Shown here piece after piece: positions 1 through 64,000 of a stretch of 64,000 nt of DNA. The notes beneath the pieces were generated by a model that searched no databases, was not told where the DNA came from, and worked only from the letters and a program-made list of their open reading frames with translations. The translations under genes were made by a program, and so were the position numbers. Numbering within the stretch: position 1 is the stretch's first letter; every line of letters starts with the position of its first letter. Origin of the DNA: Tubulanus polymorphus (lineage: Eukaryota; Animalia; Nemertea); NCBI RefSeq assembly GCF_964204645.1, contig NC_134030.1:16120110-16184109 (forward strand), given 5' to 3'.

Positions 1-27
1 ATTTCTATCATCTATCCATATGAGTTG

Positions 28-656
28 CATATGAGCTATCCACGTTCCCGTCTCGACCCGTTACTGTCTCGACCCGTTCCCGTCCCGACCCTACCGTACA
101 ATAGCGCCACCGCAGTCGATAATTTGAACTAAAACACTTCGGCGCGTATCGGATTCGTTTTTCGCATGTTATAAATGGTTGAAGAACGATCAGTGAAACA
201 TACCAACAATTCTAAAAAGTCAATTAGATTTTATAAAACTTTTCATTAAAAAGATCGAATGAAGAAAACGCCTCCAATGTCAACAGAGGTAAAAATTCAA
301 GATGCGAAGTTAGCAATTTCCAGTCGAGATTTCCTCCCAGAATATTACTGAAGTGGGTTTAAACTGTTTTCAAATGTAATGTTGAATAAATCATACGAGT
401 TTAATTATTTTGGTTTCAAGTTTCAAATGATATCAACTTTCGGCTTCAAATCTCTCAAAACTCAGTTCTAAAAATGACCCCTCTCGGCCGGGGGCATTTT
501 GTTTAGGGTACATTTTATTTTGCCATTAATCAGTTCGAATTCATCAAATTTATGAAGAAAATTAATGTATGAATTTTGCAAAAAAATAAAGATGATTGTT
601 AAATTTATAACGCGTTGTCTTTCTCTACCAGATCCCGTCGGTCTTTCTCCGATGGA
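28..656 (+). repeat. Left terminal inverted repeat, unique part
   Basis: Aligns in reverse complement with ~15110-15918, e.g. taccgtacaatagcgccaccgcagtcgat and cgaattcatcaaatttatgaagaaa; three 16-bp gttcccgtctcgaccc-type motifs at ~45-92. Confidence 0.9.
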
Positions 657-3600
657 CATGTTCCGGTCTCGACCCGTCACCTGTCTCTACTCTCTAGACA
701 GTCCCGTGGACGCTATGTTCCCGTCTCGACCCTTCACATCTGTCTCTACTCTCTACACAGTCCCGCGGACACTATGTTCCCGTCTCGACCCTTCAAATCT
801 GTCTCTACTCTCTACACAGTCCCGTGGACCCTATGTTCCCGTCTCGACCCCTCACATCTGTCTCTACTCTCTACACAGTCCCGTGGACCCTATGTTACTG
901 TCTCGACCCTTCACATCTATCTCTACTCTCTGCACAGTCCCGCGGACACTATGTTCCCGTCTCGACCCTTCAAATCTGTCTCTACTCTCTACACAGTCCC
1001 GCGGACACTATGTTCCCGTCTCGACCCTTCAAATCTGTCTCTACTCTCTAGACAGTCCCGTGGACGCTATGTTCCCGTCTCGACCCTTCACATCTATCTC
1101 TACTCTCTGCACAGTCCCGCGGACACTATGTTCCCGTCTCGACCCTTCAAATCTGTCTCTACTCTCTACACAGTCCCGCGGACACTATGTTCCCGTCTCG
1201 ACCCTTCAAATCTGTCTCTACTCTCTAGACAGTCCCGTGGACGCTATGTTCCCGTCTCGACCCTTCACATCTGTCTCTACTCTCTACACAGTCCCGCGGA
1301 CACTATGTTCCCGTCTCGACCCTTCACATCTGTCTCTACTCTCTACACAGTCCCGTGGACCCTATGTTACTGTCTCGACCCTTCACATCTATCTCTACTC
1401 TCTACACAGTCCCGTGGACGCAATGTTCCCGTCTCGACCCTTCAAAACTGTCTCTACCCTCTACACAGTCCCGCGGACACTATGTTCCCGTCTCGACCCT
1501 TCACATCTATCTCTACTCTCTACACAGTCCCGTGGACGCAATGTTCCCGTCTCGACCCTTCAAAACTGTCTCTACCCTCTACACAGTCCCGCGGACACTA
1601 TGTTCCCGTCTCGACCCTTCAAATCTGTCTCTACTCTCTACACAGTCCCGCGGACACTATGTTCCTGTCTCGACCCTTCAAATCTGTCTCTACTCTCTAC
1701 ACAGTCCCGTGGACACTATGTTCCCGTCTCGACCCTTCAAAACTGTCTCTACTCTCTACACAGTCCCGCGGACGCTATGTTCCCGTCTCGACCCTTCAAA
1801 ACTGTCTCTACCCTCTACACAGTCCCGCGGACACTATGTTCCCGTCTCGACCCTTCACATCTATCTCTACTCTCTACACAGTCCCGTGGACGCAATGTTC
1901 CCGTCTCGACCCTTCAAAACTGTCTCTACCCTCTACACAGTCCCGCGGACACTATGTTCCCGTCTCGACCCTTCAAATCTGTCTCTACTCTCTACACAGT
2001 CCCGCGGACACTATGTTCCCGTCTCGACCCTTCAAATCTGTCTCTACTCTCTACACAGTCCCGTGGACGCTATGTTCCCGTCTCGACCCTTCACATCTAT
2101 CTCTACTCTCTACACAGTCCCGTGGACCCTATGTTCCCGTCTCGACCCTTCAAAACTGTCTCTACTCTCTACACAGTCCCGTGGACCCTATGTTCCCGTC
2201 TCGACCCCTCACATCTGTCTCTACTCTCTACACAGTCCCGTGGACGCTATGTTCCCGTCTCGACCCTTCAAATCTGTCTCTACTCTCTACACAGTCCCGT
2301 GGACCCTATGTTCCCGTCTCGACCCTTCACATCTATCTCTACTCTCTACACAGTCCCGTGGACGCAATGTTCCCGTCTCGACCCTTCAAAACTGTCTCTA
2401 CTCTCTCAACAGTACCGTGGACGCTATGTTCCTGTCTCGACCCTTCACATCTATCTCTACTCTCTACACAGTCCCGTGGACCCTATGTTCGCGTCTCGAC
2501 CCTTCAAATCTGTCTCTACTCTCTACACAGTCCCGTGGACCCTATGTTCCCGTCTCGACCCTTCAAAACTGTCTCTACTCTCTCAACAGTCCCGTGGACC
2601 CTATGTTCCCGTCTCGACCCTTCAAACCTGTCTCTACTCTCTACACAGTCCCGTGGACCCTATGTTACTGTCTCGACCCTTCACATCTATCTCTACTCTC
2701 TACACAGTCCCGTGGACGCAATGTTCCCGTCTTGACCCTTCAAAACTGTCTCTACTCTCTCAACAGTCCCGTGGACCCTATGTTCCCGTCTCGACCCTTC
2801 AAATCTGTCTCTACTCTCTACACAGTCCCGTGAACGTTATGTTCCCGTCTCGACCCTTCAAAACTGTCTCTACCCTCTACACAGTCCCGCGGACACTATG
2901 TTCCCGTCTCGACCCTTCACATCTATCTCTACTCTCTACACAGTCCCGTGGACGCAATGTTCCCGTCTCGACCCTTCAAAACTGTCTCTACCCTCTACAC
3001 AGTCCCGCGGACACTATGTTCCCGTCTCGACCCTTCAAATCTGTCTCTACTCTCTACACAGTCCCGTGGACCCTATGTTCCCGTCTCGACCCTTCAAAAC
3101 TGTCTCTACTCTCTCAACAGTCCCGTGGACGCAATGTTCCCGTCTCGACCCTTCAAAACTGTCTCTACCCTCTACACAGTCCCGCGGACACTATGTTCCC
3201 GTCTCGACCCTTCAAATCTGTCTCTACTCTCTACACAGTCCCGTGGACCCTATGTTCCCGTCTCGACCCTTCAAAACTGTCTCTACTCTCTCAACAGTCC
3301 CGTGGACCCTATGTTCCCGTCTCGACCCTTCAAACCTGTCTCTACTCTCTACACAGTCCCGTGGACCCTATGTTACTGTCTCGACCCTTCACATCTATCT
3401 CTACTCTCTACACAGTCCCGTGGACGCAATGTTCCCGTCTTGACCCTTCAAAACTGTCTCTACTCTCTCAACAGTCCCGTGGACCCTATGTTCCCGTCTC
3501 GACCCTTCAAATCTGTCTCTACTCTCTACACAGTCCCGTGAACGCTATGTTCCCGTCTCGACCCTTCAAATCTGTCTCTACTCTCTACACAGTCCCGCGG

Positions 3601-3660
3601 ACGCTATGTTCCCGTCTCGACCCTTCAAATCTGTCTCTTCTCTCTACACAGTCTCATGGA
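657..3660 (+). repeat. 59-bp tandem array, ~51 units, left arm
   Basis: Unit gttcccgtctcgacccttcaaatctgtctctactctctacacagtcccgtggaccctat; register shifts 1 base per 60-base line, giving period 59. Confidence 0.97.
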
Positions 3661-4048
3661 TATGTTCGTGTCTAGAGCCTTCACATCCGTTTGAAGACAG
3701 TTTGTGGGACACCCTGACATATCTAATCGGTTTGTAATATTTCCAGTCAGTGGGACGAACCTTTTTAAAAAATGGAAATGAATATTACAGGTGGTCAAAT
3801 ATTTATTGATTAAAATCATGAAAAATCTACAAAATCGATGCTGACATGCTGAATACTGATACATCTACACATAAGGCAAATTTCTACAAATTTAGTGCAA
3901 TTCTCAGGAATACGTATGTACTAAACACATTAACATGCAAACTCATTAAAATGAACGCAAGGAACCAAATTATTACAACCGAGAGTTGTCATATTGGCCG
4001 AAATTCTAGGTTTTTGATAACCAATAAATCGGTATATCAGAAGTATAA

Positions 4049-7000
4049 CTAGGCTCCACTGTTTCTTGGCTGAATCCCGTGGTCTTCAATACGAAAGGCT
4101 TTCATTCTCATCTGAATTTCTTTATCATTTCTGCCTGTTGTAGCCCGACAAATCGTGAATGACAAATCATAACTTATATCGAAATATCTTGATACAAGAT
4201 AACACACAGCCTCCATCTTTATGGCTTCAATAAACCTGTGTCCACTAAAAATGTAACGACATGAAAAAACTGTTGATTATAGTATATGCATGAAACGCAT
4301 ACTGTAAGAGCAAGTGAGGTTTTACGTATGGGACTCGACCTTACCTTATCCAGTCTTTCAGAATGTACGATATGATTTTATTCGGTGCCATAAATGGAAT
4401 GCGTACCGGTGGGTACTGTATATACATACTTAAAAAAAGGAAATTAAAATAGCAACAAATCATTGATATCGAATCATGATAGTGATCTTTTGTGATGGTG
4501 CAGCGAATCATATTCTTGGTGTACCGTACCTTGGGTGTAGATAAATCTTTTTGCATATTGCTTGCGTGGCCCAAACATAGATGAAGTTAAGAGCACTTAA
4601 ACGAATAACCATTACACCGTGTCCTTTGCTTGATAGTGGTTCAGGACGTATATATTTTTGGACAAGCCTGGAAAATAATAAAATATTATTATTCGAATTC
4701 AAAGTGGGCCTATACAAAATGTCGTGTGCGATGTAACTTTGACTTTACTTTATAAGGAAACATTAGTATGTAAATTAATAAAATTAGTGATAAATTTGTG
4801 TAATAAGCATCACAGAATTATCAAAACTTAGCGAATATTTGATATTTTCGGATGGTTTTCAGCATGTACAAGTACTGCCGTACCGTACATATAATATGCT
4901 TTCATCTTAAGAGCAATTAAAAGTCACAATTGCAAGCAGAATATAAATCAAAGCTTACAAACACTGTTCTTGAGTCAATGTATTTGTTATATATCGGTTG
5001 AGGTCATCAAGCTGTAAAAAATGAAAATACTGTACATCAAAATAGATTCACATGGGCACATTTACAATCAATCCGTCGTTGGCAAGATTAAGCTGAAAGC
5101 CACCAAGGCTCTTTTGCCTTTTAGGATATATATGAAACTGACGTGAGATCTATTTGTTACTTGAATAGCATGCTTTACGCAAGTTGAAAATAAAATTCTT
5201 ACAATTGCGCGCCGTTTTTCCAATAAATACTTGAGAGGGACTTGGCGACCATCATCGTTTTCTGAAGTGTCTGGTTCAATTTTCTGAAAGCACGCCCCAC
5301 AGATCATGTAGTCAGGAAACCTTAAAAAATACATATATTTTCACATGGGGTGGTGAGTGATAAAGTTTTGCTCACTAACTCTCATATCCTACACCCACCT
5401 TATCTCAAGTTCTTTGCAACAGATACATTTTTTCTCATTTCCATCTTTAAACAATGCATCCTAAAATTCGATATTATTCAAGACATAGCAAAAAGCAAAC
5501 AGATTCAACTGGCACTGAAATCTGTTTTGCGAGGCCCATCGAATAAAATCAACAAGAACACAAAAGCCGATTAGTCCAAAAAAAAACTTGAATTACCTCC
5601 CATGTTCTTCGCAACTTCTCAATTTGGCACATGGGACAACGGTAAGAATAATTGAACGTGTAGTCATCCGAATTTCCACCTATACACTCTGGGTGTATGG
5701 CCCAGTTGCAATTAAATCCATTGCAAACTATCACTTTCTTACTACAAAAACAAAAAGATTTTTGGTGTCCTTTACAAACCCACCATACCTGATGGGAGCG
5801 AAGTTTTAACTGAATGCGAAACTCACCATTTATTTGAACAGAAACAAAAGATCTTCCGTTTTCCACCTAACTCACTAACATCTTTTAATCTGCAAACTGG
5901 AACCTAAAACAAAGTGTGCTATTTTTCATTTATCATGGACTTAACCCAACATTAACGCATATATTGTAAATAACAAACCTGACGAGCTCTTGTTACTGCA
6001 AGCCCCCGAATTGTTTTCTAAAATATTGGATATCAAATTTTGATTGATGCAAGGCATAAATAATCAATCACTTCGAAATAGAAGATTCACTACATAGATC
6101 CTTTTCGACGTTTGATACAAAAATACAATAATCTAGGATAAGCTGCAAAGGTAAATACGTATAAAAGTATGATTTATAGGAGATCCAGTTACAGGGTTTC
6201 CAGTTAAAATTTGATTCTAGACTTAATACAATTCAAATCAACTAAAGGGCTAAATAACTGTGGAACCGGTCATTTGTTTTTTCCAAGTACCATTCTTTTA
6301 CTGCTGATACATTTCTCACAAGTGAAACCAATTCGTTCTGCCTCCTGTTGCGACAAGTCACCAAGTCCTATACATACAGGATGGTACCACTCAACGCACC
6401 TTTCGCATGCGATGTATAAGCTACAAAATATCAAATATCTAATGTAATTCGGAATTATAATAATCTTATTAGAGCTATGTATGTAATCATGATACACTAA
6501 CCCTCCTGTATCGATTTTTTTACAAATACAATATTTCGCAGCTGACTGTGGCAATTCATAGAAAAAACTGCTGCGTCGTCTTGTCTGAAAAAGTGCATTT
6601 GATATTTTCAATTATCTGCATTCTACGTTAAACTAAACTTCTTCAACCTGCTACCACCGGTACCATACCTTCTTTGGATTTTCTCGGAGCTTCACCGTGG
6701 TTCTCGTTTCCAAGACCTGTCTTTGCTATAAAAAAGTGACATGACATACAATTTTTAACGAGCACAAAGACACCATTCCTTAATTTTGATACATATCAGG
6801 AATGCATGAAAAAAATACTTGTAGAGAATGCACCTCAAAAAAAAGTTCATCGCGCGTAGACATTTCTGGTGTTGGGTCATTCACCTATAAATCAAAGAGA
6901 TCACATGAAATTAGTGAAACCTACATGCTGTTTGAATATGGCTCAGATAACTAAGATATACCTCATATATTATATTTTCCTCGCCTATTTGCTGTTCGCG

Positions 7001-10000
7001 TTCATCGCGAGTAGACATTTCTGGTGTTGGGTCATTCAGCTATAAATATAAAAGTAAGTAGAAACTGTAAATTAGTAAAACTTTATCCTCACATTTTCAA
7101 CTAATGTTGTTACTTCATATTTTCATATGGCCTACCTCTAATGATGTTGCTGGGCAAGAGGCATTGGTCACAGAATATATAGCTCCATTGCTGCTTTGAT
7201 TTTTCAGATAATCTAGTCCTCGGAAGAGATCAAGATCGATAGGCAGGGGCTGACTGGAGTCAATCAGACGGAAAGTATTGTCATTAAACTCCAGTACCAA
7301 CCAGTGGTCTGTATCACTGGGCTTAATAATCATCTTTCTTTTCAAGGATGTTTGCAAAAATGCACTTGTCAACAGTTCAGTCAATTCTTCATAGGTCCTT
7401 GAGTTTTTTACACCTGATACAATGTTCAGAACTTGAAACCCACGTTGCTCTAGACATTCCATGATCACATCCATCGAATAAAATCCCTCTCTATCCCTCA
7501 GGGCAGATATCATGCAGGTTGGGCCAATTCCTGGATTTTGCAACTGCCTAATCCACATTTCGTCTGATACACGATCCATATCATATACTGAAACACTGAA
7601 CGAGCCATCTTCATCTGATCCAATCGCATTATTGACCGCACAGAGTCCGCAGTAGTTGGTGGATCCTTGGATCTGCATAAAATCTCCTCGTTGAGTTTTC
7701 ACTGATTTCACTTCAGCATGTCTGTTTGGTAATGCTGTTTGACCAATAACTTGAGCCGCGTATCTGAGGTTGCTGTGGGCTGCAAGCAGTTCATCACCAT
7801 TTAGATTATCGAAGTCAAGGTTTCGGAAAATATCACTGACATCCGAATTTAGAACTGCACGTAGATATGATGTACATTCGCTTCTCTGTCGATCACTATT
7901 ATGACTGACTTTGGGTACAAAGGAAGACGATGTAGTATTTTCTGTATGACGTGAAATATTTGGAACAGAATTCGATGAGTTCGGGAAACTTTCGTTGCCG
8001 TGGAGAGAAGCATCGAGTCCACGCGTCATATCGCGAACAAACGCCCGTCCAAACTGATCTCGATCAAGCATGTCATTGCCTAGGTTTTCTCTAAGTTTAT
8101 TTACGAGGGCATTGTTTATTTCTTCATTTCTCAAGTGCGAAGCGAGCCGGAAAACAAACATGTGAGTCGCCGGATTCATATTGTTGAGGAAATGAAGATT
8201 CTTTTTTCGGTTACTGAATTCCTGCTCAACCCGCTGACTGTCAATTAAACCTCCAACATTATCCAAAAGAGATATCCTCCGTAAAATCTCAACAGGACTC
8301 TTACAGTTTTCTTGATGAAACCAATCGTACAGGATGTAGTGGTGAGATGAACGTGTTATTGGATGATCCTCATTTCCTATAGGTTCTGTGTTTGGTTCAT
8401 AAATATATTTCAAGAATGTGGCCTCAAACGTGATTTGTCTTGTCTTTGCTTGCGCAATATTTTCATCGGAACTCTCTGCTAATCGACCATCGTGGGGTCG
8501 ATACATATCACCATATCTGGAATTGGCAAACCTCGCCACAAGGTGAGCACTGTCACAGATAGATATTGTTGGTCGATGTTTCAGTGATCTCTCCAAGTCA
8601 ACGTAGTCGCGAGGACTTTCACCCCGAAAATTGTTCTTTATGCAATATGTTACACCGTGGTCGCAACATCCAACTGCCCAGCCACCTTTCAGAAAAAAAA
8701 AACGCAAAATAATGCTATGTTTATGCGATTTTTGCGATGACAATGCGCGCGAGTGCGCGGTGTGTTCCTTACCGGTATGGCCAAAAATATCTTCATATAG
8801 GCTGTCGAACTTTGACCGAGACATCGACATACTTCTGAGGCGTAGAATCATGTCATTCGTAGACCCCTTGGAATCTACTTTCGCCTTCTTACAAAACTTT
8901 CTGATTTCCTTTACCTGCATCACAATGCGATTTATATAACGTATAGGACCTACCATTGTGTTAGTACTGACTAGTACATCATTTTACTTTCACAAAAGTG
9001 GAAGGTTTTACATATGCAATGCATAAAATGTGTACCTTCTCATTTTTCAGGAGATGCTCCAAAGTATCAGGATGGATAGGCTCAACTCCTTCAGAACCAC
9101 TATCTGTCGAGCACTTTTCAAATTCAGTGTTTATCAGAATTTCTGACTTTCTGGTATATTTCCCAATCCAAGGACTCCAGCATTCAAATGAAGGCCTCAC
9201 AACATGTTCTACAAAAATTGAATACGTTTATCAAAAAACTTTTGAAACCGCATTTCACACACATGATCTGCCAGATGAAAATTTTATACATAATTAACAT
9301 GATGTTGGATTTGAGTTTCTACCTTTATGGCATTTCGATCCTTTGCTCACTATTTCCTTTTCGATATCATTCCAGAAAGAAACGCAGTCGACTTCCTCGT
9401 TCAAAGATACTGGTGGCGCCAAATCTGAAACTGAAATAAGAGATAATTCATTCACAGTTCTATCTTATATAGACTAGATATAATGTATATCCCTATGGGA
9501 GGGGGTGCGTGTACACCCTCCTAAAATTGCCAAGCTTCTTTGTGATTTGGGAAAATAAATATTAAGCTGATACCTAAGAAAGTTTAAATTCGTCTCTTGT
9601 TCTCTGTATTTCCAAGAATGAGTTAACGTTTTCCGAGGAGGTTTTTTCGGGGTGTCTCGTAATTATATGATATGCCCTATTTTGGGGGTTCACCCTACCT
9701 GAGTCAGACCCTGGATTTCCTTGATCAAACTGAAACTAATACACAGAATACACAGAATACGCAGAACAGTCATAGACTCACGGTTGTAACGAAAACAGGC
9801 TTTTCGGAATGTATCCCATATCAATATGGGTGGGTAGTATCCACAGGATATGCAATAGAAGTCATAGCTATGACTTGTCATAGCTTCATAGTGGAGATAC
9901 CCTTGCTGTAACGAGTTTAAAGGTATTTGCTCTCCTGATAGAGACGTCAGAATATTAATTGAGGTTTGTATAGCCACGTGATTCTGAAAATACAAGCAAA

Positions 10001-12665
10001 AATCATAAAATATGTAATTAATAATTAAATGATAAGGTATTAAATGATATTACATTTTTCGATGCGTTGATAAAACATAGTCAAAAAGTGATGATCACAT
10101 TTGCAAAATATATCATAAATCACCATATAATAATTATCTAACAATGTTATGAGTAAATACCTTTATTCCTTCTCGGATGGTCTTGCACAGCTCTAATGTC
10201 ATAAATGTAGAATTGTTGAAGTTATGAATGCCATCTTGCCATTCCTGATAGCGATATGTCATCCCACATCCAATGCATTTCTTTATATGAACAGGTATAT
10301 CTACCAAATCAATTGAAGAATAATATATACGATAAAAAGAAACTGAATATTCACGAATATAAATAAGATAAACCTTCATATAATGTCCTACGTACTTTTA
10401 TGAACTTCATGAATACCAAAGATTCTACCAGAGCCAACTAATTGAGGGGACAATGTAGCATTGCAAGAAACGCATGACTCTTCACGAGGAACTATTGTTG
10501 AAATCTGTGCAACCTTGGTAGTGAGATCAGATGGTAAATCAACAGGTACCAGTTTTCTTTCAATTACGTACTGCAATTCTTTTTCATCAAGTTCGTTGTG
10601 GTTCGTTGTGGTGCATGGTTGGTTGGTTCCTGTTGTAACCGTAGCTCTATTATATTGGTTGTTATACCATGTACAACAAACTTTATGGACGCAGAATTTA
10701 GAGCCTTTGATACAATTACATCGATACAGTTTTCTCATACTGTCATACACCACAACCGTACGGCCCAATTTCGAATAATATCTCTTATCCTTGCACAGAA
10801 CAGAAAAATACCGATAACGATCAGACTGATCAAGAATCAAAGAGATTAGAGGAACACCATCTCTCAATGACTTTTCATACAGAGCTTCGACTTTTGGAAT
10901 ATGCTCGGCTTTAACGATGTTTCCATCAGCTAGTTCATTCAAATATTTCACATCCAATATTGGATTGTTCACAGTTGCGGTTACATAACTGACGGATTTT
11001 AGATGGGCGCATTCAAATGAATGATTACTTGAGATGGCAGCCGCATGCTTTGCATCCCTACAGCTCCTCAATTCACAGAAAATTTCTGAATTTTCTGTCG
11101 TTTTCTTTTTTACGTGAATCGGATTTGAATGTCCGATCATCGATGGGAAAACGGCAAATATCCCCTGTCTATTGTCGACGCAAACTGCTCGGTGGTGATG
11201 TCGCTCAGTGATCCTGCTTGCCGCCGCAGCTTTATTTTTCTGACATATATGGATATGTATTTTCATCCATTTCGAAGACAAAACTTTTTCACAATGGGGA
11301 CATTTCTCCGTTTTCTTTTGTTTGGTCGCATTGTTGCAACTATTAGTGTTGCACTGTTGTTTTTCTCTTACATGAGAAACAACAGGTTGCTGTTTTGGAT
11401 GACAACATTTTTCCATATGTTTAGAGAGTCTTCTTCTGTCGTGTGCTTTGTGATCACAAAAAAAGCAATGGTAGTGAGATCGCTTCATACAGTTTTGATG
11501 ACAGATAACACTATATAATCTTGAAATGGAAAAAAAGAAATATAAAAATCTACCTTTTGCAAATAGTCGCAATTGAGCAAAAACGCGATTTCCAGTAATT
11601 ATAGGGATATGTATGGTGGCTGATTCGGATCACGTAAAAAAAGAGAAATTATCCCACTCGATCTCCACCAATTTTTTTTACATATTAAAAACGTTGTTTT
11701 ACGCTACGTCAAGAACAAAGTTTAATTTAGAACGAAAAACTGGTTTTAACGTGGCATTAAAAAGAAAAATGTAGAATTCGAAAATTGGTGGAAACCGAGT
11801 GTCATCTATTATTTTTTTAATGTGGCCCGAATCACGAACCAGCCACAATAGACTATATGAGATCGTGCCAGTTCATTCCCCGCTTTCCTGGGACCGGTTC
11901 CATAATCAGGGCTTAGACTTAAGCGGCCGTCGCGTTATATAGCCTTGCATAAATCACAACATAACGAAACAAGACTACAAAACGCACTAGTTCAATGGCA
12001 CGAAGCTCTTTGAAAACCATCGTTTCGATAATTTTGGATTCCATATAGTTTTCGAAACAATTACATTCATAATTTATTTCAATTCACCATTTTGAAATAT
12101 TCACGTTTCTATTTTTTTTGGAAGAGAAAAATATATTGTTTATTCTTTATGTATCATTGATCGAATCTGAAATTAGATCGTATACCTCAGCTCAGTGACA
12201 TTGAAAATTCGTTGATAGACTTTTTATTTCAGATGATTCTATAGTGATGGCCGCTTGCTCTGGAGGTTTTCAGTAATGAAAATGAGTCAATTTTCATCTA
12301 AATGATGTGCCCGACAAAAAACGTTTTTACCTCATCGGTCAGATTTTTCATCACCCGTTGAGAAACTAATCGATTCAATTTAATGTATATATAAACCAAA
12401 AATGGAATACACAAGAAATTTAAAACCTAAAGAAGACTCACCGGTCTGAATCGTCTCTGTCCCTCAGAGGTACGGGTATTCTGGTCGTCCAGTGCACCTG
12501 CGACAAGTGTTGGTCGACATGATGTTTTTTCTTAGGCTTATACCTGACGTTGCTACATAAAGAGCAGTGGTACCTTTCACTTGGAGGTCTGTCCATGCAA
12601 CAGGTCAAAATACAAGGCTGGAGCCCAGCCTTCAAGTCGGACACATTCTTGAAGAAAGTGGCCAT
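4049..12665 (-). CDS. Multi-exon KDZ (HMGXB3/Kyakuja-like) transposase: Zn fingers, SWIM-like, CxC, SAP-like, KDZ catalytic core, Josephin DUB, PHD fingers
   Basis: ATG at 12665 (MATFFKNV); GT-AG exon boundaries readable at 12442, 11519, 10396; in-frame 87-nt intron 8686-8772; last exon ends in TAG at 4049-4051. Core GHTGGWAVGCCDHGVTYCIKNNFRGESPRDYVDL...ISICDSAH and YDWFHQENC resemble HMGXB3-type KDZ transposases. A single-transcript model is inferred. Confidence 0.75.
5549..5866 (-). CDS. Second PHD-like finger exon of the KDZ gene
   Basis: FCFCSKKVIVCNGFNCNWAIHPECIGG...YRCPMC. Confidence 0.65.
   Translation of the reverse strand: MENGRSFVSVQINGEFRIQLKLRSHQVWWVCKGHQKSFCFCSKKVIVCNGFNCNWAIHPECIGGNSDDYTFNYSYRCPMCQIEKLRRTWEVIQVFFWTNRLLCSC
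6270..6560 (-). CDS. PHD finger exons of the KDZ gene
   Basis: KYCICKK...(intron)...YIACERCVEWYHPVCIGL...FTCEKC: C4HC3 pattern. Confidence 0.8.
   Translation of the reverse strand, partial: YELPQSAAKYCICKKIDTGGLVYHDYIHSSNKIIIIPNYIRYLIFCSLYIACERCVEWYHPVCIGLGDLSQQEAERIGFTCEKCISSKRMVLGKNK
7115..8956 (-). CDS. KDZ gene: SAP-like motif, catalytic core and Josephin domain (ORF reads through an in-frame intron)
   Basis: VKEIRKFCKKAKVDSKGSTNDMILRLR (SAP-like); GGWAVGCCDHG, ESPRD, CDSAH, DWFHQ, SQRVEQ core motifs. Confidence 0.8.
   Translation of the reverse strand: MVGPIRYINRIVMQVKEIRKFCKKAKVDSKGSTNDMILRLRSMSMSRSKFDSLYEDIFGHTGKEHTAHSRALSSQKSHKHSIILRFFFLKGGWAVGCCDHGVTYCIKNNFRGESPRDYVDLERSLKHRPTISICDSAHLVARFANSRYGDMYRPHDGRLAESSDENIAQAKTRQITFEATFLKYIYEPNTEPIGNEDHPITRSSHHYILYDWFHQENCKSPVEILRRISLLDNVGGLIDSQRVEQEFSNRKKNLHFLNNMNPATHMFVFRLASHLRNEEINNALVNKLRENLGNDMLDRDQFGRAFVRDMTRGLDASLHGNESFPNSSNSVPNISRHTENTTSSSFVPKVSHNSDRQRSECTSYLRAVLNSDVSDIFRNLDFDNLNGDELLAAHSNLRYAAQVIGQTALPNRHAEVKSVKTQRGDFMQIQGSTNYCGLCAVNNAIGSDEDGSFSVSVYDMDRVSDEMWIRQLQNPGIGPTCMISALRDREGFYSMDVIMECLEQRGFQVLNIVSGVKNSRTYEELTELLTSAFLQTSLKRKMIIKPSDTDHWLVLEFNDNTFRLIDSSQPLPIDLDLFRGLDYLKNQSSNGAIYSVTNASCPATSLEVGHMKI
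7170..7690 (-). CDS. Josephin (ataxin-3/JOSD-like) cysteine-protease domain within the transposase
   Basis: FMQIQGSTNYCGLCAVNNAIG (Cys codon 7649-7651), EGFYSMDVIMECLEQRGF, DHWLVL (His 7304-7306), RLIDSSQPLP (Asp 7259-7261); His-to-Asp spacing of 15 residues, as in ataxin-3 H119/N134. Confidence 0.8.
9690..9995 (-). CDS. KDZ gene exon: Cys-cluster (HMGXB3 CxC-like) segment; ORF bounds, exon is internal
   Basis: QGYLHYEAMTSHSYDFYCISCGYYPPILIWDTFRKACF matches the HFEAL..Y.F.C..CG..PP..I.D pattern of HMGXB3-like proteins. Confidence 0.7.
   Translation of the reverse strand: MYFQNHVAIQTSINILTSLSGEQIPLNSLQQGYLHYEAMTSHSYDFYCISCGYYPPILIWDTFRKACFRYNRESMTVLRILCILCISFSLIKEIQGLTQVG
10396..11519 (-). 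CDS. KDZ gene exon: C2H2-type Zn fingers and SWIM-like motif
   Basis: HYHCFFCDH, CPHCEKVLSSKWMKIH, YRCNCIKGSKFCVHKVC within ORF 10388-11572; splice signals at both ends. Confidence 0.7.
11600..11860. mobile_element. Small foldback/MITE-like insertion in intron 1 (approximate bounds)
   Basis: gtggctgattcgg...actcgatctccaccaatttt mirrored by aaaattggtggaaaccgagt...ccgaatcacgaaccagccac. Confidence 0.45.
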
Positions 12666-13180
12666 TATTTTGAATATATTTCTACTATGCGGACATCACA
12701 AAACCGAGCACATCAATAACGCAAAGTTTTCGGTCTCTGGTATCTTCAAAGCAGTATTTGTAATACCAACGTTTAAGACCATGGATCGTGTCCCCGATAA
12801 GAAACGATTGAAATGAGCGTTTGTTTCAGTTTTCTATATGTTTTTTAAGAGTTGAGGTTGACGGGAGTTACTCAATTAGAGCATACCAACGTTAGTGATA
12901 CAACAGTTCTGTCAACACTAAGAAACCATTAAGCATTTGCCAGGTTTCTACGTTGTACATCTTCTAGGCTATATATGACAGCAATGCATTAAAACCATTT
13001 GTGATTAATTATATGCAACATCCTATGTTCTAACCGTCATAAACAGTTCCCACAAACACTGAAATAAATGTGTTTCGATGCTTATGTACCGTAACGCGAC
13101 GATGAATTTCATTAGCTATAATCGTTTGTATACATTTTACATAACTTGAACTTGAACCCATCGAAGTCTAATCGATGAGA

Positions 13181-13258
13181 GGCGCGGTGGCCGAGTGCAT
13201 TATGCCGCAGGTCGCTGGTCTCTTCAATTCACGGTTTGGTTCAAACCCTGGTGGCGAC
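13181..13258 (+). other. Degenerate tRNA-like sequence (Pol III A/B boxes), SINE-head-like
   Basis: ggcgcggtggccgagtgc (A box) and ggttcaaaccc (B box) at tRNA-like spacing; no convincing acceptor stem. Confidence 0.45.
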
Positions 13259-13506
13259 AATATTTCTCGGTCGAAGGTTCTTTTCTCCATTTAATTAGGA
13301 AAAAGAATCATCGAACCCTACGTGGCGCTTAGCGGTTTAAGAGTTTAAAAATAAGTCTAAAATAAGTCTTATTACGGTAAACAGCATTATTTACAGTGCA
13401 CGGGAAATTATAACTTTTGGGAGTAGAACGTGGTTTTCTGAATCTCCGGTCGCCGGAGACAGTTTTATGGGTCGACTAGATGGGAACGACAGGTGTGACG
13501 GGTCCA

Positions 13507-15110
13507 GGCGGGAACATAGGGTCCACGGGACTGTGTAGAGAGTAGAGACAGGTTTGAAGGGTCGAGACGGGAACATAGGGTCCACGGGACTGTGTAGAGA
13601 GTAGAGACAGATTTGAAGGGTCGAGACGGGAACATAGCGTCCACGGGACTGTGTAGAGAGTAGAGACAGATTTGAAGGGTCGAGACGGGAACATAGGGTC
13701 CACGGGACTGCGTAGAGGGAAGAGACAGATTTGAAGGGTCGAGACGGGAACATAGGGTCCACTGGACTGCGTAGAGGGAAGAGACAGTTTTGAAGGGTCG
13801 AGACGGGAACATAGCGTCCGCGGGACTGTGTAGAGAGTAGAGACAGTTTTGAAGGGTCGAGACGGGAACATAGTGTCCACGGGACTGTGTAGAGAGTAGA
13901 GACAGATTTGAAGGGTCGAGACAGGAACATAGTGTCCGCGGGACTGTGTAGAGAGTAGAGACAGGTTTGAAGGGTCGAGACGGGAACATAGGGTCCACGG
14001 GACTGTGTAGAGAGTAGAGACAGATTTGAAGGGTCGAGACGGGAACATAGCGTCCACGGGACTGTGTAGAGAGTAGAGACAGATTTGAAGGGTCGAGACG
14101 GGAACATAGCGTCCAAGGGACTGTTGAGAGAGTAGAGACAGTTTTGAAGGGTCGAGACGGGAACATAGGGTCCACGGGACTGTGTAGAGAGTAGAGACAG
14201 GTTTGAAGGGTCGAGACGGGAACATAGTGTCCGCGGGACTGTGTAGAGAGTAGAGACAGTTTTGAAGGGTCGAGACGGGAACATAGCGTCCACGGGACTG
14301 TGTAGAGAGTAGAGACAGTTTTGAAGGGTCGAGACGGGAACATAGCGTCCACGGGACTGTGTAGAGAGTAGAGACAGTTTTGAAGGGTCGAGACGGGAAC
14401 ATAGCGTCCACGGGACTGTGTAGAGAGTAGAGACAGATTTGAAGGGTCGAGACGGGAACATAGTGTCCGCGGGACTGTGTAGAGAGTAGAGACAGATTTG
14501 AAGGGTCGAGACGGGAACATAGTGTCCACGGGACTGTGTAGAGGGTAGAGGCAGATTTGAAGGGTCGAGACGGGAACATAGGGTCCACGGGACTGTGTAG
14601 AGGGAAGAGACAGATTTGAAGGGTCGAGACAGGAACATAGTGTCCGCGGGACTGTGTAGAGAGTAGAGACAGATTTGAAGGGTCGAGACGGGAACATAGG
14701 GTCCACGGGACTGTGTAGAGGGAAGAGACAGATTTGAAGGGTCGAGACAGGAACATAGTGTCCGCGGGACTGTGTAGAGAGTAGAGACAGATTTGAAGGG
14801 TCGAGACGCGAACATAGGGTCCACGGGACTGCGTAGAGGGAAGAGACAGATTTGAAGGGTCGAGACGGGAACATAGGGTCCACGGGACTGCGTAGAGGGA
14901 AGAGACAGATTTGAAGGGTCGAGACGGGAACATAGGGTCCACGGGACTGCGTAGAGGGAAGAGACAGTTTTGAAGGGTCGAGACGGGAACATAGCGTCCG
15001 CGGGACTGTGTAGAGAGTAGAGACAGTTTTGAAGGGTCGAGACGGGAACATAGCATCCACAGGACTGTGTAGAGAGTAGAGACAGATGTGACGGGTCGAG
15101 ACAGGAACAT
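13507..15110 (-). repeat. 59-bp tandem array, ~27 units, right arm, inverted relative to the left array
   Basis: Reverse complement of the left-array unit; period 59. Confidence 0.97.
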
Positions 15111-15918
15111 CGGAGTAAGATAACGCGTCATGAATTTAACAATCATCTTTATTTTTTTTTGCAAAATTCATACATTAACTTTCTTCATAAATTTGATGAA
15201 TTCGAATTGATTAATGGCAAATAAAACATGCCCCAAACAAAATGCCCCGGGCCGGGTCGTTTTTAGAAAAAAACGGTTTGAGAGATTTAAAGAAAGTTGA
15301 TTTTATTTTATAGAAACCAAAATAATTACACTCGTGTAATTTATTCAAGATTATATTTGAAATTAGTTTAGCTTTACCAGTAAATATATATTATTTCTAG
15401 GAGGAAATCTCGACGGGAAATTGCTTACTTCACTTCTCGAATTTTTTGTCCTGTTGACAGTGGAGGCGTTTTCTTGGCAAAAGTGCAGATCCACACCTCT
15501 CGTGATTGACGCAATCTGCTGAATGACAGAATCCAGGCTAAAATCTTTCTATGGAAGATACCCGGGTGAAGATATCTAAAAATTAACCAATGGCAATGTA
15601 CTGAATTGCTGAATTTTGAATCTGAAATATTGATATCATATGTAGGCCCTAATTGATTGAACCGTTTATGCGGAGAGGTGTGGATCTGCACTTAAGCTTA
15701 TACCGTTTCCTTCTTCGATCTTTTCAATGAAAAGTTTTCAAAAATCTAATTGACTTTTTAAAATTGTTGGTAGGTTCACATGCGAAAAACGAATCCGATT
15801 CGCGCCGTAGTTGTTTAGTTCAAATAATCGACTGCGGTGGCGCTATTGTACGGTAGGGTCGAGACGGGAACGGGTCGAGACAGTAACGGGTCGAGACGGG
15901 AACGTGGATGGCTCATAT
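15111..15918 (-). repeat. Right terminal inverted repeat, unique part, with a ~230-bp segment (15476-15703) absent from the left arm
   Basis: Direct comparison with 28-656. Confidence 0.85.
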
Positions 15919-15947
15919 ATATATGATCCATATGAGTTAAACTGCAG

Positions 15948-16418
15948 CGTCCCGTGAGAGGACCCGGGCCTGTGACGGGACATGGGTCCGCTCACGGGAC
16001 AAATGTAGAATTCTTACATGAAACGTCGATTCCAATGCTAGCGGTTTCGAGTCTCAATATTCTTATGTATTCTGCCTATAACGATTATGAATAAATAAAT
16101 TCAACTATCGATTGTAATTATTACATTTTCCATTTTGATTTCATTTATAAATACATAGGCCTGCCGAAAAATTCTAATTTACTGCAGGGCCAGGGGACAA
16201 TAGGGGATATGAATGCACGTTTTTCACGCAGGATTTTACAACGGAACCCGACTATTTTTCACGGGAGAGTATTTAAAAGTGGGTCCTCTCACGGGGCAGT
16301 ATTTAAAATCGGGTTCCTTCACGGAACAGTAAGTTGATTCGGGTCCTCTCACGGGACAATATTTAAAATCGGGTCCTCTCACGGGACAGTATTTAAAATC
16401 GGGTCCTCTCACGGGACA
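15948..16418. mobile_element. MITE-like element with subterminal ~30-bp repeats
   Basis: gtcccgtgagaggacccg at the left is inverted as cgggtcctctcacgggac at the right; ~5 tandem atttaaaatcgggtcctctcacgggacagt-like units at ~16255-16418. Confidence 0.6.
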
Positions 16419-16935
16419 GAAACACAGTCAGTTCACCAGGTAGACAGGTGGACAGGAGACAGAAACAGTCAGGTCTCCGGCCAGGTTAACAGAAGAGATA
16501 CATTCAGGTAGACAGGTGGACAGAAGACAGTCAGGTCTCCAGTAGAAACGAGACGATTACACAGTAGGTCTCTGTGAGTGAACAGATAGACATTCAGTAA
16601 CGGATGGGTGCGACAGGTGGACAGTTAGATGGATACTTACGAAAGAGAGGTGTTTTCAGCGATATACCGAAACTCTCCTGTACTGCGCGATCTTTCCATG
16701 GCCTCAATTATAACCACGTTAACTAAGTTTTCAATGCGTGAACGATATCATCAACTGCTATCATGTCCACAGACAATGCATTACATAAACAAGGAAAAGC
16801 GTATTTGTATCCACAGAGCATGTACAGGTTTCAGGGCATGGATGGGGCAGTTTGCCCCAGACATTCTTATAAAGCGCCCTCAGCTCAAATGTTGGGATGA
16901 CTGACGTCCGAGGATTAAAAACCTAGATACGGCCG

Positions 16936-17073
16936 GGGCCAGTTGCACAGTGGTGGTTTGACACCAAAAGTGGTATTGATTCTTAAGACTTGTGTCAAGT
17001 TGTTTGATTGGCTAGAGAACTAAGATGGTGTAAGACTGATCTTAAGTCCAAGCCGTGACTGTGCAACCGGCCC
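16936..17073. mobile_element. Short MITE with PIF/Harbinger-like GGGCC termini
   Basis: gggccagttgcacagt ... actgtgcaaccggccc inverted termini. Confidence 0.6.
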
Positions 17074-17224
17074 TATATAGCGATGAACAAAAATGAAGTG
17101 AGATATATATGCCTACATAATTCTCAAGGACTGCACAGAGTAAAACGAGCCGATTAAAAACCCGATAAATGAATGTTGGTGCACAAAATATATTTATTAC
17201 GATAACGGAATGAATACATTCTGG

Positions 17225-18931
17225 TCAGGCCAGTTCAGTACCATCATCATCGGTGATACGTCCGGAAACTATAGTGTGAATCAGTTCGTACTGCGGATGA
17301 TCTTTGATGACGTCAAGTAGTTGCCGGGACATACTTTCAACGGTGGCAAATTTTATTTTGTAGCGCTCGTGATCAATTGTGGCATCTTTCAGAAAGGGAC
17401 ACTGTTCAGGTATTGAGTCAGGTGCTGGCTTGAAAAATATTGGCTTCGTTAATGATGTTTTTTTTAAATGTTTTTGTTTAACGATGTTTTTACACATATC
17501 CAAAACCCACGGTCTGTAGTTGCTCCAGTTCGACTGCAAACAATAAGTTGACAATACATGAAAACATAATAAACATACGCGAATTTTGATTTGCAGTAAT
17601 TTTCGATTGACTTACTCTGAATTTGCTGCGATTGTGACCCCTTTATGTGCTTCTGAATGCTTCTAATTTCTAGAATTGAACCATCCAGGTGACACACTGC
17701 CTGTAACAATTTCAGGCGGAACGTCTTAATGGTTCCAATAGCAACCGTTTCCGCAGCCGATGGAAGCGTCTTAACTTGCCTGTAACATATTTCAAATTAC
17801 AATGAAGTGAAATGACGATGCAGTAACATTATTGAAAGAAATGATAAAGGTACCTCGGTATTATAGTGATTTCGAATATAATGTGCGAACTGTTACATAT
17901 GGAAACAGGCCTACTTAAATCGAGAAATATGGTTTTCTGTTGGTTGATCACATGCAGGAGCTTGTTGGCGGCTTGCAGGTGTTGGACGTTGATCGTGACT
18001 GGAATTTGAATCGGCCTTTCTTGATCAAGACAGTTAAAAACATACTCCAGAATGTGAATCGTAGCGGCCAGTCTTAAAACGTGTACCATATGACGTTTGG
18101 ATGACGTGTGCATGGGCTCATTTTCGTAAGCTTGGGAAATCGTCAGATATTGACTTTGGGTAGCTTCGTTTTCTGAAATGATAATAATAACAAAATGCTT
18201 ATGCATGCTGATGTCCAGTAATACAAAGTCGCCATCTATCCATTATCACTACTAAAATCGATACACCCAATGAATAAGAAACGACATGGGCGTAGTGAGA
18301 AGAATCAATGTATATTGACAGATATGTATATTTACCGTTTTCGGAATCAGTAGCATATTGGTCGTTAATGAACGATATGTAGGCATCTGTGATTGTGTCG
18401 AATTGAGCTGTGGCCTCCTCGTCCAATACATACATACTGTATGTCCGCATCCTTATGAATATCATAGATGTGTTTGAATATGTTTTCCACGTCAGAGATT
18501 CGATGATCACGCAGCTGTGTTACATGTTGTTTATTGACTGCAGACGTATACGCTTTCGGTTTCGTAACGAAAAACAGTAATCGGTCGATGAACCCATCAT
18601 TCGTACTAAACATCGCGCCTAGTTCATTAATTAGCGGTTCGACTTGCACTAAAATGTGCATACCGAGAGCAGTTTTCTCAAAACCACGCTCTCCAGTGGA
18701 TAATGTACTGGCATCGCCGATACCGCCCCACATTTTGCACACAAGGCTTCTTTCCGATTCACCTTTGTGCTGTTTGTTAATAATCTGCTGCAATAACCGG
18801 CTGCCTTCATCACTAATAATTAGGCCGTAGCCTTTGTTTTTCGATTGATGGTGCGGAATTCCGGCTGTCGAATATGTTTCGAGTTGCAAATTGTTTGTCG
18901 TATCAGCGGTATATTGGCGAAGGCCCGGCAT
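17225..18931 (-). pseudogene. Spliced DUF3987/YfjI-like (helicase-related P-loop) gene, apparently 5'-truncated
   Basis: GLIISDEGSRLL (Walker-B-like), ERSLVCKMWGG, LGMHILVQ, DGFIDRLLF, HVLRLAATIH; several exons with GT-AG junctions; no Walker A exon recognised upstream. Confidence 0.55.
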
Positions 18932-19464
18932 GACAACCGATCATCATGTGGTTGTAGTCCTCAAATTCAATTACAAGTCGGCAAACAATATTGGGCCCAA
19001 TATTGTTTTACACTTTGATATTTTTGCCTAAAAACCTCTAAAAATCGGTGGTTGGCGCAAGCAAAAGACATGAATAAAACAATTGGTAAAATGAATAAAA
19101 CAAAATAGACTTGGTTACACTACGGTGCAAAAGTAAAGGAATGCTCACATCGACAGTTCACGATGTATTGCATTTAGTGTCTACCTGACGACCCCAATTA
19201 CAGATAAACAGCAGGGGAATCTTCACATCGACAGTTCACGACGTATTGCATGTAGTGTCTACCTGCCAACCCCAATCACAGATAAACAGCCGATTTACTC
19301 AATTGAATTTACGCATATCGCACTATTTCGACGTATATCGGAGCCGAAATCTTTAATTAACTAAAATTCACACCATTCATTCTATATTTAAACTTGACAT
19401 GGAGTGGACATTATTCAATGTTGTGGTTGTAGTAGCCAATTTGCTCTCTCACTCGTCACAACCG

Positions 19465-20940
19465 GCTAATGTATGTCTATTGCAACTTGTTGACTTTGAC
19501 TTGAGACCACATCAGGTGGCCTAGCTCAGTCTGTTTTGGTGGTACATACCTGATAAAAGTCTTATTAGGACCAGAAAGTACTGGCAGTGGACTTTAAACA
19601 TTGATTTTTAATCCATTCTTCGCTTTATTGAAGGATATCAGGGGCGGATCCAGGGGGATGGGTAGACAGTATTGGAAGGAAATTTAAGGGCACGTTTCTT
19701 ATCTTAGGGCACACTCAGTATCCAGGTCAATGCGAGCGCCAAAGGCGCGAAGTCTTTCGAGGGGGGTTTGGGGACCCTCACCCAGAAAACTTTGAAAATA
19801 TGGTACCATTTAGGCCTAAAGGCTTTTAGAGGGCATCCAGAATAAACGAATCCAAGACAAGATTTCAACAGATGCGGATAAAAAATGAAGCTGGCGAACC
19901 CATGAAAGAATGGTTGTCGCCACAAGATCAACAATGAATTTCACAGAAGACACCCATGAAAAACACTGGCATTGTTTTTTATATTTTCCCTAGTGCCCCT
20001 ATAATCTTTAAAAGTGCAATTATACAGAATACGGCTAAGTGCCCCTTCATTGTTAACAATCGGCAAAAATTGCCTCGTCTTCACATTTATCCGTATGTCG
20101 TGTGCCGTATTCCAAACCAAAAGTGCCCCTAAAATTTTAAAAATTAGGCAAAAGAAGGGCCTTTTTTCTTCAGCATTCACTGCGAATTAAAGCCTGAGCG
20201 TGCCCCTTGAAAAGGCAAAGTGACCTTTTCATCAACATTCTCCGCGTATTGTGCCCTCTTCTAAAGTACGAGTGCCCCTTTAGCCCTCCCTGAAAAGGCA
20301 AGGACAAGATGCCCTCATCTAAAGCATGAGTGCCCCTAGAAAAAGGAAAGTGCCCTTTCTGATTTATCATGATTAAAGGCCTAATTTCAAATATGATTAT
20401 CTCTCATCACTTTCTCAGCAGCAGTATTTACTGATTAATTTTATAATTATGCCCGGATTCAGGACACAAAATTAGCGGTTACTTAAATAATGCCGTCAAA
20501 AATATCGCCGGTGAAATTTCGAAGGGCACTTAAAAATTATAGACCGTATTGGGCAATACGGCTTATACGGTCTGGATCTGCCCGTGGATATCCAAAAAGT
20601 CTTCATTGAAAGGGGTTCATGAGAGAAAAGAGACTCCATGATTTTAAAGTTTAGAAATGTTTCCATGCCTACCAACTGAAGTTTGGTGTGTAGGCATGGA
20701 AACATATTGTTAAACTTTCAAATCATGGTCATGGAGTCAATTTTCTCTTTTTAACCCCTTTCAGTGAAGACGTTTTGCATATCCTTCAATAAAGTGAAGA
20801 ATGGATTAAAAATCAATGTTTTAGGTCCAGTGCCAGTATTCTTGTCCTAATAAGACTTGTTTCAGGTATGGACCACCAAAACTGACTGAGCTAAGCCACC
20901 TGATATGCTCTCAAGTCGAGTTGAAATAGACATTAGTCTG
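19465..20940. mobile_element. Palindromic foldback element, interrupted by a nested insertion
   Basis: gacttgagaccacatcaggtggcctagctcagtc...ttattgaaggatat (19498-19638) is inverted at ~20779-20917; centre tttccatgcctaccaactgaagtttggtgtgtaggcatggaaa. Confidence 0.75.
19639..20586. mobile_element. Non-autonomous TIR element (hAT-like CAGGGGCGGATCCAG ends) with many gtgccc subterminal motifs
   Basis: caggggcggatccag ... ctggatctgcccgtg; gatat duplicated at 19634-19638 and 20587-20591; empty site gaaggatatccaaaaa seen in the sister copy near 22168. Confidence 0.75.
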
Positions 20941-21164
20941 AATACCAGTCGTTACGGTTCCCTACAACGACGGCTAGGTACTAGACTACACAACAGTGAA
21001 CTCCAGTCCATCATCAGTTTTTTGGTTGGAGCATAGAACTATGGTTGGAGGTGGATATTTTGCCAATGCGGCGGTAGTATTTTAGTAAACGATATTTTGC
21101 CAATGGCTAAATATAATAAGATATAGGCCTACTAATAAGATATACGACGTAAAATATAATCTAT

Positions 21165-21262
21165 GTTAGGGTTAGGGTTTTAATAGGGTTACAGGGTCCA
21201 GGTTAGGGTGAGGTTTTTATTAGGATTGTGTTTTACCCCTAGGGATAGGGTTAGGGTAAGGT
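21165..21262 (+). repeat. Degenerate TTAGGG-like tract
   Basis: gttagggttagggtt, ggttagggtgagg, gggttagggtaagg. Confidence 0.55.
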
Positions 21263-21314
21263 GAGGCTATATGTTGTCAAAACTTACAGCTGGATTGCGA
21301 AAACCTCGGTGGGT

Positions 21315-21820
21315 CTACTGTCTGTCACACATGCTCTTCGTGCGACGTTTTGGTCCGTAATTTCGTTAATAATCGGTTGATCTGTAAATATTATGCATCA
21401 ATTTGTTCAGTAAGGAATTTGCATTCAGAAATAAATCATGAACTGGCAGAAATTTGTTTGTGTTTTCTTCTATCAGCGATAGTTTACCTAGCATACGCTC
21501 GCGTAATGCTGAAAAACGGCTATTATGGCCCGTCACGAGGCGCCACCTACTGTATTTTGATATGCTAATGAGCAGGTGATGACGTCACTGTAACGTTTCC
21601 GAGCGTCCGCGGAGAGGATCTTTCAGCATTACGCGATTGTATGCTGAGTAAACTATCGCTCATAAATGAAAACAAAAACAACTTAAGTGAAAATTGTTGT
21701 TTATTTCTGAATGCAAATTCCTCACTGAACAAATTGATGCATAATAAAGGTAGATAAACCGATTATTAACGAAATTACGGACCAAAACGTCGCACGGAGA
21801 GTAGGTGTCACAGCCAGTAG
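21315..21820. mobile_element. ~500-bp foldback MITE
   Basis: ctactgtctgtcacac...gtgcgacgttttggtccgtaatttcgttaataatcggtt mirrored by aaccgattattaacgaaattacggaccaaaacgtcgcac...gtgtcacagccagtag. Confidence 0.8.
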
Positions 21821-22020
21821 TGCCAGTGGGAATACGTTACGCTTGCAATTTGCTGGTCCGGGTTTGAATCCTGCTCATGTTCATATTTTCTCTAGGTAGC
21901 TCTGTTCTCCACACTTTCCTTCAATTTTCTAAGTCGTCCACCTCAGTGCGCATGCGCAGCGTCAATCGGCCAATCAGAACGAGCCATTGGAGAAATATCA
22001 CCTGCCCTATTTAAAATCTT

Positions 22021-22417
22021 GACTTGAGAGTACATCAGGTGGCCTAGTTCATTCAGTTTTGGTAAAGGTCTTGGTAAAAACTTTGACCTGATAAAGGTCT
22101 TATTAGAACCAGAAAGGACTGGCAGTTGACCTAAAACATCGAGTTTAAATCCACCCTTCACTTTATTGAAGGATATCCAAAAATGTGTGCGTTGAAAGGG
22201 GTTAAAAAGAGGAAAGAGACTCCATGATGTGAAAGTTTAACAATATGTTTCCATGCCTACCAACTGAAGTTTGGTATATAGGCATGGAAACGTTCGAGTC
22301 AATTTTCTCTTTTCAAACCCATTCAATGAAGACTTTTTTATATCCTTCAATACAGTTCAAAATGGATTAAAAATCATATGTTTTAGGTCAACTGCCAGTC
22401 CTTTCTGGTCCTAATAA
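22021..22417. mobile_element. Second, uninterrupted but right-truncated copy of the 19465-20940 foldback family
   Basis: Same arm sequence and same palindrome centre ccaactgaagtttgg. Confidence 0.75.
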
Positions 22418-22589
22418 AGCCGGTTCATGCCGACAAACTGGCATATGACAAAAAATCTTTCAAAGAGTTATTTGGCTACAAACTTTGCGTTGTTTACTGA
22501 CATACTGACAAACCGACATACTCATAGCCCCTCGATCCAGCCACAGGTAATCCAGGGGAAAACCCTGTCCCTCGATCCTAGCAATATTT

Positions 22590-23120
22590 TACAAGGGTAA
22601 TCCACGCGACACACAGTTCCTCGATCCCAGCCACTTTATATAAGGGTAATCCACGCGCCACGCAGCCCCTTGATCCCAGCCACTTTGTATAAGGGTAATC
22701 CACGCACCACACAGCCCCTCGATCCCAGCCACTTTGTATAAGGGTAATCCACGCGTCACACAGCACCTCGATCCCAGCCACTTTATATAAGGGTAATCCA
22801 CGCGTCACACAGCATCTCGATCCCAGCCACTTTATATAAGGGTAATCCACGCGTCACACAGCACCCCGATCCCAGCCACTTTATATAAGGGTAATCCACG
22901 CGACACACAGCACCTCGATCCCAGCCACTTTGTATAAGGGTAATCCACGCATCACACAGCATCTCGATCCCAGCCACTTTATATAAGGGTAATCCACGCG
23001 TCACACAGCACCCCGATCCCAGCCACTTTATATAAGGGTAATCCACGCGACACACAGCACCTCGATCCCAGCCACTTTGTATAAGGGTAATCCACTCGAC
23101 ACACAGCACCTCGATCCCAG
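22590..23120 (+). repeat. 49-bp tandem satellite, ~11 units
   Basis: Unit aagggtaatccacgcgtcacacagcacctcgatcccagccactttatat. Confidence 0.93.
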
Positions 23121-24600
23121 TTTCGCAATGTGATTAGCTTTGCTCAGGCATTTCTCCCCTTTCGACAGTTCTGCAATCTCATTGGACAAGTACTGATATT
23201 ACACACCTTGACGAAAAATCCCGTCGAAGGTATCTTCTACGAGTCTTCTTCAAGTCGATTTCTTGCTGAAGCATATTATTTATCCAGACAGCCATAGTCG
23301 CTGTGGTGAGCTCTAAGCATGGAATTAAGGCTTTTTTTAACAACCAGGGCGACTCTTGATTTGCCAAGGAGCAGCGAACAGGCTATCAGGCCTTCAGTAT
23401 CAACAAGCCTCAGATACGATGCGGTGCCCTAACCGATAACACAAGCATCTGAAAAATGATACAGAACATGATGCTACAAAGGCTGCTCAGTTTCAGATTC
23501 TTGGAGCTAGGATTGTATTCAACAAAGAAACATCCAACCACTGTTTCCAGGCAGCGGACTCTGATTCGGGTACAGGTGAGTCCCAGCCTATCTTCACTTC
23601 GCATAAGCTTAACCGGTGTAAGATGAGCTTCGCTGGAAGTATATTGGCGAGATGAACCGCATTGGGGTAACATGATGCCACCACTGAAAGTAGCACTCGA
23701 CGTGACATGGTCTGACTCTTAATGCTGACCTTGAAACTGAAGCTGTCATCACTTGGCATTCAGGGTTACTCATGTCTGTTGGGTTCATCTCATGAGCATG
23801 GTCGTTCTCCGATAGTGCCCATGATGGAGATATCTTTACACTGATTCAAGTTGAACCCTCTGTGTTGGCATAAACTCTTCAACTCAAACGTAAGACTGAC
23901 AGATTTTGCCGGGTCAGCAGGACACTTCAAGCATTCATTGACGACTTATGTTTCATACCACTTCGTAGGCGAAATCATCAGCATTATCGATAGCCGTTTG
24001 AGGCAAGGGCATGTTTGCGTAGCTTGGTGATGAGACAGCTCCAAATAGGTGAACAGTTATATGGTAGCACCCGGGTTCTTTTGTCACATTGGTCCACCAC
24101 AAGAAACGTAGGCAGTCACGATCTTTTGGTGCCACCCTAACTTGAAAGAACATCCTTTCTATATCAGCTTTCAGTGGTACTTCACCCTCACAAAACCGAT
24201 GCTGTATACAAACAAGAATTTTCATAAGGTTGGGCCCTTGTAACAGTTCGAAGTTCAACGACACTCCGTTGAACTACGCTGAGGCATCGAAAACGACATG
24301 AACCTTGTGTGGTTTCATCGGGTGACAGACACTGTGATGGTGTAGATACCATACGCGGCCGTTGGTTATTACGCTATCTGGGGGTACCAGTTTGGCGTAA
24401 CCTGACTTGATTACCATCGACATAAGTTCGGTAGTGATCACGGAATGCTTAGTTTCCTACGTTAGCCTTCTAAACGCACAGGGGGTAACTAAAGTTATTC
24501 GGCAGTTTAACTAAGTTCAATGCGAAAGGCAAGTCAATGGTTGTCTTGGAGCACAATCGAATTACAATACTAATGAATCTCTTGTTTTTCTGCGAAAACT
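23121..24600 (-). pseudogene. Decayed BEL/Pao LTR-retrotransposon pol fragment (RT and RNase H region)
   Basis: LLQGPNL, ADIERMFFQVRV...DRDCLRFLW, HLFGAVSSPS; LCEVKIGWD...W..W; IPCLEL; multiple stops and frameshifts. Confidence 0.85.
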
Positions 24601-25399
24601 CTTGCCTCTCATCTTTGATTCGCTTGGAAAAGTCCAGTTAAATCGACCTTTTCAACATCTTACTGATTTCCTTGAGTGATTCGCGGGCTCCTCTCCTTCT
24701 GGCCGTCCATCGGTAGGGGAGCAGGCCGGCGATCCCTCATGGGATTCTCATAAGAAATCCAGCCATCCACCTCCCGTCACTCTCGCGACTACGGTACTAG
24801 ATACCAGTAGTAAACAGAGCCAGTGCCCAAGTCTGTGCCGCTCTCGTCTCCGGCTCCGGTTGCCCATGCATCGTCTGATATCGTGTCAAGTTGCCCAGCC
24901 GGGCCAAGAGCTTGCTCGCCCGTTCATCGCTCCCCTGGAGCATGTCGTAGGAGACATCGCCGTTTTCTTCGACCTCATCCAGCTCCTCGAGGTCAAGATC
25001 CTCAAGTAGGAGCGTCTTCAATGTCCTTACAGGAGCCGTCGCAGGAGCTCCTTGTCCCCTGAGCAGAGTCGGCAAAGGGTCGCCTCAACCCGACTGGCTC
25101 TGGAGCCCCTCGCTCTCTGTCTTCCGAGTCAGAGAACTCCAGTCCCAGGGATGTAACCCACGCGGATCCTGACCGCAAGGATTTCGACGAATTTTCTTGG
25201 ACGCAGGTCCCATCATGCATCCGGGTTCCAGGGAGTCGTCGCCTTGGATTCCACCATCCGAATTGACCACTTCCTGTTCACCATTAACGTTTGACCGACC
25301 GCCTTCGGGCTCGTTCGCTACCAGGTTCAACTTTTCAGCACCGGCGGATAGTCCGTTCTACACGTTCATTCAAAAGGTTTTATGCAAACATGGCGCCAC

Positions 25400-25809
25400 A
25401 GTAATAGGGGTTTAGTTGTTCTAAGCCAAAGGTCGAACGGTCGAGCTCATTAAAAAACAAATATTAAAAGTAATTTAAAACTATAATATATTTTCATAGC
25501 CGTGTGCATTTTCTATTATAACTAAATATTTATTCTAAGATATTAATAATTTAAATTTTAAATGCATATTGTATTAAATCAATTGGTCGCTCCGCTTCGC
25601 TACCGCTCCACTCCGCGACCAATGGATTTATTTACAATACACAAATTCATATAATCAAATATATTCAAATAATAATAATTATTCTATTATTCAACTGAAA
25701 TACACACGGCTATGAAAATATATTATAGTTTTAAATTACTTTTAATATTTATTTTTTAATGAGCTCGACCATTCAACCTTTAACCTGAACCAACTAAACC
25801 CCTATTACT
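25400..25809. repeat. 410-bp imperfect terminal palindrome of copy A
   Basis: agtaataggggtttagttg ... caactaaacccctattact; inner hairpin attggtcgc...gcgaccaat. Confidence 0.9.
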
Positions 25810-26016
25810 CTTAAAATATTCATATACATGAATAACATTTAAATTGACAGATTATTCAATATAAAAGTATATATTTACAACATTATTTCAATATTCATAT
25901 TTGTATGAGTTAGATGTTTAAACATTAAAAGTGTTAGTAAAGTGTGATTGAAATAATACATGATATAAATCATTGAACTTCTAAAATCAATTTAGTAAAA
26001 AAAATATGTATAATAA

Positions 26017-26559
26017 ATGGAATCAGAACAACCACAAACTATAAATATTACAAATAACACTGGCGTTATTAATATATACTACAAGAAGTGTTCTAAATGT
26101 GAATTAGATAAATTAGCTTTAACAGAATTTAGTAAGCGTAAGATTAGCAAAGATGGTTTTCAATATTGCTGTAAAACTTGTACTAAACTATATACCAAAC
26201 AATACCGAGAAGATAATAGAGAATCTTATAATGATTATATGACAGAATATATGAGAGAAAAATATCAAACAGATCTTAATTTTAGATTGAAACAATGCTT
26301 AAGATCTAGATTAACACAATTATTCAACAAAGAAACACATTCAGAAACACTATCTAATTTATTAGGTTGTTCAGATGAATTTTTCATTTCATGGATAATA
26401 TATCAATTCGATGATAAAATGAATATAGATAATTATGGTGAATACTTTCATATTGATCATGTGTTGCCGATTTCTAAATTTAACATGAATGATGAATACA
26501 ATAAAAAACTTATTTGGAGTTGGAAAAATTTAAGGCCTTTAGAAAAGAAGGAAAATTAA
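26017..26559 (+). CDS. HNH-type endonuclease with N-terminal Cys4 Zn ribbon (C-terminus probably frameshifted)
   Basis: KKCSKC...YCCKTC; NYGEYFHIDHVLPISKF...WKNLRPLEKKEN. Confidence 0.75.
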   Translation: MESEQPQTINITNNTGVINIYYKKCSKCELDKLALTEFSKRKISKDGFQYCCKTCTKLYTKQYREDNRESYNDYMTEYMREKYQTDLNFRLKQCLRSRLTQLFNKETHSETLSNLLGCSDEFFISWIIYQFDDKMNIDNYGEYFHIDHVLPISKFNMNDEYNKKLIWSWKNLRPLEKKEN

Positions 26560-27870
26560 ATCTAATAAACTAGATATACAGTTATATTTAGATCAACTGG
26601 ATAAAGCAAAGACATTTGTTGAATTATGGAACTCAACGCATAATGAAGAATACGTTGAAGCTTAAGCGCTTAGAAAACCGGTTACTCTCGATCTATGTCA
26701 AACCGCCTATATGCAATTGTATTAGGTTGTTTACAAAAACATCTGTCGCACGTTAATTGTATTAGGTTGTTTACAAAAACATCTGTCGCACGTTATATTC
26801 AGTTGAATAGGGTGTATCTCATTTGAATATTGATCGAATGTGCTATTTCAGTTGAAAAGGATTAATCAATAACATTACAAAGACACATCTGTTGCAGCGA
26901 CAGTGTTTAGCTAGTGAATAACTGGCAGTTATAAACGCGCGGCACATAAGCATAGGAACGCATAGGATATTCTCTCTATAAACACAATTTTAGAAGTTTA
27001 CAGTTATAAATGTAAGTACTGTTTTTGTTGTTATTAAGGCGTTGGGAAACGTTAAACATGTAAAACTTATCCTGGTAAGATGCGCCACGAGTGGCTATGT
27101 AGTGCTGTAATTAATATTTTACAACCACAACTTCAAGTTAGTTTTATTCTACGTTAGATATTTATCTTTTAGATAACAAAATGAAGGCCATTGAATCAAG
27201 AAAGTGAAGATAGATGGATGTGGAATCAGAAATTATGGATATTTCAACTCATGAGACTGTAGCCGTTTAGCCATACTGTATAGGCTTCCAATGCATTACG
27301 TTTGGCGGAATTTCAATTGCGTCATTAAGCTGTTGTTAATGACACACAGTGACAGATGTTGTATTATACTTTATTGATTCCTGCATTCCACGCATACCTT
27401 ACCGCTCGGCTGCCGAGCGGCTTGGAATGTGGAAATCGATAATGATTGTAGAATGAAATATATGTGTTTATGAAATAGTATTTCCACCAGTCGTTTCTTT
27501 GAATTTATTTTCAGTTTTAGGATTTATTATCGAGAATCCGAAATGACTTATCTGGACAGTTATAGTTACTGCTCCTAATAGATAGACAATAGTAGTGAGA
27601 TGGGGCCGTACGGCACCCACATGGTGATATTAAATCCTAATTTAAATAAAAAGTATTTAAAAAACAATAACTTCAACTAACTAGTGAATTCTATTATATT
27701 TTTAATACTTTCTTTTCAAAAGAGAATACTTTATATTTTGAATAGATTCAAATACGAATTCTTTAATTTCAAATAGCTAGTATCAGTAGTCAATACTAGA
27801 ATTCTTTAACTTTAACTATCTAGTATCAGAATACTTATAATATTTTTCTTATTAAATTTCTCTAATATAA

Positions 27871-28472
27871 ATGTCAAAGAAATCGAGTAAGAATAGTATT
27901 GATATTGAAAAACATTAGATGATTTGGGCATAAGTGATAATAAAGATACAGTTGTCTCTAATTCTATTCAAGTTAATAACAATATTGATTATGAATACTA
28001 TTTATATTGTAAGCATCATCTTCAATTATTAATTGCTGGCGGGAAATCTAAGGATTTCTTGGGAAAAATTTTAACTTATCAAGAACTAGATGCTATGAAA
28101 CCCGATAAAGTAATAAAATATTTTAAGATTTATGAAGAGGCAAGATTGGCCCGAATAGATGATTCTATTTCAGATGGTATTGTCAAATGTTATTCTAAGT
28201 TATGTAACCAGTTAATACCAATTGATGATGAAAATAAATTATATAGTGATTTGAAAACTGACTACTTAGTTATGACTGAATTACAAAAATGGGTTGGTTA
28301 TGCTTCATTCCAATTAGGATCGGTTATGACATTAATTTCTACTGGCGTCATAACATTTTCGAATATCAAACCTATGGAATATAAATCAGGTAAGAACGAA
28401 ACAGATGTACTACAACCAAACAGTGAAACAGAAAATGAATCAGAACAAAAATTAACTAAAATAAATGAGTGA
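27871..28472 (+). CDS. Polinton hypothetical protein; true start probably 27871 with an early frameshift
   Basis: TAAATG at 27868-27873; ORF 27924-28472. Confidence 0.6.
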
Positions 28473-28776
28473 TGGCGTTAAGAAAAAGCCTAGATCCGAG
28501 AAACAAATTAAATGGGCAAGAGAATTAGGTAAAAGATCTTCAGAATTCAAAAAAGCTACGAAAAAGAAATTAACTGATATAAATGAATCACCTGATATTG
28601 ATTCAAATAATAATCCATCTAATTCTTCTAATGCTGGAAGTAATTATAAATTATATATTACAATTGGATTAGTAACAGTTATTATATTATCTGGTGTAAT
28701 ATATAAATCAAAATTCAAATCTGATGATAAAGATGATTCCAATGACAATAAACCTATTATACCAGAAAATAAGTAA
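28465..28776 (+). CDS. Small basic single-TM Polinton protein
   Basis: KKPRSEKQIKWARELG; hydrophobic LYITIGLVTVIILSGVIY. Confidence 0.65.
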   Translation: MSDGVKKKPRSEKQIKWARELGKRSSEFKKATKKKLTDINESPDIDSNNNPSNSSNAGSNYKLYITIGLVTVIILSGVIYKSKFKSDDKDDSNDNKPIIPENK

Positions 28777-28830
28777 AATGATAAAGTCATTGAAACTAAA
28801 TCTAAATTATTATTAATGGATTAAAATAAG

Positions 28831-29922
28831 ATGAAAAAAGAACAATATTTAAGAGAGTTATATTATAACCTAGAGAGTGAAGTATCATATTCTAACGTTT
28901 CAGAATTATGGAATAAAATTAAATCTGATGAAGAAAATGGTAATATAAAATATAGTGAACTAACATTATGGTTACAAAATCAACCAACATATCAAATCCA
29001 CAAGAAAATGGATAAAACTTATTTAACAAGAAAAGTTATGGTTTCATACATCGATCAACAATGGCAAGCTGATTTAATTGACATGAAGAACTTAGAAGAA
29101 TACAACAAAGGATATTTCTGGATACTGAATGTTATAGACATATTCAGTAGATACGCATGGTCAATTCCAATCAAAAATAAAACTGGAATAGAAGTTACAA
29201 ATGCTTTTAAATCAATATTTAAAGAAGCTATTCCAGATAAGATACAATTTGATGAAGGTAAGGAATTTTATAACAAACATTTCAAGAAACTATTATCTGA
29301 TAACGATGTAGATTATTTTTCAACACACTCAGATAAAAAAGCATCTATTATAGAAAGATTTAATAAAACATTGAAAACTAGAATGTGGAAATATTTTACT
29401 GCTAATGAAACATATAAATATATCGATGTATTAGATGATTTAGTGAAAGGTTATAATAATTCTAAACATAGTTCTATAAATATGAAACCTATACAAGCTA
29501 GAAAAGAAGATAATTCGGAAATAGTTTGGAATAATTTATATGGCGCATTTGTTACACATGATTTCGGTAAACCTAAATTTAAAATTGGACAACACGTTAG
29601 AATATCTAAATATAGAAAAACCTTTTATAAAGGTTATACCCCTAATTTTACCGAAGAAATATTCAAGATTAAAAAGATAATATTAACTAAACCATTTGTT
29701 TATAAATTAGAAGATCTAAAAGATGAAGAAATATTAGGTTATTTTTATGAACAAGAATTATCACTTGTACCAAACCCAGATGAAATAGAATACAAACTAG
29801 AAAAAGTATTGAAAACAAAAACTCTTAAAGGAAAAAAGTATTCTTTGGTGAAATATAAAGGATATGATGATAAATTTAATGAATGGATTTTATCTAGTAA
29901 AATTAAAAGAATAAATGAATAA
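28831..29922 (+). CDS. Polinton retroviral-like (rve, DDE) integrase with C-terminal chromodomain
   Basis: QWQADLIDM, IDIFSRYAW, QFDEGKEF, SIIERFNKTLK; chromodomain YKLEKVL...LVKYKGYDDKFNEWI; ORF intact. Confidence 0.95.
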   Translation: MKKEQYLRELYYNLESEVSYSNVSELWNKIKSDEENGNIKYSELTLWLQNQPTYQIHKKMDKTYLTRKVMVSYIDQQWQADLIDMKNLEEYNKGYFWILNVIDIFSRYAWSIPIKNKTGIEVTNAFKSIFKEAIPDKIQFDEGKEFYNKHFKKLLSDNDVDYFSTHSDKKASIIERFNKTLKTRMWKYFTANETYKYIDVLDDLVKGYNNSKHSSINMKPIQARKEDNSEIVWNNLYGAFVTHDFGKPKFKIGQHVRISKYRKTFYKGYTPNFTEEIFKIKKIILTKPFVYKLEDLKDEEILGYFYEQELSLVPNPDEIEYKLEKVLKTKTLKGKKYSLVKYKGYDDKFNEWILSSKIKRINE

Positions 29923-30526
29923 AGATTTATTTATATTCGAACCGCATAATATGTTAGTTACTGGAGTAACCAATTGTAGTAAAACACATTTCATATTAGA
30001 TTTGTTAGAAACTATTTATAAGAATCATTTTGATAATATAATATTATTCTGCCCCACTTATGAAATGAATAAAACATATAATAGAGATATAGTTAAGATG
30101 AAAAAGTTTATTATATTAGATCCTAAAATAGTAAAAGAAAATTTAGATAATTGTATAAAAATAGCAATTGATACTTATAAAGGATCAAATACATTATTCA
30201 TTGTAGATGATTGCGCAAATTTACATGATTCAAAAGTGAGAGAAAGTGAGTTATGTTATGTAGCTTTCTCTGGGAGACATTTTGGGATAACAACATGGGT
30301 TTTAAATCAAAAATATAATTCAATTGTTAAAGACTTTAGGGAGAATATAAGATTTCTAGTTTTATTCTACAATAAAGATAAAAAATCTATGCAAAAATCA
30401 TTGGAAGAAAATCAAATTATACCTACTGAGTTACATGATGAATATATGAATAAATTAAAGAATAATAAAGGTTCAAAATTATTACTGAGACTACAATTTC
30501 CATATGAATATAAATTTATAAAATAA
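29915..30526 (+). CDS. Genome-packaging ATPase (A32/FtsK-HerA-like)
   Basis: Walker-A-like VTGVTNCSKT, Walker B LFIVDD, SGRHFGITTWVLNQKY, FRENI. Confidence 0.88.
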   Translation: MNKDLFIFEPHNMLVTGVTNCSKTHFILDLLETIYKNHFDNIILFCPTYEMNKTYNRDIVKMKKFIILDPKIVKENLDNCIKIAIDTYKGSNTLFIVDDCANLHDSKVRESELCYVAFSGRHFGITTWVLNQKYNSIVKDFRENIRFLVLFYNKDKKSMQKSLEENQIIPTELHDEYMNKLKNNKGSKLLLRLQFPYEYKFIK

Positions 30527-30554
30527 CTATTTATAATTTGGAATATTATAGAAA

Positions 30555-30788
30555 CTAAATTATATATCTATGTACTAGACGTACGAGTAAGAAAGTAAGA
30601 TTCTTACCAAGAAAGTAAGATTCTTAGATTCTTACGTACGTCTAGTATATAGATATATAAATTATTAAATGAATTATATAAAAATGAATAAATTATATGT
30701 TTTCTCTTAATAATAATAAAAATAGATTATATTATAACTATTTCTATACTTATATTAATAAGTTTATGTTTTTAATTTTTATGAAAAC

Positions 30789-30866
<78 letters not shown>

Positions 30867-30945
30867 CTAGATGTACGAGTAAGAAAGTAAGATTTCTTGG
30901 ATTCTTGGATTCTTACTCGTACGTCTAGTATATAGTTATATAAAT
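30555..30945. terminator. Paired hairpins flanking a (TA)n tract between convergent gene blocks; putative 3'-end signals
   Basis: actagacgtacgagtaagaa...ttcttacgtacgtctagt at ~30574-30646 and again at ~30866-30929. Confidence 0.45.
30792..30864. repeat. (TA)n microsatellite
   Basis: Uninterrupted TA run of about 70 bp. Confidence 0.95.
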
Positions 30946-30959
30946 TAGTTTTATAACAA

Positions 30960-32187
30960 TTATTCTAATTTTGTTTCTAATATATTTATAAAATCATCTC
31001 TGTTTATATCTAATTCACCAAAAGTCTTAGGTAGATTTATTAATTTTAGTCGAGTCATCTTTGAATGATAATTAGTAGGTATATTAGCTTTTTCTCTTAA
31101 TTTTTCTAAGTATTCATCAAAATCATCATTATCAAAACCAAATTGATATCCAAAATGTTTTATTAGATAACTTAAATCTATTTTTCTAATATATAATAAT
31201 TTATATATTTGTTCAGGATTATCTTCTGCATAAGCTAATAATTTATCAAATAACAACTTATAGAATATATAATATTGGTTAGTTTTAGGATTAAAATATT
31301 TGATATATTTATTTGGGTTATTTAACAATGGTATCATACTCACCATTTTATAAACATTAATTAGATGTAACTTTGATTTATAATGAGTATTTTCATCAAC
31401 AGGTTCAATTTTTTTATTACAATATTGACACGTTTTATTTCTTTCTATTTCTTCTAATTTCTTTTCATGTTCTTCTAACTTCCTTTCATTTTCGATATGC
31501 GCTTGAGATTTTTTATGTTTAGAAAAATTACTTTTAGAAATATCTAAATCACAAATGTTACAATGTTTTTTCACCAATTGTTTCATTATCATTAGTTTCA
31601 ATTGTATCAACATTATCTGTTATATTATCTATGGTATCATTTGTTTCAATTGTATTAACATTATCTATGATATTATCTATTATATTATTATCAGATATAT
31701 TATTATCATTATTATTCTTTTCTTTTTCTATATGTTTATTTGATTTCTTATGTGATGCCCAATTTTTATATGATATATATTTCTTACATACATCACAATA
31801 TTTTTCCTTTGTCTTTTTGGTTTTGATATCAGGTTCAATCTTATCATTATTAGATGTAGTAGGTATTACATTATTAGGTGTAGAGGGTATTACATTATTA
31901 GATGTAGAAGGTATTACATTATTAGATGTAGAAGGTATTACATTATTAGATGTAGTAGATATTGCATTATTAGATGTAGAAGGTATTACATTATTATCAA
32001 TTACATTACTTAAATTATCAACAACACCACTTTTATTATTATCGATTTCTATTAGTTTAGTTTTATAGATTTTGAAAATAGGATCAAATATCAAAGCTAT
32101 ATTACAAGGTATTACATAATATAAACCATCATTATTTTCATGTGTATCGATGTATGGAATATATTTATATACTTTACCTCCTTCCAT
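30960..32187 (-). pseudogene. Polinton C2H2 Zn-finger protein with internal NNVIPSTS repeats, split by a frameshift (ORFs 31558-32187 and 30960-31613)
   Basis: YCDVCKK...HKKSNKH, HCNICD...HKKSQAH, CQYCN...HYKSKLH; 24-bp repeats at ~31845-31995. Confidence 0.7.
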
Positions 32188-32219
32188 TTATTATATAAAT
32201 TTTTATTAAAGTTAAAATT

Positions 32220-33467
32220 TTAATACATAACACTATTCAATTGAGAATTTACAATATTTAATTGCGCGTCAGATATAATATAAATGTGCATTTTGAAATT
32301 TTTGATTCCTTTATTCTTTGTCATGAATAAGTGTATTCCATCTTTAGTGTTTTGTAATTTTTTTCCAGAACCATGTAATGAATTATCCTCTGTTGTTCTA
32401 AAATCTAACCATAATGCGTATTTATTACCGGTATAATAATCAATTTGATTAATATTACAATTTTCAGATGATTTCACTTTTTTATTCATAAAATGTTTTC
32501 TAATTTCTGGCCATTGATCAATCATTCTCATTCCTTGACAAAATATTTTATTTGCTATTCCTTCGATAGTTATTTCTACTTTTGTTATTTCAGGATTATA
32601 ATAATTATCAACATTTATTGCGCCATTAGTATATGTTTTAATGGTAGAAAATATTAATATACCTTTAATAGATCTTCTTGGGAAGTTAATATTCTCATTA
32701 ATAATTTCATCATTTGCATAAATAGTTACAGTTTTAAATTTATCAATATAATCATATAATAATGAAAATCCTTGATTGTATTTAGTTTGAATTATACTTG
32801 AAATATTTTCATCAGTTACTGTATCATATTCTAAACATATATTCGATAATTTATAACCCATATCTTTATTAACGCTAGATATTACAATTTTATTAACAGG
32901 AGCAAATGTTATTTCGAATATAACATCTTCTTGAATTGCGTATTTATATAAAGGTGCATTGTTATTTATCAATTCAAAGTCTAATGGAATTTTATATTTG
33001 CTTCCATATATACTTTTTATCAATTTATCTACAGCATTAGTTAATATTGCATTACGTGCTTCTGATCTTAATTTATTTTGGTTTTCTGATTGGATGCCTT
33101 GAAATATCATATTATTTCTATTTTCTTTAGTTAACCATAAATCTTTATAATGCATAAATAAATTATAATCATCTAATGAGAAAACTGTTTCTGGACCAAT
33201 CTTTATAGTTAATTTTTTAATCAAATATCTTCCAACATTATCAACAACATAATTATTATTATTACCGATTACTTTTATATCGGCTGATAAATAAATACTA
33301 TTTGGAACATAAAAAGTATTTTGTATTAATCTAGGAATTCTAACATATAAAGTTTCATCGGGATTAATATTTGAAGGATTATGTGTAATTATATGATGTG
33401 ATCTTTCTGCTTTAATAGCATTAGATATTCTATGATTCTTAGAAGGATTGATATAACTCCCACTCAT
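32220..33467 (-). CDS. Putative major capsid protein (double jelly-roll), copy A
   Basis: 415-aa beta-rich intact ORF; most conserved large gene between copies; size and position fit a Polinton MCP; fold is inferred. Confidence 0.7.
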   Translation of the reverse strand: MSGSYINPSKNHRISNAIKAERSHHIITHNPSNINPDETLYVRIPRLIQNTFYVPNSIYLSADIKVIGNNNNYVVDNVGRYLIKKLTIKIGPETVFSLDDYNLFMHYKDLWLTKENRNNMIFQGIQSENQNKLRSEARNAILTNAVDKLIKSIYGSKYKIPLDFELINNNAPLYKYAIQEDVIFEITFAPVNKIVISSVNKDMGYKLSNICLEYDTVTDENISSIIQTKYNQGFSLLYDYIDKFKTVTIYANDEIINENINFPRRSIKGILIFSTIKTYTNGAINVDNYYNPEITKVEITIEGIANKIFCQGMRMIDQWPEIRKHFMNKKVKSSENCNINQIDYYTGNKYALWLDFRTTEDNSLHGSGKKLQNTKDGIHLFMTKNKGIKNFKMHIYIISDAQLNIVNSQLNSVMY

Positions 33468-33487
33468 TTATTTAACAAAAAAATTAA

Positions 33488-34956
33488 TTATTTATTTTTA
33501 ATCATGTTTACTAGCCCAAAAATAATTGCACTTACAACTGTAATTAAAAATAAAATAATATGTTCAGCAGCAAAGTTAATAATGTTTCCTGCAGATTTCA
33601 ATATAAAACCAACAATTGATGCAATAATTCCTGGCAATGCTGCAGCAGATTTCTTTGATAGTTCCCATAAATATTTTGCTAATTTCTTTAAACCATCCTT
33701 AACTTTATCTTGTATAGGATTATTATCATTCGGGGGTTTATCCGGTTTATTGGGAGTAGGAGTAGATTTTAAAGCATTTGATATAGCTAAACCAATTGTT
33801 GTAAATAACATAGTTACAGCTGTTAGAATTGAAAGAATTGTTATTCCTTCTAATTTAAATAATAATTTTATTCTATCTTTCAATGATATTTCAGAATTTG
33901 GTTTAATCAACAAATCTTTAAAAATAACTTTTAATCTATTAATATTAAAATCATATGATTTTAATAATAATTTAATTTCTTCTTTCTGTACTTCTAAATT
34001 ATCTTTTAAATTATTAATTTCTTTTTCTAATCGTAATTCTTTTTGCCTATATTCTATTTCATCAATTACTTGATGATCTAAATCAGACTTTAATTGTTCT
34101 ATTTCTTTATTTTTATCAGTAAATTCTTTTTCTAAAGTTCTAATTTTAAAATCTCTTATACTTTTATCATGCGCAATTTTATCAGATGCATGTCTAATAC
34201 TTTCAATTTCTCTAATTGCTTCAACAGAAAATATATTATTTAAGTCTTCTAATGTTTGATCTGTTGCATCAAGTAATCCATTCGGTAAAAGTTTTTCAAT
34301 TGGAACTTCATTTGATTTAAGTTTACTAGTTTTGGAAGTTTTATTCTGTTCAGAAATTGTTTCTGTTTCTAAATTATTTTTGATTGTTTCAAATAATTCA
34401 TTAATTCTTTGTTTAAATACTCTTTTATTTTGATCTATTTCTTCTTGTGTTACATCTTCTATTTCATTACTATTTCTTATTCTCTTAATTCTAGATAGTA
34501 ATGAGTCAGTCTTAAGCAAAGTTAATTTTGCTATTATTTTTCTTCTTTTTTATTAGAGATATTAATATAATAATCCGAATCATCTTTCAAACTATAATAA
34601 TATTAACCATCTAAAAACTTTAATTCTTTTACTAAAAGTCTGGCGCCTCTATCATTTATATTATATCCAGAATCTTTAAATTCATGTTGAAAATTATACA
34701 TAAATTCATAATTTTCTATATGTTTTCTTTCTAAACCTGGGTCAAAATTTTCAATAGGTATTCTCGATCCAGTTCTTCTATCATGTTCATCTGTTGATGG
34801 GGCTTTAGAACCACTATCTGCTAAATTAGAATTATATGCTGATTCATTACCATCATCAATATTATTATCAGCAGTGATATAATCATCATTGTTAGTATTG
34901 GCATTATCATTATTTCCCCTGTTTTCCATTTCATAATCTTCTCCACCTTCTGCCAT
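33488..34956 (-). pseudogene. Acidic N-terminus, coiled-coil, C-terminal multi-TM protein; one gene broken near 34603
   Basis: Copy A reads FLDG-stop where copy B reads ILDGEYYY; TM segments ITILSILTAVTMLFTTIGLAI and LPGIIASIVGFIL...IILFLITVVSAIIFGL. Confidence 0.7.
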
Positions 34957-34978
34957 TTACATAATAAAAAAATTAAAA

Positions 34979-35317
34979 TTAAAAATATAATATTCCTCCT
35001 ATAACAATTCCTATACAAGTTAAAGCTAATTTAGCATTTTCATGGGATTTATTATCATCATTTAGTTTAATTATATCATGTCGAATATTATCAGTTCTAA
35101 AATTTTCTGATGTATTGTAATCTTTTATTTTAGAATCATTATTTAATTTAATATTCTTAGTTTTAGTTTCTGTTGATTGAATATGTTTTTTATTTTTTTC
35201 ACCTTCCATTAATTTTGGAGCAGTAATAATCTTTTTATTTATATCATTTAATCCAAATGAATTATTTATTGTTGCAGTTTTAATTAGATTATTATAACCA
35301 ATTATTTTTCCCATCTT
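34979..35317 (-). pseudogene. 3' part of the LINE-disrupted Polinton gene (C-terminal TM anchor)
   Basis: Continues 41043-42018; copy B reads NDSVLKMGNIIGY without interruption; ends LALTCIGIVIGGILYF. Confidence 0.85.
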
Positions 35318-35640
35318 TAATAAGAAATGTTGTAAATGGCGTCCGGCTGTTAAGATGTGTTGGTACAGTGGAGATTTAAAGTTTCATTTCGATGTCCTTC
35401 CACACTTGCTTGATTTATTAGATCTACTCAATCTATGCAGTGCTGTTCTTCTGAATGAGACAACGAAGTGTACAAACAAATAAGGTAACTTTTTACTGGT
35501 ATTTAGTGGTTCTATAGTATTAATCTATAGATATCGTCGATAGTCTGTCCTTAAGTCGTTCACACCGTAGTTGCCAAACGTTACCATAGAGACGTTGTGT
35601 ACCTGTCAAAAAGTCACGGTCGACTGGAGATAATCTAAGT

Positions 35641-36602
35641 ATGGGTAGACCGAAGAAAGATCGCTCGACGAAAACCTGCCACCGCTACCGCAGATAACAA
35701 AGGCACAACGCCGAGTAACAATAACGTTGAACCCGCGTCAAATACTCAAAGCGCTCCGAAACAACAAACTCTGATCACGCCAGTCACTAGTACCCCGACT
35801 GCAGCCTCAGACCCCGAATCGAGGAAAAGATTCCCCTCTGAAGAATTCTCACCTCGTGAAGGTATAAAAAAACCCAATATTCCTCCAAACGTGAATCAAC
35901 AGGCAACGAGGCCACATAATGAAAATTTCCCCGTAGACGAAATTGCGAGCACCGTCTCGAACCTGCTAAATAACGAGGAATCAACCGCGGGTCTAGTGAA
36001 CCGAATCGTGTCGGCCATAAAGTTCACATTTCAAAATCAACTGGAACATCTGGTAAAAAACGATCGATGATCAAAACGAAGTCATAGCTGATCTTAGTGC
36101 GAAACTGGATCACCAGGAACAATATTCCAGGCGAAACAATATCATTGTAAACGGTATAAAAGAAAATTCTTCCGAAAACACGGACCAAATAATTCTAGAT
36201 CTCGCACGTAAGATCATGCCTGATGACGCTCCCGCGATGGAACTCCGAGATATCGATCGATCTCATCGCCTCGGGCCCAAAAGAGATGGAACAAACCGCC
36301 CGATTATCTGTAAATTCGTCACTCACCGAGCGCGGCAATACGTGTTGGTTAATCGTAAAAAGCTCCCTAAAGATGTTTACGCTAATGAAGACCTGACGAA
36401 AAGACACCAGGCGATTCTGTACGAAGTCCGAAAATTATGGAAATCTAAGCGTATTTACGGTTTTTACGTTCGCGATGGTAAAATACTCGTCATTAAAACC
36501 GAGCGCGAGAAAGCGATTGAAATCAGCGACCATTCATCAATATCGGCTCTCAACGAGGAATCAACCCCATCAGCGAACCCGAACGACACCACATACTACT
36601 AA
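35641..36602 (+). pseudogene. LINE ORF1 (coiled-coil and RRM-like), frameshifted; start approximate
   Basis: EQYSRRNNIIVNGIKE upstream of IDRSHRLG...RPIICKF...YANEDLTK. Confidence 0.75.
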
Positions 36603-37779
36603 TCCGATCCCGTCAACAATTGCGTTGCATTCGTGTTTTGTTCATATCTGAAATCCGTACACTTCTATGTTCGACCCCGTTAGCGAACTCGAACGACTCC
36701 GCGTACTAGTGTTCCGATCCGTTCATTATATACTTACATCACATTGTGTTCCGTCCATCGTGATATCCGTACCATACCCTTCTACCTACAAACCTAACCT
36801 ATTCTACGATCCGTTGCGAAATTAGACCCTTTAAGGGACTAAATGTTGCATTGTGCATTACTTTCCGTTTCCGTTTAAATTACGCACCTTCCTTTCAACG
36901 ACTCGACAGAATAATTCATACCGTTTCGATGGGCACTAAAAATCGCTCCATGGTCCGCACTGCGTTAATTGTCTCGGCGATCCTTAACGTTCGATATGAA
37001 CGAAATCCGAGACTAAGGAAAGTCTCTAACAAAACCTCTTTTAGTATATATTTGTGGTGTACAAATTCTGTTGACTTAACTGTATTTCACTTCGTTTATT
37101 GTTGAATTTGATAATATGATACTAGATGTAAATTCAAAAGGTGTTACATTTCTTTTTAAATCATGCATTTATTCGAACTCTCAATTCAATTCTGTGTCTG
37201 GACTCGAGATTGTACCTCCTTTAAACCTCTTCCTTATTATCAATGAGTTATAATAGGGAACTTTATTTTCTCTACTCATCGACTCGTTTGTTGGTTACTA
37301 TCCGAGCGAATCGGAATATAAAACTACTTGTTATCCTTCCTTGAATACGTAGACATTTGGTGTATAGTGATATGTAACACGTCTGCCCGTTCTATTTTTT
37401 ATTTTTTTTTCTTTGTTGACTCGAATCACATTGTGGCTGTAAAAGAACAAATTGTAGAAAACCATACCCTAAGCGCTACATAGAACACACAATACCCCTT
37501 CCCATAACCTATCATTAGTACATTTTGATTAATTTTCGATAATATAACTCCAGTGCGATATCCCCAAGTTATCATCACTATTACTCTGCATATGCGATTA
37601 ATACTGTGTACATGTCTAAAGGACAAACATTTTTTGTTGTTGTTGTTTCCAATTTTTCTACTGTGTAACCATCTACCCGCATTTCGCCTGTAAATTATGT
37701 TTCATGATGATATATTTTTGGATAGTGAGAAGGATCCCCCGACACTACTTATTATTCCATTGACTCGCTAAACGCTCTT

Positions 37780-40623
37780 GTGAACACCAACGACCAACAG
37801 AGTGGATTATTTCTATACCACACCAATGTTAGAAGCATGAACAAAAACTTTGAAAATTTAAGAGATACAATAACTAGTATAAACTTTTCACCCACAGTCA
37901 TTGGGATATCCGAAACGTGGGCGCTAGACGATCACGATAATGACGTATTATACAAACTAGACGGGTACAATAGCTTTTTCTTAAATCGTCATTTTAACCA
38001 TGCAGGCGGTGTGGCTATATACATCGATGACCATTACCATTGTAAAGTACGTAACGACCTGGGTATAGAAAGTAACACTTTTGAATTGTTATTTTGTGAA
38101 TTGTCGATTTCACGTAATGAACAAATATTAGTCGGTGTCTTATATCGACAAGGAGGTCAACCAATTGATCAGTTTACCAATGAACTTAATTCAACATTAG
38201 CTAAATTGCCTAAAAATAACGTCTTCATTATGGGCGACATCAATATAGATCTCATCAAAGCATCCACGCACAACAAGACCCACGACTTCTTAAATAACAT
38301 GGTTTCGCATTCATTACAACCTCTTATTTTAAAACCAACAAGAGTCACCGAAACGTCAGCAACCTGTATTGACCACATATATACCAATGTTGACAACCAA
38401 CGATCCGGCATATTGACTACTGATATTTCAGACCATTATTCTACCTTTGTTATTTACCCGCGTGCTCGACGGCTTAAAAATGCACCGTACATTATCCATT
38501 TTAGACCTATCAATGAACTCAATATTTCGGATTTTAAAGCGCGCTTGGCCAACGAAGACTGGAGTGACATATACACAACCAATGATCCCAACGTAGCATA
38601 CAATCTCTTTTTCACGAGATACAAGATGCTCTACGACTTAAGTTTTCCTATTCTAACTAAAAATGTAACTCGTCCTTCGTGTAAACCCTGGCTGTCCGAG
38701 GGCTTACTAAATTCTGTCAAAACCAAATTGAAATATTACCGAATATACAAACGAACTAAGCGCGCTGATCATCACGAACGTTACAAGAAATATCGCAACA
38801 GGTTGAATCGATTGCTTAAAGCTGCGCAGAAACAGCACTTCGCACGAGCATTAATTGCTGCGAAACATGACCTGAAAAAAACTTGGTCGATTCTAAACCA
38901 AGTTATCGGTAGCCCTAAAGATATGCCCACCATTTAGAGACATAAATGGTGTAGACCTTGACCCTTTAGATGTAGCCAATAAATTCAATTCTTTCTTTAC
39001 TAACGTTGGTAGAAACTTAGCGGACAAAATTCCAACAACCGAAATCTCTCCCCTATCATACCTCCAACCCGATTCTTCAAATAACCTGTTCCTAAACCCA
39101 ATTATTCAGCAGGACATTTTATATATTGTCAGTAATTTTGATGCTAATAAAGGTGCTGGGCCTGATGATATAAAACCTAAAATTGCTAAGTCTGCCATCT
39201 CTGAAATAATGGAACCATTACTATACATCTTCAATAAGTCATATTCAACGGGGATAGTTCCCGACGCTCTTAAAATCGCCAAAGTTACCCCAATTCATAA
39301 AGGCGGTGATAAAAATGAAATCACTAACTACAGACCTATATCAGTCCTTTCGTTCTTTTCTAAAATCCTAGAAAAAATTACCTACGCCCGTATAATATCC
39401 TTTGTTGATAATCATCATATCCTTAACCCTCATCAATATGGCTTTAGGAAAAATTCATCTACGGAACTTGCACTGCTTGACTTTACAGATCATATCTCAA
39501 AACAGGTTGAAAAGGGCCAATTCTCAATAAGTATTTTCATTGATTTATCGAAAGCTTTCGATACAATCGACCACTCAATTTTGATCCAAAACTACACAGA
39601 TTAGGCATAAGAGGCTTACCGAATGATTGGATTAAAAGTTATTTATCAAATCGTAAACAATATGTAGGCTACAACAAATCTCCTTCCAGTTATCAGCCCA
39701 TCTCGCACGGTGTCCCACAAGGTTCTATTCTTGGACCATTACTTTTTCTTTTGTGTGTAAATGACATAATACATGTTTGTAAGTTATTCAAGTTTATACT
39801 GTTTGCTGACGACACGACCATTTCTTGTAGCAACAAAGATCCTATAGAATTAATTCGTGCCGTAAACCGCGAACTGATAAAACTATCTACGTGGTTTAGA
39901 GCAAACAAACTCTCGTTGAATGTAAAGAAAACAAGCTACATGAAGTTTGGAAATTTTAGATTACCAGACAATACAGAAATCAGAATAGACAATCAACCTG
40001 TTGCTCATTCGTGCACCAACAAATTTCTTGGTGTGATTTTTGATGAAAACCTAAACTGGTCAGCACATACTGCCTATACATCTGCCAAAGTTTCACGTGC
40101 TATTGGTTTATTGTTCAAAGCCCACAAATGTCTACCCCAGCCCATTTTGCCCACACTTTATAATTCCTTAGTTTTACCATATTTCCAATACTGCAACATT
40201 GTCTGGGGACGTACATATCCAATCCGTCTGTATCATCTTAGCATCCTACAGAAACGGGCTTTACGACTTGTATATAATGTACCTTACCTAGCACACTCGA
40301 GTCCACTCTTTAAACTAGGCAATCACCTTAAATTAACTGACATTAATAAGCTCCAAACAGCAAGCTTCATTTTCAAGCTGACGTGCAACAAGGTACCTAA
40401 TACCCTACGACATATTCTTTCATATAGGTCTGGTCAGCAACATCATATTCTACGAAATGCCAATAATTTAAATATACCGCAACATCGCACTACTAAACGC
40501 TCGTTCTCTATTAGTATAGCAGGCCCAAAGTTTTGGAATTCTTTACCAATCAACATCCGAAATAGTTCATCTCTTTATAGTTTCAAGCACAATCTCAAGA
40601 AGCAACTCATGTCAACCTATTAA
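37780..40623 (+). pseudogene. LINE ORF2: APE endonuclease and reverse transcriptase, with frameshifts
   Basis: HTNVRS, ISETW, MGDINID, CIDHIY, ISDHY; NYRPISVL, QYGFR, FIDLSKAFDTIDH, GVPQGSILGPLLF, LFADDT. Confidence 0.93.
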
Positions 40624-41042
40624 TCAACATCTAAAATCTTGAGCAAACCAAAATACTATAAATGTGTAGAAATTTATTTTATTTTATCTTTTTAGGGATT
40701 ATATCTCATTCGTCGAAATGGGAGGACTTTTCTATTCTTCTTAAATTATCCCGTTAATTAATCAATAACAGTCTACCATCAATTAATCCCATGGCTAGTT
40801 TATGCTATAACGTAGAATTTTGCATCCTTCTCATTATCCAAATAGCATCATTCCATAATTCTCAATGTTCCTTCTTTTCATAATTGCATTTTTTTTGTTA
40901 TTTGCTCCAGGGCCTCGGCTTGACAATCACTTAATGATTTCCGAGGTGATGATTGTCATGTATTATACATAAACATTTTGTAACAATTATGTATTTATAT
41001 TTGTATCGTGATAATCATCAAATAAATCAAATCAAAATAATA

Positions 41043-42018
41043 CTAAATCATTAGAAATAATAAATAGATTAGGACCTATACAATAATTTAATCTAATATG
41101 TGATTTATCTAAATAATTTTGATATCTTACAATGTTTTCCGGAATCGATCTATTTTTATCATTATGAATTGAATCTTCAAATAATACTTTGAATTGGTTC
41201 TGCGCATCAAATGAAGTGTTATCATTTCCAATTATTGGGGATCTTGTTTCAACTTGCGCACCTAAAATACATATCAAATAAGTTCTAATAGATTGATTTA
41301 TTCTTTGTATACCAGCTTTAGTAAAACCTTCACTATTTTCTAAAATGAAATTAACCCAACCATTATTGTTTTGTTGTTGTATATTATTATAATATTTTGG
41401 TAATTCATTCCAATTTAGTGTTCTTATATCTGAATTTGTCATTATTTTTCCAAATCCTTTAGTATATAATATTCCCAATCCACCCATTGTTCCAATTTTT
41501 GCTCTAAAATCTTTATTTGAATTAATATTAAATTCATTACATATTTTATAAAACTTAGAAAAATTAATATTATTATTCAATTCTTTAAGATATTTTGAAC
41601 CTGGTAAAGGACATTCTAATTCATCTAATATTAATTTTATTTGAAAATATGTATGAAATCTAAAAAGTGATAACATCAATGGTAAACTTGGTTTGTTTGA
41701 ATGATCATTCCAACTAATTCCACATCCTGTTGTTGCGCAATAAACAGCAAAATTTAATTGGTTCTGCCAATACTTCATATTAGATTTTAATAACCATTGT
41801 TTTGCCTCATTTAAATTTTTAAAATTAATTGTATACACATGAAATATATTTTCCATCTTTACATGAAAATTATTACTTTCAGTAACATAAATATATAAAT
41901 CAATTAATGAATCTAAAACTTCATTTCTATATCTAATATATTTATTAAAATCTATTGCAGGAATATTATATTTAATTGATTTATTATATTGGAAAGCTTT
42001 TGGAAAACTATCTGCCAT
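41043..42018 (-). pseudogene. 5' part of a conserved Polinton gene (WQNQLNFAVYCATTGCG motif), disrupted by the LINE
   Basis: Homologous to 59599-60981 in copy B. Confidence 0.8.
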
Positions 42019-42034
42019 TTATATAATTAAAAAA

Positions 42035-42469
42035 TTAATAATTTATAAATTCTTTTAATAATTTATCTTGTTCTTCAACTGTTATATGACCATTTAAACT
42101 TATTATATAATCTAGTGTATTCTTTAATTTATTAATTTCTTTTATATTAGTTTTAATTTTTTCTTTATTACTTTTTATATTTGATTTTGAACTTATACCA
42201 GTTAAAACACTTGAACTTAATCCTAACACACCAATTGATATTGCTAAAGGTCTTAATGGACTGAATATTGATAGAAATGTTATTACAGAACTAATTGTAA
42301 CCGAACCACTAATAATAAGATAATATATAATTTTACTTTTTAAATATTTTTTCTTTTTAACTTTTAAGTCACTTTCAAATTCTAATGTATGTTTTTCTAA
42401 ATATATTTTTAATTTAGTTTTATTTATATCACGAGGAATAATATCAATATTATCAACTTTATCATCCAT
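42035..42469 (-). CDS. Polinton two-TM protein
   Basis: IIYYLIISGSVTISSVITFLSIF and LAISIGVLGLSSSVLTGI; homolog at 59176. Confidence 0.7.
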   Translation of the reverse strand: MDDKVDNIDIIPRDINKTKLKIYLEKHTLEFESDLKVKKKKYLKSKIIYYLIISGSVTISSVITFLSIFSPLRPLAISIGVLGLSSSVLTGISSKSNIKSNKEKIKTNIKEINKLKNTLDYIISLNGHITVEEQDKLLKEFINY

Positions 42470-42547
42470 TTATTTAGCAAAAAAATTACTTATTAGTAAA
42501 TCTATACGCTACAAATATAACAATAACAGTTCCACCTAAAATCCAAA

Positions 42548-42910
42548 TTATTTCATATTTCTGTTGTTCTTTACTTGGGCCAAATAATCTGATAATTTAG
42601 GTTTGTATAGATGTAATTTTTCTTTATTGGTTACCGCGTTATATAAACTCATTGCATCATCAACTGATTGAAAATCTCTATGTGAAATCTTCTGATCATA
42701 TAATTCTTTGTTAATATAATCCATATAGTTTTGTCTCTTTTCTCTATATTCTTCTGCTGCTTTATTGTATTTCTCTAATGCCAAGTTATGTCTTTTTTGT
42801 TCTGATAATGAACCATTTTTATCAATATGCTTAAATATATAACCACCACCAGTAAATGCTAAAGCGTTAACAATTGCCGTTCCTATAATAGTTATAATTG
42901 CAGATGCCAT
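42548..42910 (-). CDS. Polinton membrane/coiled-coil protein; a C-terminal TM lies in another frame to ~42487
   Basis: MASAIITIIGTAIVNALAFTGGG; EQKRHNLALEKY; homolog at 58735. Confidence 0.7.
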   Translation of the reverse strand: MASAIITIIGTAIVNALAFTGGGYIFKHIDKNGSLSEQKRHNLALEKYNKAAEEYREKRQNYMDYINKELYDQKISHRDFQSVDDAMSLYNAVTNKEKLHLYKPKLSDYLAQVKNNRNMK

Positions 42911-43155
42911 TTATTTAGTAAAAAAATTACGCATTTATATGGGAGGAATATATTTTTTTTTTCTAAATAATCAATTGATAAATTAGATAAAGTTACTGCT
43001 AATGTTAATTTTAAAATATCATTTATATCAAAACTATCAACATTAACACTTCCCATTTTGAATACTTTTTTTAATACCATTGAATAACCAACAGTTCCAA
43101 CTGAAAGTAATGCTCCATTATATAATCCAGTTATTATCCACTTATTATCACTCAT
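42892..43155 (-). CDS. Small hydrophobic Polinton protein
   Basis: TAAATG start; homolog at ~58490-58718. Confidence 0.6.
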   Translation of the reverse strand: MSDNKWIITGLYNGALLSVGTVGYSMVLKKVFKMGSVNVDSFDINDILKLTLAVTLSNLSIDYLEKKNIFLPYKCVIFLLNKWHLQL

Positions 43156-43171
43156 TTATTTATCAAAAAAA

Positions 43172-43497
43172 TTACTATCATCAAAATATTTAGTTAACTT
43201 ATTTATGATTAATTCAACATTTATTTCATTACTACTTTTATGATTATCATATATTTTGGTTAATATGTTTTTAATATCATCAATAATTCCATCTTCATTT
43301 AATTCATAATATTATAAAGGTGATTTAATTAAATCAATTACTTTTTCTATATTATAATTTTCTTTATTAATCATTGATGCATTGTTAAATGATTTACTTT
43401 TTATATCAGTAATTACATCATTTAGTTTAATTCTCATTTCTTTACCATGTTTAAAATCAAAACCAAAACATATACTCGGGCCAACAGTTATATTCAT
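43172..43497 (-). pseudogene. Polinton hypothetical protein with premature stop
   Basis: MNITVGPSICFGFDFKHG; homolog at 58168 continues past the stop. Confidence 0.6.
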
Positions 43498-43514
43498 TTA
43501 TATAGTGAAAAAAA

Positions 43515-44276
43515 TTACTCTCTACATCTTATAACTAATTCATAAATTACAGGGAAATTATTTAAATCAATTAAGTATTCATTGTGATTTCTAATTTCTA
43601 ATCTAAAATTATTAAAACGAGGAATGCATGGTTTGAAATCACATTCTGTTAAATTATAATTTATTTGCGTTCCAAATTCTTTAACATTCTTCAATGGTAA
43701 AATGTTTAATAAACTAGAATTACAAGTTATATCTTTAGTTGCTTCGAATGTTTTTGTAGGATCGATTAAATTGCAATAAATATGAAAGTGTGTAAAAGGT
43801 ATTAAGTTTGGTGTAACAGCATCAATATTTGTAAAAGATTTATCTGGAAGAATTCCTAACAGTTTAGCTATAGGTTTTTTTACCATAAATTTATGTTTTT
43901 CACTATTAGACAACCTTATCTTTATTCTATCAGAACTATCACTTTTTAAAAATCTAATACTAAACCCAGAACTACTACCTAATTTGTGCCAGGCTTTTCT
44001 ATTAATTTCTTGTGCTAATGTATCTAAATTATATAACCCCGGTTTTAAATATATATAGGACCATTCATTTTTACCTTTATCAAAAATTAAAAAGGCTCTA
44101 TGTTCAATAGTTTTATTCGTTATATTATTAAAAGAATTACATAAACTTATATTTACTAATTTCAAATCAACACAATTCTTAAATTCTCTATCTAATTGTA
44201 CTAGTAAATTATGAGATTTATAATTTGTAAGTTTTCTTGAATCGACAAATATTCTGTATTCTTTTAATTCCGCCAT
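43515..44276 (-). CDS. Putative minor capsid (penton, single jelly-roll) protein, copy A
   Basis: IFVDSR, SFNNI, LKPGLYNLDTL, FHIYCNLID, LLNILPL, FRLEIRN...LIDLNNFPVIYEL resemble Polinton/virophage penton patterns; 253 aa. Confidence 0.65.
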   Translation of the reverse strand: MAELKEYRIFVDSRKLTNYKSHNLLVQLDREFKNCVDLKLVNISLCNSFNNITNKTIEHRAFLIFDKGKNEWSYIYLKPGLYNLDTLAQEINRKAWHKLGSSSGFSIRFLKSDSSDRIKIRLSNSEKHKFMVKKPIAKLLGILPDKSFTNIDAVTPNLIPFTHFHIYCNLIDPTKTFEATKDITCNSSLLNILPLKNVKEFGTQINYNLTECDFKPCIPRFNNFRLEIRNHNEYLIDLNNFPVIYELVIRCRE

Positions 44277-44289
44277 TTATTTTACATAT

Positions 44290-44622
44290 TTTATTCGAAA
44301 TCTATTTCATGATGCCCTTTTTCATTCTTACCTTTGTATACGAAAAAGAAATCTCCAGAACATAATTCTTCTAGATCTTCACTTGATAATCTATGAAATC
44401 TATCTGGTAAATATGTTCTGAATTTATGTGTATTTCCTTTTAATCCTTCATATTCTAAGTGTATAACTAATTTATCTCCATATTTGTTAGTTACTGTATC
44501 AATATTTGTAATTAGATATTTTTTATGGATTATTAATTCTTTTAACTTCTTAAATTTATAATCTACTGATTTGACATTTGAAGTATCTTTTATTCTATCT
44601 AGAAATGATTTGTTGTTCTCAC
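44290..44622 (-). pseudogene. 5'-truncated homolog of the 57026 gene
   Basis: Nucleotide similarity to the reverse complement of 57048-57379. Confidence 0.75.
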
Positions 44623-45317
44623 CGGAATATTGTGCATTTTCGGGGTGGGTGCATCTCTCGTCACGACCCTCTCCATCACTTCAGTCAGTCGCTGGAGGAT
44701 GGAATCCTCAGATGTTTTCAAATTTTCGGCTTTTGTCTTCGTTGGACGGCCACGTTTTGGTTTTAACGAGAGGTTACCCTCCCCACTTACCAGGAGGTCA
44801 TGATGTGCAGCTCCGGCCGTTGGTGACATAGGCCTAGATAAGGCCAAGGGCTCACACACATCATTCTCAACATCCGACATAATTACTATTCTTTTATATA
44901 AATGACACAGAAAATACAGGACCGCAAATAAATGTAGGGGAAACAGGCACTTAAAAATACTAAATATGTACTAGGAATTACGAAGTAGGTAAAAAATACG
45001 TTAAGTACACACAAAAAGTAACCGTAATTTACACAGACTAAACGGAGAAAAACGTGTTCACCGCTTCAACTCAATTTCAACTGGTTTTTTTCACAATCAG
45101 ATCCCACTACGCTGCCACCAGATGTAACGAGGTCCTTTTCTGCCTGTTCCACAGTAGAAGTTTCCTCCAAATATCGACTCTGAGAGCCCAAAAACCAGTA
45201 AAAAGGCGGACAAAAGATATTAACACAATCACCTATTGTTCTGTATTTATCGAGAGAGAGAGGGCAGCACCCTCCAGTTACAACATAGAAAACGACTGAT
45301 GGACATATTCCATCACA
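44623..45317 (-). mobile_element. 5' stub of a Ty3/Gypsy LTR retrotransposon: LTR, PBS, gag start
   Basis: TGT...ACA-bounded ~195-bp LTR candidate at 45123-45317; minus strand TTACA-TC-TGGTGGCAGCG PBS (45110-45120, tRNA-Leu-like); ORF from ATG 44880 truncated at the Polinton junction. Confidence 0.65.
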
Positions 45318-45559
45318 ATGTCATCAGAATGTCACGTGACTGTCCCAACTTTCTGGCTGGCACGACTTGATCTGCGTTCCATACCTTGTTATTTTATATA
45401 AGCCTTACTAAAGCGTGACGACCGTCTGATAATGATTCTTAACGACCAATTGTTTATCGAAACTGTATAGCGGATAAATAAACAATATAAACACAAGGTA
45501 TTTCCGAGACATTTTGAATTTATTCGCAGTTCATATTTAGCGCCATTCTCGCGAGATTA

Positions 45560-46575
45560 TCAACAACCCGGAAATAAAATCCAAGCCCATCGCCAAACCC
45601 CTGTGGTTATACCGAGCGTTTTCTAATGTTTCCGAACGATATGTCGGAAGGGATGAATTTAAATCAGTTGTTTGTAGAAATCTATTTCAATTGACGCACC
45701 CACAGCGCATAGAGCATATGAAAGTGGTCCAATCATAAACGATGCATGAACTTTATAATCGCGTAGATTCAAATCTGATTACTATAGGCCTACCATCTTC
45801 AAACATATCCATATCCGTTAAAGATGCTAAAGATAAATATGGAGTTCAGATTTTTGAGTCATTGTTATTTTCAATTTGGAAAAAAGCTGATAATATTTTG
45901 TCATCTTCAAATGCTATTGCCTGTGCCCCTTCAAATAATCCATTGATTAAGAAGTTCAGTGTTATAAGCGATACTTCGATAACAAATAATTCGGTTAATG
46001 TTAATGTGCAAAGTGGCAATTGTTTCTGTACGTGTAAACAGTTTTCCTTCCATTCCCTTTGTTCACATTCAGTTTCAGCTGCCGAAAAAGCAGCTAGTCT
46101 TGGTCAGTATTTGAAGTGGCACAAAAGTAGTAAAAAAAGAACAAACTTATTTAAAATTGCAACATCTAGTGTAAATTTACAGTCTTGTGGAACCAAAGGT
46201 AACCAACTCAGGAGATGTGGTTCAATCTTCAGATTCGACATCGCAGCAATGCGACTCCCCTAATTTGGATGATTTTTCAGTAACCTTTTTACAAGGTTTT
46301 AATAAAAAAATGTTATGGCTGCGGTAAAGAGTTCCGTAATTCAGAATCAACTAATTGTGACCTTATTGTTAGAAAATGGGATTTCAGAACGTATAAACAT
46401 CCCCACACTGGTGGATTAACGAAATCCAATTAACCCCAAAGAACCTATTATCACTTATATTTGCATTGTATTAGAAACAAATATCGGTCATTTTCAACTC
46501 GGTCCCTTTCTGTTAGTACAGAGGTTCAACACCAAATGTCACCAGAACAGTTAAACTCATTTCTAGAATCTTAAG
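45560..46575 (+). pseudogene. Fragment of a SWIM-finger (MULE-like) transposon protein
   Basis: CFCTCKQFSFHSLCSHSVSAAEK in ORF 45742-46263; downstream CYGCGKEF in another frame. Confidence 0.55.
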
Positions 46576-48695
46576 ACTGTGATTACTTACCGTATCTAAT
46601 GTTGATGTTACTGCAGTCAATTCAAATGTTAAACAATTTTCTCTATTTTCAGAATAATCATTACAGGTAAAGCGTTGTGAAGTACGCTTAGCCGTCTTCC
46701 GAATTTGTAAAAGATTACAGGTAAAGCGTTATGAGGTACGCCTAACCTTCCGAAATCTTAGGTAGGCGTTAACAAGCCTAGTTACATTTTTCATCAGAAA
46801 CTCGGGGTACACTGAAAATAACCACCCAGATAATTCTGGACTTGCCAGGACGGAATTTGGTAGAACTGTATTTCAAACGTATTTCATTATTTTCTGATAT
46901 AATTCTAATTGAAGGTTATAACAAATCAATACGCAAATATATAAAAATAATATAATATATGTAAATACGTCATCATGTTACACCCCAACATTTTTTTAGT
47001 TGAGCTTACAGTTTTGAGTTAGTGTAATAAGCTTTGAATTAATGTTCTAAAATTCTGTCCTGGCATTATTTAGGTCTGGCATTTTCATGGCTGTTATTTT
47101 CTAGCGACCTGCACTAGATTTCATGCACTGTTGTACTTCATATTTTCTCAATATTATACATATTTCTTTCTGAATACTGTTTTCTTTGGTTAGGTGAAGT
47201 TAAAAGTTATATTCATTTTTTATTATTTTACTTCACTGGTGATGGATATGTATTGGTGGCCCTTTTTGGTTTTTCTGTAAAATCCTTTCATTAATAGGGC
47301 TGAGTACTGCTAGGCCCTATATCTCAAGTTAGAAGGCCATAAGCGAGTCTGGCAGTTCTAAAGTTTCTTCTAATAAAGTTTTTTTTAAGATCTCTACATT
47401 TCGTATTTGTTGATTTACGATGGAATAGTTGACCTGAACACCGATGAAATACAAGTATTTACAAACAAAGAATTAAAATTAGTTTTGTTATTGTAGTGAG
47501 GAGAATATTCGGTATATTCTATTTATTGGACGATATGTCTACATTTCATTCTCAATCACGATGTCCCTAAAAATGAAATTGAGTCCATGGCGATCGTCGA
47601 AAATCAACACCCCTGGACACCAATTGTTTTGGTATAACCTTCAAAAATCAGTTCGTCGAATACCGGTACCTACCATAACTCTAAGTGACGATTTACCCTG
47701 ATCATAAATTTTATTCTAAAGATCATGAAAATTTAGATCGTCAATAACGCTTAACTTTTAAATGGCCTTCTTCGTGAAACTGAATGATAAAGATATTTTG
47801 TATTGTACAGTAGCTCTGTCCAAAACGGTAACAGTCTATTCGGTAATCCGTTCAAATTGGCAGAATGATAAAAAATATTTTCTGTCCACTGTTTGTTACC
47901 GTGTCTGTCGTATGTAATCGTGTTATTACTCGGAAGCAATAAATCTGTATTGAATTGTCTACACCGGTAACATGTGTATGCTACTGTACTTGAAAGGGAT
48001 ATACCGATGTATTATGAAAATAATCTAGGCTTTTTATTCTTCTTCTTGATCTCACACGAACTGCCGTTTACCGCTGACCATTAGACCCGATGCGCTATAT
48101 ACTCCGCAATCTCGAGTATCCGGTATCCGGTATTTAGGTGTCCGGTATCCGGTATCCGTGATATTCGAACAGCCATGAGAAACCGCATATACATAGTACA
48201 TATTCACGATTGATAGAACACTAAATCCGTGTTGACGCGATGTAGAGAGAATCCCACAATTATAACGAAAAAGTCCGAGAATGAAAATTCGAGATAGAAG
48301 TTTATTTCAACGTCTCGACTATATCCTAATAGTCATCTTCAGGAATAATGAGAAACTACAAAAATTATGAGATATATATACAATCCAGAGACAAAGAGAC
48401 TAATTCAAGTAATCAGAGATGATACAAACTAAAGGGAAATTAACGTAGAAACAGTTACACGCTAAAATAGATTAAAGGGAAGCAAACTAAGGGGTAATTA
48501 TAAACAACAAAAGTGGGTATAAATATAAATTAGAACTTGAAATCAGTAGTAAAAAGACAAACTAGGGGCACTTAAATTAAAACAATGGTGAATACAAGTT
48601 GAAAGACTAAAATAGATGAGAGAACAAATAACAAATAATCAAAGGGGAATCAAGTGTTGAGTTTAACCAGTTTACAGAGGAATTCAGATATAAGT

Positions 48696-49678
48696 TTATT
48701 TATTATGGGGTGAAAAACCATTGTTTAGGTTTACAACGTTGTTAGAATTTTCAATTATTAATGCAGATTCCAAAATATGTTTTCTAGTTTTATCGCTGCA
48801 AGGGTAGATTAATTCAGCATTAGCGAAATCAAAATTGTGTGAAGTCTGAAATGCATGACTAGCAACTCCGCTTTCAGGTTTAAAGTTTTTTACATCTAAC
48901 TTATGCTCTTTTATGCGTTGATTAAGGTTCCGACCTGTTTCTCCTATATATACTTTGTCGCAAACTTTACAAGGTATTTTATAAATTCCACAGTTTAGGG
49001 ATTCAGTTTTCGGTTTGTTATTAATCAATATGTTACTAAGTTTATTATTGTATTTAAAGATAAGTTGTTTATTTAGTGACCGAAGAGAAACTTTAGAATT
49101 CTCGAGGAAAGGTACATACGGTACAATGATAGGCTGTTTATCGGTAGCCAAGGTAGGAGTTCTAAGGTTGTTATTTCTAAAATGCGTAGTACGAGCTTTA
49201 AGGAGAGCTTTTTTCAATATGAAATCGGGGTAGGCAAGTTCTTTGAGAGATTGGTTAATATGTTGAATTTCATCGGGTAGAAATGAGGGGTCGCAAATTC
49301 TCAAAGCGCGAAGAAATAATCCATGAGCTAAACCGAGTTTAATATCCGGAGAAGTAAAAGAGAAGTAATGGAGGTAGGATTCAGCGTTGGTAGGTTTCCT
49401 ATAAACCTCAAAAAGGATCCACAGTTAAAAATCAAAACATCCAGAAAAGGTATTTTACTATTAGATTCCCATTCATACGTAAAAGCCAGAGACGGGTAAA
49501 GGGAGTTTAAATATATAAGAAAGTTATCAACATTGAAGTCAAAGTGAACCAAAGCCAGAACATCGTCAACATACCTGAGCCAGATTTTAGGGTGAATATC
49601 AGTATAAAGAGGCAATATTTCAGATTCAACATGTTCTAGGAATAAATTAGCTAGAATAGGACTAAGAGGGTTTCCCAT
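48696..49678 (-). pseudogene. Penelope RT C-terminal half and GIY-YIG endonuclease, frameshifted
   Basis: MGNPLSPILANLFL, WLRYVDDV, IPFLDV; GIYKIPCKVCDKVYIGETGRNLNQRIKEH. Confidence 0.92.
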
Positions 49679-49809
49679 AGCGATACCGAATGTCTGTTCG
49701 TAAAAACAATTGTTGAATTAAAAAAGGAGACCGTCGTACAAATATATTACTTGAATTAGTCTCTTTGTCTCTGGATTGTATATATATCTCATAATTTTTG
49801 TAGTTTCTC

Positions 49810-49855
49810 ATTATTCCTGAAGATGACTATTAGGATATGGTCGAAACGTTGAAAT
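49810..49855 (+). ncRNA. Hammerhead-ribozyme-like core in the pLTR
   Basis: CTGAAGA - stem II (gactat...atggtc) - GAAAC; second copy on the minus strand at ~48305-48345 has GAGAC. Confidence 0.6.
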
Positions 49856-50019
49856 AAACTACTATCTCGAAGTTTCATTTTCGGACTTTTTCGTTATAAT
49901 TGTGGGATTCTCTCTACATAGTACAAACTATCACCGCTAGTTAGCGTCATTCGTAATTAGTCATAAACTTTCAAATTCAGGTAGTTCAAAACGTAAACCA
50001 GACCTTCATTCAGCACGGC

Positions 50020-50401
50020 AGAGGACTGGACCGAAGATCTAGAAACGAAATTGGTAGAATTATGGTGTGAGCGGCCATCTTTATAGATGTCGCTGGCACG
50101 TTGTATTCAAAACAGAATCAGAAAAATCAAAGTCTAAATTTCTAATAGAAATATATTTCCTAATAATTCAAATTTATTCTCAAAATGCTTATCACGTGAC
50201 CATTTGAGCCGTTGCAGTTGCTAGTAATCGCAACCGACATAAGCAGGGAAGCAACTGGGAGGATCTCATATCCCGCTAGTCGGCCTCAGTTGCTGCGAAT
50301 CGGAGCGCAGTCGACATAAGCTGGGCTGCGATCGCGGTTGCTCTCAGTTGCGTCGGTAGGAGTCGGTAGGCGTCGCGTTGCTTGTCGACATAAGCCAGCC
50401 T
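50020..50401 (+). mobile_element. PIF/Harbinger-like remnant: MADF fragment and right terminus
   Basis: WTEDLETKLVELWCERPSL (MADF-like) at ~50027; three cgacataagc subterminal repeats ending cagcct followed by tta. Confidence 0.5.
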
Positions 50402-50598
50402 TTACGTGTAGAAAGTTTCCAGGAAATCCTACCGTTTGCCAGATCCCCTACCACTGCCATCTTCCAGGGCCGACTCTATTATCACGTCCGGATTGATATC
50501 CGGATAATCCGGAGATTCCGGTGAAATAGAGTGAAATTGGACAATTCAATTCAATTCACTTCTTTAAAAGATGGCGGACGAATTGGCTCTCGCCTGTT

Positions 50599-51510
50599 AG
50601 TAATAGGGGTAATGGGCTTTCAAGCCAATGGTCGAGAGGTCGAGAAATTTTCCAAATGTGAAAATAACAATAATTTCTACTTGAATTAGTCGCGTACACT
50701 CCTAATTCAAGTAGAAATTATTATTATTTTCACATTTGTAAAATTTCTCAACCTCTCAGCCTTTAACCTGAAAGCCCATTACCCCTATTACTCTTAAAAT
50801 ATTCATTTACATGGATAAAATATATTTGAATAACATATAAATTGATAGAATATTCAATATAAAAGTGTGAGTAAAGTGTTAGTAAAAAAGTAACGAGTAA
50901 TTAACGAGCTCTTATAGAATAGATAGATAATAGACATTATTTCAATATTTATATTTGTATGAGTTAGATTTTTAAACATTAAAAGTGTAAGTAAAGTGTG
51001 ATTGAAATAATTCATATTTAAAACATTGAATATTTATATTTGAATGAGTTTAAATAAAATTTTTGTTATCAAAATGATGAAAGAAGAAGAACCCAACTTT
51101 AAAATCGAAATCAATGAAACCAATAAATCATTTTCACAGTTTAACATTAAAAATTATATTTCAGCAACAAATTTAGTGTCCGCAAGGTATTATAAAATTG
51201 AAAATATTACTGTAATTAATCAAATATTATCAAATGAAACATATTTAATTACTGAACTAGTAGATACTTTTGATAATGGCGTTAAAAATCCTAAAATGTT
51301 CAATACAGTTTTTAATTTTAAAGGAACTTCAGATGAAAAAATAATTAATATTCTTAAAACTCCATTTAATGAAAGAAATGATGATTTAATACTTTCTAAA
51401 GATTATAATGATTTGATTAACTTAAGAATTGAAAAAAGACAATTATATTATTTCAATTTTGATAATAAACAAATTATCTATAATGAAAATTCATCAAATA
51501 TTGGAATTCA
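50599..51510 (+). mobile_element. Isolated Polinton terminus (copy C) with the first gene fragment
   Basis: 194-bp palindrome 50599-50792 and subterminal sequence shared with copies A and B; AT-rich ORF from 51044. Confidence 0.8.
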
Positions 51511-51715
51511 ATGTGTCAACGACAGTAGAATATTAAAGAACAGCGATCTCTGTGACAGCACCCATACACTATTCAGTGAGAATGAGCATCTGTTAGGTGA
51601 TGGAGGGTATCCGTGCCGTAAGTGGTTGGTCACACCATATCGAAATGATGGACAGTAAACTCGTGAACAACGTAGATTTAATTATTTACTTTCAAGCAAT
51701 CGGTCGATTATGAAA
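51511..51715 (+). pseudogene. Harbinger (HARBI1-like) DDE transposase fragment
   Basis: VNDSRILKNS...HLLGDGGYPCRKWLVTPY then REQRRFNYLLSSNR. Confidence 0.75.
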
Positions 51716-52421
51716 GAGGGTAAATGATTTTTTGCATCCTGTTGAATAAATATATGGAATGGCCACGGTTCAGACTCCTAAACTGATATTATTGACTAGT
51801 CATATGATCAAGGGGTAGATGAATACCATATTTCAGAGATGGCCAAATACCAAGTGCATGTACAGTAGACTCTGCTTACTTTTTGATCATCCAGGACCAA
51901 TGAATTTTATTAGAGGCAAATAAATTCTGAACAAAGGATGCGATAGCAGGATGCGATAAAAGCGATATCCGCGCCTACTGTAAATGCACTTATAGACGAA
52001 TGATAAATGGATGATTAGGCTACCAGTGATAAATCCATCCTAGCCATAAAGCAAACGAATTATGCAACATCGTTTCAATGCTGGCACAGGTAACTAAAAC
52101 TAACAACCTATATGTAGAAAATGAATATTTTATTAGATTCAGCGCAGCTGAATCTATTAGTTTACTAAATGGTGCCGACTGATTAGTGTTGCACAACTTC
52201 TCCACTTAATCTGTAGCACCTGACGCTATGAGTGTTATGTCAACAGGATTGTTACAGTTGTAGGGTCATAATTTCTGGTGGTATGGATATCTGGTGTATC
52301 TAATTTGGGCCCTGGGGGCTAATTTCCATACGATTTTGGGCACTTCTGAAGTCACATGTGACGTCATTTTCGCGTGGAGGCGAACCGCAGCACACCCATC
52401 TGAATGACATTTATACATGTA

Positions 52422-52690
52422 AGTAATAGGGATAATGGGCTTTCATACCAAAGGTCGAAAGGTCGAGCTCGTAAAAAAATAATAACAATTTCTATTTGAA
52501 TTAGTCGCGAAACTCATAAAGAATGAAAAATAATTCTCACACGCTCGAATTTATTTTCATTTCATTCGAATTCATTTTTTATGAGTTTCACTCCTAATTC
52601 AAATAGAAATTATTATTATTTTCATATTTTTCATTTTTTACTCACTCGCCCTTTCAACCTTTGATATGAAAGCCCATTATCCCTATAACT
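52422..52690. repeat. 269-bp imperfect terminal palindrome of copy B
   Basis: agtaatagggataatgggctttcat ... atgaaagcccattatccctataact. Confidence 0.9.
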
Positions 52691-52928
52691 CTTAAAATAA
52701 TCATATACATGAATAAAATATATATGAATAACATATAAATTGATAGATTATTCAATATAAAAGTGTGAGTAAAAAAGTAACGAGTAATTAACGAGCTCTT
52801 ATAGATAGATATATAGATATATTTTAAACATATTTCAATATTTATATTTGTATGAGTTAGATTTTTAAACATTAAAAGTGTTAGTAAAAGGTGATTCATA
52901 AAATAATAAATAAATGAATAAAATATAA

Positions 52929-55900
52929 ATGAATAAAATGTGTAAAATTAATTTAAAAAAAAAATCTAGTATTAAAATGGAAGCAAATAAGTACTACTGT
53001 TCAACATTTAAAATCAATATAGATAAATCCCAAAAATCAAGACACAATAAAACTAAAACACATTTAGAGAATAAATTGAAATTAGAATATGAAGATGATA
53101 TATTAGAAACTAAATTAGATGAATTAAAGAATGAAAAAGAAACATACAAATGTGACACATGTAATCAATCATTCAGTGATAAAAGATATTATAATGAACA
53201 TTTAAATTCTAAAAGTCATATTAGAAATATGAATAATGATATTTTACGTGAAGATTATTTTGATAATGACAATGATAAGAAACATAAGACAATTAAAAGA
53301 ATAAGAAATAAATTAAACAATAAAAGACCATACATGGAAGATGTAAGAAATTATATTAATTCATTAGATAATAAAAAATATATAGAAATAACCGAAGCAT
53401 TTAAAAGTGATATTGGTCCAGCTGCTATCGAGTTTAAATTTCATAAAGGTAAAACGTTAGAAGAAAATAAAAAACATTTAGAAAATATGGAAAATATTAT
53501 AAAAATAATAACTGATGTTGAATACCCTAAAATTAGTTTATCTTCCAAAGTAAAGTTTATAAAATCTGAAGATAAACCAATATATAATATAAATTCTCAT
53601 TCACAACATATTATATCTAAACAACATATAGATGATAAATTAGATAAATGTTATAATGAAGTAAAAACTAAAATAGAAGAGAAATATTTTGAAGGATCAG
53701 GTTTAATATTTGATGAAATGATATTTATGACTTTACATGTTTATAACATAAAATATAATAAGTTAACTAAATCAAAACCAATAGATGAAAATAATGTATC
53801 ATATTATAAAGAACCAGACATTGAAGCATCGAGTTATATTAAACTACCATTTAAAACTAATGCTGTAATAAATGTACAAAATTCTGATGATAAATGTTTT
53901 CTATGGGCAATTATAAGTTGCTTACATCCAACAGAAGATATTACACATAGTTTTAGATTAACAAATTATAAACAATTTGAAAATAATTATAAGATAGATA
54001 AGTATCCTGTTAGAATTAAAAATATCCCAAAAATAGAAAGAGATAATAATTTAAGAATAAATGTATTTGATTTAATCAAATTAAAAAAGGCAACAATATA
54101 AAACATTATACATTAGATAAAACCTTTATACCTATCAAAAGATTATGATTCAAATGATGTTATAGATATACTATATTATGAAAATCATTATATGTGGATT
54201 AAACAAATCGATTTATTTTTTAAACCAGAAAATGATCATAAAATATATCTTTGCAGAAAATGTTTACATAAATTCAGTAATGAAAGTACATTATCAAATC
54301 ATAAACAATTATGTGAAAATCATGATTATTGTAAATTAGTTTTACCAAATGAAAAAGATAAAATATTAGAATTCAAAAAATATGATTACAAAAATAAAAT
54401 ACCATTTGTTATATATGGAGATTTTGAATCATTAAATAAAGAATTAACTGATCAAGATAGAAAAGAAATATATTATAAAAGAAAGAAATTAAATTCTAAT
54501 GGAAATGATATAATTGATTATTCAGATCCCCTAATAACAAATACAATTAAAAAGATTCATCAATCAGCTGCTGCTTTCGGGTTATATATTGAATCTGATT
54601 ATCCAGAACTAATCAAAAGTGAGTATTATCATTATAGAAATGGAAATGTTATCAATCATTTTTGTGACTTATTAATTGAATATGAAATAAGATTTAGTAA
54701 ATTATTGAATACAAATATAGAAATTATAATGACAGAAGAAGATAAAGAAGAATTTGTGTTTACAGGTAAATGTTATTATTGTGAAAAGATATTTAATTAT
54801 AAAGATAAAAAAGTAAGAGATCATGATCATTTGAATGGAAAGTTTAGAGGCGCAGCACATGAGAATTGTAACTTACAAGCTAAGAAAATTAACCATTGTA
54901 CCTGTTATATTTCATAATCTATCAGGATATGATGCACATTTATTTATCAAACAGCTATGCCATAAAATAGAAGAAATTAATAATGAAATAGAAAGATTAA
55001 ATTCAAATAGATCAAAAGATAAAATACCAACTTATAAATTTAAAATGTTAGCTAGAACATCTGGGAATTATATATCTTTCCAATTTGGTTGCCTAAGATT
55101 TATAGATTCATATAGATTTTTAAACAGTTCATTAGATAATTTATCAAAATCATTAGTTGATGATGAATTAAAAATATTAAAACAACATTACCCAAATAAT
55201 GATGATTTCCAATTAATGAGATATAAAGGAGCGATTCCATATTCTTTCTATAAAAATCATAATGATTTCAATATAACTGAACTTACAAAAGAACAATTCT
55301 ATGATGAATTAAAAAATGAATATGTTAAAGATGAAGTATATAATAAAACATTGAATATTTGAAATCATTTCAAAATAGAAAATAGAAAACTATGGACAAT
55401 TAGTAGATTTATATTTAGAATCAGATGTATTATTATTATCGGATATATTCGAAAGGTTTAGAGATGTAAACCTAAAATATTTTAACATTGATCCTTGCCA
55501 TTGTTATTCATCACCAGGTTTAACATGGGATTGTGGATTAAAATTTACAGATATAAAAATGGATTTGTTAACAAATATAGATCAATTATTATTATTTGAA
55601 AAATCTATAAGAGGAGGAGTTTCAGGTGTATTAGGGGATAGATATTTCAATGTAGATGATAACCCTGGATATAAGTTATTATATATAGATGCAAATAATT
55701 TGTATGGTTGGGCAATGATGGAACCACAACCTTATGGAGTATTTGAAAATAATGACAAATTTGATTGGAAGAAAAGAATTCTAGATATTGCAGATGATTC
55801 AGATACTGGTTACTTCTTTGTTGTAGATTTAGAATATCCTGAAAACATTAAATTTAAATCTAGAAATCTAGCTTACTGCCCCGAACATAAAACTGTAACT

Positions 55901-56996
55901 CATGAAGAATTATTAAATCATCAAAAAAGAATTAAACCCGAAAATCATATTCATAAAAAAGTTAATGGTAACTCAGGAAGATAAATAGAATTATGTAGTA
56001 CATTATAGAATGTTTAAGTTTTATTTGAATCAAGGAATGGTTCTAAAAAAAGTACATAGATATATTTCATTTAGTCAATCTAAATGGTTAGAAAAATATA
56101 TAGATTTTAACACCAAACAGAGAACTGAAGCTAAAACTGATTTCGAGAAAGATTTCTTCAAGTTAATGAATAATGCATTCTATGGTAAGACTTGTTAAAA
56201 TATTAGAAATAGAAATGATATTGAGTTAGTTAGTAATGGTAAAAGAATTAGACATTTACAAACATATCCTAAATTTATAGGTAACAGGATATTTGATGAA
56301 AATTTAGCTGCAGTTAAAATGAGAAGAACATCTATGAAATTTAATAAACCAATTTATGTTGGAGCATCAGTTTTAGAATTATCAAAGTTATTAATGTATG
56401 AATTCTATTATAATGTATAACAACCTCATTTTGGAGAAAAACATATAGAAATTCTATACTTTGATACAGATTCTTACATATTAAAGATAAAAACTGATAA
56501 CATAACTGATGATTTAAAAACATTAAAACATCATTTTGATTTCAGTAACTATCCAAAAGATCATGAATTGTTTAGCAATGATAATAAAAAAGTTCCTGGT
56601 AAATTCAAAGATGAATTAGGTGGTGAAGAAATGATTGAATTCATTGGTATTAGATCTAAAATGTATTCATATAAAACTAAAGAACATGAAGCTAAAAAGT
56701 TAAAAGGAATAACCAAAAGTGTAGTAGAAAAGAATATTCATTTCAAAGATTACATCAATTGTATATTCAATGAAGAAGTTAGAAAACATAAGATGAGATG
56801 TTTAAGATCTGAGTACCACGAGATGTTTATTGAAGAAATTGAAAAGGTTAGTTTGAATCCATTTGATGATAAAAGATATATTTTAGATGACGGAATTCCT
56901 ACAGTTGCATATGGTTGCAATTTAGATGAATACTTAAAATTTAAAAGAGAAGAAACAAAAGAGAATGAGATTATGAAAGGGATTCTAACGTGTTAA
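52929..56996 (+). pseudogene. Protein-primed family B DNA polymerase (pPolB) with N-terminal Zn fingers; multiple frameshifts and stops
   Basis: VIYGDFES, VRDHDHLNGKFRGAAH, FHNLSGYDAH, FIDSYRF, LLYIDANNLYGWAM, KLMNNAFYGKT, YFDTDS, PGKFKDE. Confidence 0.95.
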
Positions 56997-57025
56997 TCAA
57001 ATTTTAATAAAAATATGTTTTATAA

Positions 57026-57379
57026 ATGGAGAGTAAACAAGCAAACAGTGAGAACAACAAATTTTTTCTAGATAGAATAAAAGATACTTCAAATGTCAAA
57101 TCAATAGATTATAAATTTAAGAAGTTAAAAGAATTAACAATCCATAAGAAATATCTAATTACAGATATTGTTACAGTTACTAACAAATATGGAGATAAAT
57201 TAGTTATACACTTAGGATATGAAGGGTTAAAAGGAAATACATATAAATTCGGAACATATTTACCTGATAGATTTCATAGATTATCAAGTGAAGATTTAGA
57301 AGAATTATGTTCTGATGATTTCTATTTCGTATACTAAGGTAAGAATGAAAAAGGGCACCATGAAATAGATTTCGAATAA
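57026..57379 (+). pseudogene. Small protein downstream of pPolB with a premature stop at 57337
   Basis: TAAATG start; FKKLKEL...VTNKYGDKLV...YLPDRF; copy A has a sense codon at the stop. Confidence 0.6.
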
Positions 57380-57393
57380 AATATGTAAAATAA

Positions 57394-58152
57394 ATGGTTG
57401 AATTAAAAGAATACAGAATATTTGTTGATTCAAGAAGACTTACAAATTATAAATCACATAATTTACTAGTACAATTAGATAGAGAATTTAAGAATTGTGT
57501 TGATTAAAAATTAGTTAATATAAGTTTATGTAATTCTTTTTACAATGTATCTGATAAAACTATTGAGCATAGAGTCTTTTTAATTCTTGATAGAAATAAA
57601 AGTAAATGGTTTCATCTTTATCTTAAAGCAGGATTTTATAATTTAGATACATTAGCGCAGGAATTTAATAGAAGAGCTCGTTTAAAAATGGGTGCATCTG
57701 CTGGATTTGGATTAAGACTGATTAAAAATGATAGCTCTGATAAAATAAGAATAGAATTAGGTAAAGAAGATCAACATCAATTTCTAGTTAAAAAACCTTT
57801 AGCTAAAATTTTAGGAATAACCCCAGATGTAAGGATACGCAATGCTGATCCTACACCAAATATAATGGCTTTTACACACTTTTATATTTATAGCAATTTA
57901 ATCGACCCTACAAAAACATTCGGAGCAACTAAAGATATAACTTGTAATTCTAGTATATTAAATATTTTACCATTGAAGAATGTTAAAGAATTTGGAATGC
58001 AAATAAATTAAAATTTAACAGAATGTGATTTTAAGCCTTGTATTTCCCGATTTAATAATTTCAAATTAGAAGTAAGAAATCATAATGGATATTTAATTGA
58101 TTTAAATAATTTTCCTGTAATTTATGAATTAGTTATAAGATGTAGAGAGTAA
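57394..58152 (+). pseudogene. Putative minor capsid protein, copy B, with in-frame stops
   Basis: Homologous to 43515-44276. Confidence 0.7.
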
Positions 58153-58167
58153 TTTTTTGATATACAA

Positions 58168-58470
58168 ATGAATATAACAGTAGGGCCGAGTATATGTTTT
58201 GGGTTTGATTTCAAACATGGTAAAGAAATGAGAATTAAACTAAATGATGTAATTACGGATATGAAAAGTAAATCACTTAACAATGCATCAATTATTAATA
58301 ACGAAAATTATAATATAGAAAAAGTAATTGATTTAATTAAAACGCCTTTAGAATATTATGAATTAAATGAAGATGGAATTATTGAGGATATTAAAAACAT
58401 ATCATAAAAAAAGTAATGAAATAAATGTTGAATTAATCATAAATAAGTTAACTAAATATTTTAAGATAGT
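58168..58470 (+). pseudogene. Homolog of the 43497 gene
   Basis: MNITVGPSICFGFDFKHG. Confidence 0.65.
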
Positions 58471-58489
58471 AATTTTTTTTGATAAATAA

Positions 58490-58718
58490 ACGAGTGATAA
58501 TAAGTGGATAATAACTGGATTATATAATGGAGCATTACTATCAGTTGGAACTGTTGGTTATTCAATGGTATTAAAAAAAAGTATTTAAAATGGGAAGTGT
58601 TAATGTTGATAGATTTGATATAAATGATATCTTAAAATTAACATTAGCAGTAACTTTATCTAATTTAACAATTGATTATTTAGAAAAAATAATATATTCC
58701 TCCCATATAAATGCGTAA
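58490..58718 (+). pseudogene. Homolog of the 43155 gene; start mutated to ACG and frameshifted
   Basis: taaacgagtgataataagtgg versus taaatgagtgataataagtgg in copy A. Confidence 0.65.
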
Positions 58719-58734
58719 TTTTTTTACTAAATAA

Positions 58735-59097
58735 ATGGCATCTGCAATTATAACTATTATAGGATCGGCAATTGTTAACGCTTTAGCATTTACTGGTGGT
58801 GGTTATATATTTAAGCATATTGATAAAAATGGTTCATTATCAGAACAAAAAAGACATAACTTGGCATTAGAGAAATACAATAAAGCAGCAGAAGAATATA
58901 GAGAAAAGAGACAAAACTATATGGATTATATTAACAAAGAATTATATGATCAGAAGATTTCACATAGAGATTTTCAATCAGTTGATGATGCAATGAGTTT
59001 ATATAACGCGGTAACCAATAAAGAAAAATTACATCTATACAAACCTAAATTATCAGATTATTTGGCCCAAGTAAAGAACAACAGAAATATGAAATAA
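58735..59097 (+). CDS. Polinton membrane/coiled-coil protein, copy B
   Basis: 119 of 120 aa identical to the 42548-42910 ORF. Confidence 0.7.
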   Translation: MASAIITIIGSAIVNALAFTGGGYIFKHIDKNGSLSEQKRHNLALEKYNKAAEEYREKRQNYMDYINKELYDQKISHRDFQSVDDAMSLYNAVTNKEKLHLYKPKLSDYLAQVKNNRNMK

Positions 59098-59175
59098 TTT
59101 GGATTTTAGATGGAACTGTTATTGTTATATTTGTAGCGTATAGATTTACTAATAAGTAATTTTTTTGCTAAATAA

Positions 59176-59582
59176 ATGGATGATAAAGTTGATAATATTG
59201 ATATTATTCCTCGTGATATAAATAAAACTAAATTAAAAATATATTTAGAAAAACATACATTAGAATTTGAAAGTGACTTGAAGATAAAAAAGAAAAAATA
59301 TTTAAAAAGTAAAATTATATATTATTTTATTATTAGTGGTTCGGTTACAATTAGTTCTGTAATAACATTTCTAGCAATATTCAGTCCATTAACACCTTAG
59401 CTATATCAATTGGTGTGTTAGGATTAAGTTCAAGTGTTTTAACCGGTATAAGTTCAAAATCAAATATAAAAAGTAATAAAGAAAAAATTAAAACTAATAT
59501 AAAAGAAATATAACAGTTATATAACGGTCATATAACAGTTGAAGAACAAGATAAATTATTAAAAGAATTAATAAATTATTAA
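59176..59582 (+). pseudogene. Two-TM protein, copy B, disrupted
   Basis: Homologous to 42035-42469; stop at 59400. Confidence 0.7.
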
Positions 59583-59598
59583 TTTTTTAATTATATAA

Positions 59599-60981
59599 AT
59601 GGTAGATAGTTTTCCAAAAGCTTTCCAATATAATAAATCAATTGAATATAATATTCCAGCAATAAATTTTAATAAAGATATTTCATATAGAAATGAAGTA
59701 TTAGATTCATTAACTAATTTAGAAATTTATGTTACTGAGACTAATAATTTAAATGCAAAGATAGAAAATATATTTCATGTATATTTAATTAATTTAAAAA
59801 AATTGAAAGATGAAAAACAATGGTTATTAAAATCTAATATGAAATATTGGCAGAACCAATTAAATTTTGCTGTTTATTGTGCAACAACATTGTGCGGAAT
59901 TAGTTGGAATGATCATTTGAATAATTCTAAATATAAATTAATTCAAAGTTTATTTAGATTTCATACATACTTTCAAATCAGAATAATATTAAATTAATTA
60001 GAGACCCCTTTACCGGGATCTAGGTATTTTAAAGAATTAGATAATAATATTAATTTATCAAAGTTTTATAAAATTTGCAATGAATTTAATATAGATATAA
60101 ATAATTCTGATTTTAGAACAAAAATTGGAACAATAAGATCACTTCCTTGCCCTGAAAATGTTGCAGCATATTGTACACTTCCAATACCATCTAATAGCTT
60201 TTATACTATCTATAATAATAAATTAGGTTATGGTAAAATAGAAACTAAGGATTTAGAAACATTAAATTTCAATAAATTCCCGAAATTCGATGATAATTTA
60301 AAACAAGAAAATAATAATGGTTGGGTTTATTTCATTTTAAAAAATAGTGAAGGTTTTACAAAATCAGGCATACAAAGAATAAATCAATCAATTAGAACTT
60401 ATTTGATATGTATTCTAGGATCACAATTTGAAACAAGATCCCCAATAATTGGAAATTTAAATACATCATTTGATACACAGAAACAATTCAAAGTATTATT
60501 TGAAGATTCAATTCATGATGATAAAAATAGATCGATTCCAGAAAATATAGTAAGATATCAAAATTATTTAGATAAATCACATATTAGATTAAATTATTGT
60601 ATAGGCCCTAATCTATTCATTATTTCTAATGATTCAGTATTAAAGATGGGAAACATAATTGGTTATGATAATCTAATTAAAACTGCAACAATAAATAATT
60701 CGTTTGGATTAAATGATATAAATAAAAAGATTATTACTGCTCCAAAATTAATGGAAGGTGAAAAAAATAAAAAACATATTCAATCAACAGAAACTAAAAC
60801 TAATAATATTAAATTAAATAATGATTCTAAAATAAAAGATTACAATACATCAGAAAATATTAAAACTGATAATATTCAACATGATATAATTTAAACTGAT
60901 AATGATAATAAATCCCATGAAAATGCTAAATTAGCTTTAACTTGTATAGGAATTGTTATAGGAGGAATATTATATTTTAGA
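59599..60981 (+). pseudogene. Conserved C-terminally TM-anchored Polinton protein, copy B, with stops
   Basis: WQNQLNFAVYCATT; uninterrupted across the LINE insertion point of copy A. Confidence 0.75.
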
Positions 60982-61002
60982 TTTTAATTTTTTATTATAT
61001 AA

Positions 61003-62435
61003 ATGGAAGAAGATATTCCAATGGATGACATGGGAAATAATAATGAAGGATATATTGATGATGATTATAATGATGCAGAAACTAATATTGATAATGACGA
61101 TGAATCAGCATATAATTCTAATTTAGCAGATAGTGGTTCTAAAGGACTATCAACAGGTGAATTTGATAGAAGATCTAAATCGAGAATAAATCCTGAAAAT
61201 GAAAATCAAGATTTAGTAAAACAAAATTTAGAATATAATGAATTTATAAATACATTCAAACCTATATTTGAAAATTCTGGATATAATATCAATGATAGAG
61301 GCGCTAGACTTTTAGTACAAGAATTAGAAATTTTAGATGGCGAATATTATTATCATTTGAAAGATGATTATTATATTGGTATCTCTTATAAAAATCAAAA
61401 CAAAATATTAGCAGAATCAACCTTGGAAAAATTAGAACCAGATAGAATTAAAAGAATAAGAAATAGTAATGAAATAGAAAATGTAACACAAGAAGAAATA
61501 GAAAAGTATTTAAACAAAGAATTAATGATTTATTTGAAAAAATCGATAATAATTTAGAACCAGAAAGAACTTCTGAACAGAATATAACTTCCAAAACTAG
61601 TAAACTTAAATCAAATAAAGTACTAATTGAAAAACTTTTACCAAATGGATTACTTGATGCAACAGATCAAGAATTAGAAGATTTAAATATATTTTCTGAT
61701 AAAGCAATAAGAGAAATTATTAGTATAAGACTTGCATCTGATAAAATTGCACATGATAAAAGTATAAGAGATTTTAAAATTAGAACTTCAGAAAAAGATA
61801 GAACTGATAAAATTAAAGAAATAGAACAACTAAAATTAGATAGAGATAATAAAGTTATTGAAGAAATCGAATTTAAAAAAAGAAATGCATATTTAGAAAA
61901 AGAAAAAGATGATTTAGAATATAACATAGAATTTCAGAAAGAAGAAATTAAATTATTATTAAAATCATATGATTATAATATTAATAGATTAAAACTTATT
62001 TTTTAAGAGTTAATATTAAAACCAGATTCTAAAATATCATTAAAAGATGGAATAAAATTATTATTTAAATTAGAAGGTATAACAATTCTTTCAATTCTAA
62101 CAGCTGTAACTATGTTATTTACAACAATTGGTTTAGCTATATCAAATTCACTGAAATCTACGCCTACTCCCAATAAACCGGATAAACCCCCAAATGATAA
62201 TAATTCTATACAAGATAAAGTTAAGGATGGTTTGAAAAAATTAGCAAAATATTTATGGGAACTATCTAAAAAATCTGCTGCAGCTTTACCCGGAGTTATT
62301 GCGTCAATTGTTCGTTTTATATTGAAATCTGCAGGGAATATTCTTAACTTTGCTGCTGAACATATTATTTTATTTTTAATTACAGTTGTAAGTGCAATTA
62401 TTTTTGGATTAATGAATATGATAAAAAATAAATAA
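61003..62435 (+). pseudogene. Acidic/coiled-coil/multi-TM protein, copy B, frameshifted
   Basis: Homologous to 33488-34956. Confidence 0.72.
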
Positions 62436-62455
62436 TTAATTTTTTTGTTAAATAA

Positions 62456-63704
62456 ATGAGTGGGAGTTATATAAGTCCTTCTAAGAATCATAGAATATCT
62501 AATGCTATTAAAGCAGAAAGATCACATCATATAATTACTCATAACCCTTCTAATATTAATCCTGATGAAACTTTATATGTTAGAATTCCTCGATTAACGC
62601 AAAATACTTTTTATGTTCCAAATAGTATTTATTTATCAGCTGATATAAAAGTAACCGGTAATAATAATAATTATGTTGTCGATAATGTTGGAAGATATTT
62701 GATTAAAAAATTAACTATAAAGATTGGTCCAGAAACAGTTTTCTCATTAGATGATTATAATTTATTTATGCATTATAAAGATTTATGGTTAACTAAAGAA
62801 AATAGAAATAATATGATATTTCAAGGAATCCAATCAGAAAACCAAAATAAATTAAGATCAGAAGCACATAATGCAATATTAACTAATGCTATAGGTAAAT
62901 TGATAAAAAGGATATATGGAAGCAAATATAAAATTCCATTAGACTTTGAATTGATAAATAATAATGCACCTTTATATAAATACGCAATTCAAGAAGATGT
63001 TATATTCGAAATAACATTTGCTCCTGTTAATGAAATTGTAATATTTAGCGTTAATAAAGATATCGGTTATAAATTATCGAATATATGTTTAGAATATGAT
63101 ACAGTAACTGATGTAAATATTGCTAGAACAATTCAAACTCAATACAATCAAGGATTTTCATTATTATATGATTATATTGATAAATTTAAAACTGTAACTA
63201 TTAATGCAAGTGATGAAATTATTAATGAGAATATAAACTTCCCAAGAAGATCTATTAAAGGTATATTAATATTTTTTACCATTGCAACATATACTAATGG
63301 CGCAATACAGGTTGATAAGTATTATAATCCTGAAATAACAAAAGTAGAAATAACCATCGAAGGAATAGCAAATAAAATATTTTGTCAAGGAATGAGAATG
63401 ATTGATCAATGGCCAGAAATTAGAAAACATTTTATGAATGAAAAAGTAAAATCATCTGAAAATTGTAATATTAATCAAATTGATTATTATACCGGTAATA
63501 AATATGCATTATGGTTAGATTTTAGAACAACAGAGGATAATTCATTACATGGTTCTGGGAAAAAAACTACAAAATACAAAATATGGAATACAATTATTCA
63601 TGACAAAGAAAAGAGGAGACTAAAATTTCAAAATGCACATTTATATTATATCTGACGCGCAATTAAATATTGTAAATTCTCAATTAAATAGTGTTATGTA
63701 TTAA
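62456..63704 (+). pseudogene. Putative major capsid protein, copy B; frameshift near 63560
   Basis: Near-identical to 32220-33467 up to LHGSGKK, after which the frame diverges. Confidence 0.72.
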
Positions 63705-63753
63705 GTGTTATGAAATATTAAAATTTTAACTTTAATAAAAAATCTTATATTAA

Positions 63754-64000
63754 ATGGAAGGTGGAATATATGAAATACGAACTCCAAGTGAAATGATATC
63801 AGATATATATTATATATTACCTCATGATGAATACAGTAAGTATTTTTGAGAATACTTTAATCAATTCAAATATAGAATAAGTAAAATAAAAGATAATATT
63901 GAAACTAAAATAGAAAATAATATTGAACCTAAAATAGAAGATAAGAATGATATTGAATCTAAAATAGAAGATAATATTGAAACTAAAATAGAAGATAGTA
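63754..64000 (+). pseudogene. Start of the positional homolog of the 32187 gene, with 24-bp repeats
   Basis: TAAATG MEGG start; aatattgaaactaaaatagaagat-like repeats. Confidence 0.5.

Follow-up and report, generated by a model that had tools for sequence, protein, structure and literature searches.

We analysed a window of 64,000 nt from the nemertean Tubulanus polymorphus (GCF_964204645.1, NC_134030.1: 16,120,110-16,184,109, forward strand), together with contigs of the runs X1, X2 and X3 and the raw reads of X5, which come from a sample different from that of the window. Positions 28-15925 are a single DNA transposon of the Zisupton type, 15,898 bp long, in an invertebrate host. Its termini read 5'-CA...TG-3'. 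The 3' terminus was placed where contigs from other copies depart from the window, at 15925/15926 (X3 record 18 and X2 record 10); it is known from these two contigs because read depth stays high for about 500 bp further, the flank itself being a repeat. In other copies of the family, the flanks beyond 15925 differ, as seen in contigs and reads. A 13-bp direct repeat, ATCCATATGAGTT, found by eye and by motif scan, stands at 14-26 on the left, where it is a candidate target-site duplication, and at 15926-15938 on the right, with G27 separating the left repeat from the element tip. The first-pass annotation, which had drawn the element from 27 to 15925, was right about the right end; the left end lies at 28. 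It had also called the element a giant transposon; a transposon it is, with defined ends, a flanking direct repeat and a multi-copy family in an independent sample, but at 15.9 kb it is large rather than giant. The passage of PMC12730594 on target-site duplications gives 8 bp for Zisupton and Dileera and 7 bp for Kyakuja. Neither an 8-bp nor a 7-bp duplication was found here, the 13-bp repeat being the sole direct repeat at the ends of this single copy; full read-through was available for one copy only, and the left flank within the window measures 27 bp. A neighbouring repeat family at 15929-16440 has the same design of tip motif and subterminal array, with another motif and another period.

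The interior carries a multi-exon gene on the minus strand, encoding a CxC4 cluster, a SAP domain, the transposase core, a Josephin domain and two PHD fingers. The N-terminal region at 10430-11503 (tblastn with P0066 residues 67-480, E 5e-29) contains, by eye, C2H2-like fingers and a CxCx6CxH (SWIM-like) signature; it gave no Pfam match and is a candidate DNA-binding part. A possible upstream exon with a C2H2-like finger at 12438-12695, also on the minus strand, was taken from the ORF list only, without homology support, and its place in the gene is uncertain. The CxC4 exon at 10140-10301 was identified with PF18717, which matched 10134-10397 on the minus strand (E 2.6e-8, 34.2 bits against a cut-off of 26.9), and the cluster lies N-terminal to the core, as the KDZ-associated cluster does. 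The core begins with a tblastn block at 9792-10019, holding a CxxC and the start of the RNase H-like part, and continues at 9114-9437 in two exons, also found by tblastn and compatible with frame-keeping GT-AG introns. The block at 8036-8941 encodes the SAP domain and the C-terminal half of the catalytic core (BLASTP with fish P0011, E 3e-49; tblastn), and includes an in-frame stretch of about 29 codons that relatives are without and that is probably an intron. All six near-invariant acidic columns are kept in the long exon of the window, which the core shares with a Josephin-like cysteine protease domain at 7118-8035 (Pfam, AF2 and Foldseek). The Pfam match to Josephin fell below the cut-off (E 2e-5); the AF2 model reached pLDDT above 90 over residues 360-610, and all nine PDB matches found by Foldseek at E<=1e-3 for this region were Josephin-type. 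Towards the C-terminus follow a PHD finger exon at 6309-6587 (Pfam PHD, E 5.4e-6; tblastn with P0001 residues 665-730) and the exon or exons of a second PHD-like zinc finger at 5573-5891 (tblastn with P0001 residues 757-836). Every homology block can be bridged by frame-keeping GT-AG introns, and the gene is apparently intact.

This gene proved collinear with residues 67-964 of the Xiphophorus hellerii protein P0066 in five tblastn blocks running from 11503 to 8057 (E 5e-29 to 7e-44), that is, homologous over about 900 residues to a Zisupton transposase of the Kyakuja-Dileera-Zisupton (KDZ) group. P0066 and the platyfish Zisupton protein agree in length and in where CxC7 lies, at 1333-1391 in P0066 and, according to PMC12062965, at 1333-1393 in the platyfish protein. 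Homologues of the core numbered 551 representatives at E<=1e-3. The Pfam model of the KDZ core, PF18758, matched no window exon at E<=5, none of four fish Zisupton-type proteins at E<=1 and none of 37 long representatives at E<=0.01, with one faint match in the relative P0003 (0.04); the model appears not to cover this clade. The KDZ identity proposed at first pass is borne out by collinearity with the Xiphophorus Zisupton-type protein, PF18758 being silent on the window and its fish relatives alike. The window's own core folds poorly in AF2 (pLDDT <50). For P0045, a fish relative with 32% identity to the window core block, the AF2 model was confident (pLDDT 85.5), and its nearest structure was that of the ISCth4 transposase (Z 9.5 over 209 aligned residues), ahead of the Tn5, Mu and retroviral integrase cores; a Foldseek search for the catalytic DDE fold returned no match at E<=1e-3. 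The Ulp1 (C48) tail of fish Zisupton is absent, with Josephin in its place by both Pfam and fold. Protease tails among the 37 long relatives comprised Ulp1 in nine, UCH in five, Josephin in three and OTU in one. Assignment by transposase to the Foldback/MuDR or Galileo/P superfamily was rejected, as no MULE-type or THAP/P-type Pfam family matched any window ORF.

Each arm consists of a unique terminal inverted repeat (TIR) and an inner array of 59-bp units. The left array, at 658-3660 on the plus strand, holds 50.9 units with internal segmental duplications, and the right array, at 13488-15110 on the minus strand, holds 27.5 units (Tandem Repeats Finder and motif scan). Internal match was 91% in the left array and 94% in the right, whose consensus is the reverse complement of the left one. 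In the inverted-repeat scan the arrays paired at 92-93% across about 1.63 kb in each 59-bp register, and the inverted symmetry ended where the inner ends of the arrays lie. The arms make up 6,071 of the 15,898 bp of the element, 4,626 bp of this being 59-bp array at the lengths assembled. The architecture recorded at first pass, a unique TIR plus an inverted array of about 3.0 kb on the left and 1.6 kb on the right, together about 6 kb of arm, was recovered by Tandem Repeats Finder, the inverted-repeat scan and BLASTN. The left array contains exact repeats of 345 bp at a lag of 708 and of 243 bp at a lag of 354, and the right array one of 171 bp at a lag of 413. Unit types number 27 in the left array and 17 in the right, six of them common to both. 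Blocks of units have been duplicated inside each arm, and unit variants are mostly arm-specific.

The left unique TIR spans 630 bp at 28-657 (plus strand; tip CATATGAGCTATCC), as delimited by BLASTN against the reverse complement of the right end, and the right one 815 bp at 15111-15925 (minus strand; tip, as reverse complement, CATATATATATGAGCCATCC), as delimited by BLASTN and the terminus in other-copy contigs. The two align inverted in three segments: 29-169 with 15918-15778 (134/141 identical, so that the outer 141 bp form a 95% identical TIR, as in Zisupton/KDZ elements), 197-270 with 15776-15704 (67/74, 91%) and 262-625 with 15475-15113 (306/375, 82%). The extra length of the right unique part comes from a high-copy MITE of about 229 bp, foreign to the element proper, which is nested in it at about 15476-15704. 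Copies free of it show the joint 15475->15714 (X2 and X3 contigs and seven X5 reads) or 15423->15706 (46 X5 reads), and 700 and 250 reads have loose ends in this region; read by eye, the MITE bears its own TIR and a flanking repeat of about 9 bp. Of the unique TIR length given earlier as 0.6-0.8 kb, the lower figure is accordingly that of the TIR, and the 0.8 kb on the right is 0.6 kb plus the nested MITE.

Tips and arrays share a 16-bp motif, GTTCCCGTCTCGACCC. Each tip has three tandem copies of it and every 59-bp unit has one, in a single orientation within each arm. The tip repeats (3.1 copies each by Tandem Repeats Finder, and seen in the motif scan) lie at 43-91 on the plus strand and 15856-15904 on the minus strand. 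A scan of the 64 kb for CCCGTCTCGACCC with at most one mismatch gave 78 matches against 0.02 expected, well above chance: 49 in the left arm, all on the plus strand, and 29 in the right arm, all on the minus strand. There were none in the rest of the 64 kb, and none between 3624 and 13558. The motif is also the least variable part of the unit: across 76 complete units, positions 3-18 carried 1.1 mismatches per site compared with 4.5 elsewhere, and the seven 16-nt windows of lowest variation began at unit positions 1-7. Since the units of an array are not independent, this conservation could stem from recent homogenisation of the arrays instead of selection.

The family is multi-copy in X5. The interior had a depth of about 15 and the unique right arm one of 117-137, so that the arm is about eight times as abundant as the interior. 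An internally deleted derivative that keeps both arms is abundant; its joint, 4252->13561, was found in 51 X5 reads, and at registers shifted by 59 bp in 15 and 8 more. The segment at 3661-4252, retained in this derivative, had a depth of 32-55 compared with about 15 in the interior. The joint is absent from those listed for the X1-X3 contigs, in which a single X2 loose end at 4254 is all that points to it. Two features of the Foldback class are present here: copies short of most or all of the central region are numerous, as indicated by the ratio of about eight and the deletion joint, and long TIRs made of tandem repeats form a large share of the element (6,071/15,898 bp). The first-pass annotation had suggested that the element could seed satellite DNA, form very large hairpins or promote rearrangements; by a rough estimate from X5 read depth, the abundance of the 59-mer is about what the number of arms predicts, and nothing points to a large pool of satellite beyond them.

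On balance, we favour a Zisupton-superfamily transposon whose arms combine a TIR with a 59-bp array, the arrays probably being stacks of putative transposase-binding sites built up through local tandem duplication. The arrays are likely to provide extra putative binding sites because each unit repeats the tip motif. In such a mechanism, the transposase would bind the 16-bp motif through its N-terminal zinc-finger region. The three copies at the tip would hold the DDE core in place for cut-and-paste excision, and the 47 + 27 copies in the arrays would raise the avidity and specificity with which the ends are recognised, as was shown for the THAP domain of Galileo, which has multiple binding sites within the tandem repeats of its long TIRs (PMC3688188). 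Unequal exchange or replication slippage may alter the number of units in each arm independently, leaving unequal arms. More speculatively, the Josephin and PHD tail might work on chromatin marked with ubiquitin, at the donor or the target site.

Array growth could also have been neutral, a subterminal segment that chanced to include one tip-like motif having been amplified by slippage or unequal exchange, with no role for the arrays in transposition or even a hindering one. We regard this as the less probable course, though a serious one. Block duplications within arms and arm-specific variants reflect ongoing local amplification for which selection is not needed, the arms differ twofold in unit number, and the Tetris arrays, according to PMC4079207, grew into satellite DNA with no known role. 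Yet no part of the unit is better conserved than the motif, the abundant deleted derivative retains both arrays, the neighbouring family repeats the layout of tip motif and subterminal array with a different motif, and the Galileo transposase binds repeats of this kind (PMC3688188).

It is very improbable that the inverted arrays, or their lengths, are products of a collapsed or mis-joined repeat in the assembly. The lengths of 3.0 and 1.6 kb do come from the assembly alone, and X1 may be the same sample as the window assembly; nevertheless, contigs of X1, X2 and X3 bridge both junctions of array and interior (records 1, 8, 9, 16 and 17), the array-to-TIR junctions are present in all three runs, in contigs that differ from the window copy by 25 nt, and raw X5 reads from the different sample cover 30/30 bins in both regions examined. 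The arrays also differ in unit variants, which a duplicated mis-join would not yield. We give equally little credence to a composite in which two non-autonomous foldback-type copies or solo arms, inverted, flank an unrelated Zisupton-type gene by chance. Arms about eight times as abundant as interiors imply that solo or short copies are common, making chance proximity possible, but the 13-bp direct repeat sits exactly at the outer ends, many reads of the derivative run from the inner left segment straight into the right array, as expected of a deletion inside one element, and the interior has no inward-facing termini (no motif at 3624-13558).

We found no report of foldback-type arms on a Zisupton element; the design is known from Foldback, Galileo and Tetris, and the earlier description of the architecture as Foldback/Galileo-like is apt as a structural comparison. 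In Drosophila, foldback-type arms are linked to chromosomal inversions and the birth of satellite DNA, and occur on P-type, Mutator-type or orphan elements. The element shares with fish Zisupton a multi-exon transposase collinear over about 900 residues with CxC4, SAP and core, TIRs, and a cysteine isopeptidase after the core. The fish tail consists of Ulp1, an F-box and CxC7, whereas here it is Josephin and two PHD fingers. The arms here measure 2.4-3.6 kb and are mostly 59-bp array, in a comparison that excludes the original TIR description (Bohne 2012), and the flanking repeat is 13 bp compared with the 8 bp reported in the cited passage of PMC12730594. Galileo (P superfamily, Drosophila) likewise has long, internally repetitive TIRs of a length that varies among copies, their tandem repeats carrying further transposase-binding sites, which are putative here (PMC3688188 and PMC3573991). 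Its transposase, with THAP and P-type domains, is unrelated; the present element is without a THAP match, and its arrays are far longer. Foldback and Tetris of Drosophila also have tandem-repeat arms, numerous copies that lack most or all of the interior, and repeats able to act as satellite, Tetris being non-autonomous with 220-bp repeats that also occur in independent arrays of kilobase size (PMC4079207). Unlike Tetris, the present element has an apparently intact transposase gene, and read depth suggests an amount of 59-mer close to that expected from the arms. In maize En/Spm (CACTA), short subterminal motifs are reiterated at both ends and bound by an element-encoded protein; they stand in both orientations, scattered over a few hundred bp. 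Here, in contrast, tens of units form a regular 59-bp array, and the transposase superfamily differs.

Its presence on an invertebrate Zisupton-type element shows that the foldback design arose independently on another, probable DDE transposase. Tentatively, and with less assurance than for the arrays as such, spiralian Zisupton-type transposons may have evolved foldback arms as a selected device, in which arrays of tens of putative transposase-binding sites would draw the transposase to the termini. In this genome, at least two sister families would have in common both the tip CATATGAG and the arrangement of tip motif and subterminal array. The usual SUMO protease tail would, in this lineage, have been exchanged for a Josephin deubiquitinase and PHD readers, as one case of a wider swapping of ubiquitin-like proteases among Ulp1, UCH, OTU and Josephin. 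The gene of this copy is apparently intact, the candidate binding motif is clear and the deleted derivative is abundant, which makes the role of the arrays directly testable; the variable ubiquitin/SUMO protease tail offers a second lead, on how these elements handle chromatin.

Tandem Repeats Finder placed two 59-bp arrays in the Zisupton-type element (window 28-15925), one at 658-3660 (50.9 copies, 91% matches) and the other at 13488-15110 (27.5 copies, 94% matches), and the consensus of the right array was the reverse complement of that of the left. The same program found a 16-bp repeat of 3.1 copies at 43-91 and likewise at 15856-15904. In an inverted-repeat scan every 59-bp register paired the two arrays, at 92-93% and over about 1.63 kb. 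BLASTN of the left end against the reverse complement of the right end gave three outer blocks: 29-169 with 15918-15778 (134/141), 197-270 with 15776-15704 (67/74) and 262-625 with 15475-15113 (306/375). Because the sequences just inside the arrays are unrelated, the inverted symmetry ends at the inner array edges, and each arm therefore consists of a unique terminal inverted repeat (TIR) plus an array. The left arm (28-3660) measures 3,633 bp and the right (13488-15925) 2,438 bp, summing to 6,071 of the 15,898 bp of the element. This bears out the first-pass annotation, which had described arms built of a unique TIR and an inverted array (about 3.0 kb left, 1.6 kb right) with a total of about 6 kb. 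Of its 0.8 kb for the right unique part, about 229 bp (~15476-15704) is a nested MITE with its own inverted ends AAGTGCAGATCCACACCTCTC and a flanking repeat of about 9 bp (AAGGAAACG / AAGAAAACG). Reads and contigs showed other element copies without the MITE (joints 15475 to 15714 and 15423 to 15706), and the MITE is itself a very high-copy repeat (loose ends of 700 and 250 reads). BLASTN returned no further copy of the element in the window from 16 to 64 kb (0 rows), and two motifs spaced 59 bp apart gave 0 matches in the metagenome contigs scanned.

The left end reads 5'-CATATGAGC... from 28 and the right end, in reverse complement, CATATATATATGAGC... from 15925, so that the termini of the element are 5'-CA...TG-3'. 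Each tip is composed of CATATGAGCTATCCAC followed by three 16-bp repeats of type GTTCCCGTCTCGACCC, a 16-mer that recurs in the 59-bp unit at positions 3-18. When up to one mismatch was allowed, CCCGTCTCGACCC had 78 matches in the window versus 0.02 expected: 49 on the plus strand, all in the left arm (2 tip, 47 array), 29 on the minus strand, all in the right arm (27 array, 2 tip), and none elsewhere in the 64 kb. Across 76 complete units the mean number of mismatches per site was 1.1 in the motif positions versus 4.5 in the remainder, and the seven least variable 16-nt windows begin at unit positions 1-7; these figures are descriptive and not a formal selection test, since the units are related by duplication. 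The predicted DNA fold of the tip was uninformative (z +1.6).

In the left array a 345-bp stretch is repeated exactly with an offset of 708 bp (12 units) and a 243-bp stretch with an offset of 354 bp (6 units); in the right array a 171-bp stretch is repeated with an offset of 413 bp (7 units). Unit types numbered 27 on the left and 17 on the right, only 6 of them common to both, and some unit variants were private to one arm. It follows that block duplication has remodelled each array where it stands, and this accounts for the difference in length.

Four sequencing runs of the same species were aligned beside the arrays and at the array edges. X1, X2 and X3 are contigs that stem from a single study, X1 possibly from the very sample that was assembled; X5 consists of raw Illumina reads from another sample and study, of which about 12% was read, with depths that sum both mate directions. 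The X5 depth was 6-25 (about 15) over the coding interior, 32-55 over the segment 3746-4437, 117-137 over the unique right arm and 449-1,146 in the array bins; the arms are thus about 8 times as abundant as the interiors. An array base-depth of 1.7-3.7 x 10^5 divided by the arm depth corresponds very roughly to 1.3-2.9 kb of array per arm, compared with 3.0 and 1.6 kb in the assembled copy, so the 59-bp satellite seems about as abundant as the arms predict, an estimate that is crude because reads below 90% likeness are lost, many fits are partial and the left and right arms map unequally. A joint from 4252 to 13561 was present in 51 X5 reads; variants of it in other registers lay at 13620 (15 reads) and 13502 (8 reads). 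It represents an internally deleted derivative in which both arms are retained. This joint had no row among the X1-X3 contigs, but one X2 contig breaks off at 4254 and continues as array sequence. In 12 X5 reads, 3678 was joined to 13561 on opposite strands, as in variant copies where no more than about 18 bp of inner sequence separate one array from the next. Very high depth, flanked on either side by loose ends (131-496 X5 reads), marked two interior stretches, ~5761-5802 and ~11887-11923, which are probably fragments common to high-copy repeats.

Contigs that derive from other copies set the right terminus: record 18 of X3 matches up to 15925 and continues with 48 nt of different flank, and record 10 of X2 matches up to 15926 before 515 nt of different flank. 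Depth alone does not mark this end, as the flank itself is repetitive. Directly outside both ends lies a 13-bp direct repeat ATCCATATGAGTT, at 14-26 (then G27) and at 15926-15938. The retrieved text of PMC12730594 gives duplications of 8 bp for Zisupton and Dileera and 7 bp for Kyakuja, whereas the 13 bp here come from one copy with 27 bp of left flank. Shifting the ends to obtain an 8-bp duplication was considered and rejected, because the direct repeat spans 13 bp and the tips would then mismatch.

Abutting the element, 15929-16440 forms the terminus of a second, high-copy repeat family, which begins CATATGAGTT... from 15929, has a tip octamer in common with the element and is overlapped over its first 10 bp by the 13-bp flanking repeat. 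Of the six copies of GGGTCCTCTCACGGGAC in this family, two lie close to the tip and four belong to a tandem array of 30-bp period at 16259-16419, so the layout of the element, with a tip motif and a subterminal array, is found here too. The half-sites CCCGT and GACCC are common to the motifs of both, at different spacings, and the depth of the family is similar to that of the arms. Its inverted partner end was not found in the window.

Two further explanations of the architecture were weighed against these data. That the arrays are an assembly artefact is unlikely, because both array/interior junctions are spanned by contigs in X1, X2 and X3, the unit variants differ between the arms, and the independent sample X5 agrees. 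Array-to-TIR junctions are likewise present in all three runs and carry a 25-nt difference from the right arm here, so these junction contigs derive from other arms. It is likewise unlikely that two short copies came to lie together by chance and now pass for one long element, as the direct repeat lies outside the outer ends and the deletion derivative retains both arms.

The interior holds a multi-exon gene on the minus strand, from about 12.7 to 5.5 kb. Its 622-codon exon (7118-8983) matched a nemertean Tubulanus protein (48% identity), bivalve Sinanodonta proteins and unnamed metagenome proteins, all of which have a Josephin domain. Longer relatives include a sea cucumber protein with CxC4, Ulp1, PHD and SprT domains and a fish protein with CxC4 and SAP; the family of the latter comprises 169 proteins, with CxC4 in most of the 120 listed and Ulp1 and CxC7 also in some. 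In the Xiphophorus hellerii relative P0066 (1,393 aa; CxC4, SAP, Ulp1 and CxC7), CxC7 lies at 1333-1391, close to the 1333-1393 stated for the platyfish Zisupton protein G3KL21 in the retrieved text of PMC12062965, and by this position P0066 is classed as a Zisupton-type transposase. Residues 67-964 of P0066 aligned with the window from 11503 to 8057 in five collinear blocks (E 5e-29 to 7e-44). All homology blocks can be bridged by stop-free, frame-keeping GT-AG introns in the predicted gene model, in which no lesion was seen. Since the Pfam KDZ core model PF18758 matched none of the window exons, the 4 fish relatives or the 37 long representatives, the Zisupton/KDZ membership rests on homology and CxC4. 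The core family is wide, with 551 representatives at E<=1e-3 and 298 at E<=1e-10. As leads only, the nearest Protein Atlas cluster to the core was 'HMG domain-containing protein 3' (0.96), a cluster with KDZ in 10% of its members stood at 0.85 to the core, and the N-terminal region was nearest to a CxC4 cluster (0.88).

The AF2 model of the core of P0045, a fish relative, was confident (pLDDT 85.5, pTM 0.81; 105-row alignment) and contains a SAP domain inserted at residues 348-409. Foldseek returned nothing at E<=1e-3 in the PDB for this model. An exhaustive structural search gave the ISCth4 transposase as the top match (Z 9.5, rmsd 3.7, 209 residues) and Tn5 transposase at Z 7.9, followed by lower matches to retroviral integrase cores, Mu, TnsB, IstA, piggyBac, Hermes, P and Mos1. 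The modelling supports an RNase H-like DDE core for the family, which would extend to the window protein by homology; the long exon of the window covers six near-invariant acidic columns and keeps all six.

The C-terminal domain of the window protein folds confidently (pLDDT >90, residues 360-610), and all nine Foldseek matches at E<=1e-3 were Josephin-type, among them bacterial JOS clippases, ataxin-3 and Josephin-2, while the Josephin part had no phmmer match among PDB sequences below E 0.15. Two PHD-type exons follow the Josephin domain. Judged from protein sequences, a ubiquitin/SUMO protease module seems to have been exchanged repeatedly on the transposase core. No report of a transposase fused to Josephin appeared among the titles and abstract openings of the literature matches listed; a search for HMGXB3 with transposase gave one unrelated paper, and one for Zisupton with Ulp1 or SWIM nothing relevant. 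Tail domains were counted in proteins P0133-P0260, relatives of window 8024-8983 on the minus strand. Among the 37 long core representatives the appended protease varied, with Ulp1/C48 in 9, UCH in 5 (two also with Ulp1), Josephin in 3 (one above the Pfam cut-off) and OTU in 1; other tail domains were PHD (7), F-box (3) and SprT (1). A tail that combines a SUMO protease with PHD and SprT is present in P0010 and P0158.

Elsewhere in the window, very AT-rich stretches (20-25% GC) with dense long ORFs lie at 26000-35000, 41000-44000 and 53000-64000. Their ORFs include an rve integrase that carries a chromodomain (28825-29919), a packaging ATPase of the poxvirus A32 type (29915-30523), pieces of a protein-primed family B DNA polymerase (54835-55981) and, at 54117-54914, a domain like endonuclease VII; the stretches look like Polinton/Maverick-type elements broken up by GC-richer insertions. 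Further mobile-element remains at 37729-40620, 48699-49424, 51044-51655 and 18368-18940 comprise a LINE endonuclease with reverse transcriptase, a GIY-YIG ORF, a Harbinger-type DDE_Tnp_4 fragment and a DUF3987 ORF. At 22570-23120 lies an unrelated tandem array with a 49-bp period (11.2 copies, 92% matches), and nine further flank ORFs between 16.6 and 25.3 kb had no Pfam family above its cut-off.

According to the retrieved text of PMC3573991 and PMC4079207, arms of tandem repeats are known in Foldback, Galileo and Tetris, and the repeats of Tetris later formed satellite arrays (PMC4079207). The first-pass annotation had called a Foldback/Galileo-like architecture unusual on a KDZ element, and this stands: the design is known from those three, and no report of tandem-repeat arms on Zisupton/KDZ was found among the literature matches listed, in a search that lay outside supplements and the original Bohne 2012 description. 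When Zisupton was combined with foldback, subterminal or internal tandem repeats or long TIRs, it occurred, among the matches listed, only in one reference list, and the main text of the 'Giant Transposons' review has no Zisupton, KDZ or Josephin. The closest tested precedent for transposase binding inside TIR tandem repeats, in the retrieved text of PMC3688188, is Galileo, whose THAP domain binds sites within the tandem repeats of its long TIRs. The main rival explanation treats the arrays as products of neutral amplification. The element is best read as one of Zisupton type that moves by cut-and-paste and whose arrays repeat candidate binding sites for its own transposase, where we infer both binding and benefit. 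Such arrays would lengthen and shorten through local duplication, and their sites may add avidity and specificity at the element ends.

Follow-up and report, generated by a model that had tools for sequence, protein, structure and literature searches.

Palindromic Polinton ends in Tubulanus polymorphus with a 3'-ended strand predicted to fold back

The window analyzed here is a 64,000-nucleotide stretch of Tubulanus polymorphus contig NC_134030.1 that contains three fully read termini of one Polinton family, designated A, B, and C. Of these, A belongs to the integrase side and C to the polymerase (pPolB) side of an element, and B is truncated; element C lies inverted relative to element A. The gene set of the family comprises pPolB, an rve integrase, a packaging ATPase, two HNH-type nucleases, and capsid candidates. 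No Rep/HUH-type nickase was present among the 20 ORFs scanned, and no poxvirus-type resolvase was found. The features are as follows (plus and minus denote the strand).

25400..25809, no strand: terminal palindrome A, with a near-perfect outer stem of 107 columns followed by a sparsely paired central part, then a short inner stem and a loop that is C-rich on the plus strand
25810..26016, plus: subterminal part of the terminal inverted repeat at end A, conserved in A, B, and C; contains TATAAAAG, a putative inward-facing promoter
26017..26559, plus: stand-alone HNH / endonuclease VII-like ORF of 180 aa, the first gene within end A (phrog_1035, E 1.4e-14; HIDH...N...N motif in the translation)
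28831..29922, plus: rve integrase of element A with a weak chromodomain match (PF00665, 37.7 bits, cut-off 32.6)
29915..30526, plus: A32-like packaging ATPase of element A (PF04665, 39.9 bits, cut-off 22.8)
32220..33467, minus: major capsid protein candidate of element A (928 homologues; the C counterpart matches Capsid_N weakly)
35323..41037, plus: LINE-like insertion of about 5.7 kb in A relative to C, with an endonuclease-reverse-transcriptase ORF inside
50599..50792, no strand: terminal palindrome B, 194 bp, with gap-free arms
50793..51517, plus: subterminal and internal part of fragment B; read depth is at repeat level to 51517 and single-copy beyond
52422..52690, no strand: terminal palindrome C, 269 bp, with a B-type stem and an additional central palindromic segment
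52691..52928, plus: subterminal part of the terminal inverted repeat at end C
54117..54917, plus: C2H2-like zinc finger and Endonuclease_7 (HNH) frame, just before and overlapping the polymerase frames (PF02945, 24.1 bits, cut-off 23.6; phrog_423, E 2.5e-5)
54835..56198, plus: protein-primed family B DNA polymerase in three stop- or frame-separated pieces (PF03175, profile positions 10-123, 143-285, and 335-385 at 19.8, 25.8, and 21.2 bits; cut-off 25.8)
62456..63655, plus: major capsid protein candidate of element C

The preliminary description of this DNA had placed three palindromes with a common start sequence at Polinton termini, with a bubble shared by B and C and with loops that differ while symmetry is retained. 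Alignment of the arms and matching of the tip sequence bear out each of these points. The palindromes (410 bp in A) begin at base 1 of their Polinton ends, and the tip sequence AGTAATAGGG is found exactly at 25400, 50599, and 52422 on the plus strand and at 25809 and 50792 on the minus strand; the minus-strand copy at 52690 has one mismatch. Arm-to-arm alignment yields 163 matches, 35 mismatches, and 14 gap columns in A, 85, 12, and 0 in B, and 104, 21, and 19 in C. The bubble common to B and C reads GTCGCG/GGAGTG, and the interior of A differs from that of B and C in both arms. GGTCGA motifs number 2, 2, and 2 in the outer arms of A, B, and C and 1, 0, and 0 in the inner arms; the inner-arm motif is broken in B and C by different substitutions, with the outer-arm pair intact. 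The same conserved 190-250 bp follows the palindrome in all three copies. Element tips read 5'-AG...CT-3'. Known protein-primed genomes use a short terminal reiteration for sliding-back, and no obvious reiteration of this kind is seen at the element tip.

The abundance and boundaries of the termini were probed using raw reads of the same species from an independent run. Read depth at the termini is about 90-230 times that of single-copy DNA, with palindrome depths of 531-1392 versus about 6 in adjacent single-copy bins. The flanking sequences of the reads become unrelated precisely at 50599 and 52422, with 507 reads diverging before the former (agreement 0.36) and 1147 before the latter (agreement 0.33). 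The depth of the B palindrome (545-742) equals that of its subterminal DNA (546-589), and in C the outermost stem is deeper than the subterminal DNA. No place where molecules start or stop is listed in the raw reads of this one run, and of the 15 joints listed (of 270) none is strand-changing; no fold-back molecules were seen in the reads.

The mismatches between arms are strongly biased by strand. A G-containing pair (G.T, G.A, or G.G) falls on the minus strand at 53 of 68 mismatches, where the plus strand has C.A, C.T, or C.C; the reverse holds at 6, and 9 are neutral. The commonest class is the one singled out in the preliminary description, C in the outer arm against A in the inner arm (T in its reverse complement), which accounts for 10/35 mismatches in A, 6/12 in B, and 7/21 in C, and the bias is stronger than first described. 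The favored minus strand is the strand with its 3' end at the element tip, and this is true at both the integrase end and the polymerase end, with 3/3 termini in the same mismatch orientation. Over the first 107 columns of A, the minus strand forms 98 Watson-Crick, 7 G.T, 1 G.A, and 1 C.A pairs. The non-Watson-Crick pairs of this strand are 7 G.T and 3 G.A versus 1 A.A and 1 C.A in the B stem, and 6 G.T and 5 G.A versus 1 T.T and 1 C.A in the C stem. The minus strand folds better than the plus strand in each copy, by 10.5 (A), 8.8 (B), and 11.1 (C) kcal/mol. Folded as DNA against 200 shuffles, C gives z = -20.1 for the minus strand and -18.4 for the plus strand, and 0 shuffles fold as well. 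Random swapping of the orientation of mismatched pairs reaches the observed bias in 0/60 (A), 2/150 (B), and 3/80 (C) trials, tests that are not independent because the copies have mismatches in common.

The bias resides in the mismatches that are inherited by the family. All 8 mismatches common to at least two copies obey the strand rule (six transitions and the tandem G.A bubble; p = 0.004). Among the five private mismatches, at which nearly all other-copy reads carry the pairing letter at the partner place, one obeys the rule, two are the reverse, and two are neutral; pairing-letter reads per direction are 540/550, 101/110, 236/242, 246/270, and 378/395 at 50629, 50739, 50759, 52521, and 52687, respectively. 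These five mismatches are private decay. Family-level mismatches, provisionally taken as those without a majority alternative among the 40 listed of 256 'other letter' rows in the reads, include nine C-to-T and no G-to-A changes in inner arms, against 35 C and 58 G present in the outer arms (p = 1.5e-4; p = 0.0075 when restricted to five shared sites). Only one outer-arm G-to-A change was seen. On the 3'-ended strand, nearly all pairs left by family-inherited mismatches are G.T or G.A. Symmetric mismatches confined to CpG are not what is found: of the nine C/T sites at family level, just 4 have a CpG context, so that CpG deamination does not fit, and the CpG observed/expected ratio of 0.92-1.05 in the surrounding host-like DNA gives no sign of heavy CpG methylation. 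Furthermore, a difference between two copies often has its mirror image in the other arm (7 such two-arm differences for A versus B, 8 for A versus C, and 3+3 for B versus C). Since the three termini share ancestry, independent events are few, 8 to about 14. Results from these comparisons support a strand-specific constraint on the palindromes.

As the mismatches nearly all spare the minus strand, this strand likely folds into a hairpin during copying of the element. The reading that fits best, to which we assign a probability of roughly 0.4, is that these are palindromic ends whose 3'-tipped strand is predicted to fold back when single-stranded in replication, likely giving the polymerase a double-stranded start. 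During end replication, the 3'-ended single strand would fold onto itself, and we infer that the folded end serves the element's polymerase in this way. The fold-back may replace, on displaced strands, the long-range panhandle of adenovirus-type replicons and would restore a duplex terminus for protein-primed initiation. The outer arm is proposed to be kept by sequence-specific recognition, as suggested by the two GGTCGA motifs in every copy, and the sole constraint on the inner arm may be that it must pair with the outer one in the 3'-ended strand. An inner arm constrained by pairing only would drift toward A+T through changes that retain a G-containing pair. Pairing alone predicts outer-arm G-to-A changes to be at least as frequent as inner-arm C-to-T changes; with one seen, the model needs a sequence-constrained outer arm as an extra assumption. 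The fixed orientation of the termini speaks against symmetric flip-flop hairpin transfer. Selection for a single-strand hairpin, as put forward in the preliminary description, is supported in part, by the strand-specific constraint and the mirrored arm differences, but it finds no counterpart in the reads as free ends or fold-back molecules.

It is conceivable, although doubtful, that the 3' fold-back itself primes a strand-displacing polymerase (rolling-hairpin replication), with one-sided resolution by an element-encoded HNH nuclease that nicks only the arm keeping GGTCGA. A nick made solely in this arm would propagate a single orientation; one-sided resolution that propagates a single orientation is found at the left end of minute virus of mice. 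A palindrome that begins at the first base, so that the 3' end is paired from the tip onward, a bias specific to the 3'-ended strand, the GGTCGA asymmetry, and the positions of the HNH domains (adjoining end A and directly preceding the polymerase in C) are all consistent with this mechanism. Hairpin priming has also been proposed for the terminal palindromes of endogenous virophages and Polinton-like viruses (10.64898/2026.07.28.741278). However, these palindromes are tied mainly to elements without pPolB (10.64898/2026.07.28.741278), the present polymerase matches the protein-primed family PF03175, the scanned ORFs offer no Rep/HUH nickase, the joints listed do not change strand, and HNH-pPolB fusions are known in nematode and oomycete Polintons unconnected to hairpins (PMC10748475). 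A neutral origin is rather unlikely. Here, an old inverted duplication of the tip would have been kept near-symmetric by gene conversion between arms or by loss of central DNA from a longer palindrome, with the bias arising from strand-specific mutation of the inner arm. The resemblance of C to B with an extra central segment suits this origin, as a central deletion or insertion can yield unlike loops with symmetry retained, and so do the small number of independent events and the CpG context of some C/T sites. Yet symmetric decay expects inner-arm G-to-A changes to exceed C-to-T changes, the opposite of 0 versus 9, and uniform minus-strand deamination expects many outer-arm changes. Strand displacement initiated at the end would presumably expose the 5'-ended strand first to deamination, giving the opposite bias. 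Conversion that mirrored columns 11-19, 26, and 38 should also have wiped the mismatches between them at columns 25, 27, 28, and 35, and both the CpG ratio of the surrounding DNA and the lack of bias in private, post-insertion mismatches argue against neutrality.

It is unlikely that the palindromes act as a duplex-DNA signal in place of a hairpin, with the arms kept unlike so that integrase, packaging, or end-binding proteins use only the outer tip and pass over its inner copy, the G.T/G.A pattern being a side effect of which substitutions destroy a binding motif. The intact GGTCGA pairs of the outer arms and the differently broken inner arms of B and C would be expected of such a duplex signal, and the hairpin mismatches of vaccinia virus affect packaging, through a telomere-binding protein, but not DNA synthesis (PMC8956199); left unexplained are the mirrored differences between copies and the sites outside the motif that also obey the rule (25458, 25507, and the AATAAC/AATAAT site common to B and C). 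An RNA hairpin is quite improbable. A strand bias that leaves only wobble pairs is classically a sign of transcription, and an outward transcript through each end would carry the minus-strand sequence, in which G.U and tandem G.A are well tolerated, and might act as a small-RNA precursor, but the palindromes have no Rfam family match, and the genes adjoining both ends read inward from a TATA-like motif inside the inner edge of the palindrome, so that the palindrome is not expected in those mRNAs. It is highly improbable that the palindromes are independent foldback/MITE elements that merely adjoin Polinton ends. The tip sequence does occur at both ends of each palindrome, as in a miniature element, and the greater depth of the outermost C stem points the same way; however, the same conserved subterminal DNA lies next to all three, B has equal depth in palindrome and subterminal DNA, no target-site duplication surrounds a palindrome alone, and the inner edges at 50792 and 52690 have, among the rows listed, no large pile of divergent reads, unlike the outer edges.

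The terminal inverted repeats of Polinton/Maverick elements are said to have been described by Kapitonov and Jurka in 2006 and by Pritham et al. in 2007. The present elements resemble these in their pPolB, rve integrase, A32-like ATPase, and capsid genes, in long repeats at integrase and polymerase ends, and in the 5'-AG...CT-3' tips. Polinton/Maverick repeats of 100-1,500 bp are known (PMC10748475); unlike the repeats described, the outermost 194-410 bp of each repeat here are palindromic from the first base, and neither 'hairpin' nor 'palindrom' was found in the accessible text of PMC10748475 and PMC8502044. Terminal palindromes in related elements have already been reported, as endogenous virophages and Polinton-like viruses of Halocafeteria seosinensis carry palindromes of about 52 nt (10.64898/2026.07.28.741278, a 2026 preprint). 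As here, the palindrome occupies the repeat extremity and adjoins the target-site duplication; the hairpin was proposed to act in replication. In contrast to those mainly pPolB-lacking elements, the palindromes of this family are 194-410 bp and the family encodes pPolB; the accessible part of the preprint does not describe the mismatch strand bias that is present here.

The likeness to parvovirus hairpins and poxvirus flip-flop telomeres drawn in the preliminary description holds for the imperfect terminal palindromes, and mismatches matter functionally in those systems (for vaccinia virus, PMC8956199). It does not extend to flip-flop, to a Rep-type nickase or poxvirus-type resolvase, or to the protein-primed polymerase and rve-mediated integration of this family. 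In adenovirus-type panhandles, a duplex origin is rebuilt on the displaced strand of a protein-primed linear genome, as is proposed here, but the panhandle pairs two distant terminal repeats (PMC4046053) and each end of these elements could self-pair locally. Given the single orientation, the lack of a Rep-type nickase among the 20 ORFs, and the protein-primed polymerase, the closest documented analogue is the 3'-strand hairpin of Streptomyces telomeres. [quoted passage not shown] Both are protein-primed replicons, and in Streptomyces only the 3'-ended strand folds, into hairpins stabilized by G:A pairs, as is predicted here. The Streptomyces telomeres differ in having several short packed palindromes rather than one long palindrome and, as bacterial systems, in their Tap and Tpg proteins and internal replication start (PMC4513846); the likeness is one of mechanism and not of homology.

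The DNA from 25400 to 64000 consists of portions of three copies of a single Polinton/Maverick family set in eukaryotic DNA, and no copy is complete with both ends inside the window, as would be required to see the 5-8 bp target-site duplication typical of the family. The three termini, and the elements or fragment behind them, are called A, B and C (terminal palindromes at 25400-25809, 50599-50792 and 52422-52690, respectively). The features referred to below are:

25400 to ~44622: element A, with an HNH-type ORF, retrovirus-like (rve) integrase, A32-like ATPase, capsid-protein candidate and LINE-like insertion
26017-26559, plus strand: stand-alone HNH/endonuclease VII-like ORF directly inside end A
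~35323-41037: LINE-like retrotransposon of 5.7 kb nested in A and absent from C, with an endonuclease-reverse-transcriptase ORF at 37837-38937
50599 to ~51517: fragment B, a short terminal fragment; read depth is single-copy from 51518
52422 to past the window edge: element C, with a zinc-finger ORF, an Endonuclease_7/HNH frame, a broken protein-primed family B DNA polymerase (pPolB) and then a capsid candidate
54117-54917, plus strand: second HNH/endonuclease VII-like frame, immediately upstream of and overlapping the polymerase frames of C
32220-35322 = 63704-60638: A/C matching block, inverted
41038-44622 = 60642-57048: A/C matching block, inverted

The rve integrase (28831-29922; PF00665, 37.7 bits, cut-off 32.6) and the A32/FtsK-like packaging ATPase (PF04665, 39.9 bits, cut-off 22.8) score above their thresholds. 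The candidate for the double jelly-roll major capsid protein matches Capsid_N below threshold (16.4 bits against 24), and none of its 928 homologues is named. Many of these homologues lie on short metagenome contigs at 50-76% identity (P0003-P0122, L001-L040), and one cluster is source-labelled as a partial Bartonella protein, probably reflecting host DNA in a bacterial assembly. The pPolB gene is broken in copy C, where three pieces separated by stops or frame changes match PF03175 in profile order with 19.8, 25.8 and 21.2 bits (cut-off 25.8); no polymerase remnant was found in element A. No family match to an adenain-like maturation protease was obtained among 20 ORFs of at least 120 aa (E up to 0.01). 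In PDB sequence searches, both HNH-type frames returned no nuclease, only zinc-finger and chance matches. The HNH frame and polymerase frames of C resemble the HNH-pPolB2 fusion of nematode and oomycete Polintons, as described in the available part of the nematode study (PMC10748475).

The interiors of A and C are ~90% identical and inverted relative to each other, so the end of A is the integrase end and the end of C is the polymerase end. Fragment B was considered as the right end of A and rejected: its subterminal sequence would then be on the wrong side, and A lacks a polymerase remnant and ends at ~44622. Several other repeats are present in the window. Two A+T-rich palindromic stretches (30556-30664 and 30788-30870) lie in A, in the gap separating the ATPase gene from the following ORF. 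Between A and B, two inverted repeats of 174 bp (48240-48413 and 49746-49919) are 97% identical and ~1.3 kb apart, and may represent the ends of another small transposon. Further upstream, a 59-bp satellite array on the plus strand (~563-3800) has at least 50 units with ~92-96% identity, and an inverted 1.6-kb copy of it is found at 13477-15113, ~10 kb from the main array. The ORF at 51044-51658 is chimeric; its first part is repeated Polinton-fragment DNA and its DDE_Tnp_4 (Harbinger-like) match falls in the single-copy DNA after 51517.

Each of the three palindromes occupies the position assigned to it in the preliminary description and has AGTAATAGGG as its opening sequence, starting from the element's first base. 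Aligning the outer arm (the half starting at the element tip) with the inner arm gives 163 matches, 35 mismatches and 14 gap columns in A, 85, 12 and 0 in B, and 104, 21 and 19 in C; C is the weakest palindrome, yet its folding z-score is ~ -20 relative to shuffled sequences. The element tips are AG...CT, a defining trait of Polinton/Maverick elements. Next to the palindrome in A, B and C alike is a conserved stretch of 190-250 bp that contains TATAAAAG, indicating that the terminal inverted repeat is composed of the palindrome plus this subterminal part; integrase end A and polymerase end C have the palindrome plus ~200 bp in common. All three palindromes have GTCGCG and CACTCC motifs (the latter reading GGAGTG on the minus strand) close to their centres, at 25586-25623, 50688-50703 and 52503-52595, within interiors that otherwise differ; these motifs could form a recognition site at the hairpin tip. 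No Rfam family was found within 25000-53200. The possibility that the palindromes are independent MITEs is contradicted by the common subterminal DNA behind all three and by the lack of any duplication flanking the palindrome alone. The equal read depth of the palindrome and subterminal DNA of B also counts against it.

Copy number and the origin of individual mismatches were assessed by aligning raw reads of an independent run with the same species label, together with contigs of two other runs, to 50300-52880 (B and C). The termini are highly repeated, with a summed depth of 531-1392 over the palindromes and ~6 in the single-copy bins at 51518-52126. Precisely ahead of 50599 (507 reads, agreement 0.36) and of 52422 (1147 reads, agreement 0.33), the reads split into unrelated flanking sequence. 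A separate ~40 bp at 50362-50402, with a summed depth of ~2600 and sharp read divergence on both sides, is a short repeat of very high copy number. At five sites (50629, 50739, 50759, 52521 and 52687) nearly all reads from other copies carry the letter that pairs with the opposite arm, indicating that these mismatches are private decay of the window copies. In reads over the B/C region, where the copies seen are all integrated, no pile-up of molecule ends was found, neither free nor folded ends were in evidence, and none of the 15 joints listed changes strand. Any likeness to poxvirus-type telomeres, which have covalently closed ends and concatemer junctions, was judged on these integrated copies.

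The preliminary description had claimed that most arm differences give G.T pairs on one strand only. The strand bias is borne out and is wider than C opposite A: the minus strand forms stems with G.T and G.A pairs, while the same sites give C.A and C.T on the plus strand. When each mismatch was classed by the pair that results on either strand, the three termini provided 68 cells, with the G-containing pair on the minus strand in 53, on the plus strand in 6 and neutral in 9. The bubble common to B and C follows the same pattern, being a tandem G.A/A.G between flanking G.C pairs on the minus strand and T.C/C.T on the plus strand; in both copies the tandem G.A adjoins the predicted hairpin tip. 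In DNA, G-containing mismatches are the most stable and C-containing mismatches the least, as is known from nearest-neighbour studies. Folding of both strands favours the minus strand by 10.5 (A), 8.8 (B) and 11.1 kcal/mol (C). When the orientation of the mismatched pairs was swapped at random, the observed bias was reached in 0 of 60 (A), 2 of 150 (B) and 3 of 80 trials (C), three tests that are not independent because mismatches are common to the copies. Only three termini, of common ancestry, were covered in full.

The reads allow private decay to be separated from family-level mismatches, a distinction that draws on 40 of 256 variant rows, in which the absence of a row does not prove identity. 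The five private mismatches comprise one that obeys the strand rule, two that reverse it and two neutral ones. The other stem mismatches obey the rule; they number 10 transitions (nine with C in the outer and T in the inner arm, one with A in the outer and G in the inner arm) and about four transversions. Mismatches found in at least two copies (six transitions and two bubble transversions) obey the rule in 8 of 8 cases (p = 0.004).

Simple mutational explanations do not account for this pattern. Deamination at CpG would leave mismatches symmetric between the arms and confined to CpG; the mismatches are instead strand-biased, only 4 of the 9 C/T sites involve CpG, and those four all show a single outcome out of four possible ones. 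CpG is also not depleted in the surrounding host-like DNA (observed/expected 0.92-1.05). Symmetric decay of the inner arm is at odds with the base composition, as there are 35 C and 58 G in the outer arms, whereas nine C-to-T changes and not one G-to-A change are seen in the inner arm (p = 1.5e-4; p = 0.0075 for the five shared changes alone). Deamination of a displaced strand would be expected to give the opposite bias, since strand displacement initiated at the end should expose the 5'-ended strand first. Where two copies differ, the difference is frequently mirrored in both arms: the A/B comparison has 7 mirrored columns among 14 that differ, A/C has 8 among 16, and B/C has 3 among 10 in the outer stem and 3 among 11 in the interior. 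Columns 25, 27, 28 and 35, which sit between mirrored columns, hold conserved mismatches that long conversion tracts would have wiped out, which points to pairing-dependent selection rather than simple homogenisation. The arms also differ in GGTCGA motifs, of which there are two per outer arm in all three copies and one, none and none in the inner arms of A, B and C; B and C have lost the second inner-arm motif through different substitutions.

With left-end geometry, the minus strand is the strand with its 3' end at the element tip. As integrase end A and polymerase end C are arranged alike, the favoured strand is the 3'-ended one at both element ends. The earlier suggestion of selection for a hairpin on one displaced strand is thus upheld as regards a mismatch bias that spares the 3'-ended strand at both ends, while the hairpin and its role are inferred. 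The outer arm may be read sequence-specifically, and pairing with it on the single-stranded 3'-ended strand may be all that the inner arm has to do. Displaced strands would regain a duplex terminus through such a fold-back, at which the element's protein-primed polymerase could initiate. The fuller proposal, that the ends are replicated via a 3'-terminal fold-back primed or resolved by the element's own HNH-polymerase fusion as a hybrid of protein-primed and hairpin replication, is given a probability of roughly 0.2. It is similarly doubtful that the fold-back primes itself, with one-sided nicking by the element's HNH nucleases, a route that the present data do not separate from protein-primed fold-back. 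Palindrome orientation is identical in all three window termini, although reads inside the palindrome cannot distinguish flip from flop; this single orientation argues against symmetric flip-flop transfer, not against one-sided resolution. If fold-back by an HNH-polymerase is correct, the restriction to G.T and G.A pairs would be the first sequence evidence of a single-stranded Polinton intermediate in which only the 3'-ended strand needs to fold, and the hitherto unexplained HNH domain of pPolB2-type polymerases would gain a function.

To our knowledge, copying of linear Polinton/Maverick DNA has never been demonstrated experimentally, and current replication models are taken from adenovirus, with a panhandle between two terminal repeats. 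No strand-biased mismatches were found in the literature on Polinton hairpins, palindromes or panhandles, and the words 'hairpin' and 'palindrom' are absent from the available portions of the adintovirus (PMC8502044) and nematode (PMC10748475) papers. The strand rule and the assignment to the 3'-ended strand appear to be new. Relatives of the termini were also sought in sequence collections. Exact terminus patterns gave no matches in viral_contigs or metagenome_contigs and five in genome_contigs, all of them 19-26 nt long, from bacterial or archaeal contigs and due to chance. The capsid protein has no relative in viral_contigs; an alignment search recovered 40 metagenome loci (identity up to 76%), and no terminus or terminal palindrome was found in these, the contigs being too short.

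In the accessible part of a 2026 preprint (10.64898/2026.07.28.741278), palindromes of 52 nt are reported at the inverted-repeat extremities of Polinton-like viruses and endogenous virophages; most of the elements that have them lack pPolB, and hairpin priming is proposed. A palindromic terminus in itself is therefore a variation on a structure that is now being described. Unlike the Halocafeteria-type palindromes, which that part of the preprint ties to replication genes other than pPolB, the Tubulanus family carries pPolB. The termini also differ from parvovirus rolling-hairpin ends, as no Rep/NS1 HUH nickase was found among the 20 ORFs scanned against Pfam and HNH-type nucleases are present instead. 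A closer likeness is to Streptomyces telomeres, where, from the portion of the source at hand, a protein-capped replicon has a 3' overhang that folds into hairpins with closing G:A pairs, and the folded single strand supports protein priming whereas duplex DNA does not (PMC4513846). The G.T and G.A pairs predicted here likewise fall on the 3'-ended strand; the resemblance is one of predicted structure, and homology is not claimed. A palindromic terminus with inherited mismatches that spare only the 3'-ended strand makes a testable prediction, as it specifies the folding strand, the end concerned and the bases that should tolerate change. It also connects the Polintons of animals and protists with virophages and Polinton-like viruses, through their terminal palindromes, and with the protein-capped telomeres of bacteria, which suggests that protein-primed replicons may repeatedly have solved the end-replication problem with hairpins on the 3'-ended strand.

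Follow-up and report, generated by a model that had tools for sequence, protein, structure and literature searches.

A clade-restricted, two-part TAAATG start signal in animal Polintons suggests dependence on a large DNA virus

Introduction

Mavericks/Polintons ('adintoviruses', Polintoviricetes) are characterized, in the available text of PMC8502044, by a protein-primed family B DNA polymerase (pPolB, PF03175), an rve integrase, an A32/FtsK ATPase and a double jelly-roll capsid, with an AG-starting terminus and many chromosomal copies. The element described here shares all of these features, but differs in its clade-specific bipartite TAAATG promoters and in that no adenain-type protease was detected in it. 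Little is settled about the expression of animal Polinton genes and the need for a helper. The word 'promoter' is absent from the available text of Starrett et al. (PMC8502044), and our literature search returned no promoter report for Polintons; the poxvirus-associated Polinton-like viruses (PLVs) were published without one.

These PLVs, namely AHEV_PLV1/2 and CBEV_PLV1, are packaged with entomopoxviruses (Barth et al. 2024, PMC11296320). In the available part of that paper they are small Polinton-like viruses proposed as poxvirus parasites, the likeness of interest here. Compared by description, they differ from our element in encoding a cysteine protease and no rve integrase (a tyrosine recombinase or no integrase instead), and they were physically found with their helper. 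The words 'promoter', 'motif' and 'transcription' do not occur in the available text (PMC11296320). Mavirus and the EMALEs, and the pacmanvirus transpoviron, are, as far as the available descriptions go, likewise integrating or episomal parasites, and their genes carry the promoter motif of the helper. In these systems, however, the hosts are protists, the motifs are of CroV or asfar type, the helper is known and reactivation has been shown; our element resides in a likely animal host and has a Polinton-type capsid.

Late promoters of vaccinia virus place TAAATG over the start codon, and, ten bases upstream, a conserved T with further Ts around it (available text of PMC11980589), and its intermediate promoters are A-rich upstream (PMC5294985). 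TAAATG is retained in a fish poxvirus (PMC4542343). In IIV-6, an AAAAT core lies at a similar distance from the start. The yeast elements pGKL1/2 are linear and protein-primed, and to our knowledge they have no capsid and no integrase. They combine a poxvirus-type TAAAN initiator with 5' poly(A) leaders, encode an RNA polymerase and a capping enzyme of their own, neither of which was matched in our element, and use an early-type upstream element (available text of PMC6211774).

Results

The window, that is, the whole 64-kb stretch of DNA analysed, contains three damaged copies (A, B and C) of a capsid-encoding Polinton. The gene set comprises pPolB, an rve-chromo integrase, an A32 ATPase and a double jelly-roll capsid. 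The copies and their non-genic features are:

25400..44622, unstranded: Polinton copy A; one intact end, interrupted by a LINE, PolB end absent
25400..25809, unstranded: TIR-opening imperfect palindrome of copy A, 410 bp (AG...CT), z -20.7
30546..30956, unstranded: two hairpins with a (TA)n run between them, in the gap separating the convergent ATPase and zinc-finger genes
35323..41037, + strand: LINE retroelement insertion (endonuclease and reverse transcriptase)
50599..51540, + strand: Polinton copy C; terminus with a 194-bp palindrome and PolB start, truncated, right limit approximate
52422..64000, + strand: Polinton copy B; extends past the window edge, many stops and frameshifts
52422..52690, unstranded: terminal imperfect palindrome of copy B, 269 bp, z -18.4

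The element DNA is about 77% AT and its genes are densely packed. TIRs with AG...CT ends are indicated by terminal sequence common to the opposite ends of A and B, no single copy having both ends inside the window, and by read junctions at 52422. At this position 1145 reads diverge from the element into varied flanks, i.e., there are multiple insertions; read depth, with summed contig depths left out, gives about 30 copies in the genome. No Rfam match was found within 25000-64000. The genes, with their start signals, are:

26017..26662, + strand: HNH/endonuclease VII-like gene, frameshift near end; A-tract and TAAATG
27871..28472, + strand: g27871, conserved family gene, broken near start; TAAATG
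28465..28776, + strand: g28465, small gene; own TAAATG inside the upstream ORF (INE-stop)
28831..29922, + strand: rve integrase with chromodomain; exception to TAAATG
29915..30526, + strand: A32-like packaging ATPase; TAAATG within the integrase ORF
30960..32187, - strand: zinc-finger-like gene, two overlapping ORFs; A-tract and TAAATG
32220..33467, - strand: major capsid protein, double jelly roll, ORF intact; T7-tract and TAAATG
33488..34956, - strand: g34956, conserved family gene (coiled coil, hydrophobic C-terminus), broken; T7-tract and TAAATG
34979..42018, - strand: g42018, conserved family gene, LINE-split; T-tract and TAAATG
42035..43497, - strand: four small genes (42469, 42910, 43155, 43497); T6-7 tract and TAAATG at each
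43515..44276, - strand: putative minor capsid protein; A-tract and TAAATG
52929..56996, + strand: protein-primed family B DNA polymerase (PolB), in several pieces; TAAATG
57026..57379, + strand: g57026, small gene adjoining PolB; A-tract and TAAATG
62456..63701, + strand: copy B major capsid gene, broken near 3' end; T7-tract and TAAATG

Sequence matches identify the integrase (PF00665, E 2.6e-9, plus a chromodomain), the packaging ATPase (Pox_A32, E 4e-10) and PolB of copy B (PF03175, E 4e-4; tblastn spans residues 19-926 of a sister PolB). The capsid model (pLDDT 87.7) matches the capsids of PBCV-1, an iridovirus and mavirus, with a best E of 1e-16. From the single ORFs found in two relatives (L001 and L002), we infer that the zinc-finger-like ORF pair is one gene. 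The gene at 43515..44276 is probably a minor capsid gene, a lead taken from atlas neighbours in Nucleocytoviricota/Preplasmiviricota clusters. The g42018 model (pLDDT 76) had no Foldseek match at E<=1e-3 in BFVD and a best VIA Z of 4.0; its sequence had no atlas match and none in PDB better than E 0.25. A profile search with g27871 gave nothing better than E 0.74, and a homologue search with g57026 was empty. No adenain-type protease was matched by Pfam in the window ORFs, which come from incomplete copies, or in three long sister contigs; a divergent one could escape.

The original prediction listed 22 TAAATG starts, and all 22 positions are an ATG with TAA immediately 5' on the expected strand. 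In copy A the motif stands at 13 of 14 recognisable starts (P ~1e-14), the exception being the integrase, which reads TAAGATG; the integrase of L001 does start with TAAATG. Both overlaps of an INE-stop with a downstream TAAATG were also confirmed. Copy B had been said to repeat the pattern. Its nine TAAATG starts are present, but the overall count is 9/11, the homologues of 43155 and 43497 not having TAAATG intact, and seven of the nine are not independent because copy B is about 90% identical to A; only PolB and g57026 add new genes. The PolB start of copy C is TGAATG. As background, TAA precedes 71 of 1028 element ATGs (6.9%) and 34 of 1367 host ATGs. It precedes 16 of 258 out-of-frame coding-strand ATGs, against 13/14 starts. 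In-frame internal ATGs (0/71) cannot serve as a valid control, since an in-frame TAA would be a stop codon; out-of-frame ATGs and sister elements took their place.

The TAAATG signal is a clade trait, independent of base composition. In one capsid clade, supported by SH-aLRT values of 99 (capsid tree) and 90 (ATPase tree), it is found at 33/39 core-gene starts over a GC range of 20-44%; counted with an identical ORF definition, sister Polintons have it at 1/166. Sisters with GC<=0.40 have it at 0/38 starts and mostly use AAAATG instead, and A occupies -3 in 104/166 sister starts. The motif is retained in clade members with GC of 0.40-0.44 (L007 and L008), is maintained across 51-76% capsid identity and rearranged gene orders, and is also carried by accessory genes, e.g., the kinase of L003. 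On the tree it arose in one or two events, and the clade loci are therefore not independent tests. Among the relatives retrieved, the nearest have the gene content of Polintons; the capsid tree contained no virophage capsid.

The start signal is longer than the motif first noted. It is bipartite, with an A-run switching to T, a spacer, and then TAAATG, and this bipartite nature is what is new here. The core terminates in a nearly invariant T at position -12, found in 50/56 non-redundant starts; in the window, T occupies -12 in 14/15 starts versus 17/49 non-start TAAATG sites. A profile built from 26 starts (nine distant loci) discriminates between the 15 starts in the window and 49 TAAATG sites that are not starts (p=1e-5), and the T-tract class comprises 22/56 starts versus 5/144 non-start TAAATG sites. 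When the element profile is set against the published description of the vaccinia layout, the intermediate/late promoters share TAAATG over the start codon, a T in a T-run about ten bases upstream, and an A-rich variant. The peak T is at -13 by the review's wording, of uncertain counting convention, and at -12 in the element, i.e., within one base. A further difference is that the element uses the signal for nearly all genes, PolB included.

Clade coding DNA is purged of T6+ and A7+ runs (O/E 0.12 and 0.31), compared with 0.81 and 0.79 in AT-rich sisters. T5NT was considered as a terminator and rejected, as it lies within 60 nt of only 4/36 gene ends and the depletion covers other T- and A-runs too. 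AATAAA is depleted about equally in the coding strands of the clade (O/E 0.85) and of AT-rich sisters (0.78), and so does not point to an escape from nuclear processing. Splice-donor avoidance does not separate clade from sisters. Closely spaced head-to-head promoters also occur in sisters and were therefore not counted as evidence.

The statement in the original prediction that no RNA polymerase gene is visible agrees with the Pfam, PHROGs and NCBIfam scans, in which no window or clade ORF matched an RNA polymerase, a capping enzyme, TBP or TFIIB. Only the PolB ORF is long enough for a large RNA polymerase subunit, and no ORF matches one. Scans of viral_contigs with the capsid, g42018 and the integrase found no relative. 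A helper search by the T-tract pattern gave 7 loci in which TAAATG was not enriched; the back-to-back pattern gave at least 120 loci, 80 with flanks, and among the matches listed the best were non-pox NCLDV-like, HNH being the only protein in common with the element. Uncultured non-pox NCLDV contigs have TAAATG at 4/11 to 9/17 long ORFs, values inflated by selection for TAAATG, and their starts lack the -12 T signature (T in 16/44). These pattern and relative searches found no helper sequence.

Discussion

The motif, the core spacing and the lack of detected machinery together support dependence on a large-DNA-virus polymerase. Judging from the sequences, a helper NCLDV probably supplies the post-replicative RNA polymerase that transcribes the element's genes. 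The bipartite signal would be a promoter read by that polymerase upon co-infection, and the element a virophage-like parasite of the virus. Transcription would start within TAAAT, leaving essentially no templated 5' UTR, and slippage may add a poly(A) leader at the 5' end, as happens in vaccinia and the yeast VLEs. Intermediate and late promoters are the only ones that naked DNA is known to use in a poxvirus factory, which may be why PolB too carries this promoter type. Integrated copies would remain silent until infection by the helper, as is the case for mavirus and EMALEs.

The original prediction had named a pox-like helper. The part concerning dependence is supported by a motif that is clade-specific and composition-independent, a vaccinia-like core spacing and the absence of detected transcription machinery. 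The poxvirus step is not secured, given TAAATG in non-pox NCLDVs, the IIV-6 core at similar distance and the lack of a helper sequence. A pox-like helper is a tentative proposal, somewhat more likely than an irido-like one; that the helper is another NCLDV (irido-, asfar- or marseille-like) seems rather unlikely.

Alternatively, an element-encoded or host factor might steer nuclear Pol II to a clade-specific initiator, with no helper needed. The element integrates in nuclear DNA, its zinc-finger gene, g42018 and g27871 have no identifying match, and TBP-like genes are labelled in some MELD viruses (available text of Starrett et al., PMC8502044). A divergent factor encoded among the several small proteins and g42018 is possible, and counts against transcription by a helper. 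However, TBP and TFIIB were unmatched in every ORF scanned, and the large genes without assigned function are also present in motif-less sisters. If Pol II read the motif as a TATA box (TATAAA), initiation would fall within the ORF, about 30 nt further downstream; as an initiator, the motif would leave almost no leader, with T at -3 a poor context. We consider this explanation unlikely. It is more doubtful still that the promoters are a relic, shaped by a past helper and now inherited unused by copies that spread as transposons or are dead. All three window copies are damaged and no helper was found, but the motif has been kept across diverged capsids, the full GC range, rearranged orders and accessory genes, and the presence of some 30 similar copies, flanked by many different sequences, implies a fairly recent spread, which needs expression.

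An element so AT-rich and densely packed might owe the motif to chance, stop-start coupling or a translation signal. Equally AT-rich sisters, however, lack it; TAA closes an upstream frame of at least 60 codons at only 2/49 starts in the relatives and at 0/15 in the window; and the fixed core, at -12 to -18, is too far upstream to be Kozak context. The sister, upstream-frame and profile results largely refute this explanation, which we regard as very improbable. Equally improbable is an element that lives autonomously in the cytoplasm and encodes a pox-type RNA polymerase. Its precedent would be pGKL, where protein-primed replication goes together with 5' poly(A) leaders and a TAAAN initiator (available text of PMC6211774). 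Here, no ORF other than PolB could hold a large polymerase subunit, and the element is chromosomal and has an integrase.

Taken further, transcription by a helper would allow a broader but tentative reading, in which this widespread, animal-integrated Polinton clade comprises endogenous virophages of poxvirus-like viruses, its promoters record an unsequenced invertebrate poxvirus lineage, and its copies are a possible inducible antiviral reserve, mavirus-like. If true, endogenous virophage biology would extend from protists to animals. It follows from the proposal that a large DNA virus of invertebrates, pox-like or otherwise, awaits discovery. The clade-restricted two-part promoter makes the question of helper need testable, and promoter type could serve, at the sequence level, to tell Polinton lineages that probably depend on a helper from those that the host probably transcribes. 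A point against transcription by a helper is that, within the clade, the split into T-tract and A-tract promoters is not strictly tied to gene function: in L007 and L012-14 the capsid gene has a non-T-tract promoter, and g57026 has one promoter class in the window and another in L003.

The element and its copies

The window is repeat-rich eukaryotic DNA with a GC content of ~35-45%, with low-GC islands (20-30%) at 26-35, 41-44.6 and 52.4-64 kb. These islands code for an rve integrase with a chromodomain, an A32-like ATPase and, in fragments, a PF03175 polymerase. A 415-aa ORF has a double jelly roll fold and matches the capsids of PBCV-1, iridovirus and mavirus. Three damaged copies of one Polinton are present:

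Copy A, 25400-44622: interrupted by a LINE; PolB end missing
Copy B, from 52422 past the window edge: inverted, ~90% identical to copy A
Copy C, from 50599: one terminus and the start of PolB

In a DNA run with a matching species label, read depth over the coding DNA of the element is 552-615-fold, versus 15-21-fold in adjacent unique DNA (one bin is at only ~5-fold), which implies roughly 30 element copies. At 52422, 1145 reads depart into assorted flanks, and this fixes the end of copy B. Nemertean, coral and amphioxus proteins are among the named integrase homologues, at 43-55% identity, which points to an invertebrate host. Capsid or integrase homologues also occur on short contigs labelled Bartonella sp. 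or prokaryotic MAG (P0045, P0219, L081-L083), which are probably contaminating eukaryotic DNA. Elsewhere in the window, a 59-bp satellite forms two inverted arrays (563-3646 and 13477-15113) enclosing ORFs whose domains are Josephin-like (7115-8956) or cysteine-rich (10388-11488); the whole is probably a large DNA transposon.

A bipartite signal at gene starts

The original prediction was that the genes of this Polinton start at TAAATG. TAA indeed precedes ATG at 22/22 of the positions it listed, and the enrichment lies far beyond chance (13/14 starts in copy A, P about 1e-14): the background frequency of TAA before ATG is 71/1028 in the element and 34/1367 in host DNA, and only 16/258 out-of-frame coding ATGs are so preceded. 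Copy B was said to repeat the pattern; its listed starts are TAA-ATG, but no more than two of its genes are independent of copy A, and two further starts have a disrupted motif.

To this word is joined an upstream core, which gives the start signal two parts. In the 56 TAAATG starts left of 70 after redundant ones were removed, and counting from the ATG, A prevails at -18/-17 (40 and 35 starts) and T at -13/-12 (40 and 50); 47 starts have A at -4. At -16..-10, a T-tract is found in 22/56 starts versus 5/144 non-start TAAATG sites. A profile built from 26 starts of nine distant loci alone distinguishes the window starts from non-start sites (p=1e-5); 26/26 of these training starts carry T or C at -12. 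Of the window genes, seven (the capsid gene and six of its neighbours) carry the T-tract, five an A-tract and three neither. This form is mostly constant per gene in the closest relatives but not clade-wide, and we therefore do not claim two temporal promoter classes. Long T- and A-runs are depleted in clade coding DNA, more than in AT-rich sister Polintons. Stop-start coupling as the role of TAA and T5NT as a terminator were both rejected, and avoidance of AATAAA did not discriminate the clade from its sisters.

Restriction to one clade

A capsid profile matched 230 metagenome loci; the best 80 of these, together with 3 genome contigs, were carried forward. In a quick IQ-TREE analysis of 64 capsids with at least 300 residues covered, assessed by SH-aLRT only, the window element clusters with L001-L014 (support 99). 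An ATPase tree (40 rows, six near-duplicate loci omitted) is concordant (support 90). L031 and L079 were assigned to the clade by identity (49-58%) rather than by tree. Starts were counted in orthologues of nine core genes, after removal of ORFs that were N-truncated or had <20 nt of DNA ahead of them. TAAATG occurs at 33/39 core-gene starts in the clade, at 6/6 in L053-55/L062 and at 1/166 in all other loci; these counts include near-duplicates and the loci are kin by descent, so that p-values for them overstate independence. Other loci with GC<=0.40 have TAAATG at 0/38 starts and AAA before the ATG at 20/38, and base composition does not account for the motif. L053, L054, L055 and L062 are more distant elements, with capsids 33-35% identical in L054, L055 and L062; L055, the only one of the four in the trees, sits on a long branch that falls outside the main clade. 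Their TAAATG either arose a second time or dates back further.

Other start words were seen, namely TATAATG/TATATG-like words in L056, L072 and L078, and TAAAATG in L027, L081 and L082, which are possibly other promoter codes; late promoters of ASFV have TATATA. In L009 (360-409), L010, L011 and L055, head-to-head genes are spaced by 14-30 nt, a single segment predicted to serve two back-to-back TAAATG promoters. The clade member L003 carries a deoxynucleoside kinase gene (10343-10981, E 1.7e-31) with the same predicted promoter. At the PolB position, sister L021 has a 1209-aa gene (9970-13596) with AAA_30/AAA_19 helicase matches and no PolB match in Pfam.

Origin of the transcription machinery

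Vaccinia late promoters have TAAAT(G) on the start codon and a conserved T ten bases upstream amid weaker Ts, and intermediate promoters have TAAA with an upstream region favouring A (PMC11980589, a 2025 review). Another review places a T-containing core 5-7 bp ahead of TAAAT (PMC5294985), and TAAATG is retained in salmon gill poxvirus (PMC4542343). Matched to such published descriptions rather than to poxvirus sequences, the layout of the element signal fits vaccinia. However, many ORFs also begin at TAAATG in NCLDV-marker contigs picked by that pattern (capsid and VLTF3 in L148; TBP and Erv1 in L146), which lack the -12 peak (T in 16/44), and IIV-6 has an AAAAT core 15-19 nt ahead of the start site; both speak against a signal exclusive to poxviruses.

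As predicted, the element has no RNA polymerase gene recognizable in Pfam, PHROGs or NCBIfam scans. The same scans of window and clade ORFs, in which capsid, ATPase and integrase orthologues were rescanned only in part, returned no polymerase subunit, capping enzyme, TBP, TFIIB or late factor. A divergent transcription factor encoded among the small ORFs is possible. The largest protein without an assigned family, g42018, gave no fold match, and is also present in sisters lacking the motif. The motif, its spacing, its clade restriction and the gene inventory are observed features; that the element is transcribed by the post-replicative polymerase of a helper NCLDV is the most likely reading, with moderate confidence. 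Transcripts would then begin at a start site predicted from the motif and carry a poly(A) leader, which in vaccinia and yeast VLEs arises by slippage at TAAAT (PMC6211774). The element would depend on the helper virus, stay silent in its absence, and pass from the nucleus to the viral factory.

Helper-matched promoters are known from virophages and one transpoviron (10.1101/2025.10.09.676808; 10.64898/2026.07.28.741278; PMC11788076). PLVs have been found together with entomopoxviruses, in a paper whose available part contains no promoter analysis (PMC11296320), and promoters go unmentioned in the available part of Starrett et al. (PMC8502044). Our search, which lay outside subscription journals and bioRxiv supplements, found no report of pox-type promoters in Polintons. 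The clade-wide start signal of this Polinton lineage, a predicted promoter code, is real.

Element ends and hairpins

Each element end opens with an imperfect palindrome of 194-410 bp:

25400-25809: terminal palindrome
50599-50792: terminal palindrome
52422-52690: terminal palindrome

The inner arm sequence varies from copy to copy with pairing preserved, and these palindromes could serve fold-back priming despite the protein-primed polymerase. TIR palindromes have been described in Halocafeteria virophages and PLVs, most of which lack pPolB, and the contig of sister L065 opens with a palindrome of 206 bp. Both clade members and two sisters have a hairpin, variable in sequence, 3' of the ATPase stop:

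Window, 30546-30956: hairpin after ATPase
L001, 3735-3822: hairpin after ATPase
L004, 3183-3255: hairpin after ATPase
L018, 1932-2004: hairpin after ATPase
L020, 2496-2570: hairpin after ATPase

This hairpin is a candidate 3'-end signal.
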